This document shows, piece after piece, positions 1 to 38,493 of a stretch of 38,493 bases of DNA. Source of the DNA: an uncultured bacterium (lineage in GTDB: Bacteria; CAIJMQ01). The stretch spans positions 1 to 38,493 of the forward strand of contig CAZNJA010000009.1 of assembly GCA_964573245.1 (NCBI GenBank). The letters run 5' to 3'. Positions within the stretch are counted from its first letter, which is position 1, and each line of letters starts with the position of its first letter. The notes under the pieces are model-generated. The model saw only the letters and a program-made list of their open reading frames with translations, did not search any database and was not told the DNA's origin. Both the position numbers and the translations under genes were made by a program.

Positions 1-168
1 GCCGCCGAAACCTTAGGGTATAAGCGACCTAGATTGTGGAAATTTTTTAAATCAAAATATTATTTGTCAGCTGCGACACAACAACGGAGCAGCAACTTGT
101 TTTTTAAATCCGAAACCTTGACGGAATTGTATCAAAAATTGCGCTTTTTTTCAATCTTTTATTTTCTT

Positions 169-197
169 TTGTCGCAGGCGGCGGGAACTGATATAAT
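169..197 (+). promoter_or_regulatory. Putative sigma70 promoter of the rtcB-serS operon
   Basis: TTGTCG (169-174), 17-nt spacer, TATAAT (192-197) preceded by TGa (extended -10); 37 nt upstream of the rtcB ATG. Confidence 0.6.
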
Positions 198-234
198 AAG
201 CGAAAATTCCTAAGGGAAAAAAGGAATATTTTTC

Positions 235-1680
235 ATGGCGAATCTTAAAAAAATTGACGATTATAGATGGGAAATTCCCAAAGGATGTGTTGAAGGAATG
301 CGCGTTTCAGGAGTCATCTATTCTAATGAAGAAATGTTGCAGTCTCTTGAAAAAGAACAGGTAATGAAGCAGGTGGCAAATGTGGCGTGTCTTCCTGGAA
401 TCGTTAAGCATTCTTTTGCTATGCCTGATGTGCATTGGGGCTATGGTTTTGCTATCGGCGGAGTTGCGGCGACTGATCCCGACCAAGGAGGAGTTATTTC
501 CCCCGGCGGAGTCGGTTATGATATCAACTGTGGCGTACGATTGATTAAAACCAACCTAAAAGCAGAAGATATAAAAGGAAAAATTACGGGTTTAATGGAT
601 GCTCTTTTTAATAATGTCCCTTGTGGTGTAGGCGTGGGCGGAAAAATAAAAATTTCACCAGAGCAAGAAAAGGAATTGCTCAAATTAGGTTCCAAATGGG
701 CGGTAAAACAAGGATATGGCATAGAGGAGGATTTGGTTTATACCGAAGAAGGCGGATGTCTTGAAAGCGCAGAGCCTGATAAGGTAAGTAGTAGAGCTTA
801 TGAAAGAGGCAAAAGACAAAGCGGGACATTGGGATCAGGCAACCATTTTTTGGAAGTACAAAAAGTAGATGAACTATATAATGAGGAAAAAGCGAAAGTT
901 TTCGGCATAGAAAAAGGGCAAATCACGGTTATGATTCATTCCGGCTCCAGAGGACTCGGCCATCAGGTATGCGATGATAATTTAAGAGTTATGCAAAAAG
1001 CTGTTTCCAAATACGGCATCAACTTGCCTGACAGACAACTTGTAAGCGTGCCTGTAAATTCGCCTGAAGGGAAAGATTATTTTTCGGCGATGGCGTCTGC
1101 GGCTAATTATGCGTGGTGCAACAGGCAAATTCTTATGCATCTTGTCCGTGAAACTTTCCAAAATTTTTTTGGCAGGGATTGGCGGGATTTGGGAATGGAA
1201 CTTGTATATGATGTTGCGCATAATATCGCGAAATTCGAAAAACATAAAATAAACGGAAAAGAAATTCGTCTGTGCGTGCATCGCAAAGGCGCAACGAGGG
1301 CTTTCCCGCCAAATCATCCTGATATTCCTGTAAAATATAAAAAAACAGGCCAGCCGGTTATTATTCCAGGGGATATGGGAAGAGCGTCTTATCTTCTCGT
1401 TGGGACAGAAAAAGCTTTGCAGGAAACCTGGGGAAGCACCTGCCACGGGGCAGGAAGAACGATGAGCAGACATCAAGCAATAAAATTTGCCGAAGGACGT
1501 TCTATTTCAAAAGAAATGGGAAATAAAGGAATAATAATAAGAGCAAGAGACGAAAGAGCTCTTGCGGAAGAAATGTCCGAAGCGTATAAAGATGTGAATA
1601 TTGTCGTGGATATAGTACACAATGCAGGAATATCGCAGAAAGTCGCTAAAATGAAGCCTTTGGGTGTAATAAAAGGTTAA
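235..1680 (+). CDS. rtcB: RNA-splicing/repair ligase RtcB (long form)
   Basis: Motifs MPDVHWGYGFAIGGV, GVGYDINCG, GTLGSGNHF, HSGSRG, HRKGATRAF, STCHGAGR, EAYKD; 481 aa. Confidence 0.97.
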   Translation: MANLKKIDDYRWEIPKGCVEGMRVSGVIYSNEEMLQSLEKEQVMKQVANVACLPGIVKHSFAMPDVHWGYGFAIGGVAATDPDQGGVISPGGVGYDINCGVRLIKTNLKAEDIKGKITGLMDALFNNVPCGVGVGGKIKISPEQEKELLKLGSKWAVKQGYGIEEDLVYTEEGGCLESAEPDKVSSRAYERGKRQSGTLGSGNHFLEVQKVDELYNEEKAKVFGIEKGQITVMIHSGSRGLGHQVCDDNLRVMQKAVSKYGINLPDRQLVSVPVNSPEGKDYFSAMASAANYAWCNRQILMHLVRETFQNFFGRDWRDLGMELVYDVAHNIAKFEKHKINGKEIRLCVHRKGATRAFPPNHPDIPVKYKKTGQPVIIPGDMGRASYLLVGTEKALQETWGSTCHGAGRTMSRHQAIKFAEGRSISKEMGNKGIIIRARDERALAEEMSEAYKDVNIVVDIVHNAGISQKVAKMKPLGVIKG

Positions 1681-1703
1681 AAAAAGTCAATGTGAGGTAA
1701 ATT

Positions 1704-2981
1704 ATGTTAAAACTGGAATATATAAGAAACAACGCGGGTGCGGTAAAGAAAGCGATTAAAGATAGGAATGTCAAAGTAGATATAAACGGTTTGCTTGAAA
1801 CTGACGAACAGAGGAGAACACTTCTTGGCGAGGTGGAAACACTTAAGCATCAAAGAAATATACAATCAGATAATATCGGAAAGTTGATGAGTCAGGGCAA
1901 AGACACGGAAAAATTAAAAGCCGAAATGAAAAAGATTTCGGAAAGAATAAAAAAGCTCGATAGACAGATAAAGGAAACAGAAGATAAAATCAATCCCATT
2001 TTGCTGACTATTCCCAATGTGCCGCATTCTTCTGTTCCCGTCGGAAAAGATGCAAAAGATAACAAAGTAATTCGCGAGTGGGGAACCATTCCTAAATTCG
2101 ACTTCAAACCCAAAGACCATCTGCAGTTGGCAAAAGACATGGATATTATAGATTTCGAAAGGGCTTTGAAAATCGTCGGCAGTAACTTCCCTTTATACAA
2201 AAAAACAGGCGCTTTGCTGGAAAGGGCTTTGATCAATTTCATGTTGGATGTTCACACGAAAGAACACAAATACACGGAAATATCCCCGCCATTTTTAGCC
2301 AACCGTGCCACTATGACCGGAACGGGACAACTCCCGAAATTAGAAGAAGATATGTATCACTGCGAAGAAGACGATTATTTTCTTATTCCCACAGCTGAAG
2401 TTCCTTTAACTAACCTTCATGCAGGCGAAACATTCAAGGAAGAAGACTTGCCTATACGTTATACTGCTTACACTCCTTGTTTTAGAAGAGAAGCGGGCTC
2501 TTACGGAAAAGACACTAAAGGACTTGTGCGAGTTCATCAGTTCGACAAAGTGGAAATGGTAAAATTCGTGCGGCAGGAAGACTCTTTTGATGAATTGGAA
2601 ACGATGTTGAAAGACGCGGAAGATATTCTGCAAAGATTAAAATTGCCTTACCGCGTGATATTACTATGCACAGGCGATATGGGATTTGCCGCATCAAAAT
2701 GTTATGATATAGAACTTTGGGCAGGCGGACTGGGTAGGTATTTGGAAGTGTCTTCATGCTCAAACTGCACGGATTTTCAGTCGCAGAGAATAAACGTAAA
2801 ATATAAACAAAAAAACGAAGCAAAGCCGCTTTATCTGCACACTTTAAACGGCTCGGGAGTGGCTCTGGCAAGAACCGTAATTGGAATCTTAGAGAATTAC
2901 CAGCAACAAGATGGCTCTGTTCTTATTCCCGAAGTCCTGCGCCATTATATGAACGGGGAAACTAAAATCGAAAAAACATAA
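1704..2981 (+). CDS. serS: Serine--tRNA ligase
   Basis: N-terminal coiled coil, LIPTAEVPL, FRREAGSYGKD..GLVRVHQF, EVSSCSNC, HTLNGSG; RBS GAGGT. Confidence 0.98.
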   Translation: MLKLEYIRNNAGAVKKAIKDRNVKVDINGLLETDEQRRTLLGEVETLKHQRNIQSDNIGKLMSQGKDTEKLKAEMKKISERIKKLDRQIKETEDKINPILLTIPNVPHSSVPVGKDAKDNKVIREWGTIPKFDFKPKDHLQLAKDMDIIDFERALKIVGSNFPLYKKTGALLERALINFMLDVHTKEHKYTEISPPFLANRATMTGTGQLPKLEEDMYHCEEDDYFLIPTAEVPLTNLHAGETFKEEDLPIRYTAYTPCFRREAGSYGKDTKGLVRVHQFDKVEMVKFVRQEDSFDELETMLKDAEDILQRLKLPYRVILLCTGDMGFAASKCYDIELWAGGLGRYLEVSSCSNCTDFQSQRINVKYKQKNEAKPLYLHTLNGSGVALARTVIGILENYQQQDGSVLIPEVLRHYMNGETKIEKT

Positions 2982-3007
2982 CTTTTTCTAATCTATTATT
3001 TTAAAAA

Positions 3008-4333
3008 ATGGCTGATATTAAACCTTTTAACGGATATTTTTACAACCCTAAAAAAATAAAAAGTTTTTCGCAAGTTATCGCGCCCCCATATGATGTTATT
3101 CCGCCGGAAGAAAGAGAAGAATATTATACAAGAGGACATAATATCATTAATTTGACCCTCCCCAAAGAAATAGCGACTGAAGACAAATATGCCCATTCGG
3201 CTTCTTTGCTAAATAACTGGCTGAAAAATAACATTTTTATAAAAGACGTTCAAACATCTTTTTATCTTTATCATCAAAATTTCATTGCCAACGGAGAAAG
3301 TTTATGGAGAAAAGGTTTTTTCGCGCTTGTCCGGCTTGAAGATTTCAAAGACGGTAAAATCCTCCCTCACGAAAACACCCTTTCTTCCCCCAAAAAAGAC
3401 AGATTCAAACTTATAAACGCCACGCGCGCCAACCTTTCCCCGATATTTTTGATTTATTCGGACGAAAACAATCGGGTAATGGAACTACTCAAAGAGTACA
3501 GGGAGAAAACCGCTTTTGCGGATTTTGTCCCGCTGGTGAGAAAAAACGCGAAATACATTCAAAAAGGGTTCCCTCATCCGTTGGGTAAAAAACATACGAT
3601 TTGGAGGGTTTCAAAGCCGCAGGTCCATAAACAAATCCAAGAAATAATAAAGTCCAAAACGCTTTACATAGCAGACGGGCATCATAGATACGAAACAGCG
3701 CTTAAATTCTGGAAAGAAAACAAAAAGGATTCGCACAAATGGATTTTGGCGTATATTTCACCGATCGAAGACGACAGTTTGAAAATCTTTCCGGCCCATA
3801 GACTGCTAAAAAGATTTAGCAAAAATGAATGGGAAAAACTATATGACAAAGCAAGCGACTTTTTTTGGATAAAAGAATTGTCGCTTGATAATACAAACAG
3901 AACTTTTGAAACTATCAAAAAAGAAGGCGACAACAGGCACGTGTTCGGAGTGGCATATAACAACGGCAGCGAAATAAAAACAATTCTTTTGGTTTCTAAA
4001 AACGAGAAGAAATTACTGGGCAAAATGGACGGTCATTCTCCTGCATGGAAACACTTGGACGTTTCGGTCCTACATTCCCTGGTATTTTCTTATATATTGG
4101 GGCTTGATGAAAAACACTTACAGGATACATCTCAGCTTGACTATGAGGTCGATAGATACAAAACGTTGGAAATGGTAAAAAGCGGTGTTTTTCAAATAGC
4201 GTTTTTATTAAACTCGACTAAAGTGGACGAGGTCAGACTCGTCGCAAACAGGAAAGAAAGAATGCCGGGCAAAGCAACATATTTTTATCCGAAAGTTTCT
4301 TCCGGACTCTTTATAAATATTTTTGGTAAATAG
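3008..4333 (+). CDS. DUF1015 family protein
   Basis: IAPPYDVI, ILPHENT, LYIADGHHRYETA, MPGKATYFYPK motifs. Confidence 0.9.
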   Translation: MADIKPFNGYFYNPKKIKSFSQVIAPPYDVIPPEEREEYYTRGHNIINLTLPKEIATEDKYAHSASLLNNWLKNNIFIKDVQTSFYLYHQNFIANGESLWRKGFFALVRLEDFKDGKILPHENTLSSPKKDRFKLINATRANLSPIFLIYSDENNRVMELLKEYREKTAFADFVPLVRKNAKYIQKGFPHPLGKKHTIWRVSKPQVHKQIQEIIKSKTLYIADGHHRYETALKFWKENKKDSHKWILAYISPIEDDSLKIFPAHRLLKRFSKNEWEKLYDKASDFFWIKELSLDNTNRTFETIKKEGDNRHVFGVAYNNGSEIKTILLVSKNEKKLLGKMDGHSPAWKHLDVSVLHSLVFSYILGLDEKHLQDTSQLDYEVDRYKTLEMVKSGVFQIAFLLNSTKVDEVRLVANRKERMPGKATYFYPKVSSGLFINIFGK

Positions 4334-4338
4334 AAAAA

Positions 4339-4971
4339 ATGAAACTAAATGTTTCAGCAACGAGAATGGAGCTTTTGAGACTGCGCAAGAGATTAGATTT
4401 GGCGCGGCGTGGGTGTAAGCTTCTTAAAGATAAATTGGACGAACTTGTCGGGAAATTTCTAACCTTTGCGAAAAACGAAGAAACATTAAGGGACGAAGTG
4501 GAAGAAGACTGGCTTAAACTTCTTCACTTTTATCTATCGGCAAGAGGACAAGTTCCGTTTAACGACATAGGCGAAGCCTTTATTAACCGTAAGGATATGC
4601 TTGAAATAGAAAAAGAAGAACAATCGCTTTTTAACCTGCGGCTTCCTTTTTTACGCATCAAAGAAAACGCTGCCTATAAATTTATTTTAACGCAATATGG
4701 CATAAGCAATACTACAGGGGATATCGATTCCTGCTTAATAATCCTGGAAACCCTAACGCCAAAAATGTTAAAGCTGGCTTCGATAGAAAAGGCGATTTTG
4801 TTGACAGGCGAAGAAATCAAAAAAACACGGAGAAAAGTCAACGTTTTGGAATACAAAATGATACCTGACATAGAAGAAACTATTTCCTACATTTCTTTTC
4901 GACTCTCGGAAATAGAAAGAGACAACTTTATTCGCCTTATGAAAGTAAAGGAAAGAATAGAACATGGATAG
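4339..4971 (+). CDS. V/A-type ATP synthase subunit D
   Basis: N-terminal TRMELLRLRKRL..A.RG..LLKDK and C-terminal EIKKTRRKVNVLEY..IP...I...L.E.ER. Confidence 0.88.
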   Translation: MKLNVSATRMELLRLRKRLDLARRGCKLLKDKLDELVGKFLTFAKNEETLRDEVEEDWLKLLHFYLSARGQVPFNDIGEAFINRKDMLEIEKEEQSLFNLRLPFLRIKENAAYKFILTQYGISNTTGDIDSCLIILETLTPKMLKLASIEKAILLTGEEIKKTRRKVNVLEYKMIPDIEETISYISFRLSEIERDNFIRLMKVKERIEHG

Positions 4972-5704
4972 ATTTAAACATATCCCTCCCTCACCCGGTA
5001 CTGCAGTAAAAGAAAAAACGGCTGTAATTATTGCTGCGGCGGGCAAAGGTAGGAGAATGAATCACTCCCTGCCAAAACAGTATCTGCCCTTGGAAGGAAA
5101 ACCGATTTTGGCGCATACATTAATAAATCTATCAAAAATTGAGACAGTGAATTCTATGACTTTAGTGGTTAGCGAAGACAGAATTGACTGGTGCAAGGAA
5201 AAAATAATTGGCAAGTTCAATATAAAGAAAGTGGACAGAATAATAAGTGGAGGTAACACACGCAGCGAATCCGTCAAAAACGGATTGGAAAGTTTGAACA
5301 AAAACACCAAGATAGTCGCAATTCATGATGGAGTCAGACCCTTCATAACAACGTCTATTTTCAACAATATAATTAAACATACTAAAGAATTCGGTGCGGC
5401 TGTATGCGCTATTCCTTTAAGAGATACGTTGAAAAATGTAAGCGGAAAAAGCGATATTGTATCAACACAGGACAGAAAAGGTTTATGGCTTGTGCAAACG
5501 CCACAGGTTTTTAAGTATTCTTTGATAATGGAAGCATATAAAAAAGCAGAAGAAGACGGTGTTCAGGCAACGGACGATGCAGGCCTTGTGGAAAGACTAC
5601 CGCATCCCGTGAAAATAGTTGAAGGAAGTTCGTTCAATATAAAAATAACCACGCCCGAAGATTTGATTCTTGCCGAAGCCATCTGGGAAATAGGAAACTG
5701 GTAA
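4964..5704 (+). CDS. ispD: 2-C-methyl-D-erythritol 4-phosphate cytidylyltransferase
   Basis: AAAGKGRRM, PKQY, GG.TRSESV, IHDGVRP, QTPQVF, TDDA, NIKITTPEDL. Confidence 0.96.
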   Translation: MDRFKHIPPSPGTAVKEKTAVIIAAAGKGRRMNHSLPKQYLPLEGKPILAHTLINLSKIETVNSMTLVVSEDRIDWCKEKIIGKFNIKKVDRIISGGNTRSESVKNGLESLNKNTKIVAIHDGVRPFITTSIFNNIIKHTKEFGAAVCAIPLRDTLKNVSGKSDIVSTQDRKGLWLVQTPQVFKYSLIMEAYKKAEEDGVQATDDAGLVERLPHPVKIVEGSSFNIKITTPEDLILAEAIWEIGNW

Positions 5705-5884
5705 AAAAATCAAGAATGAAAAAGTAAAAGGTAAAATGACATATTAAAATTCAAAGTGAAAAACAAGATTATTGATACAGGATGCTTAATATTAAAAAGC
5801 CAATTAATAAAATTTTATTTGACTTGCTTTATCTTTTTAAATTTTTATATGTATATTTAATATTTAATTTTTGATATTTAATTT
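5705..5884 (+). repeat. Heptamer-arm inverted element, family A, empty copy between ispD and ispF
   Basis: A-rich arm 5705-5755 and T-rich arm 5835-5884; by eye about 42/50 and 44/50 identical to the reverse-complemented arms at 35375-35424 and 35281-35330. Confidence 0.8.
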
Positions 5885-5893
5885 ATTACTACT

Positions 5894-6370
5894 ATGTTAA
5901 TCGGATTAGGATACGACATCCATAAATTAGAAGAAGGCAGAGCACTTGTTTTAGGCGGAGTTGAAATCCCGCATTCGAAGGGGCTTTCAGGCCATTCCGA
6001 CGCGGATGTAGTAACGCATTCAGTATGTGATGCTATTTTAGGCGCTATGGGCGAAAAAGATATAGGCGAACATTTCCCCGACACCGACGCAAAATATAAA
6101 AATATTCTCTCGCTAAAACTTTTGAAGAAAGTGTTGGAGATGATGAAAAAGGAAAATCTTGCGATAAACAATCTTGATATAACAATTGTTGCGCAGGAGC
6201 CGAGAGTTTCGCCTTTCAGAGACGAAATCAAAGAAAAAATAAATTCGATAATAAAAATTCCTTTAGACAACATCAATATAAAAGCAACTTCGCCTGAAGG
6301 ATTAGGCGCTTTGGGAAGCGGCGAAGGCATCGCTTGTATATCCATAGTCAGTCTTATTGAGAAGAAGTAA
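5894..6370 (+). CDS. ispF: 2-C-methyl-D-erythritol 2,4-cyclodiphosphate synthase
   Basis: IGLGYDIH, GHSDADV, DIGEHFPD, NIKATS.EGLG..G.GEGIA. Confidence 0.97.
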   Translation: MLIGLGYDIHKLEEGRALVLGGVEIPHSKGLSGHSDADVVTHSVCDAILGAMGEKDIGEHFPDTDAKYKNILSLKLLKKVLEMMKKENLAINNLDITIVAQEPRVSPFRDEIKEKINSIIKIPLDNINIKATSPEGLGALGSGEGIACISIVSLIEKK

Positions 6371-6427
6371 CCAGTAAAAAATAACTACAAACTGGTTACT
6401 ATGAACTTCCGAACATAGCGAGGCGTT

Positions 6428-6546
6428 ATGGATAATTTAGAAATTGCAAAAATGTTTTCTCGTATTGCCGATATTCTCGAGATAAAAAATGATAATGTTC
6501 TTATCCTCTAGAGAAATTTTTGAAGAGTTTGAAAGAAAGAAAATAA
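6428..6546 (+). pseudogene. Remnant of PolX (DNA polymerase X/PHP): N-terminus joined out of frame to a probable C-terminus
   Basis: GAGG RBS, then 6428-6511 MDNLEIAKMFSRIADILEIKNDNV(LIL*), like the PolX start; a second frame 6502-6546 reads YPLEKFLKSLKERK*, like the end of PolX-PHP proteins. Confidence 0.7.
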
Positions 6547-6550
6547 AAAT

Positions 6551-7498
6551 TTATTGAGATTTGCCTATAAGATCGCTGGCAGAATTTATTTTGTTATGGA
6601 TGAGATAAGCTTCGATTTCTTTTAGGATTTGGAGTGAAGAATCGGGGGATACCAAACTTGCTGTTCCGATTGATACGGCTGACGCGCCTGCAAGCATAAA
6701 TTCAATTGCGTCTTTTCCCGCCATTATTCCTCCACAGCCGATTATTGGTATGCCTACGACTTTTGCTGCATCATAAACCATTTTCAACGCTATAGGTTTT
6801 ATCGCGGGGCCTGAAAGTCCACCTGTAATACCGCCCAAAAACGGTTTTCCCGTTTCCAAATCTATTGCCATTGCAGGTATTGTATTTATGAGCGAGACAA
6901 TATCGCAACCTGCTCTTTTACAGGCAAGCGCTATTTCGGTTATATCGTTTACTTGTGGTGTTAATTTGGCGATTATGTGGATGGATGTTGAGTTTTTAAC
7001 TTTTTTAATGATGTTGTAAGTTGCTCTGGAGTCCTGCCCGAAGAGCATTTTGTTTTTTAAATTGGGGCAAGAGAGATTAAGTTCAATCGCGTTTACACTC
7101 TTCCCGCCACCAAAACTTCGGCGGGCAAGTTCTTTATCTAAAATTTTTGCAAGTTCTGCAAACTCGTCTTCTGTTTTACCCGATATGCTTACGAAAAAAG
7201 GTATTTTTAATTTCTGTAAAAACGGAAGTTTTTCTCTGATAAATACTTTGATTCCCGGATTTTCAAGCCCTATGGAATTGATTATTCCGTTTTCTACTTC
7301 AGCGATTCGGGGCGGAGGATTGCCTTCTTTTGGATTTAAGGTTATGGTTTTGGTAGTGACAGCGCCGATTTTACTTAAATCTATAAATTTCGTTATCTCA
7401 TCTCCGAATCCACATGTCCCAGAGGCAAGAATAATCGGATTTTGAAGTTTTATGTTCCCCAATTTAACAGAAAGGTCCAGCTTCATATTTGGCTCCAA
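6551..7498 (-). CDS. pyrD: Dihydroorotate dehydrogenase B, catalytic subunit
   Basis: NPIILASGT, GNPPPRI, NSIGL.NPG, ELNLSCPN, GGLSGPAIKP; overlaps pyrK; carries a 9-aa insert. Confidence 0.96.
   Translation of the reverse strand: MEPNMKLDLSVKLGNIKLQNPIILASGTCGFGDEITKFIDLSKIGAVTTKTITLNPKEGNPPPRIAEVENGIINSIGLENPGIKVFIREKLPFLQKLKIPFFVSISGKTEDEFAELAKILDKELARRSFGGGKSVNAIELNLSCPNLKNKMLFGQDSRATYNIIKKVKNSTSIHIIAKLTPQVNDITEIALACKRAGCDIVSLINTIPAMAIDLETGKPFLGGITGGLSGPAIKPIALKMVYDAAKVVGIPIIGCGGIMAGKDAIEFMLAGASAVSIGTASLVSPDSSLQILKEIEAYLIHNKINSASDLIGKSQ
7103..7129 (-). repeat. 27-bp palindromic element inserted in frame in pyrD
   Basis: CCCGCC-accaaaacttc-GGCGGG-caag encodes LARRSFGGG; removal leaves DKE|KSVNAIEL. 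Confidence 0.75.
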
Positions 7499-8286
7499 TC
7501 TATTTCTTCTGCGTCAAAAACGGGTCCGTCCTTGCATACTTTTTTGTATCCTTGTTTTGTTTTCACAACGCAGGCGTTGCATATTCCTATCCCGCATCCC
7601 ATAAACTGTTCAAAAGAAACCTGGCAGGGAATTTTATATTTTTCAGATAAAAGAGCAACTTCTTTCAACATCCCTTTCGGACCGCAAGTATAGACGATGG
7701 ACGACGGACGATGCCCGCCTGCCAAATATTGTCGGGCAGGGACGATGGAAGACACTTTCTTTTTAAATAAGTCGCTGACGAGCCCTTTATAACCTAAACT
7801 ACCGTCCTCGGTGGCAATATGTATTTCTGCTCCCAATTTTTTGAGTTTATCAGCACAGAGAATTTCATCTTTTGTTTTCGCGCCTAAAAAAATTGTTATC
7901 GGTAATTTCGCTAATTTTTCAGCAAGAAAAAGTAACGGCACTATTCCTATCCCTCCTGCGACGAGTATCGCAGTTTTTGTATTCTTCAACTTAAATCCAT
8001 TCCCAAGCGGGCCTAAACAATCAAGTTTTTCTCCCTTTTTTCTTTGTGATAGCCAGTGTGTGCCTTTTCCAACAACCTTATACAAAATTTCTACGTATTT
8101 TTTGTCTATTACCTCGTGGATACTTAATGGTCTGCGCAATAAAGGGTTATTACTCGTAGAGCATCTTATATGTAGGAATTGTCCCGGAGATGATTTTTTT
8201 GCTATTTCTGGGGACTCAAGTTTCATAAAGAAATAATGAGAAAGAATTTCGGTATTGGCTATTATTGAAAATGCTTTCCTGAACAT
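7483..8286 (-). CDS. pyrK: Dihydroorotate dehydrogenase electron transfer subunit
   Basis: PGQF, LRRPLSI, GPLGNGF, AGGIG, CGP, MGCGIGICNAC...VCKDGPVF [2Fe-2S] motif. Confidence 0.95.
   Translation of the reverse strand: MFRKAFSIIANTEILSHYFFMKLESPEIAKKSSPGQFLHIRCSTSNNPLLRRPLSIHEVIDKKYVEILYKVVGKGTHWLSQRKKGEKLDCLGPLGNGFKLKNTKTAILVAGGIGIVPLLFLAEKLAKLPITIFLGAKTKDEILCADKLKKLGAEIHIATEDGSLGYKGLVSDLFKKKVSSIVPARQYLAGGHRPSSIVYTCGPKGMLKEVALLSEKYKIPCQVSFEQFMGCGIGICNACVVKTKQGYKKVCKDGPVFDAEEIDWSQI
7693..7754 (-). repeat. GACGATG heptamer tract interrupted by a 27-bp palindromic element, in frame in pyrK
   Basis: gacgatg gacgacg gacgatg [cccgcctgccaaatattgtcgggcagg 7714-7740] gacgatg gaagaca; encodes VSSIV-PARQYLAGG-HRPSSIV. 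Confidence 0.8.
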
Positions 8287-8387
8287 ATCAATTAAGGCTC
8301 AAATCATTTATAAATCAGAAGCGATTACATGTTTATAAATTTTCGCTTCGTATTCTATCATTAGAAACAAAGAAAAAATCCAAAATT

Positions 8388-8419
8388 CACCCCGCTGGAG
8401 TATAAACTCCAGCGGGGTG
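8388..8419 (-). terminator. Perfect 14-bp hairpin downstream of the prepilin-like gene pair
   Basis: caccccgctggagt-ataa-actccagcggggtg, followed on the minus strand by aattttggatttttt. Confidence 0.75.
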
Positions 8420-8448
8420 CTTAAAAATGTGAAGGCCATCGGAGATTC

Positions 8449-9369
8449 TCAGAAAGGAGAATAAAAGTAATCAAAGGCATTCGCCGGGATAGAATAGACA
8501 AAGCGATATTCTCCGTAAGTAGGAACTTCCCTTACCTTAAATCCCCAGTGATAATATCTCAAGTCGCCATGATCTACTATAGATGGCAATTGCACGTGAT
8601 TAATCCATTTTACCGCACCGTCTATAAACCAGACATTGCTTCCCTCGGTTTTGCCATGGTTAGAGTACCACATTCTGCGCGGTCCCTGGTTACCATCAGG
8701 GTTATCGTCAAAATCAAGCCAATAGAATCCACCCTGGCTTCTTAGAAAGTCATCGATGTTACGGCTTGGAATCGAAACCCCATTGGCTCTATCCATCATC
8801 ATTGCTATGGACTTTCCTCCTGTCTGGGTAGTAACTCTTTGTGAAATGCCTCGTGCTGTCGCGCTTGATTGAGCACACTGCACAGCATAGGACAAGTGAG
8901 GAACCGTGTTTGCGCTACCTGACGGGCAACGGTTTGTTGCAAAACATCTTTCCATCTCTTCAGTAACAAGGTAGTCGTTACCAGCGCCTATATTGTGTTT
9001 GGCTGGGTCCACCGGCACCGCTCTTGATATAGGGTCACTGGGACAGATAAATATGTTCCAATCTCTTGTATAGTCAGGATATAACTGTGCCAAAGTGGCT
9101 CCCGCTCTGGTTCGGGCGTCATTAAACAAATTACTGCGCGGATATGGAAACCATTCTCTGTTATCTCCTGTATACATATGCATTGCCAGACCAATATCTT
9201 TCAGATTTGCTGAACAGGTTGCTCTGCTTGCGAGTTCTTTTGCTCTTTGCAAAGACGGCAGTATAATCGCAGCCAAAATACCGATAATCGCTACTACCAC
9301 CAATAACTCGACAAGTGTAAAGCCAACCGAAAAATCATCCTTTTTTCTTCTGATTAACTTTTTCATCAT
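8449..9369 (-). CDS. Prepilin-type N-terminal cleavage/methylation protein, DUF1559-like with H-X9-DG-type tail
   Basis: [26 protein letters not shown]...[30 protein letters not shown]. Confidence 0.88.
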
Positions 9370-9451
9370 TCTTCATTCACCTCCTTTATCTGTAAGCATT
9401 GTTTAACAACTATACTTTAAGACCTCCACATTTTTTTATCAATTTCAATTT

Positions 9452-10150
9452 TTAGTTGTCGGGATTTAAGAAATAAGGGTCATCGAAACCTGGTATATCC
9501 CATTCATAGAGAATTGCAACAGGAAATCGCCCCTGAACTTTTCTGCTCTTAATCCATCTTACTGCTCCAGCAGCGTACAAAACATTTACGCCTGCAGTAG
9601 TATGATTAAGATTCCACATATCATTGTTGCTTGACCAAGTGAGGTTAAAATTATTGCATCCAGTATATACCTGGTCCCCTGTGCCTGTTCTGCCTCTCGT
9701 CATATCCATGGCTATTGCTGTATCTGCTCTAACCGCTTCATTCAAGCCCATATGATAGGCATAGTGACATCTAGAAACGCCTGTATTAATAAAAGTCGCA
9801 AGATCTTTGGCTGGCTCAGGTGCGATGGGATTACTCGGACAGATATAAATCTTAAAGCCTCTAATATATTCCGGGTATAGACGTGCAAAACTTCCCTTTA
9901 CTGTGCCCACAGCGGGGTCAATAGCAGAGTCTCCATTAACATCGCCCAATGGAAATTTTTCGTCATGCTCGCCGGCAAACAGATGAATTCCAAGACTAAT
10001 TTGCTTCAGGTTATTTTGGCAAACGGAACGTCTTGCGCTTTCTCTTGCTCTGGCTAGTGCGGGTAGAAGAATAGCAGCCAAAATACCTATTATAGCAATA
10101 ACAACCAACAGCTCTATCAATGTGAAACCCTTCCTATTCCTTTGCATCAT
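9452..10150 (-). CDS. Prepilin-type N-terminal cleavage/methylation protein, DUF1559-like
   Basis: [80 protein letters not shown]. Confidence 0.9.
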
Positions 10151-10229
10151 TTTTGTTTCCCTCCTCTTTTTTCGCTTATCCCCGGCAGGATAAGGTTTGA
10201 ATTTTTAAACTATTTTAACTTTTTTTAGG

Positions 10230-10258
10230 TTTATACCCCAATTATCTGCCTTTGTCAA
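10230..10258 (-). promoter_or_regulatory. Near-consensus sigma70 promoter of the prepilin-like pair
   Basis: Minus strand TTGACA (10258-10253), 17 nt, TATAAA (10235-10230). Confidence 0.7.
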
Positions 10259-10332
10259 GGTATTGTCAACCACACATTAGAGACTATATCTCATATTCAA
10301 CGATGGGCGGACCATTTCAATGGAGTCATCCC

Positions 10333-11772
10333 TTATAGAATTTCCAGTTTTTTTCTTATCAATTCGTTAACTACTTTGGGGTTAGCTTTGCCTTTCATGT
10401 TTTTCATTACTTGTCCTACAAGAAAGCCGAGCGTTTCCGTTTTGCCTTTTTTAAAATCGTCCACAGCGCCTTTATTTTCTCCAAGCACTTTATCCACCGC
10501 TTTTGATATTTCTTCCTCATCCGTTACCTGAGTAAGCCCCTTTTCTTTTATTATTTCTTCGGGCGATTTTCCCTGTTCTATAATTTGGGGGAATATATTC
10601 TTTGCGATATTTTGGTTGATAATGTCTTTGTTCACATAAGTGGTCAATTCAACTAATTTTTCGGGAGTAATCTTGGTCTTACTTATAGTCGTATTATGTT
10701 CGTTTAAATATCTCATAATAGGACCTATAATCCAGTTGACAATTTCTTTGGGTGAAATGCTCTCTTCCGATTTTAAACATTCTTCAAAAAAATCCGCCGT
10801 TTCTTTGTCCGATATGATTATATTTGAATCGTATTCATCTAAACCGTATTTGGTTATGAACTTTTCTTTGCGCATACTTGGAAGCTCAGGCAATTCCTTT
10901 TTTACTTTCTGTATTTCTTCGTCTGAAATAAAAAGCGCGGGCAAATCCGGTTCGGGGAAATATCTGTAATCGTGCGCTTCTTCTTTGCTGCGCATTGAGC
11001 GTGTTATTTGCTCTTTTCCGTCCCATAATCTTGTTTCTTGTGAAACCTTTTCGCCTTTTTTCAGCATTTCCGTTTGTCTTTTTATTTCATAGCGGATAGA
11101 CGAAAGGACAATTTTAAAGGAATTTAAGTTTTTTATTTCAACTCTGGGTGGCAGATGCGTTTGTCCTTTTTCTCTTACGGAAATATTCGCTTCAAACCTC
11201 AAAGAACCTTCCTGCATCTTGCAATCGGAAATTTCTATATATAGCAATATATCCCTCAAAGTATTCATAAATATTTCTACTTCTTCGGGGCTCCTCATAT
11301 CTGGTTTTGTTACGATTTCCACAAGCGGTATGCCTGTGCGGTTAAGGTCTACCAACGAGCCCTTGCCATTTTCAAGATGTATGTTCTTACCCGCATCCTC
11401 TTCAAGATGAATATTGTCCATTCCGACTTTATTAGGAATATCTTTAGTTTTAATTTCAAGAAATCCGTCTTGGGCAAAAGGCAGATATTGTTGCGAAATC
11501 TGATAGTTTTTGGGAAGGTCGGGATAGTAATAATTTTTTCTGTCGAATATCGTCTGCTGGTTGATTGTGCAGTTTAGTACTAAAGCAGTTCTAATCATAT
11601 ATTCAACAGCTTTAGCATTTACTACAGGAAGCACGCCGGGAAGCCCCATACATACAGGACAGACTTGTGAGTTTGGCGATGCTCCGAATTTAGTGGAACA
11701 TCCGCAAAAAAGTTTTGTTTCGGTTGCCAATTCAGCGTGGATTTCTAATCCTATTACTGGTTCGTATGTCAT
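10333..11772 (-). CDS. gatB: Asp/Glu-tRNA amidotransferase subunit B
   Basis: VIGLEIHAEL, FDRKNYYYPDLPK, HLEEDAGK, EIKNLNS, RSKEEAHDYRYFPEPDL, GKANP. Confidence 0.98.
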   Translation of the reverse strand: MTYEPVIGLEIHAELATETKLFCGCSTKFGASPNSQVCPVCMGLPGVLPVVNAKAVEYMIRTALVLNCTINQQTIFDRKNYYYPDLPKNYQISQQYLPFAQDGFLEIKTKDIPNKVGMDNIHLEEDAGKNIHLENGKGSLVDLNRTGIPLVEIVTKPDMRSPEEVEIFMNTLRDILLYIEISDCKMQEGSLRFEANISVREKGQTHLPPRVEIKNLNSFKIVLSSIRYEIKRQTEMLKKGEKVSQETRLWDGKEQITRSMRSKEEAHDYRYFPEPDLPALFISDEEIQKVKKELPELPSMRKEKFITKYGLDEYDSNIIISDKETADFFEECLKSEESISPKEIVNWIIGPIMRYLNEHNTTISKTKITPEKLVELTTYVNKDIINQNIAKNIFPQIIEQGKSPEEIIKEKGLTQVTDEEEISKAVDKVLGENKGAVDDFKKGKTETLGFLVGQVMKNMKGKANPKVVNELIRKKLEIL

Positions 11773-11792
11773 ATAAAAATCTAAAAACTCCT

Positions 11793-11863
11793 GATTCTAG
11801 ATGCTCAATTTTGGATTCTCGTTAATAAAATTTAATTCTTTGTTTCTACTAGTATCAAGTATC
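11793..11863. repeat. Heptamer-arm inverted element, family C (GATRCTR / YAGYATC), between gatA and gatB
   Basis: gattcta gatgctc ... gattctc, loop gttaataaaatttaattctttgtttctac, then tagtatc aagtatc; arms and loop resemble 37828-37914. Confidence 0.6.
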
Positions 11864-11878
11864 GGTTTATTTTTCACT

Positions 11879-13366
11879 TTATATTATGGGTTTCTTCATA
11901 TGGTATTCCGTATTCTGTTCAAATGTGAAAGCGGTCTGTAAAATTTTCCCTTCATCAAAAGGTTTTCCGATAATTTGAAGACCTATCGGCAGTTTATCGG
12001 AGGAAAACCCGCAAGGTATAGAGATAGCAGGAAGTCCGGCCAAGTTTACGGGAATCGTGAATATATCAGAAAGATACATCTTTAATGGGTCGGAAACTTT
12101 CTCCCCTATTTTGAAAGCAGGCGTCGGAGAAACAGGCGTGACAATTACATCGCATTTTTTGAACACCTCATCAAAATCATTTTTTATCAGCGTTCTGACC
12201 TTTAGAGCTTTTAGGTAATATGCTTCATAATAGCCCGAAGACAAGGCATAAGTTCCAAGCATTATTCTTCTTTTTACCTCTTCGCCGAAACCCTCGTCTC
12301 GTGTTTTCTCGTACATATCAACGATTGAACTCACTTTGCTGTCTTCCGTCTTCTGCTTGCTGTTTGCTGTTCTATGTCCATAATGAACTCCGTCGTATCG
12401 CGCAAGGTTAGAGCTGGCTTCTGCAGGCGCAATAATATAATACGTTGCAACTGCATATTCTGTATGAGGTAAGGAAACCTCTACAATTTCGGCGCCCAAT
12501 TTCTTGAAAGTTTCTATAGCGTTTAAAATTGCTTTTTCGACTTCTTTATCCATCCCTTCGACAAAATATTCCTTAGGAATTCCTATTTTTAATTTTTTGG
12601 CATTGTTTATTAAATGCTTTGTATAATCCGGCACACTTTCACCAACAGAAGTAGAATCCATCGGGTCATGTCCTGCTATTACATTTAGAAGAATAGCTGT
12701 ATCTTGGACATCTTTTGTAAATGTGCCAATCTGGTCTAGGGAAGATGCAAATGCCACAAGCCCATATCGCGATACTCTTCCATAAGTGGGTTTTAATCCT
12801 ACGACTCCGCACATGCTTGCCGGCTGACGGATAGAGCCGCCCGTATCCGACCCCAATGACATAATTGCAAAATCGGCCGCCACACAAGCTGCAGAACCGC
12901 CCGAAGAACCGCCGGGTATAACCGAAAAGTCCCACGGATTTCTACATACTCCATAAGCAGAATTTTCGGTTGAAGAACCCATAGCGAATTCGTCCATGTT
13001 GGTTTTACCCAAAATTATGACATTCGCTTTTTTGAATTTTTCTGTAACTGTTGCGTCATAAATAGGGATATAATTTGATAGTATTTTTGAACCGCAAGTG
13101 GTTTTTATATTTCTTGTCGAGATAAGATCTTTTATTGCAATTGGAATGCCTGATAATGCTCCTATTTTTTCACCTTCACTTATTTTTTTGTCCACTTTTT
13201 CGGCTTCCTGCAAAGCCGACTCTTTGGTAAGAGTAATATAAGAATTTATATTTTTATCTAATTTTTCTATGCGCTCATAAATATTTTTTGCAATTTCAAG
13301 CGAAGAAGTTTTCTTCTCCACAAGCAGTTTATTTAATTCGTGAGCGGTTAATTCGTATAATTCCAT
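11879..13366 (-). CDS. gatA: Asp/Glu-tRNA amidotransferase subunit A
   Basis: [46 protein letters not shown]; start set at the ATG (MELYEL) rather than the TTG at 13372. Confidence 0.98.
12339..12373 (-). repeat. Degenerate heptamer tract in frame in gatA
   Basis: ctgtctt ccgtctt ctgcttg ctgtttg ctgttct; encodes [12 protein letters not shown]. Confidence 0.6.
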
Positions 13367-13378
13367 GTTCAATCCCTT

Positions 13379-14124
13379 AAATCAAAAATTAAAAATCAAA
13401 TATCAAAAATACATATCAAAATGCAAAAAGAAATAAATCCGAATTATTTATTAGACCTTGCTTTCCGTTCTTGAATACTTTTTAATAAATAAGGCGCAGC
13501 TTCTTCGTAGGTTTTACCTGATTTTATGCTGTTACAAACAAGGCAGCTTGTTTTCAGGTTGTCTTTTGTATGCTTTCCTTCTTTGCTTTGGGGTATCAAG
13601 TGGTCAAGTGTTGCGTTTTGGAAAGTTACTTTTTCACCGCAATAAAAACAGGTCCATTTATCTCTTTCAAAAATTTCTTTTCTTTTTTCTTCATCAGTAA
13701 AATAATTTTCCTCTTTCGGATCTTGAGTAATTGAAAGTTTTTCTTTTACTAAAGGAATTTCCTCCGGAAGAAAAACAATATATAGTGTTCCGTCGCGGTT
13801 AATATCGCCAACTTTAATGCAGCTTTTTTCTTCAAGTCCCTTAACCAATTTCGTAACATGGGCGTAATTCGTTTTTTCACCACGAGAACCTTTGCCGTAA
13901 TTTTCTGCAATAGTCCTTTTGCCAATTCGGATTTTAGGAGAATTATTTTTTATATGCGAATTGCGCAAAAAGAAAATATAAAGCGATGCCTCGTAGGGAG
14001 TAAGTTCGGGTACCAAAAAATCTACATATTGCTCAATTATAGCTTTTATATCTTTTGACATATTAGTTTCTTAATTTTGATTTTTGATTTGTCATTTTGC
14101 ATTTTAATTTTTGATTTTTACATT
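13379..14124 (-). mobile_element. Family A heptamer-arm element carrying an HNH gene, between gatC and gatA
   Basis: Arm 13379-13428 and arm 14073-14124 match the empty copies at 35281-35424 and 5705-5884; mobility is inferred. Confidence 0.6.
13444..14061 (-). CDS. HNH endonuclease with a probable N-terminal winged-HTH domain
   Basis: IFERDKWTCFYCG, DHLIPQSKEGKHTKDNLKTSCLVCNSIK (CxxC...DH...N...CxxCN); N-terminal half LTPYEASLY..L...IA...V...L.EK..I looks wHTH-like. Confidence 0.88.
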   Translation of the reverse strand: MSKDIKAIIEQYVDFLVPELTPYEASLYIFFLRNSHIKNNSPKIRIGKRTIAENYGKGSRGEKTNYAHVTKLVKGLEEKSCIKVGDINRDGTLYIVFLPEEIPLVKEKLSITQDPKEENYFTDEEKRKEIFERDKWTCFYCGEKVTFQNATLDHLIPQSKEGKHTKDNLKTSCLVCNSIKSGKTYEEAAPYLLKSIQERKARSNK

Positions 14125-14131
14125 TATTACT

Positions 14132-14425
14132 CTATTCTATGATTGGAGGGACTTTAAAATATCCTCTTTCTTTATCGGGCGCGTTTTTTAGCACTTCTTC
14201 TACGGGAAAAGAGGGTTTTATAATATCTTTTCTTCTGACGTTTCCTAAAAGGACAACCTGCAAAGTCGGCTCTATATTGGACGTATCAAGCTGGTTTAAT
14301 TTGTCTATATATTCAAGTATAGTGTTTAATTGTTGCGTGAATTTTCCTATCTCGTCTTCTTTTAATTTTAACCGAGATAATTTCGCAACATGTTCAATGT
14401 CTTTTTTGGTTATGATATTTTTCAT
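14132..14425 (-). CDS. gatC: Asp/Glu-tRNA amidotransferase subunit C
   Basis: ITKKDIEHVAKLSRL, L..LDT..IEPT, NAP....YFKVP. Confidence 0.96.
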   Translation of the reverse strand: MKNIITKKDIEHVAKLSRLKLKEDEIGKFTQQLNTILEYIDKLNQLDTSNIEPTLQVVLLGNVRRKDIIKPSFPVEEVLKNAPDKERGYFKVPPIIE

Positions 14426-14459
14426 TTTTTTATCTAAAATCCTATCTTTTTCTTTTTTA

Positions 14460-15632
14460 TTATCCTTGTATCGCTTTCTTTATTCCTCTTAATGCCTGTT
14501 TTATTCTATGTTCGTTTTCTACTAAAGCAAACCTTAAAAATCCTTCGCCGTCATTGCCGAATCCAATGCCTGGAGAACATACCACATTCGCCTCTTTTAA
14601 AAGACGAATCGAAAAATTCAAAGAACCTTCTTGCCTAAATTTTTCGGGAATTGGCGCCCATACATACATTGTGGCTTTTGGTAATTCCACATGCCAACCC
14701 ATTCTATCAAGACCGTTGAGAAGAGCATCTCTTCTGATTTTATAGTTCTCTAAAGTTTTTTCTACATAATCCTGCGGACCATTTAAAGCCTGAATAGTGG
14801 CTACCTGAATCGGAGTAAATATTCCATAATCATAATAACTTTTAATCTTTGTAAGAGCGCCGACGATACCTTTATTGCCAACCAAAAAGCCCACACGCCA
14901 GCCAGCCATGTTATATGTCTTGGAAATAGAATAGAATTCCACCCCTATTTTTTTCGCGTCTTTTGCCTGCATAAATGATGGAGCTTTATAACCATCAAAA
15001 CATATATCTGCATAAGCAAAGTCGTGTATTACGATCAATTTATGTTTTTTTGCGAATTTTACTATTTCTTCAAAGAATTCTATTGACGCTGTTTTTGTTG
15101 TGGGGTTATGAGGAAAAGATATAACTAAAACTTTTGCTTTCGGAGCTCTTTTTTTGATAGTATTTTCCAATTCGGGAATAAAAGAATTCTCATCTACTAA
15201 TGGCGTTGTTACAAGATTACCTCCGGCAATAGCAATATGATAAATATGGGAAGGATAAGTAGGCGTCGGGACTATTACAGTATCTTTCTCGTTTAATATA
15301 GCTAATGCAAGGTGAGAAAATCCTTCTTTTACCCCTATGCATACAGCAGCTTCCGTTTCAGGGTTTAATTTTACGCCATATTTTTCTTCATATCTTCTTG
15401 TAATAGCTTCCCTTAAATGGGGAATACCCTTTGAGGCAGAATAACCGTGGACTTTCTGTTTTTGAACGGTTTCAATTAGTTTTTCTATTATTTTTGGAGA
15501 AGGAGGTTGGTCAGGATTGCCCATTCCCAAGTCAACAATATCTCTGCCTTCTTTTCTTGCCTCGCTTTTAAGTTTATTTAATCTTGCAAATATATAAGTA
15601 GGCAATTTTGAAATTCTGTTAGATTCAATCAT
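14460..15632 (-). CDS. PLP-dependent class I aminotransferase, AlaC/LL-DAP aminotransferase-like
   Basis: DLGMGNPD, HGYSASKG, FPHNPT, HDFAY, SISKTYNMAGWRVG, KSYYDYGIFTPIQVA; start moved to MIESNR because the upstream extension is a repeat arm. Confidence 0.88.
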   Translation of the reverse strand: MIESNRISKLPTYIFARLNKLKSEARKEGRDIVDLGMGNPDQPPSPKIIEKLIETVQKQKVHGYSASKGIPHLREAITRRYEEKYGVKLNPETEAAVCIGVKEGFSHLALAILNEKDTVIVPTPTYPSHIYHIAIAGGNLVTTPLVDENSFIPELENTIKKRAPKAKVLVISFPHNPTTKTASIEFFEEIVKFAKKHKLIVIHDFAYADICFDGYKAPSFMQAKDAKKIGVEFYSISKTYNMAGWRVGFLVGNKGIVGALTKIKSYYDYGIFTPIQVATIQALNGPQDYVEKTLENYKIRRDALLNGLDRMGWHVELPKATMYVWAPIPEKFRQEGSLNFSIRLLKEANVVCSPGIGFGNDGEGFLRFALVENEHRIKQALRGIKKAIQG

Positions 15633-15642
15633 ATTAGTTTTC

Positions 15643-15793
15643 AATAACCAAGATACAAGAAGCAATAACCAAACAATACCCAAATCCCAAGTTCCAATAA
15701 ACAAATCCTTGTTTCTTTTGCTTATATTTGTTTGGTGATTGATTATTGGTCATTGGTAATTATTTGTATCTTGTTTCTTGGTGTTTGGTTATT
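15643..15793. repeat. Heptamer-arm inverted element, family B, between pilT and the aminotransferase gene
   Basis: Arm 15643-15705 (aataacc aagatac aagaagc aataacc...) is roughly complementary to arm 15727-15793 (...ttgtatc ttgtttc ttggtgt ttggtta). Confidence 0.75.
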
Positions 15794-15798
15794 CATTC

Positions 15799-16848
15799 TT
15801 ACATTTTCTTGAAATCCAACGGGTTTTTGGCTCGTGAAAGCGCTGTTTCGTAAGTAATCAATCCTTTTTGATACAGTTCTTTTAAGCATTTATCCATGCT
15901 CTGCATTCCGAATTGTGCCCCGGTCTGTATGCTTGAAGGAATCTGTTCAGTCCTTTGTTCTCGTATAAGAGCACGTGTTGCAGATGTTGCAATGAGTATT
16001 TCGGTGGCAAGAATTCTGCCTTCTTGGTCCGCGCGCGGAAGCAGCAGCTGCGATATTATCGCTTGCAAACATCCCGAAAGTTGTATTTTTATCTGTTGCT
16101 GTTGATGAGGTGGGAAAACATCAATTATACGGTCTATGGTTTGCGGAGCATCGGGTGTATGCAGCGTGGTAAGGACTAAATGTCCGGTTTCAGCCGCAGT
16201 CAAAGCCGTGGCTATCGTCTCCAAATCTCTCATCTCGCCGACACTTATCACATCCGGGTCTTGACGCAACGTGTATTTCAAAGCGTTTGCAAAACTCAAA
16301 GTGTCAGAGCCGACTTCTCTTTGTTTTACTACTCCCTGCTTGTTTGTATGAATATATTCTATGGGATCTTCCACCGTTATTATTAGATACTTATTTTCTT
16401 CGTTTATCCTATCCACCAAAGAAGCCAAAGTTGTGGTTTTTCCCATGCCTGTTGGTCCTGTGACTATAATCATTCCGTTAGGTCTATCAATTAATGTTTT
16501 TACGATTTCAGGTAAATTAAGTTCTTCAACTGCTGGAATTTTTAGCGGCACCACTCTCAAAGCAGCCTCTACATTACCTCTTTGTATATGGACGTTCACC
16601 CTAAATCGTGTAACTTTTGGAATGTTTAACGAGAAATCTAATTCTTTTTTCTCTTCAAATATGACTTTTTGAGAGTCCGAAAGAAATCCGTAAATGAGTT
16701 TCTTTGTGTCTTCGCCTTTCATAAGTGGATAATCTTCCGCCAAAATAAGCTCACCGTTTATTCTAAAAACGGGCGGAGCATTGGCGATAATATGCAGGTC
16801 TGAAGCATTTATTTGAACGGCTTCTTTTAAAAGTTCCGCTATTTCCAT
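15799..16848 (-). CDS. pilT: Type IV pilus retraction ATPase PilT
   Basis: ASDLHI, GPTGMGKTTT, TVEDPIEY, QREVG.D, LRQDPDVI.VGEMRD, AETGHLV..TLHT, GMQSMD. Confidence 0.92.
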   Translation of the reverse strand: MEIAELLKEAVQINASDLHIIANAPPVFRINGELILAEDYPLMKGEDTKKLIYGFLSDSQKVIFEEKKELDFSLNIPKVTRFRVNVHIQRGNVEAALRVVPLKIPAVEELNLPEIVKTLIDRPNGMIIVTGPTGMGKTTTLASLVDRINEENKYLIITVEDPIEYIHTNKQGVVKQREVGSDTLSFANALKYTLRQDPDVISVGEMRDLETIATALTAAETGHLVLTTLHTPDAPQTIDRIIDVFPPHQQQQIKIQLSGCLQAIISQLLLPRADQEGRILATEILIATSATRALIREQRTEQIPSSIQTGAQFGMQSMDKCLKELYQKGLITYETALSRAKNPLDFKKM

Positions 16849-16867
16849 TTAATTTCTCCTTCTCTTA

Positions 16868-17968
16868 TTAAAGAATCTCTTCTTTAGTTCCTTTGAAAAT
16901 ACCCTTTGTTTTAAGAGAAAATTCGGTTGGAGCATCACTCATTTGCATTGCATATTCGTATGAAATTTCCCCTTCGCGATAAAGTTTAAGAAGCGCTTGC
17001 GTGAAGGTTTGCATGCCGAAAGTTCCCCCCTGTTCGATTGCTTCCCTTATTTCCAGGATTTTGTCCTCCATAATCAATTTTTGAATTGTGGGGGTTGGTA
17101 TCATAATCGAAACCGCTGGAATTCTCTCACCTTTTAAAGTTGTTAATAACCTTAAAGAAATTACTCCTTTCAATATATAAGCAAGCTGAACTCTCATCTG
17201 CGTTTGAATATATGGCGGGGAAAAATTCACGATTCTTTCTATAGTTGCCGGCGCATCAATCGTATGTAAAGTGGAAAAAACCAAATGCCCTGTTTCTGCC
17301 GCCATTATTGCAGCCTCTGCCGTAAGAGTATCTCTGGTTTCGCCGATAAATATTACATCGGGACTTTGTCTTATTATGTGTTTTAAAGCCGACGCAAATG
17401 AGTCAGTATCTGTTCCTATTTCTCGCTGATTGATAAACGACTTTTTATCTTCATGTAAAAACTCAATAGGGTCTTCTATAGTAACTATGTGCGACTCTTT
17501 ATTTTGATTTATAAACTCTATCATTGAGGCAATAGTGGTGGATTTTCCGCATCCTGCAGGACCTGTAACCAAAATTAATCCTCTTGGCTCCAATGAAAGT
17601 TTTTTCAGTGTTTCGGGTGGGAGATTAAGTTCTTCAAACGTGGCTATTTTTTTCTTCACTTCTCTAAAAACTATTCCGACTTCCCTCTGTTGGATGAACA
17701 TATTGACTCTGAAACGGCCCCACTTGGCAGAACTGTAAGCCAAATCCAATTCTTTATGTTTGGCAAAAGATTCCCTTTGTCCGTCACGCATTATCGTTTG
17801 AGATATCGTTTCAATATCCTCGCTGGAAATACTTTTGTCCGAAACGGGTTGAACTCCCCTGCTGGTGCGTATGCGGGCTGCGCTACCAACTTTAAAATAA
17901 AGGTCGGAAGCATTTTCTTTGAGCATTATTCCAAGAAAATCGTCCAGATTGAACTTTTTTTCACTCAT
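16868..17968 (-). CDS. PilT/PilU family ATPase, second paralogue
   Basis: ASDLY, GPAGCGKSTT, TIEDPIEF, RQSPDVIFIGETRD, ETGHLVFSTLHT, GMQTF; ATG start at MSEKK. Confidence 0.9.
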   Translation of the reverse strand: MSEKKFNLDDFLGIMLKENASDLYFKVGSAARIRTSRGVQPVSDKSISSEDIETISQTIMRDGQRESFAKHKELDLAYSSAKWGRFRVNMFIQQREVGIVFREVKKKIATFEELNLPPETLKKLSLEPRGLILVTGPAGCGKSTTIASMIEFINQNKESHIVTIEDPIEFLHEDKKSFINQREIGTDTDSFASALKHIIRQSPDVIFIGETRDTLTAEAAIMAAETGHLVFSTLHTIDAPATIERIVNFSPPYIQTQMRVQLAYILKGVISLRLLTTLKGERIPAVSIMIPTPTIQKLIMEDKILEIREAIEQGGTFGMQTFTQALLKLYREGEISYEYAMQMSDAPTEFSLKTKGIFKGTKEEIL

Positions 17969-17990
17969 AATAATCAATTATACTATACTA

Positions 17991-18701
17991 CTATTCCTTT
18001 TTGAAAAATTCTATAAAAATTTCCGCTAATTTTTCTTCTATTTGTTTTTTAGGTGGGCATCGTTCTTTCAACTGTTCTTTCATAGAAGTAACGCCTCTTC
18101 CGAGCCCGCAGGGATTAATCATCGTAAAATACTGCATGTTTGGGCTTACATTTAAAGCAAAACCATGATAAGTAACCCATCTGCTTACTGCTATTCCGAT
18201 AGATGCGATTTTTTCATTACCCACCCCATTAGAAATCTTCCGATATTCATCGGAGGCAGTCGCCTTCGGCGCCTTATTTCTAACGGGGTAAACCCAGACA
18301 CCGGTCATCCCCTTAATTCTTTTAGCTTGTATATTAAACTTTTCCAATAATCTTATAATCACTTCTTCAAGCATTCTAAGATAAAGATGAATATCTTTGC
18401 CATAATTTTTCAAATCGATTATTGGATAGCCTACTATTTGCCCTGGCCCGTGATATGTAATATCACCGCCTCGGTCAACTTCAATGATCTCTATCCCCTC
18501 TTCTTTTATTCTTTCCAAAGAAACGAGTATATTATTCCCTTTGCCGCTTTTTCCTATTGTAAAAACAGGAGGATGTTCTACTAACATTAATGTGTCGGGG
18601 ATTTTTTCTTGTTGTTTTTTTCTGACGAGTTCTTTTTGAATTTCACATGTTCGCCGATAATCTTCAAGTCCGAGTTTTAATATATTGATCATTTTCGACA
18701 T
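17991..18701 (-). CDS. lipB: Lipoyl(octanoyl) transferase
   Basis: EHPPVFTIG, DRGGDITYHGPGQ, TGVWV, KIASIG, HGFALN, INPCG; 23-aa insert between GVWV and GNEK. Confidence 0.96.
   Translation of the reverse strand: MSKMINILKLGLEDYRRTCEIQKELVRKKQQEKIPDTLMLVEHPPVFTIGKSGKGNNILVSLERIKEEGIEIIEVDRGGDITYHGPGQIVGYPIIDLKNYGKDIHLYLRMLEEVIIRLLEKFNIQAKRIKGMTGVWVYPVRNKAPKATASDEYRKISNGVGNEKIASIGIAVSRWVTYHGFALNVSPNMQYFTMINPCGLGRGVTSMKEQLKERCPPKKQIEEKLAEIFIEFFKKE
18222..18290 (-). repeat. 69-bp composite palindromic element in frame in lipB
   Basis: Outer IR accccattagaaat / atttctaacggggt (13 of 14 pairs) enclosing tccgat-attc-atcgga and cgcc-ttc-ggcg hairpins. Confidence 0.85.
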
Positions 18702-18731
18702 TAAATGTTCTTTAATTTGAAACTTCTTACC

Positions 18732-19916
18732 CTATGCAGACAATTGTTCCTGTGTGGGGGATTTCAGCCAAAATATTGGAATAGCCGCAAGCGCAACTAC
18801 TATGCCGCTAAGAAGAAAAGGGTAATCTATTGAATATTGGCTCACAAAACCTGCTATTAGGGGACCGAAAATCCAGCCCAACGCCTGCCAGGCAAGCACC
18901 ATACCAACATCAAGCCCCCTGCTTTTATCCCTTGAATAATGCTGAATAAGAGTGTTTCTGGCGGGCACCCAAAAACTTGCTCCTATTATATCGTGTAGTA
19001 ACCACACAATAGACGCAGTCAGAAAATATTTGGGAATTATAGCAATAGAAGTAAAAATTCCCTGTATCAAAATAGCAATAATCGTAGTCCATTTCAGATT
19101 CCACTTAACGACCTTTCCCGTAATAATCATCGGAAGCCCCAAACTTAATCTGTGAAACGCTATAATCACCGACACCACAACGGGCGAAATGGAAAACTTA
19201 TGATAAAAAAACAAAGGCGCAATAAAAGAATGGCTCATGCTGATGCCGACCCCCAAAAGAAACCCCGAAATATTCAAGAGAAATAAAGGATAAGATAAAC
19301 GATGTCTGAAAGGAGAAGCCCATGGGAATGCCTTTAAATCCGCAAAATTCACCCTTTTCAAAAACTTTTGATTTTCTACTTGTGAACTTGCCTCCCGAAA
19401 TTTAAACGAAAACAGAGCATATATCAGCAGAACCAGCAGGCCAACATACATAAAAGTGTGTTTATAACCAAGTGCCGCAAGCAAAACTCCGCCCACGATA
19501 GTGCCAACGCCCTGAAAAGTGGCATCGAATCCCGCTACCCAAGCCACAACGATGCGAAACGATTTTTTCCACCTGTCGAAAATCAGAAGCTGCTGAACCG
19601 TCTCCTTTATCGCAAGTGATGCTTCCCTTAAAGACTTTAAGAATATTTGAGGGCCGATAAAAGGAAAAAACGGAGTGAATAGATTGGTAATACCGCAGAA
19701 AAACAGAGACAGCCCGAAAATGTGTTTTCTTCCGAAAGTATCCGAAATATGCCCCGCGTAAATCCTTATAAAGAAAAGAAGCAGCGCAGAAAACGAGAAA
19801 ATAATCCCCATATTCCCGTAAGATATATTCAAATCGTCCAAAAAGAACGGGAGCAGGAAATCATACAACCCAATGCCCAAACCAAAAATGGCACTCGCAA
19901 GAATGAGTAAAAACAT
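18732..19916 (-). CDS. MFS transporter
   Basis: About 12 hydrophobic segments, motif A GHISDTFGRK, 394 aa. Confidence 0.88.
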   Translation of the reverse strand: MFLLILASAIFGLGIGLYDFLLPFFLDDLNISYGNMGIIFSFSALLLFFIRIYAGHISDTFGRKHIFGLSLFFCGITNLFTPFFPFIGPQIFLKSLREASLAIKETVQQLLIFDRWKKSFRIVVAWVAGFDATFQGVGTIVGGVLLAALGYKHTFMYVGLLVLLIYALFSFKFREASSQVENQKFLKRVNFADLKAFPWASPFRHRLSYPLFLLNISGFLLGVGISMSHSFIAPLFFYHKFSISPVVVSVIIAFHRLSLGLPMIITGKVVKWNLKWTTIIAILIQGIFTSIAIIPKYFLTASIVWLLHDIIGASFWVPARNTLIQHYSRDKSRGLDVGMVLAWQALGWIFGPLIAGFVSQYSIDYPFLLSGIVVALAAIPIFWLKSPTQEQLSA

Positions 19917-19923
19917 AGAAGCA

Positions 19924-19952
19924 AGTTTACCTTAAGAAGGAGGGCTTGTAAA
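19924..19952 (-). promoter_or_regulatory. Putative promoter for a leaderless MFS transcript
   Basis: TTTACA, 17 nt, TAAACT, ending 7 nt before the ATG at 19916; no SD sequence. Confidence 0.5.
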
Positions 19953-20160
19953 TCGCGTTAGAAAAATTCCGGGCTACGGGTTCCGCCCTTAGAAATCACA
20001 AAGTGATTCCAAGGGCCAAAGTCTCCCTTTCAGGGACTAAATCCCTGAGATGCTCTGCATCTCTAGGGGCCGGAAATCTTTCCCTGAGGAATGCAGAGCA
20101 TTCCCAGGACTAAAGTACCCGAAATTTCTTCGAAATTTCAGGGTGCAGATTTCTCGGGGC
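19953..20160. repeat. Array of five short bulged hairpins within a degenerate GTTAGAAA...TTTCT(AA)CGGGG outer repeat
   Basis: Hairpins at 19985-20016, 20021-20037, 20043-20068, 20083-20108, 20117-20144. Confidence 0.8.
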
Positions 20161-20316
20161 AACTACGATAACCGAGTTTATCAGCTGTAAATAGTGACGC
20201 GAACTGATAACCGTTTTTTTCCTTCACGATTTGTTCAATATACTTGCGGAGGGAAAGTAATTACGCTAAACGTTAAGATTTGCCCCTTATTTTCTTATTA
20301 CTTTGTTTCTTCATCC

Positions 20317-23300
20317 TTATTTCACACTCTTTTCACTAACCCATATCAAAGGAGCAAGTGTCTTTCTTACTATATTTTTCAATATAGGACTTTCTTCTAT
20401 AAATCTGGCTATAGGAGGAGATGCTCTATAGTAAATGCTTACAAATTTTTCTCCTATTGGGTTGGTTAACAGATATTCATTTCTAAAACTTCTTAGGGTT
20501 CTCACTTCTTTAGACATCTCTGCCCCATATGAGGCAGTTGCTATAAAACACCACTTTTTCCCCTTGTCGTCGTCATCATCACCGCCTGTATCAAAAATCG
20601 TTTCAACTCCACTAACGGCAAAAACACTACCTGCAATAGCTTCAAAAGTTACTCTGCCTAAAGAGTCCGACAGGTATAATCCCAAGAGTACTCCGTCTTT
20701 TGTTACAGCATAATAGTTGTTTGGGGTAAGGCCATTTATAGTATGCGTTGCTGTAATACCCGGCGCGCCTGCTTCTTCTGTCCACTGTTTGTAATAAGGA
20801 GCAGAAGTGTTCCATGCGTCAAAGGAAAGATCAATTCTAACAGGAGAGGATAATACGATATCCATTATGGAAGTGTCTGAGGTTAGAGAATCTTCAAAAA
20901 TAATGCTGATAATGCCGGTATCATTGGCATCCGCCGTTGCCGATAAAACCATAATGTTCTCGTCAGAGATGCTCTTTATTGCAGGAGTTGTGGCATACTC
21001 ATAAGTGAATTCAGTGCGAGAGGGGAGAAGCTGTCCATATTCACTCATATGATAGTCCCAATCATCGTTGTCGGTATCGTCTCTTGTATCAGGGAAGGTA
21101 GTCCAGTAAGGAAGAAGCCCCTTTATTTTCAGCGACAACCAATACCAACTTTGAGGATAGTCCATCACCCAATTTATATCAGTAAGCGTTCTGTTAATCC
21201 AAATGTAAAGAAGAGAAAAAGGTATAGAAAGCGATTTTTCGACATATCCCTCTACTCCTTTTTCAAGAAAACTAGCATACTGCTCAATGCCGATATAGAG
21301 TTCTGCTTCATCGCCGGGGTCAAATGTTTTATACCAAATATAACTGTCAATATCTGACAAATTAGCCAGAGGGTAATCCGGTATTTCTTCAGGAGAAGTT
21401 ATAACAAATCGCGCGCACCAGCCTACTTTCATACTTGTCGGCGGTTCTAAGTACAGGGATTTTGAATCGTAAATACTTCCCAGCGATTGTCCGTGGGTCG
21501 GATTTATTCCTCTAAAATAGTATGTAGTTGTTTGTGTGTCAATATCCCCGACAAAGAAAAGTATTCTTCTTTTTGTGGTGTTTAAATTTTCATCAGTGAC
21601 GGTGAAAATCAGGGAATATGTTCCCGGTTTGGTTACAGTAAAATGACCTTGGGGATTATTGGTGATAGCCCAATTATTATCAGCCGTGATTGTTTCTGAT
21701 GGAGAAGTTGTAATGGCAGTGCAATCCTCACAGTCAGTGCCATCGAGATTAAAGGCGGAAATGCCGAAACTGACCGTATCATCAACGTTCTTTGTTCTCG
21801 GGTCAGCATCGGTAAAAGTCAGCATCTTGCTGAGCATATTGTCATTGAACCGGTTTGATGAGTAAGTGTTGATTGTCCCGGTGTTGTAAATATCGTTTCT
21901 GTTCTTTGAGATAATGTTGCCGGTTAAGGTATTTGAGGAGGAAGAATTCAGATAGATACCGTATTTATTTGAGTATACCGTATTTTCCGTTATTTGGTTA
22001 TCGTTTGATGAAGAGTTCAGGTAGATGCCGAATTCATTGAATTGCACCGTATTTCCCATTATTAGGTTATCGTTTGATGAAGAGTTCAGATAGATGCCGT
22101 ATCTATTTGAGTTGACAGTGATATTCTCAATTGTTGAATTGCTTGTATTACCAAAATAGACGCAATAACGGTTGCGAGGCGAGAGGGTGGCATTTTTTAC
22201 TTGGACGTAGGAGCTGTTTATGCACCAGAACATTCCGATATCTCCTATCTCATCACCGTCATAGACAAGAGGTACCTCAGCAGTTCCGTGTTCGTCATAT
22301 AAGTAATAGACCGGCTTGCCCTCCACCATGTTGGTGTTGTCTATATTGTTGTCGTATGCGCCTGCGACATAAAGATTATACGTGTTTCCCGACATTGTAT
22401 TGCCGGTCAGAGTGTTGCCGGAAGAAGAGAGTAAGTAAATGCCATGAGTGTAGCTTGAACTCGTTATGTTCCCTATCAGGTTGTTATTTGAGGAAAATTT
22501 AAGATAGATACTGTAGTCATTTGAGTTAGCAGCGATATTCTCAATTGTTGAATTGCCGGTGCCGTCAAAATAGACGCCGTAACGGTTGTTAGGCGAGAGG
22601 GTGGCATTTTTTACTTGGACGTAGGAGCTGTTTATGCACCAGAACATTCCGATATCTCCTATCTCATCACCGTCATAGACGAGAGGCACCTCAGCAGTTC
22701 CGTGTTCGCTGTGTAAATAATAGATAGGCTTTCCTTCAACTGTATTGGTAGTATCTATATCGTTGTAATATGTGGCAGGCATGAGCTGAAGATTGTATTC
22801 ATTCCCAGACATTGTGTTGCCGGTCAGAGTGTTGCCGGAAGAAGAGTTCAGATAGATGCCTGTTTTATCATTAAAGTTCGCTATATTTCCTATTAGGTCG
22901 TTTGAGTCGGCAAGAGCATAGCTATAGATACCATAGATATTGAAATTGGTAGTATTATTGAGTAGAGTGTTGTTGCTTACGAATTTCAAGTAAATGCCAT
23001 AATAATTGTTGTTTGCAATAACATTTTCTATAACGCAATCGGTATAAGGTGCGGATGGATTTGGTGACGCTAGATACACCCCCGCTTTCTGGTTACCGAT
23101 TGCACCTTCCGCCGTAAACCCGATTATTTTGACATTACTTTCTGTTATGGTGAATACATTCTCAGACGGGTCCGGTGTTTGAACAATACAGTTATCGGGA
23201 CCGTTCTGTGAGCTTATAGCTAAACCCTTATCAACGGTGACACTCTCCGAGTAGGTACCATCCGCAACTAAAACGGTATCTCCAACGTCCGCTGTGTCAA

Positions 23301-23475
23301 CTGCATTTTGTATTGTGAGTTTGGCAGTGGGCCACGTGAGTCCATCATGACCATCATCTCCGGTAGTGCTGACATAATAATAGGTATCTGCGGCAGAAAC
23401 ATTGTCAGCTCCAAGTAAAAAAACAACGGAGAACAAAAGTACCCATAAAATAATAATAATTTTGTTTTTATTCAT
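20317..23475 (-). CDS. Secreted parallel beta-helix (NosD/CASH-like) repeat protein with C-terminal CFI-box-CTERM domain
   Basis: Signal peptide, TIQNAVD.A..GDTV.V..GTY, many GIYL..S.NN.L..N repeats, GGDDDDDKGKKWCFIATASYG...LR.FR...L...G..FV..YYR.SPP.A; ATG 23475 preferred to TTG 23484. Confidence 0.85.
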   Translation of the reverse strand: MNKNKIIIILWVLLFSVVFLLGADNVSAADTYYYVSTTGDDGHDGLTWPTAKLTIQNAVDTADVGDTVLVADGTYSESVTVDKGLAISSQNGPDNCIVQTPDPSENVFTITESNVKIIGFTAEGAIGNQKAGVYLASPNPSAPYTDCVIENVIANNNYYGIYLKFVSNNTLLNNTTNFNIYGIYSYALADSNDLIGNIANFNDKTGIYLNSSSGNTLTGNTMSGNEYNLQLMPATYYNDIDTTNTVEGKPIYYLHSEHGTAEVPLVYDGDEIGDIGMFWCINSSYVQVKNATLSPNNRYGVYFDGTGNSTIENIAANSNDYSIYLKFSSNNNLIGNITSSSYTHGIYLLSSSGNTLTGNTMSGNTYNLYVAGAYDNNIDNTNMVEGKPVYYLYDEHGTAEVPLVYDGDEIGDIGMFWCINSSYVQVKNATLSPRNRYCVYFGNTSNSTIENITVNSNRYGIYLNSSSNDNLIMGNTVQFNEFGIYLNSSSNDNQITENTVYSNKYGIYLNSSSSNTLTGNIISKNRNDIYNTGTINTYSSNRFNDNMLSKMLTFTDADPRTKNVDDTVSFGISAFNLDGTDCEDCTAITTSPSETITADNNWAITNNPQGHFTVTKPGTYSLIFTVTDENLNTTKRRILFFVGDIDTQTTTYYFRGINPTHGQSLGSIYDSKSLYLEPPTSMKVGWCARFVITSPEEIPDYPLANLSDIDSYIWYKTFDPGDEAELYIGIEQYASFLEKGVEGYVEKSLSIPFSLLYIWINRTLTDINWVMDYPQSWYWLSLKIKGLLPYWTTFPDTRDDTDNDDWDYHMSEYGQLLPSRTEFTYEYATTPAIKSISDENIMVLSATADANDTGIISIIFEDSLTSDTSIMDIVLSSPVRIDLSFDAWNTSAPYYKQWTEEAGAPGITATHTINGLTPNNYYAVTKDGVLLGLYLSDSLGRVTFEAIAGSVFAVSGVETIFDTGGDDDDDKGKKWCFIATASYGAEMSKEVRTLRSFRNEYLLTNPIGEKFVSIYYRASPPIARFIEESPILKNIVRKTLAPLIWVSEKSVK
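22177..22708 (-). repeat. Internal duplication in the beta-helix gene (offset 414 nt = 138 aa)
   Basis: 22177-22294 and 22591-22708 differ at 2 of 118 positions, both synonymous. Confidence 0.9.
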
Positions 23476-23502
23476 ATCTATCAATATATTTTACCACGAA
23501 AA

Positions 23503-23543
23503 AAGAAAAGACGAGAAGAAACTAATCTTTCTCGTCTTTTCTT
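23503..23543 (-). terminator. Hairpin downstream of yebC
   Basis: aagaaaagacgagaa ... ttctcgtcttttctt, 15-bp stem running into a T tract on the minus strand. Confidence 0.7.
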
Positions 23544-23559
23544 ACTAAAACTTACTGTT

Positions 23560-24330
23560 TTATTCTTCTATTTTTTCCATTATTTCATCAGGAATATCAA
23601 AATTAGCATAGACATTTTGAACATCGTCGTGTTCTTCTAATGCTTCTACAAGTTGTAACATCTTTTCCGCGGATTTTGCGTCCGTAATGGGAATGGGGTT
23701 TTCGGGCAACATCTCAATTTTTGCCGAAGATATATGGATATTTTCATTCTTAAGAGCTTCCTTAACAGCGTTTAAATCTTCTACCTTTGCAATCAATGCG
23801 CACTCTTCATTTTCCACCCTGAAATCTTCTGCTCCCGTGTTTATGGTAAGTTCCATTAATTCTTCTTCGCTAAATTTCTCTTTCTTTTCTAGGGTCCTAA
23901 AGATAGAGATTGTTGCTACACCTTTCTTCTTAAAAAACCTAGCCGCAGAACCCGGAGATGCGAGATTACCGCCAAATTTTGAAAATATATGTTTCATTTC
24001 AGAAGAAGTCCGGTTTTTATTGTCGGTTATTCCTTCTATAAAAAAAGCTACTCCACCGGGGCCATATGCTTCATAACTACATTGCTCCAAAATAACACCA
24101 GGCAATTCCCCCGTACCTTTTTTTATTGCGCGGGTTATGTTATCTTGCGGCATGTTGACTTCCCTTGCCGCATCCACCGCCGTTCTTAACACGGAATTCA
24201 TGCTGATATCGCCGCCGCTACGCGCAGCGATCGTAATCTGTTTGCCTATACGGCTGAAAACTTTTCCTCTTGCCGCGTCTGCCTTTCCCTTTTTGTGTTT
24301 TATACTTGCCCAATGACTGTGTCCTGACAT
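23560..24330 (-). CDS. yebC: YebC/PmpR family protein
   Basis: MSGHSHWASIKHKKG..DA.RGK.F, YEAYGPGG, TDNKNRT, LEEHDDVQNVYAN. Confidence 0.96.
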   Translation of the reverse strand: MSGHSHWASIKHKKGKADAARGKVFSRIGKQITIAARSGGDISMNSVLRTAVDAAREVNMPQDNITRAIKKGTGELPGVILEQCSYEAYGPGGVAFFIEGITDNKNRTSSEMKHIFSKFGGNLASPGSAARFFKKKGVATISIFRTLEKKEKFSEEELMELTINTGAEDFRVENEECALIAKVEDLNAVKEALKNENIHISSAKIEMLPENPIPITDAKSAEKMLQLVEALEEHDDVQNVYANFDIPDEIMEKIEE

Positions 24331-24416
24331 GTTTTATTCCTCCATTTACGAAATTTGTGTTTTATACTTGCCCAATGACTGTGTCCTGACATGTTTTATT
24401 CCTCCATTTACGAAAT
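24292..24416. repeat. Perfect 62-bp tandem duplication covering the yebC RBS, start codon and first 13 codons
   Basis: 24292-24354 is identical to 24354-24416. Confidence 0.95.
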
Positions 24417-24418
24417 AT

Positions 24419-24496
24419 GACGGACGACCGTCCCGACTTATTGTCGGAACTAAGATTAAGGGTGCTTTATTCATCCCTCACCCATCGTCCTCCGTT
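24419..24496. repeat. Degenerate GACG/CGTC-arm element with a nested CCGAC hairpin, between the EF-G paralogue and yebC
   Basis: gacggacgac [gtcccgac-ttatt-gtcggaac 24430-24450] ... catcgtcctccgtt. Confidence 0.5.
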
Positions 24497-26497
24497 TCAC
24501 TTTTTTCCACTTTCCTCGACAATTTTCTTCGCTATATGAGCAGGCGTCTCTTCATAACAAGAAAATTTCATCTGGAAATTGCCCCTGCCTTTGGTAATCG
24601 ATTTAAGCGTTGATGCATATCGAGACAATTCTCCCAACGGAATCTGCGCCTTTATTATCCGTGAGTGCCCTTTAACTTCAATGTTAAGTATTCTTCCTCT
24701 ACGCGCATTAACATCGCCCGTAACATCACCTACATATTCTTCCGGGATAACAATTTCGACCTCCATTATAGGCTCTACAATAGTCGGTTTCGCCTGCTTT
24801 ACCGCATCCCTAAAAGCCATAGAACCCGCAATCTGAAACGCTATATCTGACGAATCCACAGGATGGAAACTTCCGTCATACACGCTTACTTTTATATCGG
24901 TAACAGGATAACCAGTAGTTACACCTTTGCCCAAAGCCTCTTTTACGCCCTTTTCAACCGAAGGTATAAACCGCGAAGGGATCTTTCCGCCGACAATTTT
25001 ATCAACAAATTCAAAACCTTTCCCTCTTGGCAAAGGCTCGATTTCAAGCCATACATCAGCATATTGACCATGTCCGCCGCTTTGCTTTTTATATTTTGCC
25101 TGAACTTTCGCACTACCTTTAATAGTCTCTCTGTAAGGAACTCTCGGTTCTTTAAAATCAACATTTACGCCAAACTTGCTTGCCAATCGTTTCGACACGG
25201 TGCCCAAATGTAATTCCCCCATGCCCGAAAGAACTATTTCGCTGAATTCCTTACTGAAAGTCACATTCAGCGTCGGGTCTTCTTTGCACAACTTATCCAA
25301 GGCAAAACTTACTTTTTCCTCGTCTTTTCTTTCCTTGGGAACCACAGCAACCGAAGTGTTTGGAGAAGGGAATTCCAGAGACTTCAATATTATATCGTCT
25401 TTAGCGCTGGACAAAGTGTCGCTAACCTGGGTGGACTTGAGTTTTGCTATACCTGCTATTTCTCCCATTCCCACGTTATTGAGCTCATTTTTTGTTTGTC
25501 CTTTTATAATCTGAAATTTTTGTCCTAATTTCTCTTCCACGCCCTTGGAAACATTATAAACAACAGAACTCGCCTCGAATCTGCCAGAAAAAACCCTGAA
25601 AAGGGCAACATCCCCCAAGTGCGGTTCAGAGACCACTTTAAACACTTGAGCAAGTGATTCTTCCTTCTGCGCGATATTTATTTCCTTGCCATCTTTATCA
25701 AAGACCTTTCTTTTTGTCGGGTCCGGGAAAAAATCAACTAGGAATTTTACTAATGAATCCAGTCCTATATCAGCATAATTAGAACCGCACATAAGAGGCG
25801 AAATAAGTCCTTGTTCAACTCCTGCTTTTAGGCCTGCTTTCACTTCGTCAGCGGACAGTTTGCCTTCTCCCAGATATTTTTCCACTAAAATATCATCTGT
25901 CTCTGCTACGCTTTCCATTAACTTTTCTCTAAAACCGGAAAACTCCCCAGGAATGCTTTCGGCTTCATCTATCAAATCGATGACGGCTTTTAACACTTTC
26001 TCTTCTACTTGCGGCACTTGGACGGGAACCAGTTGAGTTTCCAACTTTGCTTGAAGTTCGCCCAAAATCTTATGAAAATCTGCTTCCTGTCTATCCATTT
26101 TATTCAAAAAAAATAATCGCGGCAGGTTTTCCCCTTTGACTATATTCCATATTTGTTCCGTCTGGACTTCAACGTTTCCCGAAGCATCTATCACAAAAAT
26201 AACTCCGTCAACAGCACTCAAAGCGCTTATAACATCGCCTATAAAGTCTGGATACCCAGGCGTATCTAATAAACTAAAATTGTGTTTCCCATAAGGACAA
26301 TTGAATAATTTGAGCGTATGCGTGAAATTTCTTTCTTTTTCTTCCTGTGTAAAATCAGAAATCAAGTGTGCTTCTTCTTTTTGGGGAATTTTGGGGATTG
26401 CTCCGGCTTTAACAAGCAAACTTGCAATTAAAGAACTTTTCCCCGTATTGCTTTGAGAAACAAAAGCGACATTTCTTATATTTTCAACAGACACCAT
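24497..26497 (-). CDS. Elongation factor G paralogue (EF-G2-like)
   Basis: IRNVA, DTPGYPDF, NKMD, EDPT, SGMGELHL, VPYRETI, KKQSGGHGQYA, DGSFHPVDSS; RBS AAGGAGGT before ATG 26497. Confidence 0.9.
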   Translation of the reverse strand: MVSVENIRNVAFVSQSNTGKSSLIASLLVKAGAIPKIPQKEEAHLISDFTQEEKERNFTHTLKLFNCPYGKHNFSLLDTPGYPDFIGDVISALSAVDGVIFVIDASGNVEVQTEQIWNIVKGENLPRLFFLNKMDRQEADFHKILGELQAKLETQLVPVQVPQVEEKVLKAVIDLIDEAESIPGEFSGFREKLMESVAETDDILVEKYLGEGKLSADEVKAGLKAGVEQGLISPLMCGSNYADIGLDSLVKFLVDFFPDPTKRKVFDKDGKEINIAQKEESLAQVFKVVSEPHLGDVALFRVFSGRFEASSVVYNVSKGVEEKLGQKFQIIKGQTKNELNNVGMGEIAGIAKLKSTQVSDTLSSAKDDIILKSLEFPSPNTSVAVVPKERKDEEKVSFALDKLCKEDPTLNVTFSKEFSEIVLSGMGELHLGTVSKRLASKFGVNVDFKEPRVPYRETIKGSAKVQAKYKKQSGGHGQYADVWLEIEPLPRGKGFEFVDKIVGGKIPSRFIPSVEKGVKEALGKGVTTGYPVTDIKVSVYDGSFHPVDSSDIAFQIAGSMAFRDAVKQAKPTIVEPIMEVEIVIPEEYVGDVTGDVNARRGRILNIEVKGHSRIIKAQIPLGELSRYASTLKSITKGRGNFQMKFSCYEETPAHIAKKIVEESGKK

Positions 26498-26655
26498 GCT
26501 TAACCTCCTTCCGATGCTTGACTTACTGAAGCCGTTAATATAACACATTGCTCTTTTTAGAGCAAACAGGAGACGGGTTTTTGAAGCGATTTTGTGAAAA
26601 ACATACTTGAAATATATGGCGTCTTTTGCGCAAACAGAGTAAAATTGAAATTCAT

Positions 26656-27921
26656 ATGATAGAAAAAGAGTTGGCTATCCTGGTTTTGGATAAAAGGCAC
26701 CAAAACTATGCCGCCTACCAAATGTCATCGGACAAAGATTCACAAGAAGAATTGCATCAGCTTGCAAAAACCGCGGGGGCCGAAACAGTAGATTGCTTAA
26801 TTTTCGACTTATCTCACCCAACCGCAAATCTTTTTATAGGAAAAGGGCAGGCGGAAAGGTTAAGAAACTTATGCTCAGAAAAAAACGCAAACCTTATAAT
26901 ATTTGATAATGAATTAAGCCCTGTTCAGCAAAGAAACTTGGAAGAGGTTACAGAGACAAAAGTAGTTGACCGGACTCAACTAATCCTGGATATTTTCGCG
27001 CGACATGCACACTCTAAAGAAGGAGAGTTACAAGTAGAACTCGCCCAAATGAACTATACGCTTACACGTCTTACAGGAAAAGGCATAGAACTTTCGCGAT
27101 TGGGAGGAGGCATCGGAACCCGCGGACCGGGAGAAATGCAACTGGAATATGATAAGAGAAAAATCAGAAAACACATCATAATACTAAAGAAAAAACTGGA
27201 TAAAATTTCGCTTCATCGGGAACTTAAGAGACAAAAGAGAAAAGAAAACATGGTCCCTTTGGTAGTTTTGGTAGGATATACGAACTCAGGCAAGACGACT
27301 CTTATAAACAAACTTTCTTCTTCGAATTTCGAGCAGGGCGACAAACTGTTTTTGACTCTCGATTCCGTAATGAGAAAAATAGATGTAGGAAATAACCAAA
27401 AAGCCATTCTCGTTGACACTGTTGGTTTTATAAAAGGACTCCCGCATCAATTAATAGAGTCGTTTAAATCCACTCTGGAGGAAGCTAACTATGCGGATAT
27501 TCTCATCCATGTCATAGATTCTTCAAGCCCAGATATCAAAGGAAATTATAAGGTAGTAGTCAATATATTAAAGGAACTTAACGCAACGGACAAGCCGATT
27601 GTTACGATTTTAAACAAGGAAGACACTCTTGACGCAGAAACTAAAAGGGATATAGAAAGACTTTTTCCAGACGGAATTCTTATTTCGGCGGCTAAAGGAA
27701 ATAATATAGAAAAGTTAAAAGCAAAATTATCCCAAATACTTCAGACAAAAAGAGAAACCGCGAAATTCTTGATACCTTTTGATAAAATGAATATCGTTTC
27801 GACAATTCATGAACAAGGCAAGATTATAAAAAAAGAATTTACGGATGCAGGGGTTAAAATAACTGCGGAAATCCCGCGTATTTTGAGCAGGAAAATAAAT
27901 CAATACAAAATAGACAAATGA
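26656..27921 (+). CDS. hflX: GTPase HflX
   Basis: [57 protein letters not shown]; start uncertain (ATG 26656 vs TTG 26626). Confidence 0.95.
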
Positions 27922-28850
27922 GAATACTAATAACTGGCGGAGCTGGGTTCATCGGCTCGCATTTATGCGAGAGACTCATCAAAAAGGGTCATGAAGTTAT
28001 CTGCATGGACAGTTTATTAACTGGGGCCAAAACAAATATCAAAGAATTATTATCTATGCCGAATTTTAAATTCATAGAGCATAATGTAAGCGAATACGTT
28101 GAATTTAAACAAGATTTGGATTATATATTGCACTTTGCATCCCCCGCTTCGCCCACAGATTACCTTAAATATCCAATACAAACCTTAAAAGTCGGTGCTT
28201 TGGGAACGCACAATACTCTGGGGCTCGCAAAAGAGAAAAAAGCGAAATTCTTACTGGCTTCCACTTCCGAAGTATACGGCGACCCGCAAGTAAATCCGCA
28301 ACCGGAAGAATACTGGGGCAATGTAAACTGCATAAGTCCAAGGGGTGTCTATGACGAGGCAAAAAGATTTGCCGAAGCAATGACCATGGCTTATCACAAA
28401 TACCATAAATTAGATACAAGAATAATACGGATTTTCAACACCTATGGACCTAAAATGCGAATTAACGACGGCAGAGCAGTTCCCGCTTTTATAAGTCAGG
28501 CCTTAAAAGAAAAGCCCTTAACCGTATTCGGAGACGGCTCTCAAACAAGAAGTTTCTGTTATATAAACGATCTATCAGATGGCATCTTAAAACTTATAGA
28601 TTCTTCAGTCCACGAACCTGTTAATCTGGGAAATCCCGATGAGTTTACAATATTGGAATTGGCCAAAAAGATAATAAAGCTAACCAAAAGCAAAAGTAAA
28701 ATAGCATTTGAAGCGCTCCCTGCAGACGACCCAAAGGTGAGAAGACCTGACATTTCAAAAGCAAAAAAATTACTTGATTGGCAGCCAAAGGTAGGAATTG
28801 ACGAAGGACTTATAAAGACAATTGATTATTTTAAGGAAAAGACATTCTAA
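27918..28850 (+). CDS. UDP-glucuronate decarboxylase-like NAD-dependent epimerase/dehydratase
   Basis: [58 protein letters not shown]. Confidence 0.92.
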
Positions 28851-28913
28851 CCTTCCACAATATTTAATTATTAATAATTTAAGAGAATTAACATTCATTA
28901 GGAATTGGGAATT

Positions 28914-29939
28914 TTATTTAAAAATCTCTTCTTCCTCAAGGACAATATGCCTTATTTCTTCCTTTTCCACAGAATAAATTATGTGGATTTTGCCATTTGA
29001 GTCTTGAGCCATCGAAGGATAACCAAAATCCGTGTTTTTTTCTTCTTCTAAAATTCTCCTTATAGGAAAACTTTTCCCGCCATCCTGCGACAACGCTATA
29101 GTAAGATTATCACGCTCATCCTGATTATCATTAAAAATCAAAGCTATTTTTCCAGAAGCAAGTTTTAATAAGTCAAACCCAGCGCCCGGATTTTGCAAAT
29201 CTTCTCGTTTGACCGCTTCATGCCATATTTTTCCATTATCGTCAGAAAAGGATTGCCAGAAATAGCCGCCTTTTTCAGGTCGCATGAGCATAAAAAACTT
29301 GTCATCCGACAGAGGGACAATAGCAGGCTGAAGATTCCCTGGACTCGTCTTAATAAGAGCGGAATGGTGAATTATTTTTTCTTTGTCGAATTTGCACACA
29401 TAAGAATAATAACCGCTGAACTCCTTGTATAACGGTAAAAGAAATTCTTTGTCATTCAAAATTATGGGTTTGCTTCTTGCCAAATCCCCCATCCTATAAA
29501 AGGGAAAAACCTTCTTGGGAGATGTCCATGAGAATTTGGTTCCGTTTAATTTTGATTTGACATAAGAAAGCCGAGCCGTACTCCAGCCACTTCCCCAAAG
29601 ATAGGAATAAAAACAATAAATTTCATCGCCAAATAAAAAAACAACAGGATTGCCATCTGCCCTATTAGAAGTATCTACAAGCATTTCAGGTTCACTCCAC
29701 TTTCCTGTTTCAACTGTCTTGAAACTAAAAACAATGGCAGTGTCTTTGCTTTTCTCTTTACTGCCAGAACTCCATGCTACCAAAAGAGTCCCGTCAGGAA
29801 GTTGTAATATATTGGGAGAATGATTAAAAACCCTGTCGCCCGGAATAGGCAGTGTTTCCTTTCCCATGCATATACCGATTACCGGATGGAACATCAAAAG
29901 AATAAACAAAAAAGTGCAGATTATTATGTTTTTGTGCAT
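28914..29939 (-). CDS. Exported BNR/Asp-box sialidase-fold protein
   Basis: Signal peptide, LPDGTLLVAW..GSKE, Asp boxes SDDNGKIW and SQDGGKSF, YP...Q...G.IHIIYS. Confidence 0.85.
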   Translation of the reverse strand: MHKNIIICTFLFILLMFHPVIGICMGKETLPIPGDRVFNHSPNILQLPDGTLLVAWSSGSKEKSKDTAIVFSFKTVETGKWSEPEMLVDTSNRADGNPVVFLFGDEIYCFYSYLWGSGWSTARLSYVKSKLNGTKFSWTSPKKVFPFYRMGDLARSKPIILNDKEFLLPLYKEFSGYYSYVCKFDKEKIIHHSALIKTSPGNLQPAIVPLSDDKFFMLMRPEKGGYFWQSFSDDNGKIWHEAVKREDLQNPGAGFDLLKLASGKIALIFNDNQDERDNLTIALSQDGGKSFPIRRILEEEKNTDFGYPSMAQDSNGKIHIIYSVEKEEIRHIVLEEEEIFK

Positions 29940-29954
29940 TATAAAAACGATTAT

Positions 29955-31316
29955 TTACAAGTTAGAATAAAGAGAGGACAAATTCACTTTAAACCCTTCG
30001 GCAGCAAGTTGCGCCAAAACATTAAGAATCTGGCTTGTATCAGTCGCTGTTTTTATATTTGAAGCAATCGCAATATAATCCTTCTCGCCAAGGATTTGTT
30101 TCACAAGGTTCATCAAAACATTCCCGGGCCCTATTTCTATAAAGACTCTAGCTCCATCCTTAAACATATTTTCTACTTCTTCGGTAAACTTCACAGAACT
30201 TACAAGATGCTCGCTTAAAATAGATAAAATTTCTTTTTTGTCTTTTGGATATTTCAAAGCTGTAACATTGGAATAAACCGGCATTAAATAGTTCTTATAA
30301 TCCAAATCAGATAATTTTTTAAACAGCAACTCTTTCGCAGGAGTCATATACGGCGAATGGAAAGCACAACTCACATTTATTTTTTTGGACATCAATCTTT
30401 TTTCTTTAAGTTTGGCGCTTACTACATCAAGAGATTTTTCGTCACCTGCAAGAATTGTCTGTTTGGGAGAATTTAAATTGGCAATGTATACCCTATCTAA
30501 ATCTTTGATAACGCTCTCTATTTCTTTCGCACCCGCGCCAACAGCAAGCATTTTACCCGGATTGCCGTTTTTAGCAGAACTCATAATTGCAGAACCCCTA
30601 TACTCCAAAAGTTCATAAAGTGTTTCTTCTTCGAAAACACCTGCCGCGCATAAGGCAACATATTCGCCTAAACTGTGTCCTGCAAACATATCCGGATTTA
30701 CACCGAATAACTTCATAATCTTGAATAAACCGATTTCCACGACGCCAAGCGCGGGTTGAGTAATATTGGTTATAGTCAACTCTTGCATTTGCTGTTTTTC
30801 TTGTTCGGGAGTAGATGCGGAAGGCGGATATATATATTCGCTCAATAATTTAGGGAAACGGTTTTTAAGGACATTGTCTGCTTTTTGGATGCTTTCGCTC
30901 ATCTCTGGGAAAAAACTTTTTAAATCTTTTAGCATACTAGGTCTTTGCGAAGCCTGGCCAGAGAAAAGAAAAACGATTTTGCCGTTTTCTGTTAAACCGT
31001 GAGAAGAAAAGTAGATGCCTTTGATATCTCGCAAAGACTTAGGACTATCTTTAAGCAAATCTTTGGCAGAAGTAATTCTGGACTTGAGTTCGTCTACCGA
31101 TTCGGCTACTACAGCAAGTTCACAAGAATTAGATTTATGTTCGCGGTTTTCTGAATAGAGCGAAAAAGCTAATTCGGGCAAGTCTAATCCGCCATTCGCC
31201 GCGATAGAGTTTTCTACAGTTTCAAGCTGTTTGACAATAATTTCAATGTTTTCGCCCGTCCAGAAAAACAACTGTTCTTTTATTTTTCTTGCCAAACAAT
31301 TTTGTGGAATTTTCAT
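29955..31316 (-). CDS. Stand-alone type I PKS/PUFA-synthase-like acyltransferase (KS-AT linker plus AT domain)
   Basis: VFLFSGQASQ, TQPALG, GHSLGEY, N.NSP.Q, CAFHS, FIEIGPG; no KS or ACP domain. Confidence 0.85.
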   Translation of the reverse strand: MKIPQNCLARKIKEQLFFWTGENIEIIVKQLETVENSIAANGGLDLPELAFSLYSENREHKSNSCELAVVAESVDELKSRITSAKDLLKDSPKSLRDIKGIYFSSHGLTENGKIVFLFSGQASQRPSMLKDLKSFFPEMSESIQKADNVLKNRFPKLLSEYIYPPSASTPEQEKQQMQELTITNITQPALGVVEIGLFKIMKLFGVNPDMFAGHSLGEYVALCAAGVFEEETLYELLEYRGSAIMSSAKNGNPGKMLAVGAGAKEIESVIKDLDRVYIANLNSPKQTILAGDEKSLDVVSAKLKEKRLMSKKINVSCAFHSPYMTPAKELLFKKLSDLDYKNYLMPVYSNVTALKYPKDKKEILSILSEHLVSSVKFTEEVENMFKDGARVFIEIGPGNVLMNLVKQILGEKDYIAIASNIKTATDTSQILNVLAQLAAEGFKVNLSSLYSNL

Positions 31317-31484
31317 GCAATTCTAATATAGAAAACAAGGTATCAAGATTTCAGGTTACCTTTTAACAATACCTTAATGCTATTTTTACTGCGGTAATTA
31401 TATCATACGTAGTTTTTATACTGGAATGATTTCGAAAACGATAGACAAAGTAAACCCTAAACAAAAAGGATAAGAAATCTATTA

Positions 31485-31545
31485 TTTTGTCCGCCTTAAA
31501 AGGCGGACAAAAAAGAACCCCCGCCACTGAATCAATGGCGGGGGT
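31485..31545 (-). terminator. Tandem hairpins downstream of the porin gene
   Basis: acccccgccactga-a-tcaatggcgggggt (31517-31545, T tract follows on minus strand) and ttttgtccgcct-taaa-aggcggacaaaa (31485-31512). Confidence 0.8.
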
Positions 31546-31561
31546 ATATTCTTCGTTGTTA

Positions 31562-33034
31562 TTAGAATGTAACCTTTACTGAACCCATCAACTGTTGTGC
31601 ATTGTCAAGGCTATAATCTAACCCAGCAGTATCATCTGCACCCTCTTCGAAGAACTTGCCAGGGATGAACAGAGCATACATAAGTCCGAATGTTACATCT
31701 TCACTATAGTTATAAGTGAAATTGACGTCATATTCAGAACCTACGTAATTGCTTTGGTCATCTATGTCATCGAGATCCCCGCTTGCCAAAAAGGTCCATG
31801 ACCAAACTGATTTAGGAGCTGTTATACTATAGAAAGTAAGGTCAAGTGCTGTGGCTTCCGTAGGATTGACACCTGCAGCAAGTTTCCAGATACTGGCATT
31901 GGTCATCAATGTATCGCCAGGCCCAGCCCAATATTGCAGCCCGTAGATTACTTCGGCAATTTCACCGTATGTTTCATCCTCAAACAGAGGGTTGAATGTC
32001 TGTACTGGGTCATTGTCATAGTCATCACCGCTCATATAGATGTAACCCAAGCCGAAATAAGGAGCATAGACGTTATCAAAGGTGTATTCACCTTCAATAT
32101 AGCCAGCCCATGCATCCAATCTTTCTGGATCGCCAGTAATAATTGTTCCTGGAGTGGTGAATGCTTCAACCGTACCCCATTCTTTTACTATCTCACCTTT
32201 TAATGCTAAGGTGCCAACATCAATCTGGGGAATAGTGCCTTCACCTCGGATGCTTAAAGCCCAAGTCTGGGTTTCGTCATCGACACCGGGTGTATTGAAT
32301 CTGTTGTAGAACAAACCAAAATCCCACAGACCATACATTCCGCCGTCATAGTTCCAGTTAAGTCCATAGAGGTCATTATCAATATCTACAGGTTGCAGAC
32401 CATTGGTCCAAGGAGCCCAAACTGTGCCACCGCCAACAGGAGCAACATTGGAACCTTCGACTATCTTGGCAATGAACAGGTCTATTTGATGCGGCTCATA
32501 GTCCCATACTGCCTTGATAGCATCAAAGGCTTTTCGTGAATCATATTGATAAGTGTTTTCTGAAACTCGGACTCCATCTCCGACCAAGAACCCTTCTCCG
32601 TAGAGAAGTTCCTGCCTACCGATTGTCAAACTGAACGGATATCCGTACATTTCTGCCAATGTCAAATAGGCAAGGTCAATATCAATATCATCTACGTTAG
32701 AAGCTGGGTCATAATTCATATCCCAATCTCTTTCGTTGATTACTCTTACCATAGCACTAACGTTGTCAGTCAAAGATGCTTCGACATACAAACGAGTGAT
32801 GGTCATGAGATAATCATGCGCGATATTGTCCGTTACTGCACCAAATCCATTGTTGTCGTAAACAGTAACATTGTTCAACTCTATTTCATCGATGATATCA
32901 TAGGCGCGTTGATAGATACCCTTAATTTCGATATCTCCGCCTACTTTTACATTCTGCACTGCAGCTGAAGCGCTGAAAGATAACCCCAGCACTAAAGCCA
33001 AAGCGCACACTGCTGTTAGTAATTTATGTGTCAT
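31562..33034 (-). CDS. Outer-membrane beta-barrel, alginate-export-like porin
   Basis: Signal peptide, NVKVGG, LTDNV, IDLAY, GRQEL.YG.GFL.G, FDAI, terminal VKVTF; family call from motif recall. Confidence 0.72.
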   Translation of the reverse strand: MTHKLLTAVCALALVLGLSFSASAAVQNVKVGGDIEIKGIYQRAYDIIDEIELNNVTVYDNNGFGAVTDNIAHDYLMTITRLYVEASLTDNVSAMVRVINERDWDMNYDPASNVDDIDIDLAYLTLAEMYGYPFSLTIGRQELLYGEGFLVGDGVRVSENTYQYDSRKAFDAIKAVWDYEPHQIDLFIAKIVEGSNVAPVGGGTVWAPWTNGLQPVDIDNDLYGLNWNYDGGMYGLWDFGLFYNRFNTPGVDDETQTWALSIRGEGTIPQIDVGTLALKGEIVKEWGTVEAFTTPGTIITGDPERLDAWAGYIEGEYTFDNVYAPYFGLGYIYMSGDDYDNDPVQTFNPLFEDETYGEIAEVIYGLQYWAGPGDTLMTNASIWKLAAGVNPTEATALDLTFYSITAPKSVWSWTFLASGDLDDIDDQSNYVGSEYDVNFTYNYSEDVTFGLMYALFIPGKFFEEGADDTAGLDYSLDNAQQLMGSVKVTF

Positions 33035-33297
33035 CTTTTTTTCTCTCCTTCCCTTCGTTACTAAAGAGAGTTATGCCTCTCTCGACATAACGTCGAGAAT
33101 TGTTTCCCTTCTTCTGTATCTATGTTTCTCCGACGTAACGTCGGAGCTTTCTATCTATCCTTCACCCCTTATAGGCATCCTTAGCGGCTTAATTTCTTTT
33201 TCACCCCCTTTCTTGCCTGAATTTAAGGTGCCAGGGATGTTAACTCACAATTCCATTTCCCCATGCCTAAATACAAGTTTCCAAATGAAGTTGTGCG

Positions 33298-33327
33298 AAT
33301 ATACCATACACTTCTATTAAATGTCAA
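33298..33327 (-). promoter_or_regulatory. Putative sigma70 promoter of the porin gene, implying a 5' leader of about 255 nt
   Basis: TTGACA (33327-33322), 18 nt, TATATT preceded by TGg. Confidence 0.6.
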
Positions 33328-33496
33328 GGGTAAAAACACTTTTTTCGGAGAAAATTTTTCTGTAAAAATTTAAGATATTAATTTGTTATCTATAAGAGTG
33401 TGGCAATATAAAATTAGATTGTTTCACCCGTTTTACTTCCTTCACAATAATGATATAAAGCAATCTTTGCCACTACCTTCAATATCTGCTTACTCT

Positions 33497-33997
33497 CTAC
33501 TTGCTGTTTTTTCCGGAAGTTTGATACCATTTCATCAACCCTCCAGCATTGATTATTTCCTGCAAAAGCGGAGGGAACGGTTGAGTATGGAAGTTTTTAT
33601 TTTGAGTTATATTTGTAATGTCCCCTTTTAACAAATCAACTTCTAAGTTATCGCCCGGATTTGCATTTTTATAAATTTCACCTGATGTAATAATCGGAAG
33701 CCCAACATTTATACAGTTTCTGTAAAATATTCTGGCGAAAGACTCGGCAATGACCAAAGGAACCCCACAACCCAAAATAGCCAAAGGCGCATGTTCTCTG
33801 GAAGAACCACATCCAAAATTTTTCCCTGCGACGATAATATCGCCTTTTTGCACTTTGCTTGAAAAAGATGAGTCAATCCCATCCATGCAATGTGTCCCCA
33901 ATTCTTTCATATCCGTTGTAACAAGATACGGCGCGGGGATAATTTCGTCGGTATTTATATTATCGCCGAATTTGTGAATTTTGCCTTCAATAATCAT
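33497..33997 (-). CDS. leuD: 3-isopropylmalate dehydratase small subunit (LeuD/HacB type)
   Basis: FGDNINTDEIIP, GKNFGCGSSREHA, SFARIFYRN..N.GLP. Confidence 0.92.
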   Translation of the reverse strand: MIIEGKIHKFGDNINTDEIIPAPYLVTTDMKELGTHCMDGIDSSFSSKVQKGDIIVAGKNFGCGSSREHAPLAILGCGVPLVIAESFARIFYRNCINVGLPIITSGEIYKNANPGDNLEVDLLKGDITNITQNKNFHTQPFPPLLQEIINAGGLMKWYQTSGKNSK

Positions 33998-33999
33998 TT

Positions 34000-35274
34000 C
34001 TACATTACCTCTTCGGGATGCGCTATTCTTCCTTTTACAGCTGACGCCGCCGCTACGGCAGGAGAAGCCAAATAAACTTCGCTTTCTTTATCTCCCATTC
34101 TGCCTACAAAATTGCGGTTTGTAGTTGCAACGCATTTTTCGCCTTTCGCCAAAACGCCCATGTGCCCTCCGATACAAGGTCCGCAAGTCGGAGGAGAAAC
34201 AACCGCTCCGGCGTTGATAAATATTTCCATAAGCCCTTCTTTCAGTGCTTGAAGATATATTTTTTGCGTTGCAGGGATAATAATTGCTCTCGTGTTCGTA
34301 TGGATTTTTTTACCTTTTAAAATCTCGGCGGCAACTTGCAAATCTTCCAATCGCCCATTCGTGCATGAACCTATAACAACCTGGTCGATACCAATGTCGC
34401 CAGCTTCGGAAACGGGTTTTGTGTTAGACGGAAGATGTGGAAACGCGACCTGTGGCTGGATTTTAGTGATATCGTATTCCTTAACATCTGTATATTCAGC
34501 ATCTTTATCACTCTCGTATACTCGGTTATCGGTTATCGGTTTGCGGTTATCGGTTTTAATATTTTTGATATACTTAAGCGTCACTTCATCGGGAGCTATT
34601 ATTCCGCTCTTCCCGCCGGCTTCTATAGCCATATTGCACATGGTAAGGCGCGCATCAACTGAAAGAGCGCTTATCGCTTCGCCCGTAAATTCCATAGCTT
34701 TATAATCGGCACCGCCAACGCCTATATCGCCGATAGTGTAAAGAATCAAATCTTTTGAGGTAACCCATTTATTTAACTTTCCACGATAAATAAACTTTAT
34801 GCTTTCGGGAACCTTCAGCCATATTTTCCCGGATAGCATCGCAAAAGCAAGGTCCGTGCTACCTACTCCCGTTGCGAATGCTCCCAACGCGCCGTAACTG
34901 CAAGTATGCGAATCTGCTCCAATAATAAGTTGTCCGGGAATAATAAAGCCTTCTTCGGGCAAAAGTGCGTGCTCTATTCCGCCACAACCCAATTCGAAGA
35001 AATTTTTCACGTTATACTGTTTAGCGAAATTTTTCACTTTCAGGCATTGGTTCGCGGATTCTTTGTCTTTATTTGGAGTAAAATGGTCAGCAACCAATAC
35101 AACTTTTTCAGGATACGGGATAGATTTTCTGCCTAATTTTTCCACTTCTTCAATAGCTAACGGCGCGGTTATATCGTTGCCGAGCGCAATATCCACATCG
35201 GCAAGAATAAATTCTCCCGCTTCTACTTTTTCTTTCCCGCAATGGGAAGCCAATATTTTTTCAGTTATAGTCAT
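34000..35274 (-). CDS. leuC: 3-isopropylmalate dehydratase large subunit (LeuC/HacA type)
   Basis: MTITEKIL, GADSHTC, CNMAIEAG, IGSCTNGR, CGPCIG, TTNRNFVGRMG. Confidence 0.93.
   Translation of the reverse strand: MTITEKILASHCGKEKVEAGEFILADVDIALGNDITAPLAIEEVEKLGRKSIPYPEKVVLVADHFTPNKDKESANQCLKVKNFAKQYNVKNFFELGCGGIEHALLPEEGFIIPGQLIIGADSHTCSYGALGAFATGVGSTDLAFAMLSGKIWLKVPESIKFIYRGKLNKWVTSKDLILYTIGDIGVGGADYKAMEFTGEAISALSVDARLTMCNMAIEAGGKSGIIAPDEVTLKYIKNIKTDNRKPITDNRVYESDKDAEYTDVKEYDITKIQPQVAFPHLPSNTKPVSEAGDIGIDQVVIGSCTNGRLEDLQVAAEILKGKKIHTNTRAIIIPATQKIYLQALKEGLMEIFINAGAVVSPPTCGPCIGGHMGVLAKGEKCVATTNRNFVGRMGDKESEVYLASPAVAAASAVKGRIAHPEEVM
34523..34557 (-). repeat. Five-unit CGGTTAT heptamer tract in frame in leuC
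   Basis: cggttat cggttat cggtttg cggttat cggtttt; encodes KTDNRKPITDNR. Confidence 0.85.
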
Positions 35275-35280
35275 ATATTT

Positions 35281-35424
35281 AAATTAAATATTAAAAATCA
35301 AATATCAAAAATACATATGAAAATGTAAAATCGGCAAAGCCATTCATATTTTTTACATTACCTTTTTGTTCCTTTTTGAATTTTGATTTGTAATTTTGCA
35401 TTTTACATTTTGATTTTTGATTTT
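35281..35424 (-). repeat. Heptamer-arm inverted element, family A, empty copy between nadK and leuC
   Basis: Shares ttaaaaatcaaatatcaaaaatacatat exactly with the arm at 13389-13416, and ttttgatttgt.attttgcatttta with the arm at 14082-14106. Confidence 0.85.
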
Positions 35425-35428
35425 ATTA

Positions 35429-36310
35429 TTATTTCTCCACCGAACTACCGCTCCATTTCAGTTTTTTTCTCAAAAGCTCGTAGAAATTTTCCCGCCTGCT
35501 GTGAAGCGGACAGGTCTTTTTCAATCTAATAAGGGATGCCGTAAATGGAGCCAAACGCACTTCTATCTCGTCGCCTTTTTTAAGTTTGCCGCCGATTTGG
35601 CCGTCAATTGTATAATCAACAGCGCTTTCAGCCAACATTTTCACTTTTATTTTACTGTGACTGGGAACAACAATGGGCCTGTTGGACAAAGTATGAGGAC
35701 AAATAGGAACAATCAAAATGCAGTCCATAGAAGGATGGACTATCGGGCCTCCCGAAGAAAGAGAATGCGCAGTCGAGCCGGTAGAAGTAGAGATAATCAA
35801 TCCGTCGGATGCAAAAGTCGTCAGATAACTGCCGTCTATATATGTTTTTAGTTCCACGATTCTTGCGGAAGCGCCTCTTGAAAGAACAACATCGTTAAGC
35901 GCAAATAGCTGCTCTTTACAACTGCGAACACTAATAGTCAGCATATTTCTTTTTTCTACGCAGTATTTTTTACTGAACAGGGCAGGTAACGCTTTGTTTA
36001 AATTTTTGTAAGTTATTTCAGTAAGAAAACCCAAACTGCCCATATTCACGCCAAGTATCGGTATGTTTTTATCCTTTACCATTCTTGCGGCTTTAAGAAG
36101 TGTTCCGTCCCCACCCAGACTTATCAAGAGTTGAGCATTTTTCCTTATTTTTTCTTCACCTGCTTTCAATTCTTTCCTTCGAAAAAATTTGGCGGCATCT
36201 TCAAGAAGAAAAACACTTACATTTTTCCTCTCCAAATTGCGAATAAGTTCTTGCATTATATTGGGGACTTTTCCTTTAGCCAAATTGGCGATTACAGCCA
36301 CTCTTTGCAT
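35429..36310 (-). CDS. nadK: NAD kinase
   Basis: GGDGTLL, GVN.G.LGFL, ALND, DGLIISTSTGSTAHSLS.GGP, PICPH, DGQ. Confidence 0.95.
   Translation of the reverse strand: MQRVAVIANLAKGKVPNIMQELIRNLERKNVSVFLLEDAAKFFRRKELKAGEEKIRKNAQLLISLGGDGTLLKAARMVKDKNIPILGVNMGSLGFLTEITYKNLNKALPALFSKKYCVEKRNMLTISVRSCKEQLFALNDVVLSRGASARIVELKTYIDGSYLTTFASDGLIISTSTGSTAHSLSSGGPIVHPSMDCILIVPICPHTLSNRPIVVPSHSKIKVKMLAESAVDYTIDGQIGGKLKKGDEIEVRLAPFTASLIRLKKTCPLHSRRENFYELLRKKLKWSGSSVEK
35491..35514 (-). repeat. 24-bp palindromic element in frame in nadK
   Basis: cccgcctgctgtgaagcggacagg has the same termini as the pyrD and pyrK inserts; removal gives LKKKNFYELL. Confidence 0.75.
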
Positions 36311-36312
36311 AT

Positions 36313-36954
36313 TTACACCTTATTGCGTTCTTTTTTTATTAAGGACAAAACTTCTTGTGTAGTATCTTCGATTTTGTCGTTTATAATGTGATAGTCATAA
36401 TTTTGCGCCTGTTTTTCTTCCCAATCAGCGATTTCCAGTCTTTTCGCAAGTGACTCTTCGGTCTCTGTGCCTCTTTTTTTCAACCGTTTTTTCAAGTCCC
36501 CCTCGGAAGGCACGCGAAAAAAGAAAGAAACACTTTCGGGATATTTTTCTTTTACGCGTTTTGCGCCTTTTACGTCTATTGTCAAAATAACATCTTTTCC
36601 AGCTGATAAATTTTCCAGGACAACATTACACGATGTTCCGTAAAAGGCATCATGGACTTTTTCCCATTCCAAAAATTTGCCTTCTTTTATCATCCGCTCA
36701 AATTTGTCTTCGTTTACGAAAAAATAATCTTTTCCGTTTTTTTCATCAACTCTCGGCAAACGGGTTGTATAGGAAACAGAAAGTATTAATTTTGGGTCTT
36801 TTTCGGCAATTTCTTTGGCAATGGTGCTTTTACCCGCTCCCGAAGCAGACGAAAAGACAACCAGTAAACCTCTTTGTCTGTCGGTCTTTGTGCTCCGACA
36901 TAAGCCGGAGTCCGACCGAAGCATCGGACCTCTGTGCCTTTTATTATTCGACAT
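36313..36954 (-). CDS. gmk: Guanylate kinase
   Basis: SGAGKST, SVSYTTR.PR..E..G.DYFFV, FLEW..V...YGT, RL..RGTE; extended N-terminus. Confidence 0.96.
   Translation of the reverse strand: MSNNKRHRGPMLRSDSGLCRSTKTDRQRGLLVVFSSASGAGKSTIAKEIAEKDPKLILSVSYTTRLPRVDEKNGKDYFFVNEDKFERMIKEGKFLEWEKVHDAFYGTSCNVVLENLSAGKDVILTIDVKGAKRVKEKYPESVSFFFRVPSEGDLKKRLKKRGTETEESLAKRLEIADWEEKQAQNYDYHIINDKIEDTTQEVLSLIKKERNKV
36893..36928 (-). repeat. Two abutting 18-bp CCGA hairpins in frame in the gmk N-terminus
   Basis: ctccgac-ataa-gccggag followed by tccga-ccgaagca-tcgga; encodes PMLRSDSGLCRS. Confidence 0.75.
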
Positions 36955-37810
36955 TCCTAATCTGCTCTCTTATTTTATCAAGTTCTGTTTTTACATATAT
37001 AATTTTTGAAGCGATATCAGCATTACATATTTTCGAGCCCATAGTGTTTATTTCCCTAAGCATTTCTTGGGATATAAAATCCATCCTTTTGCCGGAACTG
37101 ACTTTTTTGTTCATTTCTTCAATGAACATTTTCAAATGAGAGGAAATTCTTATCATTTCCTCTGTTATATCCACCCTCCCTGCCTGCAACATAACTTCTT
37201 GGGATATCTTTTCCTTAAGCTCATTGGTATGATTGGCAGAAATCCTACGTTCCAATTTGCCCTTGTATTGTTTAACAATCGACGGGAGCAAAATTTTGAT
37301 TTTCTGAATGGCTTTTGAGATAGCATTGAGCCGCTTTTCAATGTCTCTGTGAAGTTCTGCTCCTTCTTTCCTTCTTACTTTAGTCAGCTCGTCCAATGTA
37401 ATATTTATGTTTTTATTTAAAAATGTCCATAAGTTCCTGCTTAAAAATGTTTTTTTGTGAATAAGCACATCGGGTAACTGCATCAATAAAGATAAACTTA
37501 TCTCTTGCTTGAGACCTAGTTGTTTTTTGACTTCTTCCAAATTTTTATAGTAATTACGCAGAAGAGCAGTATTAATACTAAAACCTTTTTCTTTGCCTAC
37601 CGATTCCCATTCAAGATGAAAATTTACCTGTCCTCTTGCTATTTTGTTCCTTATGAGTTTCTGGATATTAACTTCTCCACTTCGCAGTTCATCCGGAAGA
37701 TGAGTACTTATTTCCAGAAAACGGTGATTGAAACTGCTTAAAATGAATGTAAAATCTCCCCATTTTGACGGAACTTTACGTGTTGCAGAACCTGTCATGG
37801 AAGTAAACAT
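36944..37810 (-). CDS. yicC: YicC/YloC family endoribonuclease
   Basis: SMTG, S.NHRFLEI, DITEE..R..SH, GKRMDF..QEM.RE.NT.GSK, K.REQ..NVE; usual position upstream of gmk. Confidence 0.93.
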   Translation of the reverse strand: MFTSMTGSATRKVPSKWGDFTFILSSFNHRFLEISTHLPDELRSGEVNIQKLIRNKIARGQVNFHLEWESVGKEKGFSINTALLRNYYKNLEEVKKQLGLKQEISLSLLMQLPDVLIHKKTFLSRNLWTFLNKNINITLDELTKVRRKEGAELHRDIEKRLNAISKAIQKIKILLPSIVKQYKGKLERRISANHTNELKEKISQEVMLQAGRVDITEEMIRISSHLKMFIEEMNKKVSSGKRMDFISQEMLREINTMGSKICNADIASKIIYVKTELDKIREQIRNVE

Positions 37811-37827
37811 AATAAACTCCTTTTTCT

Positions 37828-37914
37828 GATGATAGATACTAGATGCTTGATACTAGTTAATAACTACTAAATTATTTGTTTTTTACGAGCATCAGGTATC
37901 CAGAATCCAGCATC
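37828..37914. repeat. Heptamer-arm inverted element, family C, between etfB and yicC
   Basis: gatgata gatacta gatgctt gatacta, AT-rich loop, gagcatc aggtatc cagaatc cagcatc. Confidence 0.75.
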
Positions 37915-37921
37915 CCAATTT

Positions 37922-38493
37922 TTATATAATCTTATCTGCTTTAAGCTTTTCTACGAGTTTACTTGTCTTCTCGTCCGCAGAAGCGCCTTCAACCATTTCG
38001 CCTTTCTCTCTGCGAGGCGGAGTAAATATTTTTATAACTTGCGTGGCAGAACCGTTTAGTCCCGTTTGTTTTTCTGATAAACCCAAATCGTTCTTACCCC
38101 ATTTTATAATTTCGGCTTTCTTCGCTTTAAGAATTCCTTTTATCGAAGAAAAACGCGGCTCATTTATATCCTTTGTAACCGTTATTACGCAAGGCATTGG
38201 GGCTTCCACTTCCTCATAAGCGTCTTCTACCGTCCTTCTTCCCCTTATTTTCTTATCTTCAATATCCAATTTGCTCACATAGGTAATCTGGGGAAGGGAT
38301 AGTTCTTCCGCTACTTCGGGCCCCACCTGCGCAGTATCGCCGTCAATCGCCTGTTTGCCGAAGAGAACTAAATCATATTCGCTTATTTTTCCGATTGCTT
38401 TTGCCAAAGTTTTTGCTGTTGCCCATGTGTCCGAACCCGCAAAAGCCATATCTGTTAGAAGAATCGCCTCATCCGCGCCCATTGCCAAAGCAG
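37922..38493 (-). CDS. etfB: Electron transfer flavoprotein subunit beta (5' end outside window)
   Basis: AMGADEAILL.D..FAGSDT.AT, GKQAIDGDTAQVGP, NEPR, GL.GS.TQV. Confidence 0.93.
   Translation of the reverse strand, partial: ALAMGADEAILLTDMAFAGSDTWATAKTLAKAIGKISEYDLVLFGKQAIDGDTAQVGPEVAEELSLPQITYVSKLDIEDKKIRGRRTVEDAYEEVEAPMPCVITVTKDINEPRFSSIKGILKAKKAEIIKWGKNDLGLSEKQTGLNGSATQVIKIFTPPRREKGEMVEGASADEKTSKLVEKLKADKII

Follow-up and report, generated by a model that had tools for sequence, protein, structure and literature searches.

Short hairpin repeats inserted in frame in pyrD, pyrK and nadK of an uncultured bacterium

The repeats SDR4–6 of Nostoc punctiforme are reportedly hairpins of 21–27 nt with mobile-like behaviour; they are said to be found nested within each other and within tandem repeats of heptamers, to leave no target duplication and to have no known transposase. 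GC-rich mini-hairpins have also spread in the AT-rich genome of yeast mitochondria, including its coding regions, in the form of GC clusters or ‘byp’ elements; these elements are organellar, and byps break the frame and are skipped by the translating ribosome.

For the GTAG and CGTC super-families of REPs, whose intragenic members include RPE-4 and RPE-6 of Rickettsia, Di Nocera and co-workers (2013; PMC3733652) describe palindromes of 20–40 bp with GC-rich stems, many copies and one asymmetric end. Some of them lie in known genes, where they are read in frame and were judged to be neutral loop insertions, and the same paper calls these REPs ‘mostly intergenic’ (PMC3733652). RPE-1 and its relatives are in-frame palindromic repeats in unrelated metabolic genes, nearly half of them in ORFs, and are thought to be fold-compatible (PMC10969869, summarising Ogata et al., 2000); that summary gives RPEs a length of ~150 bp and an encoded conserved peptide. 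REP/REPIN–RAYT systems are characterized, in the corresponding part of Bertels and Rainey (2011, PMC3116915), by a short non-autonomous hairpin that is presumed to be mobilized in trans.

Three hairpin copies in the window and their host genes

Three copies of one hairpin family were found in the window (the whole stretch of 38,493 nt that was analysed), each on the forward strand and each within a gene read from the opposite strand. The first (positions 7103–7129; 27 nt, B-type loop, 3′ arm CGGGCAAG) lies in frame in pyrD (6551–7498, reverse strand), encoding the catalytic subunit of dihydroorotate dehydrogenase 1B (NCBIfam NF005574, 373 bits against a cut-off of 269), and adds the residues LARRSFGGG. 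The second (7714–7740; 27 nt, A-type) lies in frame in the adjoining pyrK (7483–8286, reverse strand), read as the electron-transfer subunit of dihydroorotate dehydrogenase B with a score below the cut-off (NCBIfam NF000798, 209 bits against 219), and adds PARQYLAGG. The third (35491–35514; 24 nt, C-type, with a tetraloop-like centre and a mutated 3′ arm CGGACAGG) lies in frame, in phase 1, in nadK (35429–36310, reverse strand), for which NAD kinase is the reading and NCBIfam NF002306 the best family (263 bits, E 3e-78, below the curated cut-off of 316), and adds TCPLHSRR. Sequences, lengths and peptides were thus as an earlier note, made from the sequence alone, had given them. It had also pointed out that the three have the same orientation with respect to the coding strand; this is true of the window copies but is not a rule, as genome-wide the copies in coding DNA are found in either orientation and in all three phases.

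The pyrK copy is set inside a run of 7-base, GACGATG-like units (7693–7754), with three units before it and two after it, a direct repeat of 9 and a TRF row at 7693–7711; two identical copies are present elsewhere in the genome (C5:26219 and C12:19941). When folded as single-stranded DNA, the pyrD copy formed the hairpin CCCGCC/GGCGGG (−6.3 kcal/mol) and the pyrK copy paired in a second register, CCTGCC/GGCAGG (−5.7 kcal/mol), whilst the weak hairpin of the nadK copy (−3.3 kcal/mol, z −0.84) was not better than those of shuffled sequences. No Rfam 15 family reached its gathering score anywhere in the window.

The added residues had been expected to form protein loops, and AlphaFold2 models agreed with this: the insert was placed at the end of a surface helix in PyrD (mean pLDDT 84.6) and in a loop in NadK (mean pLDDT 87.5), with pLDDT below 50 at residues 266–274.

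Distribution of the family and exactness of insertion

The genome under study (G000) is a fragmented MAG of 1.46 Mb in 110 contigs; it shares a genus with its sister genome G001 and with G002 and G003, whilst G010 represents another phylum. All of the genomes compared were incomplete MAGs (81–96 % complete).

The family was defined by the pattern CCCGCC-N(7–24)-CGGGCAGG, in which the termini are constant and the centres variable. The element comes in lengths of 24, 27 or 33 nt, and forms of 25 and 26 nt are found between genes. Its hairpins have short stems of 6 bp and are weak, at −3.3 to −7.2 kcal/mol. The consensus first proposed in the earlier note matched 46 times in the 1.46-Mb genome, compared with zero or one match per Markov simulation (30 simulations of orders 1, 3 and 5). 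Within ORFs of at least 150 aa there were 21 matches, compared with none in 47 of 50 codon-order shuffles and one in the other three. A looser scan gave 93 matches in 72 loci, with one to five in five simulations. The three sites therefore belong to a real dispersed hairpin family, as had been claimed for them. By an ORF heuristic of our own (longest non-overlapping ORFs) rather than gene-finder calls, 37 of the 72 loci lay within ORFs of at least 150 aa; locus density was nonetheless 5.5 times higher outside such ORFs.

At other sites, the family pattern was matched in G001 (42), G002 (46) and G003 (14), with no match to a control pattern, and the looser scan detected 79 loci in G001 (13 contigs taken). 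The genus thus has ~70–80 loci per genome. A phylum-level scan of nine genomes was also made; overall, G000–G003, G006, G007 and G010 carried the family, so that it is present in another phylum as well, and G004, G005 and G008 did not. In IMG/VR, the stem CCCGCCTGC...GCGGGCAGG had 88 matches in 82 stretches on contigs with GC contents of 0.40–0.73; set against no chance expectation, these counts at most suggest that the stem occurs widely.

The G000 loci showed no preferred orientation with respect to flanking genes, and none with respect to replication was seen on a 593-kb contig of G001, where GC skew tracked gene strand and gave no usable replication direction. Some intergenic copies lie 6–25 nt past stop codons. 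No T-run was seen 3′ of the copies.

Comparison with orthologues was made at two levels. For each of PyrD, PyrK and NadK, all 29 of the 29 orthologues compared, including those from genomes of the same genus, had a clean gap in place of the added residues. Excision of the pyrD copy gave DKE|K, matching relatives, and that of the nadK copy restored KKK|NF; exact removal brings back the codons of the orthologues, and the earlier note had said that it keeps the frame and gives a more typical-looking sequence. In three relatives of the same genus, the same codons of pyrK held a five-unit run of a different heptamer, with no hairpin. Between the sister genomes, 33 copies of G000 were tested against G001, of which 25 were spanned (15 gaps, three shared copies and seven with other residues), and 45 copies of G001 were tested against G000, of which 36 were spanned (26 gaps, six shared and four with other residues). 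By these alignments, most coding copies are lineage-specific insertions relative to orthologues.

Of the 41 clean gaps, 24 had exactly the length of the element and the rest were mostly 18–33 nt longer, corresponding to nested or composite units. No small surplus recurred among these gap lengths, and neither the gap lengths nor the exact restoration of codons on excision gave any sign of a target-site duplication. Judged from the sequences compared, insertion is exact and leaves no such duplication.

Contigs from four sequencing runs bridged the window copies with no differences (X1–X4 at the pyrD copy, X1 and X4 at the pyrK copy), and no joints, indels or other letters were seen at the sites. 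Some contigs of run X2 end at the element. Polymorphism between filled and empty sites within the population was not seen in the assembled contigs, which drop rare variants.

Reading frame and nesting

The earlier note had proposed that copies survive in coding DNA only when they preserve the frame. In G001, lengths were multiples of three in 39 of 45 coding copies compared with 13 of 30 intergenic copies (p = 1e-4), which bears this out; in G000 alone the difference was a trend only (28 of 33 compared with 20 of 30, p = 0.14). The 24-mers of G001 comprised 12 coding and no intergenic copies, whereas its 17 25-mers comprised one coding, 15 intergenic and one ambiguous copy, a contrast that shows cleanly, in natural sequences, how purifying selection acts on frame. 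Across the two genomes, 67 of the 78 coding copies were multiples of three as delimited. The family consensus has no stop in any of the six frames, and 38 of the 72 loci in G000 and 53 of the 79 in G001 were open in all six; all six frames were used, giving unrelated peptides. The copies that survive in coding DNA are those whose length is divisible by three and which are free of stops.

Nested copies were also found, some in the loops of other family members and some in further hairpins or in tandem runs of 7-base units. Flanking inverted repeats of at least 7 nt surrounded 21 % of 34 intergenic copies compared with 6 % of random sites, and of 70 G000 copies, 16 showed lag-7 periodicity running through the junction, compared with ~3.5 expected. 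Heptamer arrays called by TRF (at least 2.4 copies) adjoined three of 37 coding and six of 35 other loci, which is a weak association, the lag-7 signal being the clearer of the two. When a locus was scored as nested if another 3′ arm lay no more than 22 nt away, four of 72 loci in G000 and three of 79 in G001 were positive, compared with 1.5 % of random sites; the locus merging carried out beforehand had fused five nested pairs into loci of 36–37 nt. The loop of one outer hairpin was filled by different variants in G000 and G001, and copies in G010 likewise lay inside outer hairpins. The copies thus prefer the loops of other hairpins, those of their own family included, and 7-base tandem runs.

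Origin of the family and comparison with known systems

The sites are probably copies of a very small, non-autonomous, dispersed mobile hairpin element resembling REPs and cyanobacterial SDRs. A trans-acting activity would recognize the hairpin and copy the element at the DNA level, probably acting on single-stranded or extruded loop DNA; selection would then purge frame-breaking copies from genes, and tolerated copies would be translated as surface loops rich in Ala, Gly, Pro and Arg. This supports the interpretation put forward in the earlier note, every testable part of whose inference held.

It is also conceivable, if rather doubtful, that there is no dedicated transposase and that copies spread or are replaced through replication or repair, for example by template switching at hairpins or gene conversion between copies through their shared arms. 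In keeping with this, no transposase family was found in the genomes searched (TnpB, IS110 and the reverse transcriptase family RVT_1 were not found in G000–G002 or G004), elements at shared sites are more conserved than the sequence around them (a 33-mer at C44:8415 was identical to its G001 counterpart at 32 of 33 positions whilst the flanks had diverged), and sites shared by G000 and G001 held different variants. Loops occurred in both orientations between identical arms, the C79 site showed tandem doubling in G001, and the family tends to occur with heptamer runs, which are prone to slippage. Conversion, however, accounts for the replacement of filled sites and not for first arrival at the plain pyrD and nadK sites, which have no flanking homology, and occurrence in another phylum (G010) requires the transfer of something. 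A trans-acting, hairpin-specific enzyme working on single-stranded DNA, whether HUH/Y1-like or other, is somewhat more likely than such transposase-free copying.

An ordinary REP family, the RAYT (Y1/HUH) transposase of which is merely missing from incomplete MAGs, would agree with the size of the elements, their GC-rich imperfect hairpins, their asymmetric ends and the lack of target duplication. Y1_Tnp genes with HUH and Tyr motifs were present in G002 (three of its four Y1 genes), G003 and G010, and some genomes are known to have lost their REPtrons, according to the sections of PMC3733652 that deal with them. This explanation is nevertheless unlikely. G001 had no Y1 match, although it is 92 % complete (13 contigs examined) and contains 79 loci, and the sole Y1-like domain of G000 was degenerate and without an HUH motif (33 bits against a cut-off of 80). 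No family copy lay within ~1.5–2 kb of the Y1 gene at any of 10 loci in G000, G002, G003 and G010, the nearest to any examined Y1 gene being ~3.2 kb away in G002; a Y1/RAYT-type HUH transposase flanked by the motif, as the earlier note had envisaged, was thus not found in the genomes examined. Moreover, neither a GTAG nor a CGTC tag was present at the element ends or in the position frequencies of the flanks, and roughly half of the family lies within genes.

It is highly improbable that the motif arose in situ under selection for a function, whether as a protein motif, an RNA structure or a DNA site bound by protein. The good conservation of elements at shared sites and the copies shortly past stop codons would suit such a role, but the motif is missing from all 29 orthologues of the three enzymes, both orientations and six frames give unrelated peptides, and orientation bias to flanking genes, a window Rfam match and a T-run are all lacking. 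An assembly or binning artefact is almost certainly not the explanation, the fragmented MAG and the X2 contigs that break at the element being outweighed by the independent contigs of four runs that bridge the sites, the frame kept by every coding copy and the presence of the family at other sites in three further genomes of the genus.

Returning to the mobile hairpin element, we suggest tentatively that the 24–27-nt hairpins, the heptamer runs and the outer hairpins may form a layered micro-repeat system. Copying might target single-stranded loops with no element-encoded or linked transposase, cross phyla (G010 and contigs of varied GC content) and refresh resident copies by re-insertion or conversion, so that surface loops of essential enzymes would be continually rewritten in streamlined uncultured bacteria. 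No RAYT gene was found beside any copy, nor any TnpB, IS110 or reverse transcriptase in the two genomes examined in most detail, yet insertions differ between congeneric species and the element is also present in another phylum. Few DNA units with mobile behaviour are as small as these elements, about half of whose copies reside within functioning genes in a genome of 1.5 Mb. They provide an example of selfish or slippage-prone DNA adding loops to the essential enzymes PyrD, PyrK and NadK, and they complicate annotation and orthologue alignment in candidate-phylum MAGs.

Among the papers listed in a literature search, none linked Omnitrophota with palindromic repeats of this kind, and searches with the arm 10-mers gave, among the matches listed, only primers or eukaryotic sequences and no bacterial repeat. 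The kind of element is nevertheless already known, from intragenic REPs and RPEs. The reported features of SDR4–6 are matched here in size, nesting, heptamer context and the lack of duplication and transposase; compared by description only, the present family differs in its phylum and in that about half of its copies lie in frame in housekeeping genes, which SDRs are not known to do. MITEs (terminal inverted repeats, target duplication, 70–300 bp) differ from it in both duplication, of which there is none here, and length (24–33 nt). With REPs of the GTAG and CGTC super-families it shares a GC-rich stem-loop of 24–33 nt with 6-bp stems in many copies (72 loci), but the tag is replaced by the ends CCCGCC... 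and ...CGGGCAGG (CCTG on the other strand), no REPtron was found, ~50 % of copies are intragenic and self-nesting is frequent. REP/REPIN–RAYT systems likewise involve a short non-autonomous hairpin, whereas here there is no linked RAYT or REPtron (10 Y1 loci unflanked), there are no inverted doublets, and location is not predominantly extragenic (37 of 72 loci in ORFs). Rickettsia palindromic elements, of ~100–150 bp, are alike in their in-frame insertion, whereas the present elements are 24–33 nt long and use six frames with no single conserved peptide. In contrast to byps, 67 of the 78 coding copies in G000 and G001 are multiples of three, so that read-through suffices.

In-frame copies in pyrD, pyrK and nadK

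Three ORFs carry a copy of a short GC-rich hairpin repeat, in each case on the strand opposite to the ORF: CCCGCC-ACCAAAACTTCGG-CGGGCAAG at 7103–7129 in pyrD (read as LARRSFGGG), CCCGCC-TGCCAAATATTGT-CGGGCAGG at 7714–7740 in pyrK (PARQYLAGG) and CCCGCC-TGCTGTGAAG-CGGACAGG at 35491–35514 in nadK (TCPLHSRR). All three are spelled in the earlier note as they were found in the sequence. PyrD was identified as dihydroorotate dehydrogenase 1B (NCBIfam, above the curated cut-off) and PyrK as the electron-transfer subunit of this enzyme (just under the cut-off); the best NCBIfam match of NadK was NAD kinase, under the cut-off.

Orthologues were fetched from 40 other genomes and 29 were aligned per gene. 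The added residues, claimed in the earlier note to be insertions, were missing in 29 of 29 orthologues for PyrD, PyrK and NadK alike. The 29 include the same-genus orthologues (three genomes, 69–83 % amino acid identity). One NadK orthologue had a single extra residue at the insert site. At the codon level, exact deletion of 24 or 27 bases gave back the orthologous reading (with / marking the junction, AAA AAG A/AA AAT TTC, KKKNF, in nadK and DKE/K in pyrD); the element boundaries first proposed are therefore correct, with no target-site duplication at the window sites. The pyrD and pyrK sites were bridged by Logan contigs of four public sequencing runs (X1–X4) with no differences and no joints, which rules out an assembly artefact of this metagenome-assembled genome (MAG) there.

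The inserts were mapped on predicted structures, as the earlier note had suggested. For NadK, the AlphaFold2 model (alignment of 20 sequences, mean pLDDT 87.5) falls below a pLDDT of 50 at residues 266–274; these residues are the insert, which links the last strand to the C-terminal helix. In the PyrD model (17 sequences, mean pLDDT 84.6), the insert is predicted to lengthen the helix at 110–130, ahead of the strand leading to the SCPN active-site loop, with a pLDDT of 74 in the insert block compared with 94 in the preceding block. Both modelled placements are compatible with tolerated surface insertions.

Other lineage-specific in-frame inserts were seen in the same three genes of relatives: two copies of a ~25-residue peptide (…LRNSMEFQGPKSRKSFRFLGGKP) in PyrK of the sister genome G001 (L008), a 25-residue insert with ISNG at its end in PyrD of the same-genus genome G002 (L064) and an 18-residue insert in NadK of G002 (L035). 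These look like other repeat families.

Size, reading frame and shared sites of the family

The pattern CCCGCC-N(10–13)-CGGRCARG, taken from the earlier note, matched 46 times on both strands of the host genome G000 (1,456,377 bases in 110 contigs, 38.4 % G+C; the window is C9). Simulation of ten genomes for each of the Markov orders 1, 3 and 5, 30 in all, gave 0 or 1 match per genome. ORFs of at least 150 aa contained 21 matches, vs none in 47 and one in three of 50 codon-order shuffles, so that the family withstood the codon-preserving comparison on which the earlier note had staked it. A looser scan (one mismatch over 14 arm positions, spacer 7–24) gave 93 hits, reduced to 72 loci, in G000 and 1–5 hits in five simulations. 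There were three main forms, namely 27 nt with the loop AAATCTT or its inverse, 27 nt with a ACTAAAGATTC-like centre and 24 nt with a GCGA-like tetraloop, together with relatives of 25, 26 and 33 nt. As single-stranded DNA, the window copies are predicted to form 6 bp stems, each copy in one of two registers: CCCGCC/GGCGGG, leaving a 3′ CAGG tail, or CCTGCC/GGCAGG, leaving a 5′ CCCG tail. Predicted energies are −3.3 to −7.2 kcal/mol; folding of the nadK copy showed no gain over shuffles.

ORFs of at least 150 aa held 37 of the 72 G000 loci (29.8 per Mb), the density elsewhere being 162.5 per Mb. The same procedure applied to 1.447 Mb of G001, almost the whole genome, gave 79 loci. Preservation of frame by coding copies, as the earlier note had predicted, was evident in G001, where lengths were a multiple of three in 39 of 45 coding vs 13 of 30 intergenic copies (Fisher p = 1e-4); in G000 alone (28 of 33 vs 20 of 30) the trend was the same but was not significant (p = 0.14). 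The 24-mers of G001 were all coding (12, with none intergenic), and the 25-mers, which differ from them by one loop base, were intergenic in 15 cases, coding in one and ambiguous in one. Most exceptions to the multiple of three were copies whose 5′ end as set by the scan is a few bases off, and a C30 copy scored as 26 nt matches a 9-residue gap in the alignment.

The common orientation of the three window copies, to which the earlier note drew attention, is not a rule genome-wide, since coding copies occur both ways round and the 65 multiple-of-three coding copies of G000 and G001 use all six frames (antisense 17, 5, 15; sense 14, 5, 9). No orientation bias relative to flanking genes was seen among intergenic copies. 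The peptides encoded by these coding copies have a high content of Ala, Gly, Pro and Arg, and 38 of 72 copies in G000 and 53 of 79 in G001 are stop-free in all six frames.

When 33 coding copies of G000 were compared with G001, 25 sites were spanned (15 clean gaps, three shared, seven with other residues), six had no homologue and two were unspanned. In the reverse comparison, 45 G001 copies gave 26 gaps, six shared sites and four with other residues, plus two without homologue and seven unspanned. Of the 41 clean gaps, 24 had exactly the length of the element; most others exceeded it by 18–33 nt, the missing piece being an entire nested or composite unit. The history of the shared sites is not simple descent. 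The C44 33-mer is identical to its G001 counterpart at 32 of 33 positions, with diverged flanking codons; different variants occupy the same position at C22; at C42 a common outer hairpin has a 27-mer in one species and a 24-mer in the other, slightly displaced from each other within its loop; and G001 has a second tandem copy at the C79 site.

Nesting, outer hairpins and heptamer runs

Copies were found nested in one another (for example C11:5124, C59:3280, C70:3307, C27:10290, C31:14643 and C43:8627), five such pairs being counted as fused loci of 36–37 nt, and also in loops of unrelated hairpins. An outer unit CCCCCACACC...GGTGTGGGGG occurs four times in G000 (C2:22473, C24:14641, C77:4230, C17:4750) each time with (almost) the same 27-mer inside it; where the composite lies in a gene, as in two of the four cases, all of it is missing from G001. 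A further outer-host hairpin family, built on CCCGTTAGAAAT / ATTTCTAACGGGG, was seen at G000 C42:9490, and the motif TTCTAACGGGGCAAG recurs on C1, C47, C48 and C92. Flank pairing of at least 7 nt was present at 21 % of 34 intergenic copies vs 6 % of random intergenic sites, and at 8 % of 36 coding copies vs 3 % of random sites.

The pyrK copy is set within a run of 7-base units (7693–7754). At the same codons, a different heptamer is repeated over five units, without the hairpin, in the three same-genus relatives L002, L004 and L008 (CTGTCAT-like there, CCATCGT-like in G000), so that all four genus genomes share a five-unit run, which is not present in the next genus. PyrK and its distant orthologues are equally long over this stretch, which suggests that the run took the place of ordinary sequence rather than being added to it. 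Lag-7 periodicity across the element-removed junction exceeded the random 95th percentile for 16 of 70 copies in G000 and 10 of 79 in G001 (~3.5 and 4 expected). Period-7 arrays of at least 3.5 copies were strongly over-represented (73 in G000, 121 in G001) compared with period 6 (17 and 7) and period 8 (six in each), and 13 of the 73 in G000 were in ORFs of at least 150 aa. Period-7 runs in the window lie at 5853–5882, 13379–13429, 14075–14119, 34522–34555 ((TCGGTTA)x4.9, within the 424-aa ORF 34000–35274) and 35374–35424, just 3′ of nadK. The window also has a perfect 62 nt tandem duplication (24292–24416; 2.0 copies, 100 % match) that takes in a minus-strand start-codon region.

Distribution, candidate mobilisers and known repeats

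In G001, G002 and G003, the remaining genomes of the genus, the pattern matched 42, 46 and 14 times. The family's other genus had no match, and two genomes from another family of the class had three and eight; the phylum is represented by nine species in the collection searched. A control pattern had no match in any genus, family or class genome scanned. Nine clear copies were present in G010, from outside the phylum, eight of them outside long open frames and again in loops of other palindromes. The stem CCCGCCTGC...GCGGGCAGG was found in 82 IMG/VR stretches (L224–L303; raw count) on viral-classed contigs of 0.40–0.73 G+C; the loops vary, and several of their variants are shared between contigs.

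The earlier note's suggestion of a Y1/RAYT-type transposase flanked by the motif found no support: at the ten Y1 loci examined no family copy lay within ~1.5–2 kb, the nearest being 3.2 kb away. These genomes are MAGs 81–96 % complete, so lack of matches need not mean absence. Pfam Y1_Tnp had no match in G001, four in G002 (three with HUH and Tyr motifs), two in same-genus G003, seven in G010 and one weak match in G000, at the N-terminus of a 436-aa predicted membrane protein (C12:23859–25169; L139 1429–2739). This protein lacks the HUH (His-hydrophobic-His) motif and scored 33 bits, the NCBIfam cut-off for REP-associated tyrosine transposase being 80; its gene itself contains an in-frame family copy (LPATVSMAG). 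Its C-terminal domain resembles a 202-aa ORF just upstream, and a comparably weak Y1 match lies in a 446-aa open frame of G003. No match to TnpB, IS110 or RVT_1 was obtained in the MAGs G000, G001, G002 and G004 (81–96 % complete).

The finding is real, and the interpretation first offered was essentially right overall. The sequence family is new; the kind of element is known and is unusually pervasive in this lineage. Its interest lies in the apparent copying of a 24 nt hairpin without a recognisable transposase and in the strong conservation of resident copies. The literature search found nothing on such repeats in Omnitrophota, nor on these arm sequences. Rickettsia palindromic elements (RPEs) of ~150 bp are the classical in-frame case (PMC10969869), and intragenic copies of 20–40 bp palindromic repeats are on record for the GTAG and CGTC REP super-families, including Rickettsia RPE-4 and RPE-6 (PMC3733652). 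Of the defining REP features examined, the present family lacks the tag, a REPtron (a RAYT gene flanked by REP copies) in the MAGs searched and the extragenic location; from MITEs it differs in target-site duplication and size. Nearest in behaviour are the small dispersed repeats of Nostoc reported by Elhai et al. in 2008, which are said to be 21–27 nt long and to nest in one another and in heptamer arrays.

Follow-up and report, generated by a model that had tools for sequence, protein, structure and literature searches.

We identified two inverted heptamer arrays, hereafter arms, that enclose an HNH nuclease gene between gatC and gatA, and we consider it likely that they delimit a four-helix-bundle gene cassette into which the HNH gene was swapped, and that two gene-less copies of the same arms are gutted forms of this cassette. 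The window, that is, the whole stretch of 38,493 nucleotides that was analysed, belongs to a 1.46-Mb genome (G000), which was compared with three genomes of the same genus (G001-G003; G001 and G002 are sister species) and, at the gatC-gatA junction, also with two further genomes (G004 and G005). Genes outside the window were called by a longest-ORF heuristic. In the proposed arrangement, the arms would represent the TCAAAAA flavour of the paired inverted heptamer arrays that terminate a small gene cassette, the native cargo of which would be a PF05635/TIGR02436 four-helix-bundle gene, and the cassette would occupy the spacer of co-directional operon genes from just past the stop codon up to the next ribosome-binding site. 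In the copy at 13374-14126, the body of the four-helix-bundle ORF would have been replaced, ORF for ORF, by a winged-helix-HNH gene, and the copies at 35279-35425 and 5705-5885 would have lost their coding middle.

The arms were searched for by nhmmer with two profiles, a5 for the 5′ arm and a3 for the 3′ arm, at a threshold of E<=0.01. Around the HNH gene, the 5′ arm, an A-rich heptamer array of repeat family D2, was located at 14073-14126 on the minus strand (a5, E 1e-8), and the 3′ arm, a T-rich heptamer array, at 13374-13427 on the same strand (a3, E 1e-8). A repeat search recovered an inverted repeat here (I4; 13379-13435 and 14061-14117) that is 57 nt long and 72% complementary, and the inverted-repeat score of the flanks, ranked against 396 control genes, was 22.5, compared with 19 for the top control. 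Two inverted arrays of tandem units of ~7 nt enclose the element, a feature by which such cassettes are defined here. Similarly, the copy between the NAD kinase gene and a leuC-like gene carries a 5′ arm at 35373-35425 (minus strand; a5, E 7e-9) and a 3′ arm at 35279-35329 (minus strand; a3, E 9e-9) around a loop of 43 nt, and the copy between ispD and ispF consists of a 5′ arm at 5705-5758 (a5, E 1e-7), a loop of 78 nt at 5759-5836 and a 3′ arm at 5837-5885 (a3, E 2e-5), all on the plus strand. These results bear out the arm pairs that a preliminary description had claimed at the three places; the stretch that it had reported as identical between the first two copies is real, but is 29 nt rather than 28 nt long (13388-13416 equals 35290-35318).

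The two profiles gave 23 and 26 matches in G000 and none (0 and 0) in a copy of G000 shuffled in 60-nt blocks. Chance low-complexity similarity of the arms was therefore dropped as an explanation, and the outcome that the preliminary description had named as refuting, arms being equally frequent in shuffled DNA, did not occur. G000 contains 44 arm places and at least 16 arm pairs, and each of the same-genus genomes gave 24-49 arm matches. Of 36 arm pairs from metagenomes, 32 had a loop of -4 to 90 nt. The contigs of four salt-marsh metagenome runs were searched as well, where the summed depth of the arms ranged from tens to about 1100, compared with about 5 for their flanks. Between species, the identity of the arms is 85-92%, and the family is present on contigs of 27-58% G+C in a single AT-rich flavour (TCAAAAA units). 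Moreover, nested insertions of arm elements and heptamer runs in frame within genes were seen.

On contig C19 of G002 and at two metagenome loci, L159 and L198, these arms flank a four-helix-bundle gene of 123 codons' product length (123 aa) that belongs to PF05635/TIGR02436, a family originally discovered in 23S rRNA intervening sequences. The cargo protein matched PF05635 with an E-value of 5e-18 and TIGR02436 with 4.5e-22, and is 79% identical between G002 and L198. In these intact cassettes, the ATG and the first ~11 codons of the cargo lie within the 5′ arm, and the protein starts with MQNDKSKFKKEF. No PF05635 ORF is present in the loop of the HNH copy, which holds a 7-codon remnant only: translation of an 18-codon stub ORF (MQNDKSKIKIKKLICQKI*; 14046-14102, minus strand) showed that its first 7 codons are the start of the four-helix-bundle gene (MQNDKSK), and the stub overlaps the HNH start codon in a different frame. 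The copy at 35279-35428 contains a 36-codon ORF (MQNYKSKFKKEQKG...; 35291-35401, minus strand), and its translation and alignment with the intact cassettes showed that the first 11 codons (MQNYKSKFKKE) match the four-helix-bundle N-terminus with 10 of 11 residues identical, the remainder of the gene being deleted. Since 7 codons are kept in the HNH copy and 11 in the copy at 35279-35428, the former was read as cargo-swapped and the latter as gutted. Likewise, the HNH copy lacks the family ORF but its sibling copies have it, and it was therefore classed as a cargo-swapped derivative rather than a canonical member. The gene-less copies had been taken for vacant landing pads; the 11-codon remnant points instead to deletion derivatives of the four-helix-bundle cassette. 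The ispD-ispF copy (5705-5892) has no stub, and on our reading it is a gutted cassette too. The whole ispD-ispF spacer is 88% identical between G000 and G001 (167/189 positions), against 49% at four-fold degenerate sites genome-wide, so that a host function is a better fit for this copy than the decay of a selfish remnant. Within G000 itself, no four-helix-bundle cassette of this flavour was found intact, and the link runs via the sister species and the metagenome contigs.

Across G000-G003, PF05635 gave 20 matches (6, 5, 4 and 5, respectively). The inverted-repeat score reached the 95th percentile of the 396 controls in 15 of the 19 assessable genes of the genus and the 99th percentile in 9 of them, and the difference between the PF05635 flanks and the controls had a Mann-Whitney p of 4e-10, a value to which relatives contribute as non-independent loci. 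By eye, these flanks are mostly arrays of 7-9-base units, with each gene lineage having its own unit. In other bacterial families, 16 of 22 PF05635 loci reached the same 95th-percentile cut-off, on contigs with a G+C of 0.34-0.64. One four-helix-bundle lineage with the same arm flavour (CGGTTATCG) was found at different junctions in G000 and G001, which suggests that arms and ORF are inserted together as one unit. In the literature, we found nothing tying the PF05635/TIGR02436 family to flanking heptamer arrays or operon spacers.

The HNH gene (13444-14061, minus strand) encodes a 205-aa protein, P0001, in which a winged-helix-like domain at the N-terminus is combined with an HNH nuclease domain at the C-terminus (Pfam HNH, residues 138-181, E 7e-12). 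Its AlphaFold2 model has a pLDDT of 84, and weak Foldseek matches (E 3e-3 to 4e-2) were obtained to TFIIE, TrmBL2, CodY, MarR and Fur for the N-terminal part and to the HNH nickase 4h9d for the C-terminal part. D153, H154, N177 and four Cys are invariant in 27 aligned sequences. With PADLOC defence models, P0001 matched HNH-domain models only (PtuB and others), and six other cargo proteins gave no match. At E<1e-5 the family comprises 631 proteins, the 120 best listed of which are 67-80% identical to P0001 over 92-100% of the query. The family is spread over many phyla, some archaea included, at 45-80% identity; Planctomycetia, Melainabacteria, Dehalococcoidales, Saccharibacteria, Bacteroidales, Methanobacterium and Nanoarchaeia are among the groups represented at the 41 loci in named genomes. 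Flanks that are both inverted and heptameric were found at none of 35 other loci of the family (0/35), no full-length orthologue was detected in G001-G003, and the gene is absent from the gatC-gatA junction in G001-G005. We considered whether the arms belong to the HNH gene as inverted repeats of its own, and dropped this because the same-genus genomes have arms without an HNH orthologue and none of the 35 relatives lies in such arms. For the same reasons, a tie between the arms and the HNH gene is not supported. Judged from sequence comparison, the HNH gene is an outsider to the arms and travels widely between phyla.

The host genes at this place are gatC upstream (14132-14425; Pfam GatC, E 1e-23) and gatA downstream (11879-13366; Pfam Amidase, E 3.5e-168), the start of gatA being set at the ATG at 13366, as in G001, by alignment of the junction; like the HNH gene between them, both lie on the minus strand. 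The 5′ arm starts 5 nt past the gatC stop codon, and the 3′ arm ends right ahead of a Shine-Dalgarno-like AAGGGA and the gatA ATG. By the profile boundaries, 5′ arms begin 0-5 nt past a stop codon and 3′ arms stop 1-8 nt ahead of a start codon, which agrees with the placement described before. In G001, G004 and G005, gatC and gatA follow each other closely (spacings of 6 nt and 5 nt, and a 4-nt overlap of the frames, respectively), and in G002 and G003 they are separated by spacers of 127 and 99 nt that are composed of another heptamer unit. Roughly 40% of the operon junctions in the genus are at least 60 nt long, and such spacers fill part of these.

Cargo is co-oriented with the flanking genes in 8/8 cases. 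The copies had been said to have the same polarity relative to transcription. The order "A-rich arm first" holds on either strand of such palindromes and is therefore uninformative on polarity, which has to be judged by the conserved difference between the arm types. By this measure, 14 of 16 pairs in G000 have the same sense as the two genes that flank them, the exceptions being one antisense pair (contig C21, 3243-3419) and one ambiguous pair (C5), and in G001 this is so for 5/5 pairs. Sense orientation was thus observed in 19/20 clearly typed pairs of G000 and G001, which are not all independent since at least two sites are common to both genomes.

The cargo of this arm family comprises the HNH gene, a gene for a 345-aa restriction-enzyme-like protein that matched SduA_C, HSDR_N and BbrUII/HgiDII restriction enzymes below the cut-off, the four-helix-bundle gene (three instances), and five small membrane-type ORFs of 136, 177, 211, 129 and 190 aa. 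The 177-aa ORF had no relative in 5.8 billion proteins, and some of the cargo ORFs may therefore not be real genes. Among the 550 adjacent gene pairs common to G000 and G001, arms were confined to G000 at 12 and to G001 at 5, and occurred in both genomes at 3; in G001 the spacer at dnaB-radA, like that at gatC-gatA, is 6 nt. At ybaB-recR, the cargo differs between the two species and the 3′ arm shares a private sequence variant. The four cargo kinds and the ybaB-recR junction support the earlier suggestion that the arms are cassette boundaries, with or without varied cargo, in conserved operons. We did not observe the alternative outcome of relatives keeping the HNH gene at this junction without arms and of arm pairs never enclosing other genes.

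Mobilising enzymes and excised forms were also searched for. Neither PF00589 (tyrosine recombinase) nor PF00665 (rve) was found in the window, so that no integrase of these two families is encoded there. In the whole of G000, PF00589 had two matches, on other contigs, and rve had none. RVT_1 (reverse transcriptase) was found in 0/5 genomes searched, and Y1_Tnp matches in G000-G004 (1, 0, 4, 2 and 0) do not track the arms, G001 having arms and no Y1_Tnp. In the metagenome, "skips" of 643-685 nt between the HNH arms had matching sides of 21-45 nt. With sides of this length and an arm depth far above that of the flanks, they were read as other repeat copies and rejected as excision, and no excised or empty form of the HNH locus in the same strain was seen in the contigs of the four salt-marsh runs. 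On a 183-nt contig from a relative, with 7 differences over 62 nt, gatA at 13312 is connected to gatC at 14133; this contig may represent a relative without the insert. Another contig, of 1207 nt, covers gatA-arm-HNH-arm-gatC with 0 differences and possibly comes from the same sample as the genome assembly.

Several other explanations were weighed against the cassette. The arms might pair in the transcript as an RNA intervening sequence, so that RNase III cuts the stem, frees the cargo RNA and parts the cistrons; we regard this reading, which is compatible with the cassette, as rather unlikely. The rRNA intervening sequences that RNase III excises encode the same protein family as the native cargo (PMC4990558), and the sense bias described above would fit. 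Among the arm-arm duplexes, that of the HNH copy is the best (-25.7 kcal/mol; z -4.1 relative to shuffled arms), and duplex z values average about -2.5 for cargo copies and about -0.9 for gene-less ones, on small numbers, with an overall average of -1.5. However, cognate arm pairs were no better than non-cognate ones (-14.7 vs -18.9), the sense strand was not favoured over the antisense strand, and the whole-element folds of gene-less copies were no better than those of shuffles (e.g. -20.4 vs -21.2 and -6.7 vs -8.0). The RNA duplex that was proposed to loop the cargo out is thermodynamically unconvincing for most copies. No Rfam family matched the window at gathering scores, nor the region 5600-6000 at E<=1, and scans of two arm regions for promoter and terminator consensus sequences were not above shuffles.

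Homing would not compete fully with the cassette reading but would specify how the cargo was swapped: the HNH protein would cut intact or gutted cassettes of this arm flavour or the four-helix-bundle gene in them, and repair from an HNH-bearing copy, with the arms as homology, would copy the HNH gene in. Free-standing homing endonuclease genes of phages, which include HNH and GIY-YIG types, are sporadic, near ORF-sized and tightly packed, and the HNH gene appears to share such traits, with its HNH catalytic domain, its sporadic presence between conserved genes, and relatives that are nearly ORF-sized and lie 0-25 nt from their neighbour genes in many loci. In addition, the swap was ORF for ORF with the arms left intact, the two non-native G000 cargos with nuclease-type features are the HNH protein and the 345-aa protein (the latter by its below-cut-off matches), and the arms are conserved between species and, by their depth, high-copy in the habitat. 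Nevertheless, the HNH gene occurs in a single arm pair out of 16 or more in G000 and in none of the pairs seen in G001-G003 or of the 36 metagenome pairs, and the HNH relatives outside such arms also speak against homing, which we consider unlikely. We think it still less probable that the arms are terminal inverted repeats of a MITE or mobile insertion cassette moved by a transposase encoded elsewhere. The gene-less copies do have the traits of MITEs (terminal inverted repeats, small size, many copies and no coding capacity); the elements measure about 100-190 nt, orthologous sites are filled or empty, and the nested insertions and in-frame heptamer runs resemble features of ERIC, Correia and RPE elements (PMC2229807). 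However, the searches for rve (in G000), Y1_Tnp, PF00589 and RVT_1 gave no cognate transposase, Y1_Tnp being inconsistent across arm-bearing genomes, the recurrent inner gene is the four-helix-bundle gene and not a transposase, and no target duplication was legible between filled and empty orthologous junctions, the compared species being at 49% four-fold identity. The integron-style array, in which the arms would be recombination sites for an integron integrase, seems to us hardly credible at all. Promoter-less single ORFs in one orientation and imperfect inverted repeats would be in line with it, but the arms lie on either side of one ORF instead of forming a single 3′ site, the copies are single and scattered in housekeeping operons rather than arrayed, and the only PF00589 genes are the two outside the window, so that nothing integron-like was found to support this part of the preliminary description.

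The four-helix-bundle cassette can be compared with several known systems. Leptospira is among the bacteria with ORF-bearing 23S rRNA intervening sequences. In Coxiella burnetii, such a sequence in helix 45 of the 23S rRNA is described as a horizontally acquired selfish element, and these sequences share with the cassette a small size, complementary ends, an S23p/PF05635 ORF and a place inside an essential transcript (PMC4990558). Unlike them, the cassette lies between protein cistrons, has ends of 7-nt units and, in the window copy, contains an HNH gene; moreover, they are removed by RNase III, whereas the predicted pairing of the cassette is weak for most copies. Imperfect palindromes of ~100-200 nt in many copies are likewise formed by ERIC/IRU, Correia/NEMIS (including Correia repeat-enclosed elements) and RPE elements, for which PMC2229807 reports co-transcription with the neighbouring genes, orientation-dependent effects, insert-bearing size variants and some in-frame gene fusions. 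The cassette differs in that its arms are heptamer arrays, that it has a specific recurrent protein gene, that several unrelated flavours share the architecture and that no TA duplication was legible. Mobile insertion cassettes also hold non-transposition passenger genes between inverted repeats and are also found cargo-free; here, neither an insertion sequence that ends in these arms nor a transposase of the families searched was found. REPIN-RAYT and REP-BIME systems resemble the cassette as multi-copy intergenic palindromic doublets with a repeat-flanked gene thought to serve them (PMC3333891 and PMC8266576), but the gene flanked here is not a Y1 (HUH) transposase, and arms occur in G001 without a Y1_Tnp match. 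The Avd protein of diversity-generating retroelements resembles the cargo family PF05635 (PMC10053308), and the NCBIfam Avd model gave weak below-cut-off matches to two cassette proteins; unlike the Avd setting, no reverse transcriptase was found in the five genomes searched. The HNH gene itself is comparable to phage homing genes as a lone ORF between conserved neighbours that is sporadic in close relatives and mobile between hosts; it differs by lying in a cellular genome and within the arms of another element.

Beyond its insertion as a unit, the cassette would be co-transcribed with the host operon, and its cargo would be exchanged by recombination in or beside the conserved multi-copy arms, possibly aided by a nuclease cargo. 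As a tentative and broader idea, which we hold to be possible but not probable, heptamer-armed cassettes could serve as a cross-phylum, "operon-safe" small-gene chassis whose arms act as portable homology and whose native gene is displaced by selfish nucleases. The 5′ arm would then provide the start codon and leader to the enclosed ORF, the 3′ arm would restore expression of the next host gene, and the arms, because they are conserved and multi-copy within and between genomes, might provide the homology and perhaps also be targeted by nucleases. Selfish nuclease genes like the HNH gene would then ride in essential operons, e.g. gatCAB, where they are hard to delete.

Unrelated genes, including two nuclease-type ones, share the same arms, and at one junction the cargo varies while the arm is kept. 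For annotation, the ATG codons in the arms can yield spurious or genuinely new small ORFs. PF05635 is a large family, and the arms extend the interest beyond a single gene family. Altogether, these cassettes offer a testable model for the entry and persistence of small selfish genes in essential operons of streamlined genomes.

The source genome (G000) is a draft of 1.46 Mb in 110 contigs with 38% G+C, and the window is its contig C9. An HNH ORF of 205 codons (13444-14061, minus strand; Pfam HNH domain, E 7e-12) lies in the window between gatC (14132-14425, minus strand), which is upstream of it, and gatA. In a repeat search, the two AT-rich stretches bracketing this ORF matched each other inversely over 57 nt with 72% complementarity, and matched in direct register the stretches at 35279-35428 (87-92%) and 5705-5892 (62-71%). 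Inverted arms at three sites, as put forward in the preliminary description, were thereby recovered at the gatC/gatA, NAD kinase gene/leuC-like gene and ispD/ispF junctions, whereas the 28-nt identity given there for the HNH copy and the 35279-35428 copy is corrected to a longest identical run of 29 nt. Other repeats in the window are a perfect tandem duplication at 24292-24415 (62-nt unit, two copies 100% identical) and DNA repeats inside a 1055-aa ORF (20317-23484, minus strand), which comprise 69-nt units at 21938-22144 and blocks of 299 and 72 nt at a spacing of 414-417 nt.

We found that in three intact cassettes carrying a gene of the four-helix-bundle family PF05635/TIGR02436, the ORF starts at the ATG of the arm motif, and in 3/3 of them MQNDKSKFKKEF is encoded by the arm together with the bases directly after it. 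The HNH copy keeps MQNDKSK as an 18-codon stub overlapping the HNH start codon, and the 35279-35428 copy keeps MQNYKSKFKKE followed by unrelated codons. From these remnant codons we conclude that the window holds one cargo-swapped derivative of a four-helix-bundle cassette and one that is demonstrably gutted. The ispD-ispF copy has the arms and no remnant (ATG ACA TAT TAA); by analogy, we take it to be gutted as well.

The HNH gene itself has a different distribution. Among the 41 genomes searched, a full-length relative of the protein was present only in G004, of another genus (42% identity), and that gene has no such arm flanks. Matches in the same-genus genomes G001-G003 were confined to the HNH domain (residues ~111-194); most fall in ORFs ~270 aa long, which match a further HNH locus of G000, on contig C5, as well. 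At E<1e-5, 631 proteins of a large collection belong to the family, and the best 120 of them match the query at 67-80% identity over 92-100% of its length; sources among the matches listed are Omnitrophica, Chloroflexi/Dehalococcoidales, Pacebacteria and Saccharimonadales. Named genomes contributed 41 loci, 34 of them full-length matches at 45 to 79% identity, with hosts that include Planctomycetia, Melainabacteria, Saccharibacteria, Bacteroidales, Gamma- and Deltaproteobacteria, Methanobacterium and Nanoarchaeia. The median identity between orthologous proteins of G000 and G001 is 78%, and by this yardstick the HNH gene is a frequent traveller. Flanks that were both inverted and heptamer-periodic were found at 0/35 family loci assessed (34 in named genomes plus the G004 locus); partial features were one non-periodic inverted repeat and two one-sided heptamer runs. 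The neighbours differ as well, being small XRE-type regulators, ATPases and tRNA genes. These comparisons indicate that the arms do not belong to the HNH gene as its ends. Four relatives (L100, L101, L102 and L109; three labelled Dehalococcoidales or Dehalococcoidaceae, one Deltaproteobacteria) lie ~20-30 nt after one conserved upstream gene (ending ...EEKDF..ALM.EVEG.), which points to a site favoured for insertion or to vertical descent within that group. An AlphaFold2 model (pLDDT 84) predicts a winged-helix-like N-terminal domain whose fold matches to TFIIE, TrmBL2, CodY, MarR and Fur are weak (Foldseek E >0.001 in every case), and the C-terminal HNH domain is similar to its counterparts in IscB and Cas9 and to the nicking enzyme 4h9d.

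To describe the arms, 14 arm pairs of the source genome were aligned in transcript orientation and used to build a 5′-arm and a 3′-arm profile. These gave 23 and 26 matches in the genome at E<=0.01 and 0 after shuffling in 60-nt blocks, so the arms are commoner than chance and do not occur at an equal rate in shuffled DNA. After keeping the better model per place, 44 arm places were counted in G000 and 17 in G001 (1.03 Mb); with one whole copy of 150 nt as the query, the four genomes of this genus yielded 55, 24, 49 and 34 matches, against 3 for the sister genus. The uniform polarity claimed for the arms fared unevenly. An A-rich-then-T-rich order is uninformative, since both strands of any A-rich-first palindrome read so, but the 5′ type contains ...ATGCAAAATGACAAATC... 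and the 3′ type ...GATATGTATTTTTGATATTTGA..., and this difference is conserved. By this arm-type difference, 14/16 pairs in G000 are in sense orientation relative to both flanking genes (the exceptions being C21 3243-3419, antisense, and an ambiguous pair on C5), as are 5/5 in G001, counts that are partly dependent because at least two sites are orthologous. Many metagenome pairs carry two 5′-type arms, and the asymmetry is therefore a trait of this sub-lineage.

Several further features were seen at arm sequences. Arms of the source genome at C12 20952-21200, C16 21266-21365, C44 10435-10530, C64 492-650, C21 3243-3419 and C70 3338-3375 contain a nested GC-rich double-hairpin repeat of ~63 nt (CCCCTAGAAATTGC...), which in the 5′ arm usually occupies a single site between AAAATG and CAAAATGAC. 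In-frame heptamer runs of the arm flavour were seen within ORFs at C2 18796-18830 and C13 78-114; one lies in a 513-aa ORF and encodes ...NIKNQISNIKYN..., and the other in the apparent leader of a prepilin-type protein. An arm pair at C21 2620-2772 follows smpB and precedes a sequence resembling a tmRNA 5′ end (GGGGGTGCCAAGGCATCGAC...).

To find cargo, arm pairs separated by long loops were collected. Genes beyond the window were called with a longest-ORF heuristic, and the sister genomes are drafts. That arm pairs enclose genes other than HNH was borne out within the same arm family. In G000, ybaB-recR holds a 345-aa ORF that matches SduA_C, HSDR_N and a BbrUII/HgiDII restriction enzyme below the cut-off, and membrane-type ORFs, one of them an orphan, lie at dnaB-radA (136 aa) and between lysS and a lolC-like gene (177 aa). 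ORFs of 211 aa (ybaB-recR) and 129 aa (pyrH-frr) are enclosed in G001, and G002 has a 190-aa ORF at tmk-holB and, on contig C19, a 123-aa protein matching PF05635 (E 5e-18) and TIGR02436 (E 4.5e-22). A 19-letter arm motif occurs in at least 119 stretches of metagenome contigs. Among the 80 metagenome loci listed, 67 had profile matches, these being on contigs of 27-58% G+C, and the loops of 36 adjacent arm pairs measured -4 to 90 nt in 32 and 147-345 nt in four. Two of these four hold the 123-aa four-helix-bundle protein also seen in G002, whose copy is 79% identical to that of metagenome locus L198. Separately, two small ORFs of 90 and 95 aa (C1 10059-10331 and C27 11437-11724 of G000) look like small GIY-YIG nuclease-family proteins by their N-terminal motif MYYVY..S....YIGYT.N...RL.EHN; their flank inverted-repeat scores (21 and 19) are at or above the top of 396 control genes with little 7-nt periodicity, which makes these ORFs candidates for another type of small nuclease cassette.

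Inverted arrays extend beyond this arm flavour. PF05635 matches number 6, 5, 4 and 5 in the four genomes of the genus, with none in G004. Among 19 assessable genes, the flank inverted-repeat score reaches the 95th percentile of 396 G000 control genes in 15 and the 99th in nine (Mann-Whitney p 4e-10, the relatives not being independent); exceptions in the genus are two armless genes, an orthologous pair, and one gene at a contig end. On visual inspection these flanks consist of 7-9-nt units in arrays, each gene lineage having a different unit, such as CGGTTATCG, GTAAGCT, GACAGAG, ACGAAAC and GTTAACA. When 22 PF05635 loci of other bacterial families (G+C 0.34-0.64) were scored, 16 reached the cut-off, a rough figure as the controls are from G000 only, and some have perfect arrays, e.g. 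nine copies of TAAAGCC. The arm-flanked PF05635 architecture, judged from these sequences, is general. Across spacers of 60-400 nt genome-wide in G000 and G001, self-identity at lag 7 was 0.33-0.35 versus 0.285-0.30 at other lags. Leptospira carries intervening sequences, and the structure of Avd is pentameric. One paper likens PF05635 to Avd and counts among its members proteins that rRNA intervening sequences encode (PMC10053308); another states that an rRNA intervening sequence with an S23p ORF is excised by RNase III and horizontally acquired (PMC4990558), and a third names such a gene in a list only (PMC11637426). A literature search found no paper connecting this protein family with arrays of heptamers or with spacers in operons.

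Comparison of G000 with G001 indicated turnover. Among 550 gene pairs adjacent in both, 12 have the arm family in G000 alone, 5 in G001 alone and 3 in the two species alike. The gatC-gatA junction, which the preliminary description proposed to compare across strains, is a 6-nt spacer with no arm trace in G001, as is dnaB-radA. At ybaB-recR the cargo and the 5′ arms differ and the 3′ arms are nearly identical, with a private variant in common. One four-helix-bundle lineage with CGGTTATCG arms occupies different junctions in the two species, being flanked by hypC- and hypD-like genes in the case of G000, and several orthologous junctions carry different arm flavours. Spacer length is conserved (Spearman 0.68) and ~40% of co-directional junctions in each genome are at least 60 nt; some junctions are therefore permissive and reused. 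Four-fold degenerate sites are 49% identical (16,880 sites, 200 genes; 26% expected from composition alone). The ispD-ispF spacer with arms and loop (5705-5893) is 88% identical (167/189) and its flanking proteins 80% and 78%, so that this copy at least is either under constraint or recently exchanged; the spacer gave no Rfam match and no conserved small ORF. Its loop, which is unique, has the module GATTCTTGATAC...ATGCT in common with the loop at C2 27827-27996.

An RNA duplex looping the cargo out had been offered as an alternative to a DNA cassette. Folding made arm pairing in the gene-less copies unconvincing, and the arm-arm duplex is modest (mean z -1.5), the HNH copy being the best at -25.7 kcal/mol and z -4.1. 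The reverse-transcriptase family RVT_1 had no match in any of the five genomes searched and the integrase family rve had none in G000, the distribution of Y1 transposase matches does not follow that of the arms, and no promoter or terminator signal stands out in the arm regions scanned. Phages have free-standing homing endonucleases, and Bacillus has mobile insertion cassettes. A paper on ERIC, Correia and RPE elements reports that the ERIC effect on mRNA depends on orientation and that size variants hold internal inserts (PMC2229807). All our evidence is comparative; it shows the structure and the history of the cassette. We propose that a DNA cassette would enter intercistronic spacers as one unit and be read through together with the host operon, that its cargo would be swapped through recombination within the conserved, multi-copy arms or next to them, and that, as a putative step, the HNH gene may promote its own entry.

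Follow-up and report, generated by a model that had tools for sequence, protein, structure and literature searches.

The window, by which we mean the whole stretch of 38,493 nucleotides (nt) that was analysed, contains a block of hairpins in a 400-nt spacer between two minus-strand genes. The gene upstream of the block encodes a NosD/beta-helix protein, and its stop codon lies 157 nt from the composite element that makes up the block; the gene downstream encodes an MFS transporter, and the block, referred to here as the array, is immediately upstream of the promoter-like site of this gene. Letters resembling the promoter-like site are also found, by eye, upstream of the orthologous MFS genes at two loci of relatives (L022 and L023). 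The features of the spacer and its borders are as follows.

18732 to 19916, minus strand: MFS transporter gene, 394 aa (Pfam MFS_1, E 3e-28), downstream of the array
19924 to 19952, minus strand: promoter-like site TTTACA-17-TAAACT, for the MFS transporter gene
19986 to 20159, no strand assigned: whole composite element, 174 nt
20317 to 23484, minus strand: NosD/beta-helix protein gene, 1055 aa (Pfam NosD and Beta_helix), upstream of the array

The genome that holds the window (G000, in which the window is contig C9) is an assembly of 1.46 Mb in 110 contigs, 93% complete, with 38% G+C and of Candidatus Ratteibacteria type. Bacterial SSU rRNA is absent from this assembly.

An earlier note on this DNA had described four long bulged hairpins, a shorter hairpin and a pair of bracketing sequences. 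The four long hairpins are present, at 19985-20016 (+), 20041-20070 (-), 20081-20110 (+) and 20115-20146 (-), and each matches the unit model introduced below; they are the only matches to that model in the 38.5-kb window (E<1e-4, filters off). Their orientation is well defined (31 to 41 bits on one strand versus at most 13 on the other) and alternates, + - + -, as had been noted. Their shape is also as described, with a basal stem of 4 to 6 bp, a 1-nt bulge, an upper stem of 7 to 8 bp and a 3-nt loop. The short hairpin TCCCT-TTC-AGGGA lies at 20024-20036, and the compensatory difference between the units at 20043 and 20083 (GAGATGC/GCATCTC versus GGAATGC/GCATTCC) can be read directly in the sequence. 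The brackets proved to be something else. The right one, atttctcgggg (~20149-20159), is the 3' half of a unit that has been split, and its partner half lies at 20070-20081 rather than at 19954; the left one, cgcgttagaaa (19954), matches none of the unit models.

In folding, the region beats 200 of 200 dinucleotide shuffles on either strand, with z scores of -5.09 (+) and -5.95 (-). No Rfam family reaches its gathering score anywhere in the window. When the threshold was relaxed to E<=10 for positions 19900-20330, the best match had 16.3 bits versus a gathering score of 90, which is at chance level, and a tRNA scan of the window found none. Two unrelated perfect hairpins also lie in the window, at 8387-8418 and 31484-31511, with 14 and 12 bp and 4-nt loops; the one at 31484-31511 has A/T runs on both sides and is terminator-like.

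A plain hairpin scan of G000 gave 180 hairpins of at least 10 bp, and one pattern was common to 86 of them. We aligned 48 units in the orientation that places the bulge 5' (alignment A1), and a covariance model (R1) was built from these 48 units. The consensus of the alignment is C-CCNN-[A/T bulge]-GNAAT...ATTNC-NNGG-AC. In the alignment 98.5% of the cells are paired, a percentage that is partly circular because the units came from a hairpin scan, while the alternative base pairs are still informative: 8 of the 11 pairs have changes on both sides, and none of 500 shuffles, nor any slid register, came near the observed covariation. With model R1 we detected 85 units in G000 at E<=1e-3 (150 of 1817 candidates scored), so that the search for further copies that the earlier note had proposed finds many of them.

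The bulge base is A in 51 units and T in 22, and never G or C. A 3-nt loop was found in 88 of 117 loosely called units. The claim that the loop is always made of purines on the strand with the bulge 5' holds for all four units of the window and fails as a rule for the genome, where it becomes a strong bias: loops on this strand are 84% purine, and among 66 three-base loops 48 are all-purine versus 4 that are all-pyrimidine. Since the bias is genome-wide, purine loops are a trait of the family in the sense of a bias.

The units of G000 form 38 multi-unit arrays, which lie between genes (32 arrays), at contig ends (5) or in a real long ORF (1). The array in C3:4159-4440 was counted as intergenic because its ORF was judged spurious; this ORF, of 93 aa, is made purely by a nested repeat array and is likely a false gene call. 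The doublet inside the long ORF (C1:12834-12894, in the ORF 12087-13553 on the minus strand) sits beside a TTTTCGG heptamer run, and at the matching place a congener carries a doublet of other unit types.

Several other repeats came to light in the same genome. Two units, C34:1229-1251 and C21:18052-18080, are chimeric; one of the pair is a perfect unbulged palindrome, apparently the result of recombination between the arms of doublet partners, in which the bulge bases now pair, and in the other the 5' half comes from one unit type and the 3' half from a different one. Bulged hairpins with another core, ..TC-T-CGCCA...TGGCG-GA.., make up a second family of about 10 copies, some of them paired (examples are C23:80-147, C55:7026-7076, C19:17544-17569, C30:7018-7043, C24:7999-8032, C44:5456-5490 and C15:21698-21721). 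A third family, CCCACACCAAAA...TTTTGGTGTGGG, has A- and T-runs on either side of the loop and may represent two-way terminators (C21:21267-21303, C36:9413-9448, C60:6936-6966 and C86:4406-4433). Doublets are often bordered by AT-rich runs that repeat every 7 nt (TTTTGAT or AAAATCA, for example), as at C1:12809-12833, C5:32247-32275 and C11:~10520-10620. A lag-7 identity of at least 0.6 was measured in 8 of 73 array flanks versus 72 of 2447 intergenic windows of G000, and such runs are also present without doublets, at orthologous empty sites.

The arrangement of units within arrays is strict. Among the arrays of two units, 29 of 30 have the bulge-5' unit followed by the bulge-3' unit, and none has the reverse order. 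The linkers in these arrays are 6 to 8 nt long, the doublet spacer has 7 to 8 nt and the form ACT..GT, and a conserved C precedes, and a conserved G follows, each doublet, so that the doublet as a whole is about 64 nt and reads C, unit, ACT..GT spacer, inverted unit, G. Like partners were found in none of 35 doublets (criterion, at least 11 of 12 identical arm positions), and 33 of the 35 fold as two separate hairpins. Based on these regularities, what moves appears to be the doublet, two unlike units placed head to head over about 64 nt, and singlets look like remnants of doublets.

Doublets are also found inside units. In 7 of 35 cases the two halves of another unit lie on either side of the doublet, compared with 3 of 675 in a control with mismatched flanks. 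Removal of C-doublet-G rebuilds the split host unit, with the break in or beside its loop, and intact "empty" copies of host units exist elsewhere, for example in the doublet at C1:12834. Nesting was observed in a congener (G001:C11:330543) and, in another genus, ahead of the orthologous MFS gene of G004, as well as in 2 of 101 doublets from the loci of other genomes, where the control gave 1 of 1000. Some composites recur: one on C3 resembles one on C30, that of the window resembles those on C82, C29 and in G001, and one on C34 resembles one in G004. Since composites are shared between genera (C34 with G004) and the window composite that contains insert Z (see below) is shared with G001, several of the apparent events are old and copied, and the independent types of nesting junction number about 7.

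The array of the window can be parsed on these principles into an outer doublet (64 nt), an insert Y (46 nt) and an insert Z (64 nt), which sum to the 174 nt of the composite element. Its parts, from left to right, are listed here.

19987 to 20014, plus strand: U1, left unit of the outer doublet, CCTT-A-GAAATCAC-AAA-GTGATTCC-AAGG, with one A.C mismatch
20015 to 20022, no strand assigned: spacer of the outer doublet, 8 nt, GCCAAAGT; in position and near-same letters it corresponds to the ACCAAAGT spacers of the doublets at C1:12834 and C48:1668
20024 to 20069, no strand assigned: insert Y, consisting of T, the mini-hairpin CCCT-TTC-AGGG (20025-20035), the spacer ACTAAAT (20036-20042), unit U2 (20043-20068, minus strand) and G
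20070 to 20081, minus strand: one half of the split unit U3 (together with the C at 20023), namely basal stem, one arm and two loop bases
20082 to 20145, no strand assigned: insert Z, consisting of C, a unit at 20083-20108 (plus strand), the spacer ACTAAAGT (20109-20116), a unit at 20117-20144 (minus strand) and G
20146 to 20159, minus strand: other half of U3, namely loop base, arm, bulge, basal stem and flanking G (the right bracket of the earlier note)

When Y and Z are removed by script, a canonical doublet remains. Its left unit, U1, has a model match at 19985-20016 of 31.2 bits (E 2e-5) and is of the same unit type as one in the doublet at C48:1668. Its right unit, U3, is rebuilt from 20070-20081 (with the C at 20023) and 20146-20158 as CCCG-A-GAAATCT-GAA-AGATTTC-CGGG, with no mismatches, and is identical to the intact unit at C1:12834. 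Based on the split-unit test and on model matches of 41.4 and 38.0 bits for its two units, insert Z is a complete doublet in the loop of U3, and this layer of the parse is firm. Insert Y has a U2 that matches the model at 37.7 bits. In our preferred reading, Y would be a doublet whose left unit has suffered an internal deletion and which entered after the first base of the basal stem of U3. A second parse also fits, in which the mini-hairpin lies inside a spacer, as it does at C5:32195, where a twin of the mini-hairpin and spacer of Y is found. The U2/U3 junction (20050-20077) recurs on C16, C52, C88 and C34 and twice on C21.

The 90-nt piece at 20070-20159 is 98.9% identical to C82:3542-3631, where its flanks are unique, and it recurs at C29 and at G001:C11:330543. 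In public contigs this piece has about 3 times the depth of its flanks. The identity to C82, the unique flanks there and the threefold depth together indicate that the nested composite has itself been copied. The contigs of four public DNA runs stop at the array, with the exception of one 187-nt piece that is identical to 19973-20159, and they gave no direct sight of an excision or insertion event.

Loci of relatives were found through the MFS protein. In G003, whose MFS protein is 85% identical, the upstream spacer of 140 nt is free of units and a doublet lies downstream of the MFS gene. In G001 no unit was found in the 278-nt spacer upstream of the MFS gene, and the whole locus (L024) is without a match; the MFS locus of G002 has no unit match at E<=0.1. 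G004 has a different array, also nested, upstream of its orthologous MFS gene. Twelve arrays in the relatives' loci could be mapped onto G000, where 3 of the sites are filled and 9 are empty. One pair of an empty and a filled site (G000 C11 versus L033) is clean: G000 reads ...ATGAAT|AGAATAAT... and the relative reads ...ATGAAT-C[doublet]G-AAGGTAAT..., so that C-doublet-G has been inserted with no target duplication. At shared sites the units may differ by many paired changes, as at C8:9985. At another orthologous doublet, C1:37609 compared with G001, pairing is kept via one compensatory change, which hints at selection for the fold and counts against the reading as a gene-less mobile element.

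Units were detected with model R1 in 5 of the 9 species genomes of the phylum, all in family f1, with 85, 94, 87, 52 and 16 matches; the three congeners of G000 have 52 to 94 units, G001 having the 94. The other 4 genomes of the phylum gave no units, and the same holds for 32 genomes drawn as relatives from other phyla. A search of all species genomes with the doublet-junction pattern returned at least 115 stretches, and among the matches listed are records labelled Candidatus Ratteibacteria, many labelled Candidatus Omnitrophota, and others labelled Planctomycetia, Sedimentisphaerales, Phycisphaerales and a few further groups. Five genomes labelled to other phyla (Omnitrophota, Sedimentisphaerales, Spirochaetes and Nitrospirota) gave 57, 53, 82, 35 and 13 model matches. 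The labels of metagenome bins can be wrong, but at least about 20 species-level records labelled Omnitrophota or Omnitrophica matched, and these cannot all belong to a phylum of 9 species.

We searched G000, the phylum and the five other genomes for RAYT and Y1 transposases with PF01797 and NF047646. The only Y1-type match in G000 is a 436-aa protein that scores 30.1 bits with Pfam Y1_Tnp and 33 bits with REP_Tyr_transpos (cut-off 80) and that reads ..DKVYLL.. where the congeners' RAYTs have their HUH histidines (..NHYHLV..). This protein, encoded at C12:23859-25169 (L001:1429-2739), begins with a degenerate RAYT-like domain, continues with a hydrophobic segment and ends in a domain with 42% identity over 101 aa to a neighbouring exported protein of 202 aa, whose gene is just upstream (L001:299-907). 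It has a 446-aa homologue in G003, and a PDB sequence search with it gave no relevant match. G001 (10 contigs, 92% complete, 94 units) and G004 have no match to NF047646 or PF01797 at E<=0.01. RAYT-like genes are present in G002, in G003, in all five of the other-phylum genomes tested and, in three copies, in G007, which has no units. No unit lies within 1.5 kb of 21 of the 22 RAYT-like loci, and the remaining one has a doublet on one side only (these assemblies are incomplete). Two of these loci, one in G002 and one in G007, have RAYT-like genes flanked on both sides by palindromes of their own, of different sequence (G002 L150:1302-1334 and 2021-2045; G007 L141:566-590 and 1271-1293). A RAYT gene flanked by its REPs is the classical RAYT/REP layout, and these two loci thus provide a contrast from within the data.

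Neither the Y1/RAYT profiles nor the profile for integron integrases thus turned up a mobilising enzyme for the hairpin doublets, which counts against a mobile reading. In the classical REPIN-RAYT arrangement a RAYT tyrosine transposase encoded by one gene copy would move the doublets; the incomplete assemblies would lack this gene, or it would have escaped recognition in them. The inverted-hairpin doublet, the bulge and insertion without target duplication do fit the REPINs and IS200/IS605 ends treated in the portions of PMC3116915 and PMC3333891 on which we draw, RAYT-like genes do occur in several of the genomes with units, and G000 is 93% complete and in 110 contigs. We nevertheless regard this explanation as unlikely, given that the matches are lacking in G001 and G004, that the homologue in G000 is devoid of HUH histidines, that nearly all RAYT-like loci are without units although RAYT genes are described as flanked by REPs, that G007 has three RAYT-like genes yet no units, and that doublet partners are never alike, so that no long REPIN hairpin can form. 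The origin of the doublet as a MITE of a DDE transposon was rejected: removal of C-doublet-G rebuilds host units exactly, leaving at most an ambiguous single G, and the empty site is without a duplication. Folded attC sites are bulged hairpins with strand asymmetry, and the units of the array resemble them in general form. The earlier note had named attC-style sites for comparison. Recombination sites of an integron-type system are, in our judgement, extremely improbable, as the best TIGR02249 match in the genome has 80.9 bits versus a cut-off of 265, with similar sub-threshold matches in all 14 control genomes, and the units alternate, with spacers of 7 to 8 nt and no cassettes between them. 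The note's other alternative was a structured non-coding RNA, here taken as a gene for a multi-branched RNA lying between the two genes. Folding is strong on both strands, and the split unit with its insert folds as a three-way junction; even so, we think such a gene very improbable, because in addition to the lack of an Rfam match the region consists wholly of modules that recur about 85 times in either orientation and has no conserved counterpart at the orthologous locus of three congeners.

A function in the host would be a different kind of explanation: protection or processing of RNA 3' ends, insulation from the MFS promoter, or DNA sites for a nucleoid or topology protein, with the stack reflecting selection at this spot. 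Such roles have been proposed for REPs (PMC3733652, in the part consulted), doublets lie mostly between co-oriented genes and nearer to the upstream stop (median 34 nt) than to the next start (median 91.5 nt), the compensatory change at one orthologous doublet would be expected under selection, and in G004, too, an array precedes the orthologous MFS gene. The neighbouring genes of doublets are in tandem in 30 cases, convergent in 2 and divergent in 0, but 82% of all neighbouring gene pairs are co-oriented, so that the context of the doublets is near expectation and a context bias was rejected. The doublets of G000 have no orientation bias of unit types relative to transcription. Mismatches of the G.T type (9) and of the A.C type (5) are similar in number, and therefore neither strand is favoured as RNA. 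A reading as intrinsic terminators was rejected, with no terminator-like site and no T-tail bias on the sense strand, as was one in which doublets land in ribosome-binding sites, since only 3 of 30 doublets end 14 nt or less from the next start (with crude gene calls) and this reading is inapplicable to the window. Nine of the 12 orthologous sites are empty in G000, and at least one copy lies within a long ORF (C1:12834). We found no sign of a dedicated role for the copies, and on balance a host function seems improbable to us, about as much so as mobilization by a RAYT that the assemblies have missed.

The explanation that we consider probable is that the block is a stack of REP/BIME-like mobile hairpin repeats, short bulged palindromes that fold in single-stranded nucleic acid. 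This was also the core of the earlier note, and copy number, head-to-head doublets, presence and absence at orthologous sites and nesting all support it. The conditions that the note had set for its own refutation (a known Rfam family, no further copies, folding no better than shuffles) all turned out in its favour. The family, its shape, copy number and spread, the doublet rule, nesting, turnover between species and the lack of linkage to Y1/RAYT genes are established by the data described above. In the mechanism that we propose, the doublet would behave as a mobile element without genes, present or absent at orthologous sites, that inserts without visible target duplication and would land in the loop, more rarely the stem, of an earlier unit. 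The window array would then consist of three layers: U1 and U3 form the outer doublet, the loop of U3 holds a second doublet that is complete, and its basal stem holds a third that is partly deleted. Part of this composite would later have been copied to other loci. Movement would presumably proceed via single-stranded hairpins, with a trans-acting enzyme doing the cutting and joining by an IS200/IS605- or RAYT-like mechanism, and the copies at the window locus are probably without dedicated function. Judging by the junctions, the target may be a T-rich pentamer on one strand, for instance ATCTT(T/C), based on about 7 independent events, which are too few for more than a suggestion.

The likeness to REP/BIME repeats, as these are characterized in the portions of PMC2817692, PMC3333891 and PMC3733652 used here, lies in the palindromes of 26 to 28 nt, in the number of copies detected (about 85 in 1.46 Mb, mostly intergenic), in the alternating clusters with short linkers and in the stem variants kept paired by compensatory changes. 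Judged by the same portions, the present family differs in having no GTAG tag, its conserved unpaired letters being a 5' C and a 3' AC(T); in a fixed 1-nt A/T bulge and an AT-rich upper stem (GNAAT/ATTNC); and in the absence of a linked RAYT gene and the sharing of one sequence family among several labelled phyla. The strings TAG, GAG and CTG do occur in units, only inside the stem around the bulge, which is not the tag that defines the GTAG superfamily. As in the REPINs of Bertels and Rainey (2011; PMC3116915, as far as the part consulted describes them), the replicating entity looks like a doublet of inverted hairpins, with singlets as remnants. Compared with that description, the doublets here never have like partners (0 of 35) and form two hairpins, they are not adjacent to a RAYT gene, and they often nest (7 of 35), with hairpin loops as the target. 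Nesting in itself has precedent, since the portions of PMC3733652 and PMC3116915 that we used record insertion of REPs, and of REP dimers, within other palindromes and of REPINs into REPINs.

Another comparable group is that of the CGTC-tagged REPs, most of which form head-to-head dimers and which "apparently lack a dedicated transposase" (Di Nocera et al. 2013, PMC3733652, as excerpted). There, the superfamily is defined by an unpaired CGTC, a stem of 8 to 9 bp that starts with A/T pairs, a loop of 4 to 5 nt and a CCA tail. On its other strand the present family has the tag AGTC/GGTC, close to CGTC and to the listed variant TGTC, and here too head-to-head dimers predominate and no Y1 gene is linked; it differs from the definition in its bulged stems of 11 to 12 bp that start with CC, its mostly 3-nt loops, the absence of a CCA tail and the pairing of the last C of the tag. 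This comparison is with the textual definition, and a nearer match could be among the family consensus sequences that PMC3733652 lists in its figures 1 and 2 and in Additional file 1. The subterminal hairpins of IS200/IS605 elements are likewise imperfect and recognised in single-stranded DNA, and these elements likewise insert without target duplication (PMC3333891 and PMC3116915, in the portions used), but those hairpins flank a transposase gene, whereas the present doublets have no cargo between their hairpins and no Y1 gene follows the distribution of the family. Since the units agree with the general definition of REP/BIME repeats, imperfect palindromes of 20 to 40 bp that are high in copy number and mainly extragenic, and depart from the GTAG and CGTC tag and stem rules as well as from the like partners and RAYT genes of REPINs, we assign them to a new family within a known class of repeats. 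The small dispersed repeats (SDR) of Nostoc and its relatives, associated with the name of Elhai and colleagues (2008), are reportedly very small hairpin-forming repeats, nested in each other and in heptamer runs, whose mechanism of movement is unknown. The small nested hairpins and the association with heptamers are alike, and the sequences and hosts differ.

The traits that make this family notable are its obligate unlike partners, its frequent nesting within itself and its sharing across phyla. Our literature search found no published description of REPs for these candidate phyla, and the RepRanger paper has no mention of "Omnitroph" or "Planctomyc". The present family is a well-defined addition to the repeats of these candidate phyla. 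The nested arrays are a readable record of successive insertions and give the exact ends of the moving piece, which are needed in order to seek its enzyme. There are also practical consequences. The repeats break metagenome assemblies, as seen in the 5 of 38 arrays at contig ends and in the public contigs that stop at the array, and they give rise to spurious ORFs (C3:4159-4440) and are open to being misread as RNA genes or as regulatory sites.

One further possibility, which we put forward tentatively and think less likely to be right than wrong, is that the doublet is an element independent of RAYTs, present nearly letter for letter in uncultivated small-genome bacteria of several phyla (Ratteibacteria, Omnitrophota, Planctomycetota and others), in which unlike hairpins are always paired and which lands preferentially in the exposed loops of its kin. 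If this were true, it would imply machinery for cutting and joining single-stranded DNA that is as yet undescribed, encoded by the host or supplied horizontally, for example by a phage or plasmid. It would also imply horizontal spread of a REP-type repeat, whereas vertical inheritance is the usual view for repeats of this type. That several phyla share near-identical units with no transposase linked to them could matter for our understanding of how such repeats spread.
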